From: Phoronis australis
Taxonomy: Eukaryota > Animalia > Phoronida
Direction of reading: 5' to 3'
NCBI GenBank assembly: GCA_002633005.1
Contig: NMRA01000040.1
Span: forward strand, 141,362-205,361
Length of the DNA: 64,000 nucleotides
The translations under genes and the position numbers were made by a program. Positions 1 to 64,000 of the stretch are shown piece by piece (position 1 is the stretch's first letter; each line of letters starts with the position of its first letter). Below the pieces are notes generated by a model, which worked only from the letters and a program-made list of their open reading frames with translations, ran no database searches and had not been told where the DNA came from.

Positions 1-369
1 TGCGAACGGAGAAAAATGGTTGATTTTCAGAGAAATTAGATTGAAATTTCAACAGCGTATTCCTTTATGTGAATGCAAGTCTTACCCGCATAAAACCACA
101 GAATTGTGTACCAACACAATAGGCTTGTTTGTCAAATTTAATCGAATGCAGTTCTGGATCAGATCATCTAGTAGGAAATTTTTAGGTTTTAACAGTCGAG
201 GGGAATGGTTACTGTAAGTACGGAATGCAAATATATTGGTTCATATTATAGCTAGCACACAGCCAGGGACTTCTACTACAAGAGCTTTCAATACCTCCTT
301 TGTGGCACATTATGCAAGTTAGTGATTAGAAACAGTTCCATGTCAGCACGATCTCCACCCTGCACTCAC

Positions 370-467
370 CGGAGGTCCTGGCACCCCTTGCTGGCCTTCA
401 TCTCCCCTTGCGCCTTTCTCTCCAGGTAAACCATCACGTCCTGGTTGACCAGGCCGACCAGGCATAC
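370..467 (-). CDS. COL4A1: Collagen IV alpha1-type exon 17 (98 nt, phase 1 to 0): (G)[32 protein letters not shown]
   Basis: ttttcag acceptor, gtgagt donor, perfect Gly-X-Y. Confidence 0.95.
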
Positions 468-1427
468 CTGAAAATGACAGCAAGCATGTTAACTAGTGAA
501 TTATAGAGAAGTTTATTCTTAATGTAAGATCTTCACAAAAAATCTGCCTTCTAAATTTCACTAGTGGCTGTTGCTGGGATTTTTAATAGACTCCTATTAA
601 ATAAAGCAAACACAGCTTAACAAAGGCTTCAAGATGGTTGAGAATAAGAAAATTGTTTATTATTATCTCCCAGTTGGTTTTGAATAGCTGTGCCCAAAAT
701 GAACTGATTTTTGTCATAATTATTCAAAAGGGAATTCATCGTAACATTTTTTAATATAGCTAACATCAAACTACATTTAGCACCGGCAGCACAATGATTG
801 ATCTAGTCTTAAAAGTCTGATGTACAAGAATCAATTGTCATGTCCATCAAAATGGGTGTTTTTCGTTCAAAAGTTTGCAATGATGCACAAGTCATTTGAA
901 CATCTCACAATTAACACAACAGGGATGAGAACTGAAACCCCACAGCTTCAAATGTGTGCCAACATCTCCCTGCTCCCTTTCGCGTCTAAATTCATATCAG
1001 ATGTGAAACGTTAGGTCAGCACTGAAAGGTGTCCAAAAATACAATATTGGTATCTACTGTCAACATAGCTTGCATAAACATGTTTGTCTCGGCATATTTG
1101 AAAACTATTTATTACAACAGAAAAAGGTCTTGCAGAAAAAGGTCTTGCAAGTGATAAAGTCTTAGAGGCTTCAGGAAATACAAACAAGACATGCTCTTAT
1201 TACCAATTTGAATAGGCCACATTAATACATCAAAAAGATTGCGCAAGTGAATACATTAAATGTCTAAATTGCTAAGGCAACTACTATCACAACGGCAACA
1301 GCTAAATGTGTAGGGGCGTAAAATCGTGTGTCATCCCACAAAACTTGCATTATGCTCAGGAATTTTTAGTGCCCCGAGAACGTGAAAGAGCTAAAGGGTC
1401 ATTCTGGGCTCAGTTATTCAACTATCT

Positions 1428-1672
1428 ATAGGGAGTAATTAAACAATTATTTTCTCATTCAGGACCAGAAACCCTTTGTTAAGATGCTACACAGTCCAAC
1501 AAGGACAGCCCTATGGCTAAGAGCAACCTTCACAAAGAACTGCTTTCACTGACATTATATGCCTGTCTATTTCAAAAGGTCTATTATGAGTGTACGACAC
1601 CCATTACTTACAACCATCTGCAAAATTCTAAGCCACCATGGCGACTAGTTACCCCCTAAAAGCCCAAAATGG
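1428..1672 (+). repeat. Diverged ~250-bp interspersed repeat (family R)
   Basis: Shares taaacaatt..accctttgttaag..caaaattctaagcca..aagcccaaaatg with 39450-39680, and in reverse with 29305-29545 and ~600-672. Confidence 0.7.
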
Positions 1673-1716
1673 GATGGTTGATCATAATGAAACTGTACTA
1701 CACTGTTGACACTGAC

Positions 1717-1800
1717 CTGGGACTCCAGTCTCACCAACTTCCCCTGGCAAACCTGGCTGCCCATCATTACATACTTGGTTGCAGTCCTCACCAGGCTGAC
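1717..1800 (-). CDS. COL4A1: Exon 16 (84 nt): (G)QPGEDCNQVCNDGQPGLPGEVGETGVP, with a Cys-pair interruption
   Basis: attacag acceptor, gtcagt donor; resembles the GESCLICD interruption of vertebrate alpha1(IV). Confidence 0.95.
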
Positions 1801-1883
1801 CTGTAATAATGGAAAGTCGGCCATTACGGTTATGTAGGACCTCGCTCACAAGTCCTCACATCTAGTCAAATATCTAGAAAAAT

Positions 1884-3487
1884 ACAAGAGCAACGCGGTG
1901 CATTGAAAAGCGCCCACGACTGCACCGCAAACAGTGTGTTTCTACGAGTGTCTATTTGCATCGCAAAAAATGGCCACTAGATGGCACAGAATACATTGAA
2001 CCAATCCAGAAATGGGAAGGTGTCGTTGTCGTCTCTCAAATTACTATTTGCCTAATTTAATAAAAATCTATCAAAGAACTCCATAGATACAAATAAAGCA
2101 AAGGTAAAAAAGACAAATTGGTATTAGGAGTCACAGTTGAACCCGTCTGAAAATGAATGTCAGTCATGCCATTGTCAGTAGAAACACATCTGCCAATTTT
2201 CATAATGATCCTCTGTGCAGTTAGGCAGATACAGAAGCAGAAGACAAGTAACTAAAATGGTCACTAGTTGGTGCAGAATAGGTCAAATCCATCACAAAAA
2301 GGAAACATGGTTGAAAAATTTCACGGAAAAGTATCAAGGAATTCTTAAGTTTCAAAGGCAACGTAAAAAAAATAAAATTGCAGCAAGAGAGCCAAGCTGT
2401 AGCTGGACTGGTCTAAAACTCGCAGTCATCTGTTGCCATCTCCATAGGAACACATCAGCTAAATTTCACGAAGATCTTGCAAAGGGTGAAGGAGATAAAG
2501 CTGTGGATGCAAAATAAAATTGCCACAAGGGAGCACAGCAGTCGTCAGCTCAGTTCAAATGCCATCATTGTCCGTCAACTTCATATAAATACACTTGCCA
2601 AATATAATAAAGACCCTCCAGAGAAATTAGGAAATCAGGAGATACAGCGAGACAAAAAGCTACCGCTAGGAGGCACCACAGTAGCGTGAGTCCTTCAAAA
2701 TTCACATAAAGCTGTCCTCTTCACAGTAGAAAGTAACATAAATGCCAATTTTCAAAATGATTGGAGTGGTTTGGTTGATAGAAGGGCGGGCACCAAAAAC
2801 AGACTAGAAAACAATAAAAAATATATACTACATGGCGAAAAACACGTCACATCCATTCGAAAATAAAAACAAAATACAGAACTGCCACTAAGAGGCGCCA
2901 CAGTAGTCGAAGATGTTGGAAAATCATCGTCAATCTTCCTCTTCATAGTAAGAACATACATGCCAATTTTCACAATCATGCTTAGAGCGGTTTGTTTGAT
3001 AGAGGGGTGGACGTCAAAACAGTTAAAATGGCCACTAGGTGGCGCAAACTACGTCAAATCCATTCGAAAACAGGAGGATGCCAAATTTTATGAAAATACG
3101 TTAAGGACCTTTGAAGATACAGAGGTAAACATAAAAAACTAAAATTGTCACTAGGGGGCACACCGGTAGTGAACATATGTCAATCGGTTTTGGAGACAGA
3201 GCAGTGGACGCCGGACGGACGCACGCCGCCCGGATGGACGGACGCCGTCAGGACGGACGGACACAGATGACGGCATAATGCGTCCACATATTAATATTTG
3301 GGCGCATAATAATTGCCACTAGGGGCACACCAGTAATCCCATGTGTTGGAAAATTTGCTCATGCCATCCCATCCATGAAAGGAATGTACGTGGAAAACTT
3401 TACTAACATCCGTCAAAGGTTTTGGAGATAGAGTAGTTGACATCGGACGGACAGGGATGACAGCATAATGCGCCCACATATAATATG
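1884..3487 (+). mobile_element. HINE/Helentron-like (pearl/DINE-1-type) non-autonomous element, family A copy 1, with duplicated 3' end
   Basis: ACAAGAGCAACGCGG start, subterminal GCGCCCAC, ~150-bp tandem core units, GGAC microsatellite ~3205-3265, terminal palindrome ATGCGTCCACATA..TATTTGGGCGCAT. Confidence 0.8.
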
Positions 3488-4185
3488 CTTACTCTACAGT
3501 CTGGCTAAGCAATCTAAGCCTTTAATGATGAAAATGTATTCACGTATTTCTGCTTTTTCAAGTTAAATATTTAGGTACACAAGTAAACCAATTCTTAAAA
3601 CTTCGCATCTGTCAACTTCAATTTTGAAGGTCACAGGTCACAAGGGCAACTGTCTAAATTTCAGTGCCCATTTTCGAGTAAGCCTAACCGCCAATTTCTG
3701 GTTTAAGCGTCTATCTCTGGTAAGATGCCCACCTACGGATTTCATGGATGGCCAGCTTATAAGCACTCTGGTGGCGCTATCTAGAACGTTAAATGAATTA
3801 CCTCTAAAACAATGCTATCATGGTAGTGGCACAAAATGAACTGGTATCAGTGCTCGTGCCATTTGATGCCACGTTCGCACTAGTCCTAATTCAATTTATA
3901 TACGCCGTAGAGGACAATGTGATAATGAAATCAACAGAGACTAAAATGTGTTGCTAAACATTGTCAATTTTTGGCCACAAAAACAATATCAACAAAATAA
4001 CATCACATGGGATGATTTAAGTTTATTCAGCGGCATTAAAATTATTCAGTATGCGCAACAACAAAACATACCATTAGACCTAATTCCTTTTTAATATTGC
4101 AATGTTCAAGACAGAGATTAAGTCTCAGAAGCTCATCGAATTTTGAAGTGAAAGAAAGAACTTGTACTCTTCCCAAACTACTTAC

Positions 4186-4302
4186 CTGGTGCTCCTGGCT
4201 CACCATCCAACCCCGGTATACCTGGATCACCTCTGTCACCCTGACGGCCGGGTAATCCATCCTCACCACGGGGTCCAGTACCTTGCCCATCCCCTGGCCA
4301 AC
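4186..4302 (-). CDS. COL4A1: Exon 15 (117 nt): (G)WPGDGQGTGPRGEDGLPGRQGDRGDPGIPGLDGEPGAP
   Basis: ttttaaag acceptor, gtaagt donor, phase 1/1. Confidence 0.93.
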
Positions 4303-5339
4303 CTTTAAAATAGATAATGAAAGTTTTTAAAATGCACTGAATTCCTAAACAGAAATCTAATCCAGTTGTCTAAGCCCAACGGAGGAAGACGAAGAGCACA
4401 AAATGGTTCAATTGTTAATATCTACATTGCATGATTCTCCTGTCCGTATGAAATCATTGAAGCCAACTACTACGCCCAGTTCAAAACTTTTAATGAGATT
4501 GGGTGAAGACCTTTTTCAGGACACCTGAAACCGTATTTTTGCACTGCTGGATTCATAAACGGTGATTTAAAGGTTGGCATAAATGTATTTCTGAGTTGTT
4601 TGTCCTAACTGTACACACAGCTGGCAAATTTCACTGCAAGATAAGCACAACTACCCCAACTGCATTGTCATATTCAGCAACTATCGGCGAATATGGATTC
4701 GACCAAAATAAAAACAAACCGAAAAAGCCCTTTGGCATGCCACAAATTGTTTGTGCCGTCTCTTGCGCCATCCTAGATCCACCAGTCAGCTACTAAAATT
4801 AGCAGTGTCATTAAGCCATAACCACAAAACAAAAAGGGTTTGACTTGAGTATGAACACCATACTAATCCTTAACTCTGCTTTACCAACAGTATGTGAAAG
4901 CACAGTACCAGATTGCACAGCAAGATTTGAATCACGCTGAATTTACCTACAATGCCGCAATATCTGTCAAGCACTTTTTGTTGCTTCGTTTTCGTGCCAT
5001 TGGAGGTCTAAATGTTATATTTCGATGTGGCGTTCCTTACAAGTTTACTCTTGGGTGCATTATTCTATTCGTCCTTCCAAAGCCAATGAAGTATTACTTT
5101 TAGCTTTGATGTGGACTGCAACTCTGACGAGTGAAAGGTGGACAAACATGACCAACATGTGACGTGTGATTGTTAAGCTTGCTTTCTGACATGACCACGT
5201 GAAAATGTGCCAGACATTCCAAACGTGGCCAATAAAACCAACACGCTTTTTTCCTCTGGGACAAAGGAGAATTACATCACTGTGTGATCAAGGACGGCCT
5301 TATTACATAGCTGAAAACGGACTGAAGCTACCCTCCTAC

Positions 5340-5525
5340 CTCTAGGACCCGCTGGTCCGGTCTCGCCTTGCTCTCCTTTGAACCCTGGCAGCCCATCACG
5401 TCCAGGTCGACCATCGTTACCTCGTGGACCCTCTGTGGAGTCACCTTTTAAGCCAGGTTCACCTTGACGACCTGGACCACCTGGTCGCCCTGAGAGACCA
5501 GGATTACCAGGTGTACCCGGTTCAC
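5340..5525 (-). CDS. COL4A1: Exon 14 (186 nt): (G)[61 protein letters not shown]
   Basis: ttcgtag acceptor, gtagga donor (required for phase 1), Gly-X-Y. Confidence 0.93.
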
Positions 5526-5995
5526 CTACGAACCACGAAGACAATCGTATATACAAACTTATATCAGCAATAATAAATGGAATACAGAGAAGAGAGACCG
5601 CAATATACAACAATTACATGAACACTGTTTACAGATTTTTCCAAAAGCATTCACATGTGCATCCAGACAATTAATCCTTTAGTTTCTAACAAAAAATAAC
5701 TACATTATTTATCAGTTAAAGCAATTTAATTTCAAGTTGTGAACTTAACAGTAAAATCCGTAAGCAGTGTTTCACGCATTGTTTTGGGGCGTTTTCCACA
5801 AAAAATGAAGGTTTGTGTGCTAAAAGTTTGACCATAGAAAAAGCACCTTATGACATCACACTTAAGCCAAAACAATTTCCACTTTCAGAAAGAACTTTAA
5901 CAGCAGGTTTAAGCAATTCCTCAGAAAAACTGACCAGATCTCATCCATCAAGCAACTGTAACGAAGACACCTCATCTTCTATTATTATTTCTCAC

Positions 5996-6118
5996 CTGGA
6001 CGACCAGGATTTCCTTTCTCTGAGAATCCAGGAAGTCCTCTGGGACCTTCCGGACCATCGAGACCTGGTTCACCAGGGAACCCTTTAAGCCCTCTCTCTC
6101 CAGGGTTTCCACCTCTTC
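5996..6118 (-). CDS. COL4A1: Exon 13 (123 nt): (G)RGGNPGERGLKGFPGEPGLDGPEGPRGLPGFSEKGNPGRP
   Basis: ttgcag acceptor, gtgaga donor, phase 1/1. Confidence 0.95.
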
Positions 6119-6362
6119 CTGCAATATTCATTTAGTAATACTTGAACTTAACCAGAATCCGACTTTGTGTACAATAGACACAGCCAAGTATCGCACGGCT
6201 ATATAACACAAGGACTAATTCCATTTACAGCAAACAGGATGTGAAATCAAAAGATCTTAAAACAACATATAATATAGCATACATGCTTCCTGGATACCCT
6301 CACAGTAATTTTGCACCATAAAAAAGAACTATGACTGCAGCAGTGAATAATAAAGCACTTAC

Positions 6363-6513
6363 CTGGTAAGCCACGATTGCCCTTTTCACCTGGTTCGCCT
6401 TCAGGGCCCATTGGTCCTGGTACACCATCACCGACTCCTTCACCAACAGCATCTTTACCCGGTGGTCCCCTGGGTCCACGGCGACCTTGGTAGCCAGGCT
6501 CACCTTTTTGACC
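6363..6513 (-). CDS. COL4A1: Exon 12 (151 nt, phase 0 to 1): [50 protein letters not shown]
   Basis: cttcag acceptor, gtaagt donor. Confidence 0.95.
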
Positions 6514-7318
6514 CTGAAGCCACAGATGCATCACCATGAACAGTAGCATTAATTTTATGATACTTCACTAATTGTTACTTTAGTTATTACCTGGTAACAC
6601 CAAAGCCGTTTTTTTTCATTAACACCAAAATCTGAAGATTGAGAGCAGAAAGCAGGAGTGCGTTCCTTGGACCTAGTTTCTTGCAAGAAAAGCAAGTACT
6701 CCCAAGATTTTGCGAGCTATCACCATTTTCTGTTAGTGAAACAAGTGACCAAATTGCTCTCTCGGGGAGATTCTTGTGTCCATGAAACTCTAGTCTGCTC
6801 TCCAGCATGGGGCACATGTGTAGGAAAGATCACAAAATAAAATGGTTGTCCAAATGTCTGTAAAAATAGAGCCTTGCTGCCCTGGTGGTGGCTACATTAT
6901 GAGTCGTCTATAAGCAACCACGAAAACAATTTTCACAAAAAAGGTGAAATGTTCACTATTTTGACCTTCAAAAGAACATGGACACTGTTTAATTAATGCA
7001 ATGACGAACTAACAATCAATTTCAAAATTATGAACATGGACCACAAGGAAAGAAACTGAAACTGCTAGACTACCATTAAAGCCCACCTTGAACACTCCAC
7101 TCCAATGTGGACAGCACCATTAACAGTATTATTTTAAATGCTCTCTAAAATGTTTAAATTCTTCCTTGCTATTTCTATAAACTAAGGCTCATCGTATGAT
7201 CACACTGAGTACACATATGAAGCCTTGTTTGCTTCATTTCGTTCACAATGCTATCAGTGAAAAAACATTGCTATCTTCACAGCTGAAGAGCAATTAAGGT
7301 TGCCCTTCACCAACTCAC

Positions 7319-7417
7319 TTCTCGTCCATTATAACCATCGGTGCCTGGGTAACCTTTAGCGCCCTTCATTCCGGGATAACCAGTTTGACCTGGGAAACCA
7401 TCTTTACCATTTTTGCC
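7319..7417 (-). CDS. COL4A1: Exon 11 (99 nt): GKNGKDGFPGQTGYPGMKGAKGYPGTDGYNGRE
   Basis: ttccag acceptor, gtgagt donor, 11 Gly-X-Y triplets. Confidence 0.95.
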
Positions 7418-8914
7418 CTGGAAATAAAACGAACAAGAACCTGAACAACGACTGAAGTACATGCTTACATCACCAGAACAATAGTGGAAAAACCACAGTC
7501 TCAGGGGATCGTCACTGGCTTTCTTTGTTGACAATCAAGGTAATACCTACATGGCTTCTGGGTGCACGTGTTGGCATCCAAGAAAATTCTCTAATAATTT
7601 TGCATAATAATTTTCAATTATTTCAAACAAAAATACGCGATATAACAAGCATTCATTATATTTTTCAACTCCTTCTGTCTTTTGATTCTTAAATAATGTG
7701 AGCTTGTGTTCCTAATTCAACTTGAGAACACAATCGTGTTTTCCGCCGTGATGTCCTTGCAGAGTCTAATTTTGCCTTGTTGCCATAAGTCACGTGCATC
7801 CCTTCTGCCATAGTCGAATAGAAAACAACAACTCTGAGGACTCAAATCTACCTTGTGAAAGTGATGATTTCAAGACCAAAACATTTGAATTAACAGCTGT
7901 GCAACTGTTTTGTTTGTTAATGGTTTGCTGTCCCGAGAGCAACATAACTAAACAACTGAAACTACAAAATTCTCACTTTTACATGCAAAAAGGTGTCAAT
8001 CATGTCAAATCAGAACATTTTACAGTTTGGACTTTCAGCAATGACTTTCAATTATAGTAAAAATCCCATTTACTTCAGAAACCCAAAAACTTCACAGGAA
8101 TCTTTTCCAGGAATTACGTAATCTGTTGTCCGCAAACAACTGAGAATAGCCAGATTGGCAGTCTATGAAATGCCTCAAATTGTCAGACATCTGTGACACC
8201 GATTTGTTTGCTAATTGAATCATAGGTTGCAACAATACCATAGTTTGCCCAGCACTAATCCAGCGAAATGTGATGGAAATAAGAGACCTAACAAATTTGT
8301 TTCCTAGTAAAAATCTGCTTGAAAAAATACTGGGATTACTGAAGGCCCTTTTCACATTGGAACGATAGTAATATGACAGAAAGGTGGCCCACCCCGACCT
8401 GACCAGTTCTGGTGGGGCAAAGCTCATTATTACATACAGTCACTGACCGTAACAATAAATTAGATTGCTAAAGCAGACAGGAACCCGACATTTTCTGAGC
8501 ACCTGTCTTTTATGCATTGGACATTTGTAGAAGGAACAAGTTTCTGATGGTTAAGCTGAGTGTAGGCATTTAAGGTTAGAGCAGCATTGTTTTTTAATTA
8601 AATGTGAAGTATAATGTTTAATGTTTTAACCTGTATTCGTTGGTAATTCATTAGAACTTGGTCAACCAGCATTTGCTTTTTACTGGGTGGAATTCTTCTG
8701 TAAGGGTTTTAACAAAGTAAGATTTTATTCCAATTTGCTCATACTTAAGATTCTAAGACCGACTGGAATTCAATACTTGTTTTTGCCTTAGGATACTCCA
8801 ATACAGTTGTTTTATTTCATTCTGAGTTTGATATCAAGGGTGCTGTAAGGACATTCACCCAAAAGGACATGTTTCAAATTAAATCTGTATTTTAACACTT
8901 CTTAATGTTCTTAC

Positions 8915-8977
8915 CGGAGATCCTGAAGGTCCTTGCATTCCTTTCTCACCTTTATTTCCAGGAAAACCAGGTTGGCC
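8915..8977 (-). CDS. COL4A1: Exon 10 (63 nt): GQPGFPGNKGEKGMQGPSGSP
   Basis: ttttcag acceptor, gtaaga donor. Confidence 0.95.
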
Positions 8978-10119
8978 CTGAAAATATCAAGCACTATCTT
9001 CAGAGAAACATTTACCTGGTGGAACTGATACATGATGTCTTCCAAAGACTTGACCAATCTCATCAAATATTCAGGTGTGTAAACTGTAGTATGGGAATAG
9101 GGACCCATTTACCTCCAGATTAGTGAATATTCCATTTTTTTTAAATTCACTAATATAGAGCAGAAAAGAACTTGATGGCTAAATATTGCACGAAACTTAT
9201 CAGTACAGGTACGCATAGGTATATTTACAAAATGTATAATAAACAACTTGACATGTCTGACAGACACTTAAAGAGGTATGGAAGGCAAAAACTTGTCAAA
9301 AGTACCATCTCACAATGTCTACTACAAAGTTATTCACATTCCCCTGTGAGGGAATTTCCATGAAAAATCACAAAATTCACGATTTTTGAAATACGCGGAA
9401 AGGAAAAACTCTGTGGTCACCACAGAGCTTCTAATCTCCTTCCCACTTTAGATAAATGTGCGCATATGCTCACAGTCATTGGACAAACAGCTGACTGACA
9501 AGAAGGATACCAACGGCAGATGTGATCGCACTCCGAATCTGAGGTAGACATTACAGTATGAGGCACGCCAGTGAAGCAAGACAATTCCCAAAGAGAATTA
9601 CAAGTGCATTTTGGAATATATCTGAATACTATGATACCTTTGCAACTGATTTTAAACATTTGTTCAATTGCCTCTTTATCCGGCTGATGCTTGAAGTTAT
9701 CATTGTTTTGTTTACATCAACTGTCAAAGATCACATTTTCCATATAAGCGAAATGTGCTAAGTCCATGTCTCACCATACCAAATACGGAGACCTGCTTTG
9801 ATTTGTGGGGGACAGTTTCTTTAAAATTTGAATCTAAAAGAAAAATGCTTTTACATCAACAGATATTCAAAGTCTTTACGAGCAAATCGTAAAATAACTG
9901 GTAGAACACGTTGAACTTTGTTTCAGTGGTAGACATCCACTTTGAATAATGCAATTTGGTCTGTTTTTCATGTTACAGGCTTCTTTTAGGAGTATGTAGT
10001 TTAATCTACATATACATTCAAATTTCCCCTAAGAGGTAATAGGAAAACTAATGCACAACAGACAGTCTCTTACTACTACTTTAATATTTTTACACTAGAG
10101 GTCACCAGGTCTCACTCAC

Positions 10120-10281
10120 AAGTTCTCCAGTAGGCCCTTCCAGCCCAATTCTCCCTGTTGTCCCTCTTTCACCTTTTTCGCCCGTTTCTCCCTTATTGCC
10201 TGTGATGACTTCTTTTCGACCTGTTACTGGTATCACAGTACCTTTGCAAGTACATTTTGGCCCAGGCACACCGATGTCACC
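10120..10281 (-). CDS. COL4A1: Exon 9 (162 nt): GDIGVPGPKCTCKGTVIPVTGRKEVITGNKGETGEKGERGTTGRIGLEGPTGEL
   Basis: ttttcag acceptor, gtgagt donor; long non-helical interruption containing CxC. Confidence 0.95.
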
Positions 10282-11893
10282 CTGAAAACAGAACACGCAT
10301 ACACACATTGTGAAAATAATAGGTTTCACATAACAATATATGCTATAATGTTAATACCACATTGTGCACAACTCAAGACACTTTCTACACGAAGTAGTAA
10401 GGAGTACAATGCAGAATGCTGGTATGTCCCCACTGTGCGCAACGCAAACGGCTAAAATATAGGTGGTGCTAATTTCTCATTTATTTCTGCCTAAGTCGGA
10501 TCCATTCAAAACTTAACATCAAGAACATTATGTCAAATTTCATGAAGATCCCCCGAAGAGCTTAGCAAATATTAAAGCTGGCGCAATGATAATTTGTCTT
10601 TACGGTTAGCCACAATGTCATTGATGTCAGTCCAAAAATCAACACCAGCCTTGCTTTCCTCAATATAACTTGGTATATAGGTGCAGACGTGGCACAAAAA
10701 AAAATCAGTCCTAGAGGATTTCAAATTTGCAAATTTCGTAAAAATTGACCTTGTTGCGGAAAAATAGGCCCGAGAATCTTGCCACCATCCTGATATCACG
10801 AGCCGAGAGAAACGGCTTTGAAGTTAAGCGGTCATCGATTGCCATTTGAGATCAAATTTCGTTCAGAATGCGTGGTCATTATGTTCCAATTTTTGTTGAA
10901 GTACTAGAAATAAAGCTGATATTTACTTCATGTTCAGAAAATGTGACATACCCGTTTGTTTACAGCGTAATTTTAATCATTTTTTCGAACTTGTGAAGCA
11001 TGACAGATGACCAAAACAAATATGGTTGTCACGTGGGCGGAGCTTAGCGTTGATCTATTGTCTGCTGTACTGGTGTGCCGACCACACATTAAAACCATGT
11101 GTTGATTGTTTATACGATTCATATGAACTCTCCACTCAGTGCAGTAAAAGACTCTCTAACTATATTACACAGACCTATTTGTTAGTATTCCAATATCATC
11201 AACCAATATATGTGTTATATCAAATCGCCGCGTTACTGTCTACATAACAATACTGGCGACGAGGATAAAGAACTACTTTTATAGTAATGGTTCAACATTT
11301 TTACGTGCCTGTACCTAATGGACTTTGGGATAAGGAAATATCACTTTCTGCGCAAATAGCGTCGCCTGGGTGAGATTCTCAAGTTATCAAAGTATCTCAT
11401 CTTGCTTTCCTCTAAAATCGTATAATATCATGAGTTTTAATTCAGGGATACGTTCGAATCTATGCTCTAGAAAAATTTTGTTATGTTGAACACTGGGTCC
11501 TTTCTGTAATTTTTTGGGTTACAGCCAGTGGCAAGTTAAAAAATCCCCTGGGTTTGACAGCCTAGTTTCTCCACGGCGCGTTCCCAGCACAGAAGCATGG
11601 TTTATCTGCAAAGACTCTACTCTGACGGCATGTAGTTGTCCATGTGTCGCGTGCACGGCGTGTCTTCACAGCGCGTGCATGCACTCTCACCGAATCGTGC
11701 AACACCACCCATGTCGACGCTCAGCGTCCTCTCGCAAGACACCTCACCTTACAGACTTCTCTTGTACACGCACAATTTCTGCACTGACTCCTCAAGCTGA
11801 GTGCAGTGATGGCTTCGGTAGGACTTGGCGTACTCAACTTAATTTTTTTGCAGATAGACAAACAGGCTCAGGCTCGTAACAGGAACTAGTTAA

Positions 11894-12226
11894 AGCTATG
11901 GTCACAACCCGCCGTGCGTGTTTATTGTTCGTACGTTTTCTGCGGACGCCACGGGCACCACGTTTTTCTGAAAACGTGAGTAGGGAGTGGCAAGCGCAGG
12001 GAGGACGTACGTCACACGTACTGCCGTGAATCTGTAATGCGAACGCAGCTTGCACGCAGAGAAAGTTCTGCATGCACTAAAAGTGCTACGTCGTGTCTGC
12101 GTTCTCCTGCGTATTCACCAAAACGCACGGAGGCCGTACTTGCCACGTACGGATCGCCAAATTTCCCCCACGTTTTTACACGTAGACAGCACGCACTTGC
12201 ACGTACGGCGGGTTGTGACCAAGGCT
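11894..12226. mobile_element. PIF/Harbinger-like MITE
   Basis: TIRs AGCTATGGTCACAACCCGCCGTGCGTG / CACGTACGGCGGGTTGTGACCAAGGCT; TAA target duplication at 11891-11893 and 12227-12229. Confidence 0.85.
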
Positions 12227-13021
12227 TAACCATTTCACTACCAACTTTCACATGGTCAAAAATAGAATTATTTTATTCTTGGTCTTGCTACCACCAATAT
12301 CAGCTGGTACAGCACTCTCGATTGCGCAATGTTTGTTGACAGGGTTAGATTAGAGCTAGTGTCCTTGTATAAGCTCCGCCCCAGTTGTCAATCACTGAGG
12401 TAGCGAGCACTCAAGCCATATGACTTACTGAGGCTTGGTCAAATATAGCTAAAAAAACAACTTTGGATTTTCAGAATGATTTTATTTTTCTTCAGTATGC
12501 TGTGCATCAAGAATTAAAGATTAGGATGACATAAAAATGTAAAAAACAAGTCAAAATTATTTTTTTTGTGTATCCACCTACTTTAAGGTGGTTTGGTAGA
12601 TTGAACAGGAGACGCCAAAAAATTCACAAAATTAATATTAATCGTCAGGTAAGGTGCTGCTGTCTCCTTAATAGAAACCTATGCTCCAATTTTCAAAAAA
12701 AAAAACAAGTCTATGACGAAACTTCTTTTCTAAAATTGCCACCAAGGGACACAGCGGTAGTCCAATCAATCCAAACGCCACTGACTTCCGCCGTCAACTT
12801 CATAGAAACATACCAGCCAGCTTTTTCTGATGCCCATACAGAGACAATGGCAATTAGCACACAATGTGAGCACATGAAAAACCTTCCTCACTGTTTAGTA
12901 TAATGAACTTGGTGATGTTTAAACACATGGGGTGCTTTCAAGGCAAAATACCTTATTGACTCAAAATTGTCCAAACCTGAAAAGACTGAAATTTCTAATG
13001 GGGTCACTTTCAGTTAGTTAC

Positions 13022-13099
13022 CTTCTGTCCCTTGGGTCCTTCAAATCCTAAGCCCATGCTGCCTTTAGGTCCACGCTCCCCTGGATCACCACGTGGTCC
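13022..13099 (-). CDS. COL4A1: Exon 8 (78 nt): GPRGDPGERGPKGSMGLGFEGPKGQK
   Basis: gtatag acceptor, gtaact donor; MGLxFxGPKG motif typical of collagen IV. Confidence 0.95.
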
Positions 13100-13923
13100 C
13101 TATACAACAGAACACGTCATGGACCAAATGAATAAACATGACACATCACAGATAATGCAAGGTTAAGTACAAAGTAATCATCAAGACGGCACAAAGCTTA
13201 ATATTTACAAAATTATCAGTTGAGGTTTTGAGATCACTCTTTTCTGTGGCTATTGTTTCTTCACTTGTTTTGTTCATGTCTCTTCTCTCTTGGTAATGTG
13301 GATCATTTCTGATAAGATTCAGGGCAGTTTAGAAAACAATTCCATTTTAGTTGTCATACATATGAAATTAAAAAATATATTTACGGCAATAGTGTAGGTT
13401 AAATGCTCAAAAACACACAAAAACTACCGATGTTTAAGCCAGTAGCTGTATTCACACGAACATCTCAAAATGTTTTAGCCGAAACGTTTTAAGCTCATAA
13501 AGGTTTTAAATTAGTAACGTAAAAGTGAACTAAAATATGTCATGGCTTGAAACATTTTTCAAAATGGATTAAATTGTAGATTTAGTTAATACAAGATGAT
13601 TTAAATTTGTTATGTGAAAGCAAATCATTTTAGCTGGAATGTTTTTAAGTCACACACAAACATTAGCTTTATCCACTGAAAAAGAGAGCATACTTAAATT
13701 AGTTGAATGGTGTCACATTACGCACTTAACAAACTATGTAAACATACCATATTTTAGTAGTTAAAAGAATATATAATCTTACACTTATTTTATTTTCCAG
13801 TCCAATTTAGCAAGTGCCAGTCTCCACATAATTTTAGGATAATAAATAATGAATTACAAAATGAACATCATTTGCTGTATTTTTGATTCACTGCAGTTTG
13901 TGGTCAAACCATTTGTAACTTAC

Positions 13924-13986
13924 ATCAGAACCAGGATCCCCAGTTGGTCCTCGGTTACCTGGGAAACCATCTTTACCAGGTTGGCC
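13924..13986 (-). CDS. COL4A1: Exon 7 (63 nt): GQPGKDGFPGNRGPTGDPGSD
   Basis: ttttttcag acceptor, gtaagt donor. Confidence 0.95.
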
Positions 13987-14298
13987 CTGAAAAAAGTGTA
14001 ATCGAAACCAATGAGGGACTTTCAAACATGAGAACTGATCACAATAGCCACGGAGAGGTACATCTTTGACTCGGGTGCGTATTAAACAAAAGTGAAAGTG
14101 TCTCCTTCTCTGGAGAAAAGGGAAGCAAGGGAACCTAAAGCTAAAACCAGGCCCCAAATACAAAACTGTTTTACTCACATCTTAGTCAATCACGGTAACT
14201 TTCTGTACAATTTTTTCACTGTGACAAGGCCCTTAGTGCAACTGTTCAACAGCACAAACAAAAAACATTTAGTACATTATACACAGGTGCTCACGTAC

Positions 14299-14451
14299 AG
14301 GTGATCCACTTGATCCTGCGTCACCCCTTTCACCAGGCAATCCCCGTCCTGCCGCTTCACCAGGATCACCTTGCAGTCCCCTGGGACCAGTTGGTCCCCG
14401 AGGTCCATCCTGGCCAGGAAACCCGGGTAAACCGGATTCACCGATTGCACC
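14299..14451 (-). CDS. COL4A1: Exon 6 (153 nt): [51 protein letters not shown]
   Basis: atatag acceptor, gtacgt donor; end of 7S region and first interruption. Confidence 0.94.
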
Positions 14452-16155
14452 CTATATTTCAAAATGTAATGAGAATTAGGCAACACATGAGGCGCCTGAG
14501 GGAGACTTAATACAAGAGTTTGCCTTCAAGCTTTTGTCTTAAACACTGATACCACCCTTTCATAAGTAATGGTTCAGACTGAATATTCTAATTATGACAG
14601 AAGCCAACACTGAATTAATAAGATAAATACTCTAGTCATGCACCGTGATGATAAGTGTGGGTTATCATATCCAGTTACCTGATATGCACGCCGATTAAAC
14701 AGGGTAAAGCCAGAGTTTAATAATTAGTATTTATCATCTCTTGAATTTATTTCTAAAACCACCAAAAATAACTAAATAAAGTAGTCCAGAGCTTTTGAAT
14801 GTTGACTAAATGACACCAGTGCTCATGCTGCCACCTATAGGGGAACATACAAAATGCTGTGACCACAAAACCATTTCAACATCTACTATAATGGCATTTC
14901 CAAACATAGGCTTTTAACAATATACATCATGGTGATTATTAGGAACTCAACATGTTTTTGGAAATCTACACCAGAATGTTACACAATCTACCAGAAGTTC
15001 ACAGACATAAAATGACTTTCACAGATTCACCAAACCACAGTTTCCATTCTTACAACATTTCTGGCCAAACACCTTGCATTCTTTGTTACCCACATGGCTA
15101 CAGGATTGTCTCTTTTGAAAATTGGTTACTCATCACAAGTCTGGTTTACAGTTTAACACTAATCCATTACCACTGCACATGTGTAAACTGTGAAAGTATG
15201 CAGAAGAGTATAAACTAAAGCCTCTGGTCAATGCACTGAAAGAGCTTTGCAAAATCTGGATCAGAAAATTAATTGTTTACAGACATGGATTTTACATAAT
15301 ATTGTAAATTTTTTTTTTGAAAACTACTAGAGAATGATCTTTACAGTTCCATTTCATTCTGGACCCTGACTGCTGATAATTTCCCAGAAAATTTGCCCAC
15401 CTCAGCATCAGAAAGCGAAGGGCCATTGTTATGCAGTGCACAGCTCAGCTGGAGAGGGTAATAGGTTCCTGCCAAAATTAATTTTAGCCATAATTTCATG
15501 ATGCACGTGACTCAGCACAATACATGAACTCAATTAAAAGGTTAGTAAAATATGTATATATTGGCTTTTTGCAGGAATCTGGAACTTGTAAATTGCAGAG
15601 TATCCATACATCAGGCTTGGTAGCGATATGTTCGGAGTTCTAACTTTACGCTATGGGCCAAGTGGTGTTTCACTGTCTCAGATAAACGATAAGGTTATGT
15701 CTACATATTTAGCAAAATATCTACAATACTAGATTCTTACTCACTAAAAGTATGTTTACTGAAAGTGGAAAGCCATTGGAATTTGCATTTCAGCCTTTTT
15801 ACCACTGCCATTAATTTGCTTATGTGACCATGTCTTTTTGGTAAAATTTAGCAAAAAGAAAGGAACATTGACAGCAAAATAATGGTACCAAATTTTATTT
15901 CATAACAATGTTCAGGACAAAATATCAAGAAAGCTCTTACAATTTTTGTTTTTATGAAAATCACAAAAGTCCAATTTCGTAATAGCGGAACATTTTAAAA
16001 AATATTCCTAGCACAATTTTTGAGAACAGTGCATAAAGCGTAGTACCTGAAAGTTTAATTTGAATCCGATCAACCAAAATGATTTCTGAGATATGACTTT
16101 CCAAAGTAAGTCAAATTTGGACATTTTTCTGCATAACCTTAATTTCTTTCACTTT

Positions 16156-16360
16156 GGCTTGGAATGACCAATGACAAACAAGAGGAAAATTTTCCAGGTG
16201 AAATGTTTTTGTACTGTAAAATTTAACTGAAAAAATGTTTTAGCAAGAATGAAGTCAAAATAATGATAAAACAGAGATGAAAAAAAGAGGAAACTGGAAA
16301 TCGAATAAGAGAAAATCAAAACCAAAAAAGAAGAAATCCTTGAGGAAAATTCCAAGCCCC
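16156..16360. mobile_element. Degenerate relative of the CAGGGCTTGGAAT MITE
   Basis: GGCTTGGAATGACCAATGACAAA start and GGAAAATTCCAAGCCC end; different interior, no TSD retained. Confidence 0.65.
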
Positions 16361-17101
16361 TAGACTTATGCAATGCACTGCAACAAGGAAGGCCAAGATG
16401 TCTGGCAGGACCTTGTCCACAGTCAAGCATATCATAACATGAGCCATCTGGAACTGTCCTCAATCCATCCCGAATGTCTGGGCGTTGCTATTTATATTCA
16501 CTTACACAAAGACAGTAAAAGATGCACAGGGTCTTTAAGATACCAGACGTCCAATTTTAGAGGTTGCAAATTTAAGGCATTAATTATAAACATGTGGGGG
16601 TGCTTAGGTAACACTGTCAGCTAGAGAAGAACACTTATTTATCTCTTATTTACCCATAATTCACATCCAGGGTTTTAGCAAACTTTACAACCTGCTTGAA
16701 TTTCACATCACATTTTGACATACCAGTGTGGCTGCTGCTATCAAGCTGGAATGGGCATGACTCAACCTGGCTAAAATGCACTTCCCATGCAACCAGACCA
16801 AACAACCTTGGCCAACCGCAGAAGTTTAACTCCCTCCGTCTGCATTCCATTTGGGAACAGTACAGGTCAGTACATACAGTCCAGCTAAATATTTACCTTT
16901 TTATAAACAGTCAAACCAGGAGGTAATATTTTGCGGACCATGGTGAAAAAGTTATCTCCAATACAATATTGAGCACCAAAACTCTTGCAAAAATGCCAAT
17001 CCCGCACACACTGAATTTCAACTAACAACAAGTCTTACATAAACAATTCTACTTTGAAATGGATGTATAAATATCTATTCAGCAAATTATACTTAACCTA
17101 C

Positions 17102-17164
17102 CTTTGAACCGTTACAACCATTGTAGCCTTGCGGACCTACGCGCCCTTCTGTACCTGGCTGTCC
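17102..17164 (-). CDS. COL4A1: Exon 5 (63 nt): GQPGTEGRVGPQGYNGCNGSK
   Basis: ttctag acceptor, gtaggt donor; conserved 7S G-C-N-G-[ST]-K Cys / N-glycosylation motif. Confidence 0.96.
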
Positions 17165-19149
17165 CTAGAATCCAGAAGCATTGCAAATTACCAACAGTGT
17201 TCCACAGAAGTTCCAAGACACTGGCAACTTTGGACAAGCAGTTATGCTAACACAAATTCAGTCTAACAATATTACCTTTTCTATTTATTCTCCAGGACTT
17301 CCTTGCAGACCGAGTTGCACGCTGGATAACAACATCATCACGTTACCGTTATCGAGCAATGCTTTTAACTTTGAGTAACAATCAAAACTTATTCAACAGA
17401 TACGTTTTGATGCTTTCATACAACACACCCCCAGGTTTACAAAGCCTACTCAAAAAATATTGTATTGCATTATTTTTTGACATATTGCATTGTGTTGTAA
17501 AGAAGCAAAAAACAGCAGGTTCCAAAATAAAGAAATACCTTATAAATAAAAAAATGGCAAAACAGAAAGAAGAGCAATAGTTTTAGGTTGTCATTGAAAC
17601 CATGAAGGTTAAGGTTTCAAGGGTGGGATTTTGTCAATTCTAATCTTTCAAAATGCACACCAGGGAAGAAGTCTTCATGCTGACTAGTGATAATGGCTTC
17701 CTGGAAAGTTCCCACAAGAACTAAAAAGATTGCATTAGGCAATCATGCTTTGCCTAATTGAGAGCATCCTATTGAATAGGCCAAATTATGCAAGTGGGCA
17801 GATTCAGTTAAGATTTTGAAGTAGATTATGCAATGGCAGCAGGATCTTAAATCACAGGCATCTTGCATTAATTATTTCATCACAGGATTCCATAGATAAG
17901 ACCAAGCAAAACCAACTGGAATAATGGGAAGATTGTGCTCCCCCAGTGGCTATAATTAATTGGCCTACTGTAAAGGAAATATAAGCAATTAGACCACTGT
18001 AGGCTTAAAGTTTCCAGTCCACCAACTATATCTCTGCAGGATTACCACCATGTCCAGCCTAAGACTCAAAAGGTAATGTTTATTTCTTGTATTGCCTGAC
18101 AAGTGATTGGCTCATGTTCACAGTAAATAGAACCATACTATGTTCTTTTTTACATGTAAATTGTGATCTTCAAATAAATATACCCAACCTCCTCCCCATC
18201 CTCTTCCAACCTCTGTGGACATCAAAATAATACACGAGTAAAACAATAATCAAATTGATTTGGATAATGTCTCTGTTTTGCAAATTACAATTTTAAGCAT
18301 CTAAAGATTCTAGAGCTTTGTGCTTATCAAAATGGGTTATTGTGTTGAGAAATGTAACAAAACAAAAAACCGCACTATTCTACCAAAGTGTGTGAAGAAT
18401 AGAAGACAAATGTCGAAGTGTTTTTAACAGAGTAAAGCTATTGCGAGCACTGTGTCGGAGGGTCAAAATGGAGAACTTCAAAATAAGACCATCACAACCA
18501 CTAACAATATTGTACAAACCTGTGCAACAAGAAAACTGTTTTTGAGTATTTTGTACACCATGGTTGCAGATTTTTCACTAAATTTTCAGATTATTGCGCA
18601 GAGATCAGACATCAAAAATTCATATTGAAACAGTTTAATTGGTACTTTTCCCTGTTACTTACGCCTGTGAAACAATTTCATACATGTCATGATTTGACCA
18701 TCAATTTTCAGAATTCTCAATGGTGATTAAATGGTGGACTGCACTTGCAGAAGTGAAAAGATCAGGTACGATTCCTTACTGAACTTAAAATAATTATGTA
18801 AATACATACCGCAATGGTAACATATACCATGATAATATACATAGCAAATTAGAGATCCTTGCTTTTAAGGTTATGCGGATTGTTTCTTAAATCAAAAAAA
18901 CACAATTATCTGCAAAAAGGGCACACAAACCTACACTGGACAATAACTTGTCAGATGATACGTTCTTAACCATTCTACAAAAATTTGGATTAACTGTTCA
19001 TTGAAAGTGTCTTTAATCACGGACTACCGCACTCAGGCTGTCACATAAGAACCTTGACAGATGCCAACGGCTCGACATGTCAGTGTGGACATCATGTGCG
19101 CAAAAAAAAACAACGCACTATATGACTTGCAATGTAAATTTGATAAGAC

Positions 19150-19621
19150 CAGGGCTTGGAATGACCAATGACAAAAAACGCAGAAACTTTTACGGCCCAA
19201 ATCATGCCCGCTAACCAGCCTTGAAATGGTCAATGTGAACCTTTCCTCGACAAAAATCGGGACTAAAAAAAAAGTTACCATCAGTAGCATGCGTCTGCGT
19301 CCTTTTAGCTCGCCCGTCCACTCCCAACCCCACACATATTTTTGGCTGCAGAGCGGTAGTATTTGTCGCCGCGCTTAACAATAACACGAGACGCCATTGA
19401 AAATCCCACCACGCTGTCCCAGGTGCCCCGGCAATGTTGACAATTTACGTTCCTCCGAAACATAAAGAGCAACTTTCGCTTTTCGAGGTGAACGTCATCT
19501 GCAACGACGCGGTAAGAAAGGAATTTGCCGCGGAAATTTTATATCAAATCCGATTTTTTTTACGCGGAAATATTATAAAAAAAGCGGAAATCCGCGTTTC
19601 CGCGGAAAATTCCAAGCCCTG
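19150..19621. mobile_element. hAT-like MITE with 6-bp TSD, copy 1
   Basis: 13-bp TIR CAGGGCTTGGAAT/ATTCCAAGCCCTG; TAAGAC duplicated on both sides; many subterminal GCGGAAA motifs. Confidence 0.9.
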
Positions 19622-20930
19622 TAAGACAATTCCAGTCTTAGGAATAACGTGGCAAAAGCAGATTTTCCCTTCTTTCAGAAACTATTTTTGTCACAGCTTG
19701 GAAGATGAGGCCTCACGCTTAGCCACTTTGACAAAAAAATACGAAATTACCTGGAGATAGTTGGAATCCAACAAAATGCCAACCACATAAGTCGTTGGTT
19801 AGAGATCAGGGTGGTGAACTGGTGATAATGAATATCTATAGAAGAGGTGTTGCGATTCGTTGATTATCTTGCTTTATTTAGAATGAATCGAAGCAATTAT
19901 ATTTCTGAATTCACAGTTCATATCAATTCCTAGCTTAAAAATCTACCATTTCGACTATTATTTTGTTGCTAAGTGACTAACAAGTTGATAAATAATCTGC
20001 TTCGATTATGTGTATTTTCGCCTGGTCTTCATACTTCAAGTCAAATTTCTGTAGGAATCTAAAGTTTTCATGCCTACGGGTACACAGGTCTGTACTGTAT
20101 AATCACAGAAAATCATCATTGTCTACTTGGCTTACTTTGCGAGCGAATTTTTGCGACTATCGCAAAATTAAATCAGAACATTCGACATTCCACGGTATAA
20201 AACGGACTGTTCCAAGACAATACCTAAACAGTGCTCAATATACCTTTATAAATGAACTTAATAAAAATAAAAAAGTAAGAAAATGTTTTTTGGTGCACCT
20301 ATACTGGTGCTGAATGTGTAACCATAGATAGAGTACAGATAAATTCCTCATGTGTGGTCAGGACCTCTGATCAACATCTTCTGGAACTAATCAGACAACA
20401 GAAACTAGTTACATACTAGTCACCTAATTTTATGGACCATTGGTCATTCCTGACACACATTTAAACAATTTCTTGTAAATAATCTGGGCTTCTGGAATGG
20501 AAGAAGAGAATGACAACTAATACTAGAAATGTAAATGGACATTAAAAGCACAAGTTGATCCAGAACAGAAGTGGAAAAGGTAAGGAAGGACAAATGAAAT
20601 TTCTAGGATTAGTTTTGACAAATTTTGTCTTGACAAAAATCAGTCAATTTCGAATAAAAGTATTTTGATTCAACAAGTCGTCGTATTAGCTTTTGTTTGA
20701 AACTGTCAGAAAAACTGTCACACATGCCAGTAATGATCACTTACAGGTCAGTCCCTCTTTTACAGAATTAATATTCTCTAGTGAATTATGGGAATCAAAC
20801 TGGTTCTCAAAGTCTGTGACCCCTGCGACTATTGCCCGTGACCCCTGTGACTATTGCCCGGAAGGGAGTCAGGCAGTCGAATGCAAGTCTTCTCACTTTT
20901 CTAGTATTGAGATAGTCTATGTCAACTTAC

Positions 20931-20975
20931 AGGAACACCTGGTAAACCTGTGAATCCTGGCAATCCAGATTGACC
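20931..20975 (-). CDS. COL4A1: Exon 4 (45 nt): GQSGLPGFTGLPGVP
   Basis: gtttcag acceptor, gtaagt donor. Confidence 0.94.
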
Positions 20976-21474
20976 CTGAAACAAAGAGAGGAATATTGTT
21001 GTTCTCGTCATCAGCAGTATCAATGGTTACTGAGCACAATAAGAGACCAGAGGCGGTAATGGCCTAATATCCGTACTTGAAATTGGACTCGACAATCGCC
21101 CAATTATATGGCAACCCTAAAGTACTTTCAAACTTTTATTCGAACATTGAGTTATTAAAACGTTTTGGGTCTGAGTTCGAGACAAGTCTTAGAGTAAGGT
21201 GACAAAAGCTTGAGCAGTACTGAACACCGCGAGTGATACCACACGACTTGTACCTAAACCACTAAACTTTTTACAAAAGCTTTGGCCTTAACTTCATGCA
21301 AAATACTACACTAATACTTCTACTAAAAATTCATTTACATTTTATTTAAGAACTTATTTCAAAGCAAAAAATTAATCTGGAAACTCGAGTCAGATGACTC
21401 AAACATGACATAGGATTAAAATAACTGCGATTAAGATAATAACGAGCCAGATACCAGAATCCTCAGCAACTTAC

Positions 21475-21609
21475 CCTCACTCCCTTCACTCCAGGTAAGC
21501 CGACAGTTCCCAGTTGGCCCTTGTTTCCCTTGGGTCCAATTGGGCCCTCAGGGCCCAAATACCCAGGCAGACCGGGGGGACCTTGTAGACCTTGAAATCC
21601 TGGTTCGCC
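21475..21609 (-). CDS. COL4A1: Exon 3 (135 nt): [45 protein letters not shown]
   Basis: atttcag acceptor, gtaagt donor, 15 Gly-X-Y triplets (7S helix). Confidence 0.96.
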
Positions 21610-21865
21610 CTGAAATGGTATCAATAACTTGATAATCAAAAAATAAAATTAAAAACTAAAACTCTAGGTGAGGAAAGATAGTGCTTGTCACATTGAATGA
21701 ACAATACAGCTATATCTAATTCAATAACAGAATGTAAATGCCTAAGTCAACTTGAGGCTAAGAAGGAAAACTTTGTTGTCTGTAAACAAATGGGAAGAAA
21801 TTTGCTGTAGGTGTGGTGATGAATAAACATTACTAATCAAACAGCAAGCAAATGTTGAAATCTAC

Positions 21866-21922
21866 CTTTTTGCCTTTAACATTCGGACAGGTACACCTGT
21901 TGGTTGTGCATCCTTTACAAGC
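21866..21922 (-). CDS. COL4A1: Exon 2 (57 nt): ACKGCTTNRCTCPNVKGKK, Cys-rich 7S N-terminus
   Basis: tttttag acceptor, gtagat donor; four Cys plus VKGxK as in alpha1(IV) CAGSGCGKCDCHGVKGQK. Confidence 0.95.
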
Positions 21923-24779
21923 CTAAAAACAGAAAATGATATTCTGGTTAATGAAAAGGTTTGCTGACATGGAGATCCCAGGAAATGTAACAAGCTAGGT
22001 TTTGCATCTTTCAGAATCCCAACATTCCACTTATTCCAGTGTTACATAACAAGACTGCAAATGTGGTGGGACTGACAGGATTATAAACAGTTTGTTTGAA
22101 AAATGTATAACAAAGACAGATCTTATCTCCTAGGAGAATTATGTTTGAACCTGCAAACCCACACAAATTTTGGAACATCAATCAGTTGAAGAATGAATAT
22201 ACACAACTCTAGCCACCAGAAATACTTAGTGGGTGGTCACAGTTAGCAGTTAACATGTCACGCCACCAGATGGGGCAAGTAGCCATCTGCCTTGGCCACT
22301 AATAAGTGACTCATTTGGCTACCACCTTGATCCAAATGTTAACTAAGGTAAGTACATGTTTGGAGCGAAGTGATCCTTTTTATAATTCAAAATAATCACC
22401 ACTGACAAGATGACTTAGATGAACTACAATGTATTTTATAATAGCAATTATTGTTAAACCATGCAACAGTATTTTGCAGCAAAGCAGCACAAAACCTGTT
22501 TTTGGCTAGAGTTTTGTTGAAAAGATAGTAATTCTTGAAAATGTGTTCATGTTTAATTCCTTTAATTGCTTTCAACAAGGACAGCACCAGATCTTAAACA
22601 GAGTTAAGCTGCCATGAAATATAAAAAAGATGATTTGATTCTATAACGTTAAAGCTGCTATTCGCCTAAAAAAGAAAATGAAGTAGGTATTTCACTGTAA
22701 TAAAATCAACCACATAATATTCCTTATCGTGATAGAATTCCAAATCTGTTACCAACCAGAACATTGAAACCATCAATAGCAACACAAGAATTTTTTTCAC
22801 TGGGGTTGGATGGCAACCCAGAGTTCAACAATGGCCCATGCACCCATTGCTGGCACCTTGCATTGGTAACAGAAATAAAACCTCACAATGGTAAGGAGTA
22901 TAATGCAGTAAGGAGTATAATACAGGAAGAAGCATAATGCGACTATTTTAGGAGAGCAAAAGGCCTAATTCAATTTTTGTTTTTAGCCTGCTAAATAGGG
23001 CAAAATGCATCTTAATATAAACGAGCCACTATTTGTTATCACCTGCGAACAATTAATGGATTACAGATAGCTTGTTTTTCCTCAGGTCTATTAGTACAGT
23101 CTATCACCTTCTACTAGTCTCATGAAGTTTTGATAATTAAGGTGCCACAGAGATGACTTAATGACGATAGCCAGACAGAAGGAGTCATAATAATCCAGGT
23201 GTTTAAATAGATTTACTGCCTCTTCAGGAAACTTAAGCACTATGAGATAACCAGGCTTGTCAATAGCAGGTGTACATAAATATTTGTAAACTTATGCAGA
23301 TCATGTAAAATCATGTGCAACACAACCAGTGTCACCAAGTGGTACAGTGAAAGTATGCCACAAATACATGTTAAAGTTCGTCGAAACGTGACAAATTAGT
23401 TCAAATGCGTCAATTTTAATACAGCATACAGCCCCAAATGAATCAGATTAGACGCAACGTAATGACATTTATGAAAAGGATTGATAAAAATAAGCATAGC
23501 TACCATAACATCTTTTAATTCATATTCTGTGCATGCCAAAATCTTAATTATCAAATTTGTTTGCAGCTACTCAAAAGCTTGAAAAGAAATTTTCTATAAT
23601 AATTGTGAATATGACTTATTTGTTGAAAGGTGGTCCCCTGTTATCCAAGGTGTGTTTTGTGATGTTGAGTGCGTGTACGTGTGTTCTACTTTCTTTTTCT
23701 GTGAAATAATTTGTTGAAATAAATATGTATAAAAAAATTCTAATATTTTTTTAGTCAGAACATACCTCACAAGACTAACTGTTATTTATAATTCGAATTG
23801 CTGAAAATTTTCCAATGCAGTTACTTCACAGTTTGCATGTAAAACAATCCCAATGTTGATTGACACTCAGCATACTTTACGTGATGTATAACTACAAAAC
23901 CAGCGTTTACACAATATAATGATTCTCTTGATTCCACCTTGTGCAAGTATGAATAAACAGTGGCACCCACCACATAAATCGGTGGTCGCATAGAAAATGG
24001 CCACCAGTTAACACCGAATACCATATAAATGTCCTAATTGAAAAGGTGCTATCGCCTCCATGATAAAAACTTATTTGCCAAATTTTATGATAAACCATCA
24101 AGAACTCCAAAGAAATACTAAAACAACCACCAAAAATTCCCACTAGGTGACATATTGCTAGTTAGATGGGTTGGCAACTTGTCAACTTGTCATTGTCTAT
24201 CGTCAGCTTCATGGGAACACATCTGCCAAATATTATTAAGTTTTGCAACACTCAGAGGAAATGCCAATATGCATATATAAAATGAAAAATATTCATTATC
24301 CATCATCTTGTGACTAAAATTGAAGAGATTTTGTCATAAAAATATTTTCACCACTTTACAAAAAACGCAAATTAATAAAAGACAGATGACACTTTGGAAG
24401 TTATTTCTCAAACAGCCAACATTAAAAACGCAAACCTCACTTTGTGAATTCAGATCTAAACCGAGGATTTTATGCACAAAAAACTGTGTACCATAAACAA
24501 GTGCCCATGGGAAAATCAAGCAGCAGACAGTCTACCTGGTAAAAGCCCCAAATAGAAGTGAAATGACAGTACAATATGGAGTTTAAGTCAATGATTTTGC
24601 AACAAATTTTGGTTGCAAGATTAGCTTTATCAAAATCTGCACATTTTGTGAGCTTCAAACTGGAATTAGTAAAATTATCCATAAAGATTTGTTCATGGAG
24701 TTATTGAGTGTACTTAGGAACGATCACTCGCACTATAAGGAACCAAACAAAGGCATGCCACCTGAAAGCTTGAACCAAA

Positions 24780-26503
24780 ACAAGAGCAACGCGGAGCGTT
24801 GAAATGCGCGCACGAATGCATCGCAAATGGTGTGCTTTTAGGGGGTTTTGTTTGTATCATCGAAATAACCACTTCATGATGCAAAATACATCGAATCTGT
24901 CTGAAAACCAGAAAATGTTGTTGTTTCTTTAAAAGAAAGCCATTTACCAAATTTCATTAAAATTCATCAAGGAACTTCAGAGAAACAGAGGAAAATGAAA
25001 AAAATGAAATTGCCACTAGGGGGGCACAGTGCTCGTCGGTTCCGTCTAAAAGTTGTCGTCTTCTCTTGTTCACTTCATATAAGTACACATGCTAAAATTT
25101 AATAAAGATCCTGTAGATGGCTTAGGAGACACAGGTATGGGTGCAAAAAAAAGCAAAACCGCCACTAGGAGGCACCACAGTACTCGAAGTAATCGGAAAC
25201 TCATTGTAAACCATCCCCTTCATAGAAAGAACATACATGACAACTTTCACAATCATCCTTAGAGTGGTTTGGTTGACAGAGGGAATGACGTCAACAAAAC
25301 AAGACTCAAAAACAACAAAAATGGCCACTAGGTGGCGCAAGCTATGAATCCATCCAAAAACAGGAGGATAGCGTCATCTCACTAATAAATGTCTATGTAC
25401 CAAATTTTATCGAAATCTGTTGAGGACCCTTGAAGATACAGAGGTAAACGTAAAAAAACAAAACTGCCACTAGGGGGCACACCGGTACACCAATCTGTCC
25501 GAAAGTTGTCGTCCTCCGTTGTCACCTTCATATAAATATATTTGCTAAATCTAATAAAGATCCTATCGAACGTTTAGGAGATACAGCCATGGGCGCAAAA
25601 ACAAACAAAACTGCCACTAGGAGGCGCCACAGTAGTCTAAGTCGTTGGAAAATCATCGTCAACAGTCTTCCTCATAGTAAGAACATACATGCCAATTTTC
25701 ACAATCATCAGTGGTTTGGTCGTTAGAGGAGTGGACGCCAAAAAAAAACGACTCGAAAACAGTAAAAATGGCCACTAGATGGTGCAAAATGCCTCGAATC
25801 CATCCGAAAACAAGAGGATAGCGTCAACTTATTAATAGATGCCTATGTAATAAATGCAGGGCTTAGAATGACCAATGACAAAAAACGCGGAAATCATGCC
25901 CGATTACCAGCTCGCCCGTCCACTCCCAACCCACACATTTTTGGCTGCAGAGCGGTAGTATTTGTCACAGCGCTTAACAATAACACGAGACGCCATTGAA
26001 AATCTCCCACCACGCTGTCCCAGATGCCCCGGCAATGTTGACAATTTACGTTCCTCCGAAACATAAAGAGCAACTTCCGCTTTTCGAGGTGAACGTCGTC
26101 TGCAATGCCGCGGTAAGAAAGGAATTTGCCGCGGAAATTTTATATCAAATCCGATTTTTTTACGCGGAAATATTATAAAAAAAGCGGAAAGCACATTTGA
26201 AAAAAGCGGAAATCCGCATTTCCGCGGAAAATTCCAAGCCCTGTAAATGTCCCGAAAATCAGTTGAGAACCTTTGAAGATACAGAGGCAAATGTAAAAAA
26301 TTATATAATTGCCACTAGGGTGCACAGTGGCATTAGGGTCGGTCCGAAACTTGTCACCCTCTGTCCTCAATCCCATAGGAACACACTTGCCAAATTTCAA
26401 TAAGATCCTGCAAGGGGTTTAGGAGATACAGCCGCGGATGCCGGACACCCAGACAGATAAGACGGCAATATGCGACCACATATAATATGTGGGCGCATAA
26501 TAA
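24780..26503 (+). mobile_element. HINE/Helentron-like element, family A copy 2 (contains nested MITE)
   Basis: Same ACAAGAGCAACGCGG start, tandem core units, terminal palindrome ATGCGACCACATATAATATGTGGGCGCAT. Confidence 0.82.
25857..26243. mobile_element. hAT-like MITE with 6-bp TSD, copy 2, nested in the HINE-like element
   Basis: CAGGGCTTAGAAT..ATTCCAAGCCCTG; TAAATG duplicated; highly similar to 19150-19621 apart from indels. Confidence 0.9.
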
Positions 26504-29304
26504 AGGTTCCAAAGATGGCACTGCGAGAGACACTAAATCATTCACAGACAAAGCGTGAAAGTTCATACACCTTGGAGCTAGAAAACAAGAAAACATTAAG
26601 ATCTTTTACTTCAGTTTATACCATCTTGGTTACAAACCCGGAAACATGAACCAAAACCATCGTTTTCCAAGACGGGCGATGGTTGTGGCTTCAGTGAAAT
26701 TTACACAAAGGTTCCCTACGCTTTATCTTAAAAATTCATGTCAAGGGGACAGTCCAAATGACCATAAGCCAACAACCAGATACTTTGAAGACTGTCTTCC
26801 CTATGTTTTACATAACCTTCAGAAATGGGCCAGAGGCTAAGGCAGATTTGAATGAATGATGAAGAAAACACATGTCATTGCCTTCCCCATAAGAAAGGAG
26901 CTAGTTGGAAGGCTTCAACTCTTTGACCTGTTTTACTGTCAGCACATATTAGAGGAAAGCAGAAAGAAAATTGCGGAAAATGCACCAAAACAGATTGTAA
27001 ATAAAAAAGTGTTTCCACAGTTCAAAGTACATCTCAGACTATTGAAATCTATATTTGAATATTTGATGTACTCAAGCAATGTTCTCCACAACCTGTTTCA
27101 ACTTGTCTCAGTAATGGGTTTGAATTTTCTCCCCACAGAGTTTGGATTGATAGTCAGTGATCAATCAATACTCTAGCAAATCAGGGACTTAACAAACCTT
27201 CCAGGTACGGACATGAACTTTCGAAAACATATAAGAAATCTAGTCAATTTTGAATATTTTATCGACTTGTGGAGAACACCGCACTGACATCACATCAGAT
27301 TCTGATCTAAACTCATATCAACAAGGCAAGAGTATATCGAAATATGAAAGATTCGTACAAGTTTCATTTCGAGAGGACAGCTATTTTCCAAGCAGACTTC
27401 CAGGCAAAGTAAAATACATGTGAAAATTACTCGTTTCTCCGATACTGTCCTTCACTATCAAAACTTTCAAAAAGAGAACAAGACCATAGACAGTATCTCA
27501 CCTGGCTAATTTCAGACAAAAATAATTGCCAAAAGGACATTTTTCAGTTTTCAAGGGCTTTTATCATAGTTGTGAATGCAAACAAGCTAACAATTTTTTC
27601 AAGATTCTGTCTGTTGGTAGCCTTAGTACTGAATAAAATGTGTCACTTATGCAAAAATGAGAAAATAATGTTTCTGCAGCTGTCAGCCATATTGTATATG
27701 TTACTGGTGAGATTTTCCCATAGTACTCAGCAACCAAGGGGGGGGGGAGTGTTCTGTATAGAAAGTGTCTTACAAAAGGGAAAATCATGCACTTATCCCC
27801 ATGCATTACAAGGGAAACACAGGATAGACCCAGCTGACAGTCAATCTGTTGGGAGGGGAGGACAAGGAATATGACCTTCACCTTCTTCAAGTGAATAATC
27901 TTTGAGTATTCAGGCAACTTACAATCAAGATTTTATGGTGTGGTTCAACTGCTTCTAATTGAAAACATATTTCCTGAATGTATGATTTAATTATGCAGGC
28001 ATCTCTTATGAAAGAACAACTTGAGACAAATGTACATTGCCACTTAAAAAGTTCCGGTATTTGTTATGCAACACCATTTAGAATGAATTTCACAATCATT
28101 GACTCGATATTAGATGAATTTCTGGTCTTTCCAATAAAAACCTAGGGAAGCTCTCGCTTTTCATTTGAATACGCAGTTCTTTTCAAGAAGCAAACCTTTT
28201 CAAGAAGCAAACCTTTTCGTTTGTATTCCTTTGTACGATTCACAAAATATGCAAAACTATTGCAGTTTTTCCACCTTAAATTTTAACTCCCACTTTTGAA
28301 ATCTAAGATGATTTCCTGCCTACCCAACAAGAAAAATGTGCAGCCCAGGAACTTGGGATGTAAAGCATTGGCAATTTAACTTGCTGTCTAGACAGTTGCA
28401 TAACAGTAAATGGATGAATAATACACTGTATCTTGCCCACATCATTGTTTATGTTAAAATGGTGTTGCATGTACTCTAACTAACACTATAGTGTCCCAAA
28501 AATGTACAGGGGGAATTTGTGATGTAACTTTTTGGCAATTAACCCCACACTTAAATCAGTTGTCTAGACACCGTTGCAGGGGACAGTGGCCAATGTTAAG
28601 CAACAACCCAGACACCTAATTAGGAGTAAATGAAAATTTTTAAAGCTCCAAAATTAGACACACCCAGAGGAGTTAGTGATCCTGCCTAACTTCTGAGCCA
28701 GTTATCTGGTCTCTTAACAGTATGAATTATTTTCCCCCTGAACCCTACTCTGTTCTCTTCATCTTTATCAGACGCATCAATTTCTGACTGGTTTTGAAAG
28801 ACAACTATTCAGTTGGTACGAAACTGTTTAAAGTTCTCAGAAATTTTACTTCTGATCCAACACCATGCCAGGCAACATGAGTTGGGAGGAGGCAGCCCTT
28901 CAAAAACTCTTCCTGTCATTGGTGATGCCACCGTACATGGTAACATTCATGCACTCTGCAGCAGGAGACAGAACTAAATTTTGTCAGGCATAGCTAAGGA
29001 CTTATGAAAAAAAAAACTACAGAATTTTAGTACCTTTAGGTAAATGTGTATTAGTACATGAAATTCAATGTCAATTCAAGACTTAATTGTTCTCAGGAAT
29101 GGTCCATGTGCTAGCCCTTACACACTGTCCGTCAGATCAGAGGCGTTTTGAAATATTGTTTTGCACCAAGAAATGCCGTCACAATATGAAATTTGAATTC
29201 AGTAAGAAACACGGTGTCAAAACTGTTATGTTTTATCTGGCTTTGTGGTGACAAATGTGGTGACAAAAAGTCAACAACATGGCACAGCAAGAACCTCTTG
29301 CCAT

Positions 29305-29545
29305 TCTGGGCTTGAAGGGGTAACTGGTAATTGTCCACATATTGGCTTAGAATTTAGGGGGTGGTGGTAAACCATGGGTGTAACACTATTGCCCTTTTGA
29401 AATTGACATGAAAGGTCAGAGAAAGCAGATCTTTGTGAGCCAGTGGGTCAGTCCTACAACTGTCCCAGTTGGACTGAGTAACTACACATACCTGAACAAA
29501 GGGTTTATGATCCTGGCTGAGAAGATTGTTTTATTAACCCCTGTG
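29305..29545 (-). repeat. Family R interspersed repeat
   Basis: Reverse-complement similarity to 39450-39680 and 1428-1672. Confidence 0.7.
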
Positions 29546-32424
29546 GAACCATGAATAGATGAGCCTGGAATGCAGTGTTTGGGTGATCAGAAACAAGGAA
29601 CCCAGAGCTAGAGGAGGTATGCTTATGAGAAGAGTGGGGTTTCACAAGTCAGATTCCCTATGAAACAATGCCTTTCCAATTTACATTTCTTTCAAAACGG
29701 CTCACTTTATCTGTCATAAAGCCTACAATAAAGCCCATTATTAAACAGAATGCTACGGAAGTCTCAATTGCTCAGAAATGTCTATTCAATTTTAATGAAG
29801 GACTCTGAGGGATTCCTCATGGGCACAGTCTTTCAATCTTCTTCCTTTGGGGAAGACTGTTAAACCTGTATAATCTTACGATTTCCTCCTGGCAGGTTAT
29901 GCGTCCATTGAGTAGAAGGATACGGAACCTTTGATAGGCACAGCAAATCTCTTTTAAGGAATATGTCTTAACTGCTGAGGAGTCATGCAGCCACAATTAA
30001 AACATTTCGAGCGTCACGTGGCCAGTGATAGTTTATTATAAGTTGTGTTGTGGCCCTACATAGACTCCTACCGAAAAGCAATATCTATCAAGACAGAAAA
30101 TCCTCTTAGAAACCAATGGTTCAGTAGGGTCTGGCAACGGACATTTGTTTTGTTTTTCTGGAGACGATGCTCCTGCATCTGTATGGAGGAGCATCTGTAG
30201 ATAATTTGAACACCCACTGTTTCACCTTATGCCTTGCAGCACCTGCAGGACACTGATATGTACGGTTCTAGAACAGAATGTACTTGCTCCTTACTTTGTG
30301 AGTAGACAGAAGCTACATTACCATCAATGCCAACATGAGCTTCGAACCTGTTGACATGGACAGTTCTTTTCAATCATCCGCACAGGGCCAGATGCAATTT
30401 TTTTTATTAGGGTTTTTGGTTTAAAGAGCATTGGATTTATGTTCCCACCAAAGTTATTTTTACTCCCTTATCAAACAGCTTTATGACTCAATTCCCTTCT
30501 TCATATATCGGTTTGACCGCGCTCATGGAAATCCTGACATATGCAATACATGAGCAGCCAGGAGAATTGGTTTTAAAGACAGTACCTGAAGAGGTGAAAA
30601 ACCTTGCCATAGACAATACCTGTCACTTTGCCCCCACCCCCACCTGATCACCATGTTCCTTGTTTTGTTTACCCACCCCATCAGACAACTGACACTCAAA
30701 TCAAAGTCAAATTACCTTCCCAAGATTAATAGCCAAGAAGGTACCCTCCCTATAGGACAGATTATCATGTACCTTTGTGAGCCTAATTCCCGAGGTCAAA
30801 TAAGAAACTGAAAATGTTCAAAGTCAGGACTAACAGTTTTGATATTTACAAAAAAATGATCACAAGATGCAAATTCTTCACACTTGATCCAATATTACAA
30901 TATTCCAGAGTTTCACACCCGCCAAAACATGATCAGGTTTACAAAAAAACTTTCCCAAAACTGGAGCCCAAGTACAGCTTCAAATGCATTAAAATACTCC
31001 GTATCATCAAAAACATACCATTAATCAGGGGTTCTTAGAGGACATTTAAAAATGAGGCATCCATAATTGGTTTCCCAATTTCACACGGTGTCCATGACCA
31101 ATGACGCATGCTGCAACTGCATTTTACTGCATCCTACACCCAATTCAAATTGCTTTAATGGTGAGGTATGTTGCCGTGGAGACATGGGTCTGCCATGAAC
31201 TTTAAGAATCTTACATCATATCTTTATTTCTCTTCTGGAGGGAGGGAACAAGCTAATGAGCTCTAAACTTAAGAGACATTGATGCTTACTAAATGCCTGA
31301 ACTTGTTGCAATACCTGATGACATTGTAGATGCCTGAGCTGTCAGTCAAGAAGTTAGCATGACAAAATATGCTGTTCCCCTTTTTCTGTAATCTAATTCC
31401 TGGAAATATGTCTCCGAAATTTTGATTTAAACAGGCAACTTAACGAGATTTCGAAAGCAGATGATAACCCACAGTGCAAAGTCAAGTCCTTCGAAAAGCA
31501 ACTGCAACTGACCAATCACAAAAGTGACGCTAAGGATATGTCTTATAGCTTGCATCTTGCATTCTCAAATATTTCTGTCACCTTTCTGCATTTTCTGCTT
31601 CTACCTCCACCAAACTGGTGCTTTGAAGCACTGACAATTACAAAGATATTTTTAGCTTTCATCTGATTATTTGAAAACAAATAAATGCTCACAATCTGTA
31701 ACATTTGAAAACCCTTAAAGTACATAGAATAAGAAAAATCTACAATAGTAATGGCAGCCCATGGCATATTAAAATTTGTTGTCAAGTCAAGCGATACCAC
31801 GGTCATCAGATTCATACATTGCTAGACAAGTGGTTGGCCAGACTAACAAACAGCAACTCCCACTAATTCAGGCTCTCTAGTCACAAGTCTGGTTGTATAT
31901 CAATCTATATAATAAAGCAAGACACTGCACGTTATCTACAACAATTTGTATTAAACCTATTAATCCTGCTATTCGACGTTGGACTAAAATGAATTTTCCC
32001 CATTTCCATTTTTTCATTGTTTAATTATTCCCATTCTTGTTCTTTACGAATTCTGACTGGGCTATCAGCCACCTGAGCTGATGCACAAAAAGAGAAGTGA
32101 GCTTTTTTCATCCACTGTATTTATTCTTTAACTAAAAAATATGGTTAATCCTAAATGTCCAAAGAAGTTGAAAATTGTATTGAATAGTAAAATTGTAAAA
32201 TATAGAGACACAAAGGTTTAAAGCACCCTGTAGTCTGGACATAATTACCATTTTAGTAACAGGTGGTAAATGTAGAGCCACATTGCATGCAATAATTGCA
32301 ATATGAACATTTAATGGTGAAGAACAATGCATGACCATGTAGAAATATCCATGGACCAGTAGACTTTTTGATAAACAAAATCTCAAGACATAGTAGTGGT
32401 CAAGTATGGAATAGAGTCTAAACA

Positions 32425-32456
32425 AGAAACAAAACAAAACAAAACAAAACAAAATA
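32425..32456 (+). repeat. (AAAAC)n microsatellite
   Basis: Seen directly. Confidence 0.85.
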
Positions 32457-32458
32457 AA

Positions 32459-33148
32459 GGCCCTTTTCCATAAAGTTAACTTTGCTTCATTCGAAGCTTC
32501 GACGTAAACTATGGATAACTGGAAGTTAAATGTTAGTGTTCCCATCGACTTCGGAGTTATAGTTCAGTGAAGTTTACACGAGGCGGCACTTATTTGACCT
32601 ATAGTCGTACACGGCCTAGCTATTTTTGACAGTGCTTGGTATCACAAATGGCAAGGACCTCTACCTCTCGCCAGATGAAAACTAGAACGCCAACTTCAAA
32701 AGGGGGCCAACTATTGCCATGTTGGGAAGATGATGATGTGCTAGAATTTGATATATTAAAAAATTTTTACTCTTGCACAAGCTAACAGCTGATCCAAATA
32801 AAGGTGGTATGGCGTGGTAGAAGCTTGTTTTGCGTACACTACGCCTTCAGTGATTTTTTTGATGTAAAGACTCCACCAAGTATGTGAATAAACTGATACC
32901 GTCAAAATAATTATTGGAACAAAATAGCAACAAATAAAAACCAGTCACTGCCCACTGATGGCAAACACAGGCAGTAACCCCTGTCAATAACTCTGATGGC
33001 ATCAAAGTTAAGTGTTCCCATTGTAGTGAAGCGTCGATGGTTCACTGTTAAAACCACCTCTTTACTTCAGAATTGACTTGCACTGTTAACTTCAAGACCG
33101 AAGCTTAGTGTTCCCATTGACAGTGGACAGGAGGTAGTGGGAAAGGCC
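32459..33148. mobile_element. Probable Harbinger-like MITE, degraded
   Basis: Imperfect TIRs GGCCCTTTTCCA / GTGGGAAAGGCC; internal AGTGTTCCCAT three times; related end at 63864 onward; no clear TSD. Confidence 0.55.
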
Positions 33149-34404
33149 TGGGCAAGCAGGACCATGGAAAATCAACAAGTAAAAATTGTTCAGTGATTTC
33201 AGGCGGTATGCTCTGTTACTAGTGAACTGTTCATCACATTCACTGCTTAATCTCATAACAAAACAATATCAATGATAATAACAAAAGCCTGAAATTTAAT
33301 TATGACTAAAAAATTATTGGTACGGTACCTAAGGCCATGGTCCTCAAGCACTAAAGCGTTAATAAAAGCGGTGAAATTAATAACCCATGTTACGTTGTTC
33401 TTGGTTTATTTTTGAATTGTTCACTCTACGTTTTCATGGAATGGTTTTTGCCACCAAATACTTTATCAAGTTAGACAGCGATTAAAATTTAGGTCGCGGA
33501 AGGCAAATAGAAAATACATGAGAAGTCTCACATCCCCAGAAATGATGGCCTCGTAGTCACATCTTCCCAAAACCCACTACTTCACCCAATTTACTGCCTC
33601 CTAAAGCTAATCAATAGTTAATTGAACGTCTTAATTTTTTAAGAGAACTTTCTCAATGTGCCATTTCCCATAAGCTTCGGTGCAATTCACTCTGTGCAAA
33701 ATGTCACAAGTATCTTTTACCACTGCTCAATGGATCAGTTGCTGTGAAATCACAAATTCCTAATTAATAATGAAATTCAAGCCAAGTTTCTTTCATCACA
33801 TAAGATTTAAGAGACTGCTCTTAGAATTTGATAATACAAAAAATACCCGGTGCTTACCCCACACTGCTACTATTTCACTTAAACGAACATTTAAAATGTC
33901 TGTACCTGATCGCACATGATAGCTTCTTTCACATTTTTGATGCATAAACATGTGGGAAAAGTTCATAAGTGTCTTTTTTTCTCAGACTATAGGAAGTAGT
34001 AAAAATCCTTTAACTTTAGGTTGCATTTGTAAAACTTAAATTTGGAGAACGGCTGGTGAGTGCGAATCCTGCTGAATCGTCACAGGATATGATATGGGGT
34101 TAAATTTTTTGAGCTCGTACTCTCCAAATCGGACTCGGACGAGACAAATGTAACATGTGCAAAATTCATGTCAACTGGAAAAAGAGCAACCTTCAACGGT
34201 GGTCAATTGACAAGAAAGCCAGGAATGATAAGTCAATAAAAGAATAGTTGTTAGAAAGTGTTGAATAACTAAACAACTGTAAGCCTTGGTAGCGAGACAC
34301 TGATGACACACCCCCCAAAAAAACTAGACAAGATCTATTTACATATTTAAGGTCAGAAAGATGTGTTAAAGAATGTAGGTGCTATGACTCTACAAAGAGA
34401 AAAT

Positions 34405-34610
34405 CAACATAATGGCCACCCCAGCGCCACCTTGCATCAGAGTTCCATCAAAAACAATAGGCTGCACAAATCTTGTATGTAAATTTCATGAAAGTTGGAC
34501 AGAATTGCGACCTTTTCTAGCACGTATGCAAATAAGTAAATAAAGAAAACAACAACAAAATTTATGTCAGAATAACATACCGGTACTTGGCAAAAAAATC
34601 CCCAAGAATG
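34405..34610 (+). mobile_element. HINE-like family B fragment
   Basis: tatgtaaatttcatgaaagttggacagaattgcgacc..tacttggcaaaa matches the reverse complement of 62943-63135. Confidence 0.6.
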
Positions 34611-35440
34611 AATAATGATCATATTACTAACAAAGATCCAGTAAGAGTAACAGGAACAGAGTAATTATCAGGCTCACAGACCTCCTGCTGCGTTAAGGGC
34701 TCTCAATGCCCCCGTTTTTGGGCACAAAAATTCCCCATTCAATGATTAAAAGTCCCCTTCAGTTTACTTTATAATTTTTAACTCACCCTGATGGCACTGA
34801 TGACAACTGAGAGGTGGGGTTGGGTGATAACAAAGCAAAATTCCTCTCCCAGAAGCCACAGGGGTCTTTCCCTTAGGTGTGTGAGAACTTTCAAATGACT
34901 AAGAAAAACCGTATTGTCAAAAGCAGATCAGCACTGGCTGAACTCAATCAGGAAAGGCTAGGCTTTTAATTTTGCAGTAGAACATATAACATGAACCTAT
35001 AACAAAAACAATACTTTTTCATATCAAAAGGTTTTCAAAGACCCAATAACAGTTGGGTATATATGAGATATATACCGTAAGCACAATATCTTTCTGCAAA
35101 AAAACATGGCCGCAGGTTTTATTTACCACGAGCAGCGGGGGTGCACGCCCACGGTTGGTACGAAAAAACATTAAAGTGAAACAGCAACTTCAATTTGACC
35201 CAAAAACTTTTCTACACTTTCCTATATTTTAACAATCGTTATTAGTGTTTTGGAAATCATTTTTGACAATGCGCAGCGAGCGTGAATTAATTGTCTTGTG
35301 TTACAATATATTAAAAAACAACCGTTTTGAAAAGAAAGGTGTTGTTGTCATACATAATGTTACAGTTTTCCGATGCAAATAAACATCAAATGCACAGTGG
35401 GATAGTTCTAAGAGAGCTCATTGAATAAAATGCAACTTAC

Positions 35441-35524
35441 CGCTGCAGACACCAGATCAACCAGACACAGCGCCAGTAAAGCTAAGCACACAACTTGCCG
35501 CCAGTGGACGGCTGATTGAGCCAT
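35441..35524 (-). CDS. COL4A1: Exon 1 coding part (84 nt): signal peptide MAQSAVHWRQVVCLALLALCLVDLVSAA
   Basis: AACATGG Kozak context, hydrophobic core, small residues at the cleavage site, gtaagt phase-0 donor that fits exon 2. Confidence 0.92.
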
Positions 35525-36867
35525 GTTTTGCAAGAGTTCTCAGGCAAGTCGCCTGCTCAGTGGTCCAAGCCGAGGGGATGTGCTTTCCACTAGCTTCCTC
35601 TCTCTCTTCCGAGATTCGTCTTCCTTGCCGATGAACCTCAGTCGCTATCTGTTAAGACCAACCTCACAGCTCGGACATCTTGAACTCCGGCACACATGTA
35701 AACTCATTCACAAGTGAACTTGAGAAGCTTCATAGAACCTCATCACAACTCCGCCGGACTACTTTCTGTGGGACAGCCTACGCTAAACCGCGGTAAAAAT
35801 AATTAAAACAAAATTTCAGCGTGCCTCAAGTTACGTTATGTGGATCTTAAATGACACTGAAAAACATACTTTCTACTTCGGAACTTGATATTTAATGAAA
35901 TCACTAAGCAAAATTGGTGACTAACAGCACTTGTTTCGCGAGCGCAGGAAGGAAATTCCACCAGCTGGACCGTCTGGAAGATTGAAACCACAAATCAGCT
36001 CTCGGTGTCATTCATATTATAACACCTCCCCAATAAGGTACCGGTGCAAATTAACAAGTCAATAGGGGCTTGGGAGAATTCAAACGCAAATTTTGCTCAC
36101 TTTTCACACACAGAAACAATAACCTGTCATTTTCTCATGTGGGCTCAGCCTTGAACACATAAAGGACTTAGGAAAGTGTGGTATCCTCCCATGACCATGT
36201 CATCAATGGAAAATTAACTTGACTTTATCTTAGCAAAAATTTCCTTTAAATAACAGTACCTTTTAGTCTTATTGCGTATTTTAGTGTAGAAATTTATTAA
36301 TTGTTGTACTAAACAGGCAAGATTTCAACTTTCAAATGCAACTCGGCCATTATTAGCGAAGTTAAATTTGTTAATGAAAGAAGTGAGTTCATAAGACATA
36401 TGTCCACAGACGAACTTGGGTTTTTACTGAATTATCCACTAAAACTTTATTCTGACACAATACATATATTTCTAACTAAAATTATCAAACCAACGCAACA
36501 AAGGGGGTGTTTTTGAATGCTACCTGTGAGTTAGACTTTGCATTTAGCACTGCTGCAAGCTGGATCAACTTTTCTTTTCTCCCAAAGTCGTAGCAGACGG
36601 AAAGCTTTGAAGTAAATGACAAGATCGCTCCGCCTACTGCAGTCGCGAGCAACTGAGACTCCAGATTCCTAGAACGTTCTGAAATCAGTGGCTGTTCGCC
36701 TGTCTGAAATTTACTGTGTCCTACACTGAGGTATTGCCTGGTGTATGTAGAACACAGCAGATAGAAAGACAGTGAAAAGGACGTCACAGATTGGCAGAAG
36801 GTCCCTAAGTGTGAACTGGGACGAATTCCTTGCCACGATCTGACCACTGCGGAGAAGCACGAGGGGA
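35525..36867. promoter_or_regulatory. Shared intergenic region: both 5' UTRs and a putative bidirectional promoter
   Basis: Lies between the divergent start codons, with CpG-richer flanks. Candidate TATAAT on the minus strand ~36016-36021, CCAAT ~36030, GC-box-like CTCCGCC ~36628, Inr-like TCAGT ~36686. Individual motifs are weak evidence. Confidence 0.7.
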
Positions 36868-36924
36868 ATGAAAACGCTCAAACTTTCACCAACCTTTCCA
36901 TTTAGGCGGAAAACACTCACAGAC

Positions 36925-36935
36925 ATGCGGTCATG
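36925..36935 (+). CDS. COL4A2: Probable collagen IV alpha2-type gene, first coding exon (ATG CGG TCA TG, phase 2); in-frame upstream ATG at 36868
   Basis: gtaagc donor at 36936; splices in frame to 37120. Identity inferred from head-to-head position and phase-2 split signal peptide. Confidence 0.7.
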
Positions 36936-37119
36936 GTAAGCGTATTTTCTACGTTAAGTGGACTTTATATTTTACAATGTTAAATGTACTTTCGCGCCAC
37001 GATCAAAATTATCGGCTGATCACGGACACCGCTCCGACGGGGCCGACGTGCACTGAATCGCGGTAAAGACAACGCGGCGTATCGTAGTATATACTAGTGA
37101 TTATTATTTTTTATTACAG

Positions 37120-37174
37120 GCTCTTTGTCCTGGTGGTGCTGTGTTTAACTTGCCTGCAGTTAGTGAAAGCTGAT
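37120..37174 (+). CDS. COL4A2: Probable collagen IV alpha2-type gene, second coding exon (55 nt): (W)LFVLVVLCLTCLQLVKAD
   Basis: Strong T-rich ttacag acceptor and gtaagt donor; completes signal peptide MRSWLFVLVVLCLTCLQLVKA|D. No collagenous sequence of this gene is in the window. Confidence 0.75.
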
Positions 37175-39449
37175 GTAAGTTTATTTTGCTTTGCCCATAC
37201 ATAAGTTAGTTTGCCAAGGTTCCGGTGTTCATAAAACACCGTTGGCCTGAAGACCAAGTCTCCGATCCGGGCCTCTGTCGGAATCGTGATGTGGCGGCCA
37301 CATTGATGTTGAAGTAAAATTGTGTAAACCATCTAACCGACTAAAAATTCACTAAATGGAAAAAATAAATTCAGCATAAAACAATTAATTCAGTCATCCT
37401 GTAGTCAAAAACCGATTCATTTTCACCTGTTTTATATTACACTCTGACAGTTTTAACTCCCGAGTTGGAAGTAATTAAATTCTCACATTCCTCACTTGTT
37501 CACGTCCTGGTAGCAGTCTATAAACATAAAATCAAGGGGTATTTTTGTCTGATTAAGTTCATGTCTTTTTAATTTCATTTCTACTGGTATCTGGTTATTT
37601 TTTCTGTATGTTGTGTGTTTGTAAGTATTGACATCAAAATCATGTATTAAGTACTAATTTTAGACGACGCAGAATCAAATCAGCACCTTTAATTAATATC
37701 AACGAATAACTGCATTAGGTATTTTTTATTGTTTCTATTTTTCATTTAATTGAATTTTGGTGATAAAATATTAGGAAAAAGTTTCTGTTATTGGTAGATG
37801 GGGTGTCCCAGGGACCTGACACCACGACAAAAATTGCCGTCGTGGCGTTTCCTTCAAAAACTGTCGTTTCCCCTACCCCTGGTGTTGTGATAGATCCGCC
37901 AGTGCTTATAAATTATGGCAAATCTCAACATTTTAAGTTCAAAATGCCAGGGCTGTAAACATGTTATAATTGAGATTATTGAAATATTTTGACTAAGTTG
38001 ACAGAAATAGCACCGTGTAGTGGTTACTTTCAAATTAAAACCTGTTAGTATTTCCTTTGAAATTTAAATTGTATTTATCGCACGTGTAGCAAATTCTTTT
38101 GAAATCTTTAAAGTGGTATTAAGGCCATTTTGAAGTTTTTTAATATGGTGCAGTAGAATAACAAATTTAACAATCTTTAAGCCACAGACCAAGCGTAGTT
38201 CACTAAAGCTACCGTAGCCTTGGTGGAAATATTTTGCTTTTTAATGTAATGCTGTATTGGTTTTTAAAGTATCACAGTCAATTTTAAGGCCAGCAATGAT
38301 GCACTGAAGTTAATAGCTTTGTCCCGAACTATAATACACCAAAATCCATTGTGTTTTTATAGTTATGTTACAAATCGCCAGTACTTGCCGTTGTCTGCCA
38401 GACATTTGCTGAAATAAGACCAGTGACTTTCCCCAAGTAAAGTACTGTGCCATTTATTGGGAGCAATTTAGCTTCACATTTAGCAGAGCATTATACTGAG
38501 AACTTGGGAATATCGTCACAGTAGTTTTTAACTCTTTTTATGCAAGCATGTTACTACTAAAATTGTTCAGTTGCAAAGCCACCAAAGTTTGGTGCTGGGA
38601 CATGGAGTTGCAGTAAGAACATGAAAAAATTGAATGGTGAAAGAAGTACATATTTGTGAATGTACTAACTGCTTGTTCTTTGTTTATTTGCCATTTTGAA
38701 AATGTGCTGCTGACAATAGGCACATGAATGAGGTACCTTGATGCAAAGCTTAGAAGAACTTCAGGGTCGTTGTTATTACTATGACTTCTTTTCTTTCTAA
38801 AGCCGTTGGTTGCCGTAGAAGAAGAAGACTCACATTCTGTGATAATCACATTTCTTACAGTAATTCAAGTCAACTGCAGTATATTAGTGACCTTCAGAGT
38901 CCCATGCCTTGTAACATTTAATTCAGTTTAGAGGTGCCTTGGGTTAACAGTGGGGGTATATGTCTGTTTGGGTATGGTTTGGTATGATGTATGGTTGAAT
39001 GGACTCAAATGGCTGATTCAGAAGCTTTCTACTGGGGACATCCTGAAATTGGACTCTGTGATTGTGCAATACATTATTGGCTGGATTTGGAAAGTAGGCG
39101 TGTCCTCATTATGAACTACCTGGGAGAAACTAAGGGTCTGTTTTTTTGAAAAAAGTATGAACGGTTCTACACTTATTTAGCATACTTATACGGCAGACAA
39201 GTAATATTTCGTTAAAAAATTAGTCAATATTAGCTTGCTTTTCATGGTGGAGGTGTCATAAAACAGTATTTGATAACACTACCATCGTTTGCAGCAAGGT
39301 AAACAGCTCTGGTAAAATAAAAAAATATATTTGTTTCAATTAAGTGAGGGAATTGCTGTAGTGTTATGAAAAAGTTTTGTGAAAAGTTGATATTGGTTCT
39401 CCTTATTGTGATTTCCTTTGAGGGGGCGAGGCTGTGCTCTGCAGAATCC

Positions 39450-39680
39450 ATAGGGGGTAATAAAACAATTATACCATAAACCCTTTGTTAAGCTGTGTTT
39501 ACTTACACAATCCAAGTGGGACAGTTGTATGACTAAGAGCAGGAACTGGTTTCAGTTCACCAACCTTGCATGTCAATTTCTAAAGGCCTATTGTGTGTGA
39601 AACCCTCACCCATGGTTTACAACCATCCCCAAAATTCTAAGCCACTATACAGACACAATATCTCTTCCAAGCCCAAAATG
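39450..39680 (+). repeat. Family R interspersed repeat
   Basis: Similar to 1428-1672. Confidence 0.7.
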
Positions 39681-42600
39681 TAACATGTCTTAGTGTTTTT
39701 GGGACCACTCATGTGAAATTTAGGTTTTTTTATTACCTTTGTTCCAGTTTGCTTTCATCAGTCAATAAGTTTAAATTCAAATATACTCTGGCATGGAATA
39801 GCTCAAGTTAAGAGGCAAACTGCTCCTGATTTTGCCTAGAGGGTTTGAAACAAGAAAAACAAATAAGCTTGTCACTTTGTTTTAAGTTTACGTTTATGAA
39901 AACCTACCGTACTTCAAGTTTCAAATGTTACCATAAAAGCAAAAATGCTTGCCAAATTAAAATTGAAATCCTACATTTTTATAAACGGTTATAGAATTGG
40001 CCAGAAAATCAAGGATTTGTGTTGTGGCTTGCAATTAGTTTCAAGCCAGAAGAATTGCAAAAAAGGAAGGCACTGACAAATGACAGATTCCAATTTGTAA
40101 TTAACTTTATTTGCTATTTGGTATTTAACCATAAAGGCAGTTAAAATATGAAAACCTGTTGAAGTGATTAGTATGGAGCTCGGCTTGGATTTCCCACAAT
40201 TTATGTGGCAGTTGTTGACCTTTTGAACTGGATAAATCGGAAATTCTTCTTTCAGGTCTGGCAATGACCCTTTAATTACAAAGCATAGGTACTAGGCATG
40301 TTAAGGTGTTTTTTCTTCTCGGCACACAAGGTTTTATTGTGTTACCAGCTTCACTGTGGGCACATGGTTGCATAGACCTCAACCAAAATATCTGTGAAGC
40401 TGATAAATGACCTCCTGTTCAAGCGCTTTCCTTTAGGCTGTAATTCAATTGGAAGCCTCCAGAAACTCTAGCTCAGCACCCCTGATTGGTTTGTTATATT
40501 ATCCATAGTTCAGTCACTCTTTCAAGTTTTGAAGCTCTTGTTGATTGACTTAACGAACATAGGTGGACCTACAACATCACTAATGCTTTGGTGCCATCGG
40601 CACTGCAAGTTATCTTAGAACTAAGTTACTCTTGGAATAAGTTGTCACTTAGTTTAGTAGTAGTGTGGATGTTATTTTCGCAGCAGCAACTTGACACTTA
40701 TTTGACAACCTACTCCGCCTTATCAAGGTTGGGTAACTTGTTCTTGGGTAACTTAACCTTTGCAAGCTGGCAGCTCTGGAACATACATGCAGGTATCTAG
40801 TCCTGTTGTAAGCAGTTATGTGCGATATTTGCCGCAAGATGTATAGTATGTAGTGTAGACACTGGACTGACCGTGGGGCAAGTTGTTCAAGGGCAACTTC
40901 TTATCCAAATCGTTCTTGGGCAAGCTGTTCTCGTAGGGTAACATGTAATGACGACATGACTATTCAGGAGGTTAAGTTTCCTGGTCAAATTTTGTTTGCA
41001 GATGCAAAGGTGGGTGTCATTGCATTTAGTGAGAGAACTATTATGATTAATGTCCACTCACCTTTTTTTGCTATTTTATGCTTTGTCGGCAGCTCCAACC
41101 TCCTCACATTTCTCATTTTACTCCTTCCTTTGGCCCCCCTCACACACCCACACTCTCCCACCTACTTCAGATCTACCATTTTGTTGGCATTGTCACCGCA
41201 CTGAAATTGAAACTTAGTGCGAGATCTGATCTTTATTTCACACAAGGGTTTCTCTGAAGTGGGAAAAAGTCCATCGCATGGGTCGGTGAGTTGGCAACCT
41301 ACAGCTTGCCAATCAGACGTCAGATTTTGTTTGGTGACTGAGTTGTGACAAAGTTACTAGATTATTTGGACTTGCAACCTATTTAGAAGGAGCCAGACAA
41401 ACAAGAAGCCAACTGTGATTATCTTTGAAATTTGTGGTAACTTAAGTGACTGTGGTTTGTGCTGGCTAAATTTGTTAAACCGCTGCACATTTGGTATCTA
41501 TGGTTGAATGAAAAAATTTGAGTGCCCTTACACCTGAAAATGTCCCGGCAGCATTTAATTTTTGGGCAAGCTAATTTCCTGTTTTGCGATCTAGGAAGTT
41601 GCCTGATCGCATTTGGCAGGTTGACGTTTTGCTAAGCATCGGGGCCCGAAGAGTTCACCATAGGCAGACACTGTAAAGAATACTGATGAATTATTGTGGC
41701 GTCAGCTTAAGATTTTGGGAATGCTTGGTATTCGACTGTGAGTTTTTGCTAACGTGTGTACAATAATTTTAGGCGCTAACGTCTGGTTAAAGATTGAAAA
41801 ATCCCACAATTCCTTGCTAGCTGCATTTCGCCCTGATCAAGCAGACAAAAATAAAGATTGATTCTAATGTGCGCTTTACTGTCATACAATAGGGTCTCGT
41901 AATATTCCTTACAGCAATGGGATTCTATTTCCATTACGAACAAGAACATCGCAACACTTCAGAGTTCATTGCTGTTGTCCACACCTCAAATTGTGAATTC
42001 AGAAATGGCACGTGTACACATTGCCTGTGACTTGAGTTTTCGGCTTATTCGGAAGCAATTCAATATCAAATGAACGTGATAATGCGTGATAATGCACTTG
42101 ACTTAAGAATTGACTGCTAAACAAGGTGAAATGCCCTTTAACAACTAAATGCCTGAGGTTTCTTGTCATGACCTCAGGTCTGCCTTCTGTCAACTCTAGG
42201 GTCTTCTTGAACAGTTGTGCTGCTACATATAAAGATGACTGATCATTCTTAGCTGTCTAACTGCTGTGCCTTGATGAATGCAGCCATGTCTTGTTCAGGG
42301 TAGCATAACTGAGACTATGCATTAGTAGATGCTGCTAGTGCTTTTGCCTGCAGCTCAGCAATGATCGCAATAAGTTACAGCCCCATACAGCAACAGGGAC
42401 AGTGTTCATTAATTAAAACTGTTGTTGCAAAAGATATCAACAAACTCTTTTGAATCCATATGAAAATCTATTCAATGGGATAAAAATAATTGCCCCAATT
42501 CTCATTTTTAAGGGCTTGTTGCTCACGAATCTCAATTGTCTTAATTTGGCTGTAGTCAGAAGATGAGCATTGTATATGATTGTCAATTCGGTCTATATTA

Positions 42601-45600
42601 TGGTTTATGGAAAATTGAAAAACTTTGATTTTCTGCCATCATGTAGGTTTAATTTACAAGATTATACGATGAGATGACAAAGGCTTATGTGATTGGTTCT
42701 GATCTGTGGATTTTAAAAAATTAATGTGATGTAGTAATTATTAGTTTTTGTTATTTTCAAACACAAATGTCAACTGAATGTGCCAAAATAAGATGATATG
42801 CATCTTTTCATGCAGCGCCACCTCATGGAAGATGAAAGGGTCTGGTCAGATAATTTTTTTCTTTCGGGGGGGGGGGGCTAGGCCTAACCTGTACAATGTC
42901 ATACAGTTTGACTTTACTGTCTGTTTAATGGTGGTGATTAAGTTACCAAGCCTCTTGGTTCCCATGGCTTAGATACAAGCATGAAAGTTTTGAGACATCC
43001 AGTTGAGGTAACAAGATAGAGAAGAATTGAGTCAAATACTGGAATTAGCTTATGGTACTTGAGTTAGCCATTTTGCATCTGTCTCTCATCCAGAGTCCCT
43101 CTCAGAATAAAGGTGGATTAAGGTTCCATCTGTCACACTTATGGGATAGTGTCCTGACCTCGATGCTACATCATCTGGTTAAAATGTCACCTATTGGCCA
43201 GTACGGTAGTAACACCACTAGCCAAGCTGAAATCCATGAAAGACATACGCAAGAAAGCCAATTCCACTATTTGACTCAATTTTTCTATATTATAACTTAG
43301 AAACGTTAGTGTAGCTTTTGAAAGAAGAAATATAACTTCACCAAAAATGATGCGGGTGGACATTTTTTTTCTAACAGTGAGATGCAGGTTTTAAAAGGGT
43401 GAGGCACTCCAGTATCAATACATGATTTTCTTTGGCCAAATCATAACGTAAAGGTAAAAACTACAAAAGCTGACTGGTAGTATTTATAAATTCTTTAATT
43501 TTTTCCGCAGAGATGTTTTTATAGATGGTGTTTCAACTTAGTGTTCCAACTTTAATATGGCATATATTCAGTTGCAAAGTTGAATTTTGCTCAATACTGG
43601 TGTTGCAGCAGTTGGAGAACCTGTTTCCTCCACTGAATAACAAGCAACAGAATGGTTATTAAAATCCAGGACCCCTGTAAGTGACTATTGCTGTCTTACA
43701 AACACCATTTGTACACACACACATAGAGACGTTCATGTTCTCATGTTTGAATTGGCTTCTTGTGGTGTTTCGTGGCTTCTCACAGTCCTACCTCCTACCC
43801 CCTAATGTGATGAAACCTTTTTCAACTTGTGTAGGCAAAGTCACTCTGAACTTTAAAGCTGTATCGATTTCCTTGTTAGCAAAGAAGTTAGGATTGAGCA
43901 TCTGCAGTTCACCATCAGGAAGTTCACTCTTGATTGCTTTCATTGCTTTTTCACTGACGTGCCTTCAACAACCACTACAAGTTGATATGTCGTTTGTTCT
44001 GAAGGTTTGACGTTGATTATATTTAACTATTTCTTTTACTCACAGTTTTAGAATGACAAAAGTTAATTCCATCGTCATACTGCTTCTCACGAATCTTAGT
44101 GTAGTTTTTCTTTGAAACTTGTGTATTGTTGGCACAACAGTTAATTCCTAGACATTTTCATTCTTCATCTTAAAATGAGTCAAAATAAGAAAACTATCAT
44201 TTTAATTCATGTTTTTTCTAAGGTTAACGCTCATCCCTCGATTTTTCATTTTCAAGATTAATAAAGGAAATATTACAGGTCTTGGTACATATAACAAGAC
44301 ATTGATAGAAAACCTGAGTGACATTTAATTGCAAGAACCCTGCTGTAGCACTTCATGTGAGGAGCCATTGAGTGTGACAGTTGTCTCTCTTGAACACTAT
44401 AGACATACTTTTGTTTGCGCCACACCATATGTTTTTAATTATTTACATTGAAAATGTACTGCTTGTACACAAGTGTTTAGTCTGCAGTGCCAGAATCTTC
44501 AACTAGTAATTGTTTTTTAATTTGAAATGTTACAAGAAGTATTTCAAATACCTTCAGTGCAGTTCTCCTGTACTTAGCAGTAACAAAAAACAGCAACAAT
44601 AAAAAGTCACATTTGAATTGGTGTCACAGAACTACCCACTAGGCAGGTGCCCATTCTGTTAATGGAGATATTGTCAAAAAACACCGTGCAAAATCACGCG
44701 AGTGAAAGATAGGTGTATCACGAGTGCTCAGGATGTCTCTTTAAGTGTAAAATGGCAGCCACTGAGGTGATTGGTAAGCCTAGAAAAGCGCCATCAAGTG
44801 GCAGGAATGTGCATCATATTTTGTGCAACAAAAACACCTTTTTTTAAATAAATGTGCAAGTGTAGACGTGGGAACTTTTTGGAATTTGATTTATAGGTAT
44901 ATTATCTAGCCACATAGAAAAAACTAGGTTGCCCCCCAAAGTACTCACAAGGATGAACGCTATGAGATCTGGCCCACCAACTATAGGGTAGAGTGATTTC
45001 TCACTGTCAAATGTCTTGCTCCTATCTTTTACAGAAGGTGTTGCTATTACCCAATATTACATAATCTAATCTGATAATGATGCTGTGGCAAACTAGCCCC
45101 CACAATAGGTGGCTGCAGTGAAAGAAAGGCTCAAATCAGATAATGAGTGTGCTGTAAAATGAAAATTGTTGAGACAGGCAACAGACTCTTTGAGGTGTTT
45201 TATTTTACTGGTCATAAACAAGCTTTATGCTATGTTCATGGTAGCCACTGTAGTATGTCACTGTTGTACTCAAACTAGATCACTCTGCTGTGTACTTTAT
45301 AAGCCATGCTCTACCACTCTTGAACCTGACCAAAGGTGAGACCGACAGTTTCTGTGCATTTTTTTTTGCTAACGTTCTGTTGTAAGCAAATGTAGTGCAA
45401 CTAAACTGAAAAATGAGTGAAAGCTTGCCGTATGCTGCTGATGACTTTTTAATTGAAATGTCTGAGTCTGGAAACATGGTCTGTAAAAACTAGGCGGTCT
45501 TGCCAGCAGTCTTACCAACAAAGCACGGGGTTAGTTTTCAACTGTGCTTCAGAAGCTCTGAACTTCATGTCGATAACAACATTGAATTCTTGACTTGTAA

Positions 45601-48600
45601 GTTGTGAGTGAACTTCATAACCGCAGGGTCCAAAAAAAAAGTTATAATGTGAAATCGTAGCAGATTTTCTGTGAATTAATATCGCAACTATCTCGTGGTC
45701 CACCTACTACAGATCCGTGGGAAGGTGAAAACTATTTGAAGGGGGCAATCACGTATTCAGCATCATGAATCTCTCCTCCAAGGGTCGCACATACGTATTC
45801 AAAATCATTAAACTCTTTTCCTCAGGGGGTGGGGGAGGGGAGGCACAACCAGCATCAGCTGACTCTTTCAAAATGGCAACCAATGAAGATTCAGCCGCGC
45901 AGTGAGAAATTCACAGCTCTCAATTTCCACGCAGGTTGCCCAATTGCCCAAGTATAACATAAATACACCAGTTTGGTCAGATTGAAATCTTCAAGATAAC
46001 ACTTGTTTATGTTTTAGAAAATTTTGTTTACTCCTGAAAAGGTGAAAATCAGTGTTTTGTAAACTGAGATGGGCAATTTTGTTTTATTACTGCCCTTTCA
46101 TCATTATTTGCTTTTAGTAATTATATTATTATATTTCTTTAAAAATTCATTAGTTACAGTGTAATAAGTGAACGGAATAGTAATTTGTTGTTTGTACTCA
46201 TTTGCATTTGTATACGGTATATATCAATGTGCTTGTGTTGATGATCAATTAAAAGGATAAACTTTGGGAATAGGGCAAGGCAAGTTAAAATTTCAGTGTG
46301 TGTATTTTGTGGTTGGGTACCACATGTGGATTGCAAAACTGATGAACTGGCAAGCCATGTTTGTCCTAACTGTTTGACAGATGGTGCCCACATACGAAGG
46401 GTAAACTGAGTTCATGACTTGGAGTGTACTATGATGTCAAGAGCACTTTGGGGCGTTGGTCAAGTGCTAGTGACAAATGTGTGGAATTTCATCTTTTCCG
46501 GCTTGGTTTGCAGTCTCCAACTTTTATTTTGGCTTGGTATGCAGTCTCCAACTTTTATTTTTGTATAGGTGGTATATATGGTAATGGCAAGAACTTTTTT
46601 TCAAATTTCATCACCAAGCTCCACAAACTGTATTCCTGGCTCTAACATTTTTCTCTGAATGCAGTTTTCCAAAAAAAATCTTTTATTTGATTTTGTTTCA
46701 TCATGTAGGGAATACGACCCTCTTACGGCAGATTTTCACTTGCACTTTAACAATATTTTTCTGTTCATACTGAAGCATCTGGTCACTTTTGTCTTTTCAT
46801 TTGTGGAAATTTTACAATGGGGTGAGAATGATCACTTGTGGTTATATTCAAGACCAGGTTTTCAGATGTCTCCTTTCATCCTCTGTGTGGGAGTGGGAAG
46901 GCATGCCTTTGCTTGATTCCTTGTGAGTCACTCTGGTCCTTTTGACAATGGACATGTCTGATTCGAAATGACCTCTGAAATGACCTCTGCAATTATGCGT
47001 ACCTTTACCTCCAGCAATATAGTCAAGGCAGGAAACTGCCATTCAACCTCTTGAGACTGAAAAACCACTGCATATCCGCAATGAGATTTTGAGCAGATGC
47101 TGATAGAAAGCTAAGCATTCAGTGCCATTTTCAAAAACCTAACCAGGATCATGGTTAAAAATTAAAAAAATGGTCTCAGACGTTGCATTAATTAGTTCCA
47201 TAATCAGTCTTAGTACAGAACGTGTTTCTCATTATGTCCATTTGGTACTTTCCTTCCCCTCGTTTGCATTACTGTTGGACATTAGTGTCCTGAGTAGTAT
47301 TAACACTCGGTCTCTTAGCCCTGTCTCTTGGCCCTTGCCACTCCCACCCTACCGACTCTTGACATTGTAAGGACATCCATCAGGGACAACAATACTGACA
47401 GTAGAACAAATGTTGAAATGAGTGTGGTGTCGCCATCTTTGATACCACCTACTGTATGCAATCTGGGCACCTTTCAAGGTGATCTTGCTGACTTCTGTAA
47501 TGAACAAAATTTATGTGGAGTCAGATGTTCTTGTGCTTTAAATTTATTCTCTGAATTTTTTTTTTTTGAATTGACTGCAGTAATCCGGGTGGGAAACATT
47601 TTTGCTCTGTCAAGAAGATATGTTTATCTGAAAATGATATTCAAAATATCTGTATGTTATACTTGCTGCCCATGCTAATTTAAATGGTATCCCTCTGTGT
47701 TATCATTTGTGCACAAAACGGTTACTGTTTGCGCTAGCTTTTGCTTTTGAAAGACTTGACAGAATAAACTTAATAAAATTGTGGTCAAGGGAGATGTACT
47801 CTTATTAATAAATTTGTTTTTTCAGTCGCACTGGGATTTCAGGCACATATTCTCTCGCTAGCTTTTTCACTTTGGTCAATGTGTGTTATCTCGTACCACA
47901 CCTACAGTGGTTAATTGCTATTTAAATGTGCACCACTCTAGGATGTTTAGTCTAAAAACTTAGGTATTCAGCTGCTGGTCATCTGTGGCTGCCATATTGC
48001 GAAAAGTTTCTAATTGACATTACACCTAGTAGACTGCCTAGTAGGTAAAAATGTTTTGGCATTCCCTTTAAATAGGTTTTCGATATATTATTTTTACTAC
48101 CTGTGTGTAAAATTCCCCTACCCCGGGCAAAATTGACATGTTTTGATAACATCATAGTGTGGAAAGTCATACAAAAATCACCTACTAGATTATGGTTGTG
48201 GGTAGACAATGTTTTTCACTTCCACAAGGACTGTATTGATATTTTAATTGTTTTTTCGTCACGGGCTGTTCTTGGGAAAAGAATGCCTTTTTTTGTTAGG
48301 AAAGAACAACAGTTTTTTGAGAAAAGATATGTTGGAAAGAGTTAAGTTAAATTTTTGCCTATTAAAAGAAATACATCTTGTCTGAAAAATTCCCATGTCC
48401 TAAATTGAACTCTCTCTCTCCTCTTTTGCGGAGATAGAAAAACGCATTGTATGATTTTCTAAAGGTTGGGCCACAAATACACTTCTGAGTTGAGGTGGGT
48501 AAGTGAAGAACGCGTGGCACTCAACTTCTCAATGTTTTATTGTCAGCTTTGCAACTCTATTTGAAGTTCTAAAACTTTATTGGGGTAAGAAAGACTATCA

Positions 48601-51600
48601 ATGACAAAGTAGTTATGTTGCGGAATTGTGCCAGAAGTAAACACAGTGACTGTTGAAATGGTCTTATTGCCATGCAGCATTGTGGGTAAATTTTGAAGAA
48701 TGAGAGAAGGTGCTGGGGTATTTCAAAAAATGACTGTTGTCATGCAATAGGACAAATAAATGCTGTTAATTTGACACCCTTTGTGGAAACTATCAGGGAG
48801 ATCCATACAAGTACAGTGCCAAAAGTACTGTTTCAAATAAAACAACCCGGAATTCTCAGACATGGTGGCTTAAGGGTGGAATCCAAACTCATTGTCAGAA
48901 TATGGACTTACCTCGTGACTGGGAATAAAGGGAAATGCCCTACCCCCACATAATAGTAGTTCTAACCACACATTTTTGCTGTTAAAAAATAAGCCGTAAA
49001 CGGTCTTTTGTCAGATTACTTTTGTCTAGTTCGAAACAACTTAGCCTATAATCTTATTGGAAACTCCCCCGAATGACAACGAACTCTCTGTGATCTTTTT
49101 ACCTGACGCAGCTTGAATTAAGGGATATATTTCGTAATAGAACACCATTGATTTTTTTAACCTCTTGTTCACCACAGGAGTCCATGTTCAAAATGTTTCA
49201 ACGGAAGTTTTCATTTAGTTCATTTAGTGTAGAAATTGCCACCAACAGCTGGCCAGACGACTTCACAGTTTCACACTGTGTCCTCTGTGTTAGTTTAAAA
49301 GAAATACCCATTGTGAAGATGATGTTGTTTGGAGGTTTTTTATCAGGTGTGGTTTTCATTGGTGAACAGTGAGGTTACTTCCTAACAAATGTAGTTCCGG
49401 GGAATATTTTCCCAAAGCATTTTGGCCACAACATGCCAGCCTAACACAGAACTTTCTTTTGTGATATGTTTCTCTATCAGTTATGGTTTAAAGCTCTTGT
49501 GAGATAGAATGTTCGTCATTTCTGTCTTTCCTATTGATGTATGTGTTTGGTGCAATAGTCTATCCAAGACATTCGAAGTACCTATGATATCAGTGCAAGT
49601 TCTTGTTAAATGCAGTGGTTATGTAGGTGTACATTAGCTTCATGAAAAGAATATTTTGTGATACGGTAAAATCTCACCAATTTGGGAAACGACAGACAGT
49701 GAAATTCTATTTTATAATTTTTCCATGAAAGACGTGTAGTACCAAATTAACGATTTTCTGTGCTCACATTTTTTACCAAAGCTACCGTTAGACAGCGTTT
49801 TGAAAAATGGCATCTGTGGCAATTGTTTTTTTTTCTGAAATTGGAGTGATTTTATCGTACACGTATGTGGGCGTACTTTAGGGTCCGGTTTCGTAATGTA
49901 AGATACTCTTGAATGAAACCATAAGATCACGTGTTTTACTTTTTATGCACCTACAAAAAATTGTGGTGGCATGTAATCAGGTCGGGCATAACCTTTGCTA
50001 GTTTGTTGATCTTTTCTAAACTGCTTGGCTTAGCATTCATTATATGGTTGAGATGTGCCGGAACCGCTTGATTTTCAGACTTATTTGAATACCCTCTTAG
50101 ACATTTAAGTTTTTGACAGGAAACTTCCTGTCTGTCAGTTGCTGGCGAAATGACTTTAGTTTTGCCAAAATTTGACTCAGAGGTATATGGTAGAAATGTA
50201 CCTGCAGCAGTCAAATTAACCAACAAATGAGACTATCCTGGCACCACTTGTTGACCATTTTACTTTTTTAACTATGAACTTGTTGTCTTTCAAGTTTCAA
50301 TGACTTGACGAACTTCACCAAAATATTACTCAGAAACATGTGGTTGGAATGTGCCAGCACAGGTTGATTTTCAGATGAATTTATCTACCGTGGCTTCTAC
50401 TTATTGGCCGTTTCAATTTTCAAACAGGAAATTCCTTGTGTGCCAGTTTTTGGCTAAACAACTACAGACTTTCTGCTTACATGTTGTATGAAATTTTACT
50501 CAGTTATTATCTGTAGTTTAGCAGATATTTGTCAATGAAATCCCGATATTGTCAATGAAATCCTGAATAACCTTAAGAACTATTTCAACTCTGTGCCCAA
50601 CCTGGAGTACTGCAAATGTTCTTCAATTTTCAGAACACTAAACATGGCTGACACGCGCCATTGAATTTGTTTCAATTTTCTTGGTACAAAAACACTGGCA
50701 TGATAAAGCAGAAGCTTTGTTAATTTTTGCTGACAATGTGATCTATCTTTGAAAAGTGGGGAAAATGCTATTCCGTCAGTTTTTGTACAACATTTTTAAA
50801 AAGATTACTGGATCACAATGTTTATTTAATGTGGAAATTTCCCTCACTACTGTTGGTGGTCTGTTTGTTAGGGTCGCCTGAAATCTTGACTTCTTCATGA
50901 AGTCCTATTCCTTATCTTGCTTATAACTCAACCTTGCAGCTTTGAATGCCAACTATCAATGCAATGGCTATTCTGAGGGACTGTTTTTTGTATATTAGAT
51001 TAGGTTGGCACAAATACTGGCTTTAAACAGCCAAATGGTAAATTCTAGAAGTAGGTGTAAATCACATGTGGCAAAGACCTAAACAATTCCAGCTGCCATT
51101 AGGGGTATGTTTATTTTAAATGTGGAACACTAATTACGCATTTGTCTGTGTTGCAAGGTGAGGTCAGTTAAGGTTTTCATTGGGTCATATGCCAGCTGAT
51201 CCAGTTCGCTATTGGTCAAGCCTATTGCCCACATTCTGAGTTAGAAACGAATTCGTAACTTACTGTTCTCTATGGCTGAAACTGTTGGTCTTCCGACTCT
51301 ACTTTTTTACCTAAAAACTCGTGTGTACTGGCTGAGTGAAATAGAGCATGTTTGAACCAATGTCAACATTATGAAGTCAATTACAAAGTCTCATACAGAA
51401 AGTCAAGAGTGTGTAGATGGGACTTTATTTAGAACACCTTTGAGACATTTTGTGGTGTGCATAAATACTTGTTTGCCTTTAAATAAGCTTCGTAACTGCT
51501 GAAACGATGTTAAACCGTGAAAGAAAACTGCATGAAACAGTTTTGCAAATTGACACCTTTGTTAAGTTTCTGTTTTATTTTAGGCTGAGTTACCTAATTC

Positions 51601-52865
51601 TTTCATGATTTCTATATCTGTGTGGCTGTCTAAGGCTTGTCTACAAACCAACTAGGCATTTGTGTCAGATCAGTGTTTGTTTTGAAATCATCCCTTGTCT
51701 GTGGATCCAAAGGCATTGACCTCCAGCAGGGTTAAAAAGTCTTTAGTTACTTATGTACACCACAGGGGGGTTCTCATCCACATGAAGTGTAGGAGGTGCT
51801 CCTGTGCTGCAATATCTAAACCAATTCTAATTCTCATGATATTCGGATTTCCTCGCCTAAGGTGATACCTAGGAGGACCACTCCCCATGACGGCATGTCA
51901 CAACCAAGTGTGTTTTAGGGGTGCCCCAGGAAATGTGCCTGTCAAGGTCTATGTACAGTCCATTCCATAGGATACCACAAAATATAAGCCATTAATTGAT
52001 TCATTATGAATGAAGAGAATTTCTATTCATTGCGCATGTTAGGCTCAGTGTAGATTCAGCTTGTATGCAGGTTGTTGGGGTCTTGTAATGTGGCCACCCC
52101 AGAATGTGTTTGGTTGACACAAGACAACTGGATTTTTATAGATACGAATGTACTGTAAAAAACAGTATTTACTGTACTTCTCAATTCAGGCCGGAATTTT
52201 TACCTTTGTCAGTCCAAAATATTGAGCTATTTCATTGATCGAAACTTATCTATGAGCTAATTAAATGTTGCAAATTTTGACCATTTGCATCTCTGAAAAC
52301 AATCAACGGCTGAGCCAGAGAGTCGCCCTGGTCACCCATGACCTTTGAAATTGAAATACACAGACCCAGAGTTCAAAAGATTTGCTGTATCCATAAAGCA
52401 AGCTGCCCAGAGTTTCTAACCAACTCGTGTATTCAAGTAGCTAATTACGCAATTTGAAATAGAAAATTCACATTGAAATAATACCGGCCAAAATTCTAGG
52501 ACTGGCTTGTCATGCAAGTGTCATCAAAGTCGTCGAAGGTGCAAACTAGATCTTAGCACAAACTCCCTCCCTTTGTTTGTGCTGTTCAAACTCCAATGGT
52601 GGAAAACATCCTGTCAAAAACCTTTTGCAAGACATTGTATGCTTAGGCCAAATGAGCGTGAATGATGCAGTTCAAATTTCGCAAGAAAAAAATTGTGTCT
52701 AATAGCCACAAAATGTTGCATGTAGTGCACCTGCTACAGTACTTTGACTTTGGATGTGAACAGGGTCGGGATTTGGCTATTAAAACTGTGAGAAAAGATT
52801 GTTCTTTTGATAGAATAAATTTGTTGTGTTGTATTGATGAGAGGCTGTGGTTGACTTTAGATCTG

Positions 52866-53265
52866 GGCCCGGTCTTTAATCTTTGTACTCGAAACGAACT
52901 CGAAACTATTTTTGGCAATTTCTCTGCTCCTTTTGTGCGAACTTAAGATAATTGGTTATCAGACTGTGCTTGAATACATTATAGTTTATGCATAGGAGTT
53001 TCTAGTTCAAGTTTGCCCTTGAAGACCCTTATATTCGTGCTACAAACTCGAGTAAAAACTCGAAATTTCTAGTTCAAACTCGAACTTATTGCTTTAATAT
53101 CGGGTTTACAAACTGTGAACTAAGGGCAATAAATTATCTACTAAGTTATTGTGTACTCGAGCATAGAATAATAGACATTTATCTTGAGTTTGCCCAAAAG
53201 TAGAGTAGAAAATGCCAAACCTAATTTCGAGTTCCATTTCGAGTAAAAAGATTGGAGACCGGGCC
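52866..53265. mobile_element. PIF/Harbinger-like MITE with CWG target, copy 1
   Basis: TIRs GGCCCGGTCTTTAATCTT / AAGATTGGAGACCGGGCC; CTG TSD; internal ACTCGAA motifs. Confidence 0.9.
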
Positions 53266-54442
53266 CTGGTAAGTGTAAATTTGAACAAGGTGGCCATTCC
53301 TAATACACTGCAAAAGTCACAAACAACACAATGTCCCTGGCCACCAAAGCCACTGACGACGACTGGTACTCCCATCGACTTGAAATTGCAAATGTGTGGA
53401 AAAAATAGAAATACGCTTAAATGTGTCCTGTCTGACATGGATCATAGTAGGCCGTTTACTCAATTTTCATATGGAAAATTCCAGGTAGTATGGCCAAATT
53501 TCTTCAGGAACTAGAATTTAATCAAGAAGCCAGTGGACCACCGTTTCAAAAACCCAGTGAAACCACTGCCTTTATTGTTTTCCTGGCGTAATCTCCACTT
53601 GTAATAATTTCTGAGCTTGGGAAGAACTGACTGTGTTATTCAATTAGACTTGGCTGTACATGTCAGTTTGGTTTGCCCTCGTAGATCCGTTAAGCAGCGA
53701 GCAATGCACTACTAGTTCTCCCTTAGAACGAAGTTAAGAAAATTTGAGGTATCGATTTCATAATTCATGCCCAGATTTTTGTTGTTGTTTACGGATCACA
53801 ATAGGACTGCTTACCCCTTTCCTGGTGGCCTTCATTTCCTGCCTTTGTCTCCATCATTGCTGTATGCTCAGAGTGACCTTCAAGTCATGGTTCATTGGTA
53901 CGACATAATAGTTCAAAAATATCTTTTCACAGGTTACAAAAAGCTGTTGGTTGCTCCCTAATAGTGGCCTGAATCAAAAATTTTTGTGGAGGTGTTTGGC
54001 AGCGAAAGTGTTAGCACAACATAAAATCAAACTGCAGCTAAATCAGTCTACTCACAATGGCCAACAAAGCTATGATCCTATTTCCTATAAAGTACATTTC
54101 TCAATAAAGACTTGTTTTGTTCACTTCTTTTTCAGTTATGTGTTGCTTATTTTTGGTTTTCACAAAAACACACTTTTCCAATCATTGTGGCTGCACAGCT
54201 GCTTCGGCTTTCTGGAGGATGTCAAACCGCTGCTTGTCGTGGGCGTGAATTACCACCACATTGGAGTCAATGTCCAGAGACAACAGAGTCATTGAATGTC
54301 AGGTTCACAGACATCCCCCCCACGAAAACAACAATTTCTCAGCAAGAGGTCTCAACCTAGCAGTGTTTATGCAGGAGCTTTTACCTAAGGCAACCACTGC
54401 CAGCAAAAAAGCAGGAAAGCCAATCTTATGTTTATTCTGATG

Positions 54443-55380
54443 TAGGCAGTGACCATCGCCTCTGTTGGCCCGACCAGAGGTGATGCAGCTCCTATAGGCG
54501 CTCCATACGCCGGAAGCTTTTTGGCGAATTATGCCTCGCATTGGCTAAAGCATGAAAGTCACATTGTTATAAATATCTTTTGCGCATACAGGGACACCTT
54601 AGGAGGTTGTCGGTGTGTTGAATTCCTTCCAACTCGAACAAATACTTCCGTTATCGAACTTTTTGTTCGAGCAGTCACTCGTTCAGTTCCCAAAACTGTG
54701 AACTCACCATTTTTATGCTGCGCACGCTCCAATTTTTACCGCGCTCGCTTGGTGATGTGGCTTCATGACCTCAATCTTTAAATAGGCCAAAGGTGAGCCA
54801 TTGCAGTCTTGTCAGTCAAATGTTCGTTTCAAAAATGCCACCACTACTTGTCTTTAATTGGCGTTACTTAGAACTGATTGTATTTCAATGAGTTATTGTT
54901 TGCATTTGATAAAGATAAATGCTGTTGATATGACATTTAATATTTGACATTTTACTGTTTAACAACACGGCAAATGCATGGCTGGTTCCCGGAAGCACGT
55001 ACGCAGAGGACGGGGACTTCAGCTTTCAAAGTTCGCCGGTAGGACCGCAACTTCTGACCTTCGGCCTGGTTAAAAGAATGAGGTCATATCTCTTGGCGTG
55101 CGCCGAGTGAAAATGGTGGGTTCACGATTTTGGAAACTGAAATGGGGACTTCTCGAAGAAAAAGTTTGATAGCGGGAGTATTTGTTCGAATTGGAAGGAA
55201 TTAAACACATCGACAACCTCCTAAGGTGTTCCTCTATGCGCAAAAGATATTTATAACAACGTGACTTTGATGTTTTAGTCGGTGCGAGGCATAATTCGCC
55301 GAAATGCTTCCGGTGTATGGAGCGCCTATAGGAGCTGCATCGCCTCTGGTCGGGCCAACAGGGGCGATGGTCATTGCCTA
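54443..55380. mobile_element. Foldback non-autonomous DNA transposon with ~280-bp TIRs and 9-bp TSD (MULE-like; TAG termini could also fit hATm)
   Basis: TAGGCAGTGACCATCGCC../..GGCGATGGTCATTGCCTA; inverted match extends ~54443-54725 vs ~55095-55380; flanks ATTCTGATG / ATTCTTATG. Confidence 0.88.
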
Positions 55381-56018
55381 ATTCTTATGATGATCTGATG
55401 CGGCTAAGGGCATAACCATCCCACCATTTTTGATAGTCAGTGGAAGATAAATGTGACATTGTTTTAATGTAGCATTGTGCTTGGTCAAAGCCAAAGTTCA
55501 GCATTTGACCTTAGACTTGAATGCAGACTCAAAATTTTTGTACTCAAAACCGAGCTCACTGCAAGTGGGGTGTATTCCTCCGATGCTGTGTTGCATTTGA
55601 TTATGAATTCAGAGACTGGATAGATGGACCAGGACTTTAGTTCAAGTAAATGATCAAATTGCATACAGGGGTCATATTTTCTTGATGTTAAACATATATG
55701 ATAGCAATTAGTCATGGTGATATCTCACTAAGACTTGCATATGTTGCATTTTTTGCAAGAATATTGGTTTAAAGAGTGCAGGCTAGGTCTTAGATTTGAG
55801 TGATACATCTTGGACAGGCTTCAAGAAACTTCTGGAGCTCATTATCTCATGAGCTTAAGCAGTCTTAATTCATATTCATGCCTTCGGTCAGTGAGGCCTT
55901 GGTATGCATAACTAATGACCTTTATTCCTTAGACAAACTAACAGGAGAACTGTTTTCAGGTTTATTATATTTCTCTTAGGCAACATCAATACTATGGTTC
56001 AGTGACTTCAAAGACCAG

Positions 56019-56408
56019 GGCCCGGTCTCTAATCTTTGTACTCGAAACGAACTCGAAACTATTTTTGGCAATTTCTCTACTCCTTTTGTGCAAACTTAAG
56101 ATAATTGGTTATCAGACTGTGCTCGAATACATTATAGTTTATGCATAGGAGTTTCTAGTTCAAGTTTGTCCTTGAAGACCCTTATATTCGTGCTACAAAC
56201 TCGAGTAAAAACTCGAAATTTCGAGTTCAAACTCGAACTTAATGCTTTAATATTGGGTTTACAAACTGTGAACTAAGGGCAATAAATTATCTACTGTACT
56301 CGAGCATAGAATAATAGACACTTATCTTGAGTTCGCCCAAAAGTAGAGTGGAAAATGCCAAACCTAATTTCGAGTTCCATTTCGAGTAACAAGATTGGAG
56401 ACCGGGCC
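56019..56408. mobile_element. PIF/Harbinger-like MITE with CWG target, copy 2
   Basis: Near-identical to 52866-53265; CAG TSD. Confidence 0.9.
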
Positions 56409-57816
56409 CAGCTGCCAAATACATGTGCATGTGATCAAAGGTTGGGACATTATTGCAGATGCCTCCTCAGAGGCTATTGGACATGTATCTACTGAGGTTA
56501 AACCTTCTGTAATTTTAAGAGTGCGCTCGCATTATTGGCTAATCAAATTTTTATTGAAGCACCGTAATTGCTTAATTCGGGCCAAGTGGCGTATTGAAAT
56601 TGTGATGGCAAATGCGTCTTTTTTTCTTGTCATTCATTCAAATTCTAACACAATTTTGGGCAAAGTCACCACAAATTTTAAAGCGAATTATGGGTGAATT
56701 ATTGTCTGACTTTGTAGCGATGTTGCCAAACCCAATGTAAAGTTGCACTGGCATGTTGCTAGTTGCCAAACTAAGACCTGTGTTTCGTTTAACTGAAACG
56801 CAGTTAGCATTGAGATCCATCAGTAGTTAGCTGAAAAAACTGCACCTAAACATGCTTCCCAAACAACGAATGGGAGAAAGGAGCAGGAGAAATAAACTTG
56901 GTTGTGTAAATTGATCGGTAGATTTAAGTCCCTGTTTGTCAATTGACCCTTAGAATGATTCCTGCTTGTGTTTTGGAGAGCACTGTAGCTGTGGTCTTTG
57001 AAATAATGTTGTTACAATTCTGTTGTAAAATTTGGGATGGATCCTGTTGTTTGAGGATTTTCACGTTTCTTAACAAGCCTTGATGAATGACAGGTGTCAA
57101 GTATTAAATTCTAAATCAGATAATTTGAAAACAGTTGGAGAGTGCTGACTGAGTCACAAGGTATCATTTCTTGTAACAGTGTTCTTCTGAGGAAAACATT
57201 AGACAGGCAACAGCACAAGAGTCAGGGGTTGAGTATTGCCAGAAAAGGTGGTAACAGCGGCACACCTAATTCGATAAAGATAAAAAAATATCGACAACAA
57301 GTGCTACCAGATAAGGTCACTTGGTACACCTACTCATGGTCTGACCACAGCTGCCTGGCCACAATAGGGGTGACCTTTTTCTACCTTGTCCTGAAGTTCA
57401 CCATTTTGACCACACCAGGACCTGCTGATAAACACGAGGAAGACCTAATGTAAACATGGGCTGGTATCTTTATGGGTGGTTATGCAAGACTGGCTACTGG
57501 ACTTTTTTTGCACATGCTCCATTTGTTCCTTCTGTGATTACTCCACATGTGTGGCACATACTTGGAATGAAGCATTACCATTTGTTACCCTCTTGACAAT
57601 CCAGTGAGACTTGGAGAAAGACATTAGAGGGTGCAAAGTACAGTTTGTGGGGGGGAACATTACCCACTCTGTCTAAGGCATTGCAGTTTACCTTTCCTTA
57701 AATTACTCTCACTGGATAGTATGCATGCATTTAGACACCTGTGACTACCATATATGCACAATTTTGGAGTACAATTAAGGAGCAAATTTAATAGGTTTTG
57801 ATGATGGTTGAGTTAT

Positions 57817-58812
57817 TTTTATGCGCCCACATATTTATATGTGGACGCATTATGCTGTCATCTCCGTCCGTCCGTTCGGCGTCCGCTGCTCTGACTATCT
57901 CCAAAACCCTTTGACATATGTTCATGAAATTTGGCACATATGTTCCAATGATGAATGGGACGGCATGAGCAAACTTTCGGACGGATCCGATTACCGGTGT
58001 GCCCCCTAGTGGCAATTTTAGTTTTTTTACGATTTCCTTTGTATCTTCAAAAGTCTTTAACGGATTTTCATGAAATTTAATATGTAGGCACCTATTAGTG
58101 AGATGACGCTATCCTTCCGTTTTCGGATGGATTCGATGTAGTTGGCACCACCTAGTGGCCATGTTTACTGTTTTCGAGTCTGTTTTTTGCGTCCACCCCC
58201 TATCAACCAAACCGCTCAAAGGAGGATTGTGAAAATTGGCATGTTTGTGTTAACTATAAAGAGGATGGTTGACGATGATTTTCCGACGATTTCGACTACT
58301 GTGGCGCCTCCTAGTGGCAGTTTTGTTTTTGTTGCGTCTATGGCTGTATCTCCTAAACCGTTCGCAGGATCTTTACTTAATTTAGGAAGTGTATTTATAT
58401 GATGTTGACAATGGATGACAACGACTTTCGGACATATCTGACTACTGCTGTGCCCCCTCGTGACAATTTTATTTTTTTACGTTTAACCCAGTGTCTTCAA
58501 AGGCGGATCCAACGGACACTGTGCCCACTAGTGGCAATTTCATTTTATTCTGTTTTCCTTTGTTTCTCTGAAGTTCCTTGACAGATTTTTATGAAATATG
58601 GCATGTTCCTGTATTTGTATGGTTTTTGCGCTATCTAGTGGCTATTTTCATGATACAAATAAATAACCCTAAAAGCACACCATTTGCATTGCATTCGTGG
58701 GCGCATTTCAACGCTCCGCGTTGCTCTTGTTATGAAACAAATAATCAACCCTAGAAGCACTCTGTTTATGGTGCATTCGTGGGCGCATTTCAACGCTCCA
58801 CGTTGCTCTTGT
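57817..58812 (-). mobile_element. HINE/Helentron-like element, family A copy 3 (inverted; 5' ~82 bp tandemly duplicated)
   Basis: Palindrome ATGCGCCCACATATTTATATGTGGACGCAT at the left, GTCC microsatellite, core units, GTTGCTCTTGT ending at both 58730 and 58812. Confidence 0.82.
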
Positions 58813-61800
58813 TATAGTCGTTGTGGACAGAATGCCGACTGTGGTTATTGAAAAGTCCTGAAAAAGGATTTATATCAGCAAATATCCAGTTGAAGATATG
58901 CGCAAAAATGACGTTTACCTGCTACTTCAAATATATTTAGGTGTAGAGTCTAGTTCTATGAGGTAACGCACAGATAAGCAATTTGAATAAGTAAAAAACA
59001 TAGTGGTGACCTGACCTGTTACCCGAGTTGTTTCTGTCCTCCCGAACTCAACCTAGATTCCAAATTAATTTTCTGTGAGATGAAGATGTGGTTACTGTGT
59101 TGTTGCCAAGTTAACAGAAAAAATGACTTGGCTGACACACATTTTGTAGCTTTTGAAAAGAAAACAGGAAACATGTTTTGATAAACACTAAACTATCAAG
59201 CACATTTTCCCCTTGTTAAGTGTTTTTGTTTAGAAGTCATTGGCCTGTGCAACATGATGTGTTGTTTTTGAAATGTACTGTTAACTCGTGTTGTGTAATA
59301 TTATGCGATAGTGCAACTCAATTGTTTTCCTTTGCAAGTAAGTGCACAGTGTTTGAATCTAGTATTCCCAAATAGTTTGACCTTAAAACATGCAAAACGT
59401 CCCTGTTATAAATAATTGATGGGATCATTTTGGAATACATTAACTTTTCCAGGGAATTGAACTTTTGGCTAAATTTAGCTGTAAGTGTTCCTGTGAGACA
59501 CCAGTCAAAAAATGTCTGCATGGTCAGTTTGATTGTATACGCTGGATTAGAATTGGAAGTCGTTTTTTAGTAATTTTCTATTATTATCTTGAGGAGCCCT
59601 TTGTCAGTAATAGCATTTAAGGGTTTGAACATTTTTGAAATAGGAAAGTTTCTCCCATATTTACTGTTTGTGGTGAAAGATTAGAACACTGGCTTTGGTC
59701 TTATTAACATACAGTGACGGAGCTTTTCTATGGAAAACAGATTAGAGAAGTTATGTTTTATGGGATTGCTTCATGGATGTTCTTTTAACCCTACTCATAC
59801 AAACACAATGCAGTACTTTAGTTAAAGATGGTCTGAGCAATTGGTTAGTTATTGAGACGTCTCGTGATTTTCTCGTGATTGTCTCGTGTTTGTGAATGAG
59901 TAAATTGTTTTTGCTTACAACCAACGTGGTGTCTTTGGTGTTCAGTGCTTAGTTGACCCAGTTACATAAATTATTCAAATGAGATTGAGAAACAAAAAAC
60001 CAGATCTGAGTTTCGAATGCTGACTTACTGATTTTTTTTCTTACTTTTGCAAGCACTTTGATATGCTAATCAAATTTTCATTTATTCAAGTCTTTTCATG
60101 CTTGACATTTGTATCGTGTCCTCATGAAGGGCATTTTGTTGTGTGTTAATCTTTTTTGAGTTCAGGCACAAAATTTACCCGGTAGTCATTAGATAGTGAA
60201 TATCGAAAGTTACATTTCTTGAAATCATATAGTATTATCATTAAGAACAAGATTTAGGCAATAGTTTCATTGAGAACCTGTTAGATACCAGTTATTCAAT
60301 CGATAAAACCCATTCTCAAAATGCTTACCCCCCTCCCGTAGGTGACTAACAAACATTTATTTGAAACAAGATTAACATTGTGTTGTTATAGCTTACTCCT
60401 CTGCATTCTTGTTACCACACAAAACCACTCTAATATTTGCTTGTCACATGTTCCAACAACATGTTGGTTGTTTTTTCAGCTTTGCAAAGCTTTGGCAGTT
60501 CTCACAGTAAATGGTAGTTAGCTATTTTTGATGTTGCTTGTGCGTGAGGGCTTTTCATCTTTTCTCACAAAGATTTCTTACTCAAAATATTTTTAGAAAG
60601 TATGCAAGTGTTTAATATGCACAATCTTCTTTACACAGTTGCAGCAAATTATTGCATACTTTAAACTAACTGGAAATGTTGAACAACTAATATCCTTATA
60701 AAGTTTACTTTCAGTGAAATTAACATAACAGCTTCTAATACTGTTTTCTCATTACAGATGAAACAAGTATGAATTGTTCCGGATAATGGCAGTTGCTCAA
60801 TTTTTGTTGAATAGACCAATCTGTGTTATCTGATCCAGTTAATATGCCTGTGGTTAAATGATAGTTTTCATGACAGCTATGAGTCTAGAGTTTCACATGG
60901 GGGTGTTGCAGGACGACTGAAGTCCCAAGGAGGTAACCCTGGAACCTGGAGTTTTCTGAGTGTCGGAAATCAAATGCTGTCATTTATAGAAATTCTAGAC
61001 TGTTCTTTTGATAAGCTGTAGCTAAATGATGTCCTTATTTTTTGTAACCATTATTGTATTCTAACTTCCCATAAGCAAGATCAAAAACAATTGCCAGGCA
61101 CTTGGATGAGAAGTCTTCAATTGCAGTGATTTCTATCCCATGACTCCACATTCTGAATTCAGCTATCAATCGCTTAAGTCACTACCATTTTGTAAGGCAC
61201 ACGTGTTAGGTCCTGAGCATGCTCCTAAAATACTCGCCTTTCACTCGCGTGGTTTAATTTTTCATCGTCCCAAACTGGAGAATTTTTTACTGTAGCTGTT
61301 CAGTTCTATAGCGAAGTGATATTCTTGTGATTGTTGGGCCAACTACATCACTCCGCTATTGCTTCATGCATACTTAAGATGGGCTTGGGAAACATCAGTT
61401 TAAGCTAATTATACTTTAACAATTACCCGGGAATTGTAATTATACCGAACACAGGTCCAAACACCTAGGGTGTTCACCCTAAAAACATCTATAGGGTTTG
61501 AGCAAATGTGTTGCGGTTGCTAGATATTTATTACCAAGTCTTTTAAACTTTGTTAAATCCAAATTTCTGCAGTTAAACAGCTCATTTATGATTTGTTCAA
61601 GCTAAATTTAATTCTAATACTTGACTTGTCAATCCTCAGGTGAGGCAATGGGAAGTTCCAGAGGTTGCACTTAATACATCTAATCACCGTTGGCGTTTTG
61701 GGTTTCAATCATGTGTGATGAATTTGGTGAATCATTTGTCTAGGCAGCTAATTATTTCCAAGACTTGCCACTTGCCAACTCCATTTTTTAGAATAATGAT

Positions 61801-62940
61801 GTAACAATCAGTCAAGTATGGCTTCTTTCCAACATTTTTGTGTTTAGTTTGTAAATGTTTGCTACAAAATAAGTAATTTGTTAATTCACTGATTTTTGCT
61901 CCAAGTGGGCATTTTTGACATATTTGTTTTGTTTATCTTGGACTAGGTAGTTGGCTGTTGCCAATTTCATGCTTGTACGGTAGTCTCATTGCATCTTCAT
62001 CCTTTTCTTACCAGAAAACACTGGCACTACTGTAACCCCATCTAGTGTTTGGGCTGTAAACTGCACCATCATCTGCTGTTGTTTTGCTTTTGGCACACAA
62101 ATGTCACATATGTCAACAGACTTACTGAGCTCTGGGTAGTTACAACATGGTCAGTTCTCAAGATCGATTTAGGAACAGTAAGAGTTCTTTCCAATAGTTT
62201 GTGTTTTTAACTTTTGACCTTAAAATTGACAAAAGCCAGTGTAATATGCCTCTTCCCAAATTGAGATAGCATTTGCAAGAATATATGCGCTAATACACTT
62301 TGATTTCATGTAGTGTGGGCAGATTTAGGGCATCATATGGTGGTCAAAATTTCCACCTCAAGTGACACATACCTGATCTGTTGTTAATTTCAATTTGAAA
62401 TCTTTTATGCTGACTATCAAGAGTTATGGTAACAAGTCATAAAGTGATTTCGCAGATCCTTTTACTATTTTGTTTTTAGTTGGTGGTGAGATATGGGGAC
62501 CCTGGCACCTCTTAACTCTACAGGCCTGTTCATGTGACTCGTTTTTGTGGACATTTTTGCAAATCCAGTTTCACCAAATTTTGAAGAATTTAATGTGGAA
62601 AATGTTCCAGATGCTGGGACAGTTATTTACACTTTTATGACACTGCGGATGGTATAAGAATTTCCACTAACTTCCAAAAGGTCTCAAAATCTCTGTTGTC
62701 TCTCTATAAAAATTTGGTTTATCTAAAGATGTGGTCTGGCGAAGAGATGTTTGTATGTACAACCCATCCACCAATCTTCTTCATTGTGTTGGAGGCTGTA
62801 TGTCTATTCTCACTCTTGTATGTCTAACACCTAAAGATTTTAATCTCAGTTGAAACTGTTTTACTGCCAAACCTGCCTGTGGCAACAATACCCATTGCTG
62901 TCCCACGTGTCAATCAGCTAGTTAGAATAATTACGGTCTC

Positions 62941-63325
62941 TTTACTTGGCGAAATAAATTTCGCCAAGTATATTGCTCTGACACTATGTTTGTTTTTTTT
63001 TTTGTTTTTTTTTTTGTTTGTTCGCACGATACAGGTCGCAATTTTCGTCCGATCATCACGAAATTTACACATAACACGTACCTCCGGAAGTTCTGGAAGC
63101 CTATTGTTTTTCGTCGAAATCGGATCCAAGATGGCGGNCAAGTGTCGCACAAGACTGTAGCCTTTTTCTTACTGATTTCGGACCTCTACGTTCGCCATGT
63201 GTATGTTATTAATACTTCTTTTTTTCACCATCGTCGTCATATTCGTCATCTTTGTCATCATCTTTATCGTCATCTTTTTGGTTAATTTCGCCAAGGTTCG
63301 CTCCTCGGAGCGCTTTCATTACTTA
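62941..63325 (-). mobile_element. HINE-like family B element
   Basis: Hairpin TACTTGGCGAAAT-AA-ATTTCGCCAAGTA at 62943-62970, T/GTTT microsatellite, second ATTTCGCCAAG subterminal repeat at ~63285, (TCA/TCG)n tract. Confidence 0.7.
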
Positions 63326-63863
63326 TTTATTGTTGAATTTCATTGGAGAAAGCTGCAGTTGACCAACATGGTGAGACGACAGGATCGGTCTTGTCAAATC
63401 TTGAATGAATGTCAAGTTTTTTTATTTTGTCCTGGTCACTCAGAGTGCTGCTTTGTGAAAAGGTGTTCAGGAGTGTGCAATGGTGCAAAAGTATTCCCTA
63501 CCCTAAAGGCAACAACAACATCCCCCTGCTACTTGGGAGAGATCACAAAAAACAGTTGCTGAACTGTTTGATGCTATGCCCCAGACTTAAGTTCAAACTT
63601 TTCCAGGATATGGCTTTAGTTGGATTTTGATTATTTCATTAACTCCCATTAAGATTTTAAACCCAAACAGGTGATATTGTTTGAGGACGGTGTGTTGGGA
63701 TTCTACTCCATGTTAATCCCCACCCTTCATCTGGATTTGTTTTAATTGATTCTTAAGAACTGTTCAAATGGGCTTGCTGCTAATTGAATACACAATTCTG
63801 TACATAATTGGTAAGGCTTCTGGAGCCAAGGATTGCTGGTCTGATAAATTGTTAGCATAAACA

Positions 63864-64000
63864 GGCCTTTCCCACTTGTTCCACTGTTACTTAAGCTTGG
63901 GTCAATGGGAACACTTTTGGCTTCCATTTTTAATCGTCTATCAAAAAACTTAAGGCTTTGTCATCAAGTAAAAGTATATATTTTCAGAAAGAGACAAGAT
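63864..64000. mobile_element. Start of a MITE related to 32459-33148
   Basis: GGCCTTTCCCAC..GTCAATGGGAACACT matches the reverse complement of 33108-33148. Confidence 0.5.

Follow-up and report, generated by a model that had tools for sequence, protein, structure and literature searches.

B2 is a mammalian SINE linked to CTCF sites. Multiplication of CTCF motifs by mobile elements has also been described in lamprey (the hAT-Tip100 repeat 274 and others; PMC5504073) and zebrafish (non-autonomous DNA transposons; PMC7182764), both papers citing mammalian SINEs as motif carriers. Neither rolling-circle elements nor tandem site arrays are described for the two fishes in the text covered, from which the words "tandem" and "Helitron" are absent in both papers. 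A tandem repeat with one CTCF site per monomer, possibly mobile-element-derived, is the mouse DXPas34 minisatellite (PMC3149622), which, however, is a single locus with 30–34-bp monomers rather than a dispersed family. Dense clusters of sites for one factor were spread by a rolling-circle transposon in Caenorhabditis, where Helitron-borne heat shock element clusters are suggested by the authors to be of selfish origin with later host use (PMC6927752); in that case the factor is an activator rather than an architectural protein, and binding and gene effects were established via ChIP-seq and natural deletions. Helitron tandem repeats have also been proposed as transcription-shaped chromatin barriers, namely the PATC insulators of C. 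elegans (bioRxiv 10.64898/2026.08.08.743475), for which a mechanical 10-bp periodicity is put forward, described as something other than a motif bound by a protein.

The family described here was analysed in a 64,000-nt stretch of Phoronis australis DNA (the window). Its anatomical counterpart is Cg_HINE of the Pacific oyster (PMC7492417, PMC4067079), with which it shares subterminal inverted repeats (subTIRs), a 5' inverted repeat, a GTCY microsatellite, a 3' palindrome, fixed-orientation central tandem repeats of 140–180 bp, T-rich targets and thousands of copies. It differs in the A-B-C higher-order pattern of these repeats and in their CTCF-consensus core, whereas the oyster arrays, when searched, were without the core; CTCF is nowhere mentioned in PMC7492417. 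In contrast to lamprey and zebrafish, where CTCF occupancy was measured (PMC5504073, PMC7182764), this family is known from its sequence. No report of CTCF motifs in Helentron or HINE central repeats was found in the literature searched, which comprised mostly titles and abstract openings and few subscription papers.

The element is a HINE, a non-autonomous Helentron, in agreement with the Helentron-type assignment made in an earlier note on this DNA. The window contains the following copies, remnants and nested insertion.

1884..3490, minus strand in canonical orientation (motifs read on plus): HINE copy 1, 11 units (sequence and alignment)
24779..26503, minus strand: HINE copy 2, 8 units, split by a nested MITE (sequence and alignment)
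25857..26243, no strand given: MITE inserted into copy 2 and unrelated to it; terminal inverted repeats of 8 bp, duplication of 6 bp of flank
57819..58813, plus strand (motifs read on minus): HINE copy 3, 6 units (sequence and contigs)
57819..57852, plus strand: 5' subTIR and inverted partner of copy 3 (hairpin)
57862..57895, plus strand: GTCC-type microsatellite adjoining the 5' hairpin of copy 3
58697..58731, plus strand: 3' subTIR, 6-bp-stem palindrome and terminus of copy 3
10490..10668, plus strand (motif strand): old remnant of HINE units (profile, E 9e-8 for the first part)
12649..12822, plus strand: old remnant, 2-mismatch core at 12739 (profile)
23992..24240, plus strand: old remnant, two units, 2-mismatch core at 24140 (profile)
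50222..50421, minus strand (motif strand): weak remnant (profile, E 0.013 and 0.15)

The criteria for a HINE were taken from the available portions of PMC4067079 and PMC7492417, which include subTIRs of about 11–13 bp; subTIRs, a 5' hairpin, a GTCC microsatellite, a 3' palindrome and T-rich flanks were all found. The 5' and 3' subTIRs match perfectly over 10 bp in copy 3, with one change in copies 1 and 2, and an inverted partner lies a few bases from the 5' subTIR (hairpin z -4.7 in copy 3, -3.4 in copy 2 and -1.8 in copy 1). Past the 3' subTIR, copy 2 has a palindrome with a 6-bp stem and a 3-nt loop in the predicted fold; its letters are identical in copy 3, but the lowest-energy fold there differs, and copy 1 is altered. 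A GTCY-type microsatellite and the central tandem repeats are present, the GTCC tract of copy 1 (3209–3262) matching that of copy 3. The 5' end of copy 1 (last unit, microsatellite, hairpin) occurs twice, at about 3148–3313 and 3316–3490, and the 3' end of copy 3 is tandemly duplicated with an 82-bp period (58650–58815). The family ends on copy 3, given by diverging contigs, are 57819 (46 and 47 contigs) and 58731 (302 and 317 contigs), and the loose-end consensus of these contigs is T-rich and dissimilar from contig to contig, indicating a T-rich target. Hundreds of distinct insertion flanks are represented by contigs leaving the element ends, and the copy number of the family is very high, roughly 10^4. 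A protein-coding repeat was rejected by a Pfam search of the reading frames, with no family assigned to four frames over the repeat units and one hit, below the cut-off, for a fifth frame lying mostly across the nested MITE; Rfam gave 0 matches within the window, leaving a retrozyme or any other RNA repeat of known type unsupported.

The motif was scored against the published CTCF core consensus CCASYAGRKGGCRS (quoted in PMC6746451), solely in its IUPAC form. Across the whole window there are 17 matches at no more than one mismatch, 14 of them inside the HINE copies (3, 6 and 5 in copies 1, 2 and 3, respectively), compared to a mean of 0.27 and a maximum of 2 in 100 shuffles. As the units are copies of one another, the per-unit test is the fair one: such a match is present in 14/25 real units vs. 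23/24,000 shuffled units, and five of the real units have exact cores. The principal cores and clusters, the best preserved being the run in copy 2, are as follows.

1974..1987, plus strand: exact CTCF-consensus core, unit type F (consensus match)
3032..3045, plus strand: exact CTCF-consensus core, unit type C (consensus match)
25162..25785, plus strand: run of five cores in copy 2 (25162, 25325, 25467, 25614, 25772), types B-C-A-B-C, each with 0–1 mismatch
57999..58641, minus strand: six cores of copy 3 (58641, 58534, 58463, 58317, 58158, 58012), five with 0–1 mismatch

The sites reported in the earlier note were located within 1–3 bases of their cited positions, and both their close match to the CTCF consensus and their co-orientation within each copy were borne out. 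Its assertion that each unit carries the motif proved too broad, as 11/25 units have at least two mismatches or an indel in it, and the regular spacing applies to 11 of the 18 gaps between listed sites (140–168 bp), the others being altered by deletions, decayed units and the nested insertion. Near-nucleosomal spacing is so far unsupported as a sign of function and is generic for HINEs, the motif-less oyster repeats likewise measuring 138–181 bp (available portion of PMC7492417).

Outside the HINE elements, the window has three matches with one mismatch (vs. 0.22 for permuted patterns, P 0.008) and 11 with two mismatches (vs. 3.3, P 0.002), an excess that a CTCF-using genome would show. The 20 bases upstream of the cores, inspected by eye, contain an A-tract and show no sign of the upstream second motif of vertebrate two-part CTCF sites. 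Binding of CTCF protein to the predicted sites in this element is likely; CTCF is absent from non-bilaterians (PMC10719294).

The central repeats, 140–165 bp in length, fall into five types, and along the array their order repeats as A-B-C. In a comparison of 25 units, aligned after being cut at positions set by the motif, the five type consensuses are 47–71% identical overall, the 14 core columns being 87% identical vs. 56% elsewhere (rank 2 of 133 windows) and 11 of them unchanged in all five types, in keeping with the earlier claim that the motif outlasts the divergence of the units. The variable core columns (8, 9 and 13) all coincide with degenerate positions, of which the published consensus has six (P 0.055, borderline), type B having a fixed A at core position 9 that the consensus disallows. 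A second box is nearly level with the core in between-type identity (0.79). In copy 3, the majority letter of overlaid reads and contigs (among the matches listed, 40 of 233) restores the consensus at 4/6 core departures (58147, 58459, 58463 and 58632).

Another record contains a complete HINE (L005) with 146-bp units and the identical motif in matching orientation, and a partial one was also found (L036); outside the motif, both have weak similarity to the window units (core-free profile E 0.003–0.046), including a common second box. These metagenome loci were picked by motif, with 6/11 of the cores in L005 and L036 forced by the search, and therefore establish existence, not frequency. Unrelated repeats of 38–170 bp in other records carry the CTCF-consensus motif in differing flanks, and in the 38-bp arrays its fixed positions are only slightly better kept than flanks (72/624 vs. 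303/1872); prokaryote genomes contain 10 stretches matching the metagenome search pattern. Among 3.35 million characters of oyster HINE array text (vs. 4.76 Mb of arrays in PMC7492417), six 9-mer half-motifs had only three hits, GGCAC-ending variants being covered solely by a 7-mer search (164 hits), and the motif is thus not generic. In the 10 text supplements of the DINE-1 paper (42,774 characters, sequence files possibly missing), none of six 7-mers occurs. Overall, given between-type conservation, changes at degenerate columns, majority-letter restoration, the second HINE with the motif and the motif-less oyster elements, the replicating element has most likely retained the motif.

Inserted copies present a different picture, with post-insertion constraint on the core no stronger than on the second box (within-type departures of 12.4% and 10.5%, respectively). 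Using a motif-free profile and alignment, four further decayed units were recognized (about 2118, 2379, 2829 and 24869), and the motif is lost from old remnants. CpG transitions are at twice the background (40/192 vs. 80/817), so the copies do not look methylation-shielded.

The copies are positioned around the following host gene pair.

35440..37180, left gene minus, right gene plus: common promoter and first exons of two collagen genes arranged head to head (spliced RNA, translations, Pfam Collagen)

In raw RNA runs carrying this species' label, spliced joints are at 21921/35440 and 36934/37119, and copy 2 sits inside the 13.5-kb first intron of the left gene. From the layout and a Cys-bearing N-terminal segment we infer a type IV-like pair; no close protein relatives of the collagen exons were found (best identities about 62% or lower). 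As the collection searched is rich in vertebrate collagens and none came close, a vertebrate host is unlikely. All HINE copies are antisense to host genes, with an RNA strand ratio of about 30:1, and copies and remnants have a single orientation relative to the host gene in 7/7 cases (p 0.016; 6/6 minus the weak remnant). The motif strand carries 13 AATAAA vs. one on the opposite strand, and purging of insertions with this AATAAA-rich strand in sense is the likely source of the orientation bias. The left copies and the right copy point towards one another from either side of the collagen promoter, an automatic outcome of antisense bias in a head-to-head pair. RNA of the nested MITE, which has no CTCF-consensus motif, is strand-biased as well (roughly 2- to 25-fold by position).

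On balance, we lean towards a high-copy HINE whose repeats kept a CTCF motif while diverging, likely via binding of host CTCF and likely to the benefit of the element's spread. Under this scenario, a Helentron Rep/helicase would copy the element in trans and CTCF would bind young copies, the benefit falling on the replicating master in the form of an open, nucleosome-poor array. The A-tract before each motif may help to keep the array open, which could ease transposase access or delay silencing. Inserted copies would mostly decay under little host constraint, forming a large reservoir of raw CTCF sites, and co-option may follow for a small number of these. A portable insulator (the proposal of the earlier note) or boundary cassette that the host retains, with CTCF binding to the inserted clusters and host genes being insulated or looped by them, appears unlikely, even though clusters of 3–6 strong co-oriented predicted sites, the uniform orientation to the host gene and the binding of transposon-borne CTCF sites in lamprey and zebrafish (available portions of PMC5504073, PMC7182764) all speak for it. 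Within-type departures are also fewer in the core (33/266) than in the unit average (18.2%, 398/2190; p 0.021), but this p value was 0.002 with 23 units, before two decayed units were added, and the core ranks just 16 of 133 windows for within-type constraint. Post-insertion decay, with no motif left in old remnants, further argues against it, as do the automatic origin of the facing layout, the strand bias of a motif-less MITE and a preprint report that invertebrate CTCF binds, yet forms no loop-extrusion domains (bioRxiv 10.64898/2026.10.19.759930).

Selection seems to act on the element as it replicates and not on copies once inserted, which would also suit a cis-element of the transposon's own, either an iteron-like Helentron Rep site or a near-palindrome recognized by a dimeric protein or folding into a hairpin, its CTCF likeness being due to chance or genomic capture. 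Rolling-circle replicons commonly have repeated Rep-binding sites, the core is indeed near-palindromic (4–5 of 6 mirror pairs in every type), and the second box is also kept and common to L005/L036. We give this reading little credence, however: compensatory changes are absent, every type has one or more broken mirror pairs, and none of the five types varies at the three central bases or at position 14, which lacks a mirror partner. Oyster HINEs built on the same plan are without the motif, and unrelated repeats share it in different flanks. Similarly improbable in our estimate is neutral carriage, whereby a genomic CTCF site, captured once by the founding unit, was passively multiplied and its conservation reflects alignment anchoring and small numbers. 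Helitron-type elements do capture host DNA (available portion of PMC7492417), the comparison involves just 25 motif-cut units of five types, and the degenerate-column test is borderline; nevertheless, most core columns are invariant among types of such low overall identity, and the motif is retained by a second HINE family whose remaining sequence can hardly be aligned.

If the motif was kept via CTCF binding, as we favor, the broadest extension, which we regard as rather unlikely, is that rolling-circle transposons of several animal lineages evolved a cargo of tandem CTCF sites, and that some 10^5 motifs in oriented clusters, including promoter-facing clusters within genes, dominate the CTCF landscape of this host, their spread rewiring insulation or titrating CTCF genome-wide. 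Irrespective of this, a family whose roughly 10^4 copies span a range of ages and carry several motifs apiece in fixed orientation provides a natural experiment on CTCF outside vertebrates, with built-in contrasts between young and decayed copies, present and absent alleles, and intact and core-mutated arrays. If these sites are not bound, a different factor with a CTCF-like site would be indicated. If they are bound, a transposon would be seen to evolve arrays for an architectural protein; this would account for the retention of central repeats in some HINEs, and the host could owe its CTCF sites mainly to this family.

The literature consensus for CTCF, CCASYAGRKGGCRS (as given in PMC6746451), is matched 17 times at ≤1 mismatch in the window (mean of 0.27 in shuffles), and 14 of these matches lie within three diverged versions of one HINE (a non-autonomous Helentron), copies 1 (1884..3490, minus strand), 2 (24779..26503, minus) and 3 (57819..58813, plus). 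Because the 140-165-bp central repeats (units) of this element are mutually related, significance was tested on single units: 14 of the 25 actual units contain a match at ≤1 mismatch, 5 of them an exact one, vs. 23 of 24,000 shuffled full-length units (20 units used). The presence of the motif in HINE units, asserted in the earlier note, is thus upheld, but its extension to every unit holds for these 14 of 25, and a motif-free profile combined with alignment revealed four decayed units beyond those listed there. The near-nucleosomal spacing proposed in the same note describes 11 of the 18 intervals between its sites (140-168 bp) and not the other seven. Elsewhere in the window, the motif-free profile also detected four remnants of greater age, of which one is weak. 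With the elements masked, the rest of the window still has 3 matches that carry 1 mismatch and 11 that carry 2, compared with 0.22 and 3.3, respectively, for 500 permuted patterns, including three single sites above chance:

6802, single CTCF-like site outside the elements
22263, single CTCF-like site outside the elements
44788-44801, single CTCF-like site outside the elements

Protein searches with collagen exons turned up no close relative (best identities about 62% or lower). Non-bilaterians lack CTCF (PMC10719294); the excess outside the elements indirectly supports its presence in this host.

The 25 units sort into five types, first (F), A, B, C and terminal (T), with A-B-C recurring as a trimer of ~450 bp. 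Overall identity between type consensuses is 47-71%, and the 14 columns of the CTCF-consensus motif (the core) are 87% identical between types vs. 56% elsewhere, the core window ranking 2 of 133 and the best downstream window (a second box) reaching 0.79. Eleven core columns are invariant across all five types, and each of the three variable ones (8, 9, 13) falls on a degenerate position of the CTCF consensus (P 0.055), type B fixing at position 9 an A that the consensus disallows. The majority letter in family-wide reads restores the consensus at four of the six core departures of copy 3, so that the family master fits it better than copy 3 does; of the remaining departures, one carries the type-B letter and the other lies outside the 40 of 233 rows shown. 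Within types, the advantage of motif columns over flanks, clear between types, is weak: core departures amount to 33/266 vs. 398/2190 elsewhere (p 0.021; 0.047 without CpG columns), the core window comes only 16th among 133, and conservation of the second box is just as good. Leaving out two decayed units gives p 0.002, which overstates the constraint. CpG transitions stand at 40/192 vs. 80/817 in the background. This pattern fits a motif retained in the replicating lineage and thereafter under weak or no host constraint.

Assignment to a Helentron-type element is supported by a HINE layout (as in PMC4067079 and PMC7492417) on the strand complementary to the motif: a T-run, a 5' subTIR with its inverted partner, a GTCC microsatellite, the central repeats, a 3' subTIR, and a 6-bp palindrome followed by a short terminus. 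The 5' subTIR folds back on its partner into a hairpin (z -4.7 in copy 3) and is matched perfectly over 10 bp by the 3' subTIR; the 3' end is doubled in copy 3 and the 5' end in copy 1. At 80% likeness, 33,712 contigs in run X1 and 26,266 in run X2 match copy 3, with a summed depth of ~1,000,000 across it vs. ~50 in its flanks; since summed depth is not copy number, it is taken for order of magnitude only. The family comprises on the order of 10^4 copies, in agreement with the three full copies that the 64-kb window contains. At position 58731, 302 and 317 contigs diverge into mutually unlike T-rich flanks, and several hundred distinct insertion flanks provide a direct lower bound on insertions. 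In RNA runs X5 and X6, ~0.2% of records (28,189 of 12,751,647 in X5) match 57819-58731 at 80% likeness. Other repeats in the window are:

25857-26243, high-copy MITE lying inside copy 2, with 8-bp terminal inverted repeats, a 6-bp duplication of the flank and a partial sister at 19307-19624
1400-1672, 29301-29572 and 39446-39680, third, old interspersed family (~270 bp, 67-71% alike)
52859-53270 and 56012-56411, foldback-like element, 408-bp self-complementary repeat present twice (94% identity)
54443-55380, foldback-like element, 285-bp inverted arms (88% alike)

Searching for pairs of exact CTCF motifs 139-169 bp apart yielded 47 metagenome stretches (GC ≤52% in 30) and 10 stretches in prokaryote genomes (596 billion bases); composition suggests an animal origin for the metagenome contigs. 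One stretch, L005, constitutes a complete HINE: it has subTIRs of its own, and its 146-bp units carry the motif in the orientation found in the window's element. A core-free profile of the window's units matches L005 and a second stretch, L036, weakly (E 0.003-0.046). Their core departures are 4/153 vs. 155/1436, with 6 of the 11 cores forced by the search itself. Eight further contigs (L011, L018, L020, L024, L025, L038, L040, L045) share one 38-bp minisatellite family with up to 19 units, half of each unit being CTCF core; in L025 a microsatellite and a hairpin adjoin the array, as at a HINE end. In ten 38-bp arrays, unforced units conserve the fixed positions of the motif only a little better than the flanking sequence (72/624 at fixed positions, 68/468 at degenerate positions, 303/1872 outside the motif). 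More unrelated tandem repeats (L001, L002, L021, L027, L004, L010/L013, L007/L026/L039, L029, L030, L033) have 38-170-bp units with one CTCF-consensus core each, in both orientations in L039. Oyster HINE arrays (~3.4 million characters), which served as a negative control, resemble the window's HINE in monomer length, but contain only 3 matches to six motif 9-mers, and 164 to six 7-mers.

Stranded RNA, in which collagen transcripts calibrate the library (first mates opposite to RNA), delineated a head-to-head collagen gene pair:

~35440-35703, minus strand, first exon of left collagen gene
from ~36688, plus strand, first exon of right collagen gene

The pair (35440-37180, ~1 kb between starts, a 13.5-kb first intron in the left gene) appears to be type IV, judging from its layout and N-terminal cysteines; a Gly-X-Y scan to 64000 detected no additional right-gene exon. 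Copies 1 and 2 lie within introns of the left gene and copy 3, judging from strand skew, likely within a long intron of the right one. The motif strand runs antisense to the host gene in 7 of 7 copies and remnants (p 0.016). RNA reads from the whole family are skewed the same way, 32:1 and 28:1, and mark no defined start or end point within the element. The 13 AATAAA signals on the motif strand vs. 1 on the other offer a simple cause for the orientation bias, which in turn accounts for left and right motif clusters facing one another across the collagen promoter. RNA reads on the nested MITE are strand-biased too, so the bias is not specific to the CTCF motif.

Instead of CTCF, a transposon protein may read the core, which is close to palindromic (each type has 4-5 of the 6 mirror pairs). 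Nevertheless, its mirror pairs show no compensatory change, and position 14 and three central bases are fixed without any pairing reason, which together favor a reader that is asymmetric, as CTCF is. A C occupies position 14 in 23 of 25 units; a 2026 preprint (bioRxiv 10.64898/2026.10.19.759930) describes a 3' terminal cytosine as typical of invertebrate CTCF sites, which may not be this position. The same preprint reports invertebrate CTCF orthologues binding DNA without forming loop-extrusion domains, which speaks against a host insulator role, the portable cassette of the earlier note; for some copies such a role is possible, though unsupported.

Transposon-borne CTCF sites (PMC5504073, PMC7182764), Helitron-borne clusters of factor sites (PMC6927752), CTCF minisatellites (PMC3149622) and HINEs with central repeats are each already known; literature searches found no paper combining the four. 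Most likely, the HINE would be copied in trans by a Helentron, and its repeats are predicted to bind host CTCF. The nucleosome core spans 147 bp, and bound neighbors 142-163 bp apart would leave no room for a nucleosome between them; full CTCF occupancy would therefore exclude nucleosomes instead of phasing them. An A-tract and a motif every 150 bp would most likely keep young copies open, to the element's own benefit, with copies probably decaying after insertion.
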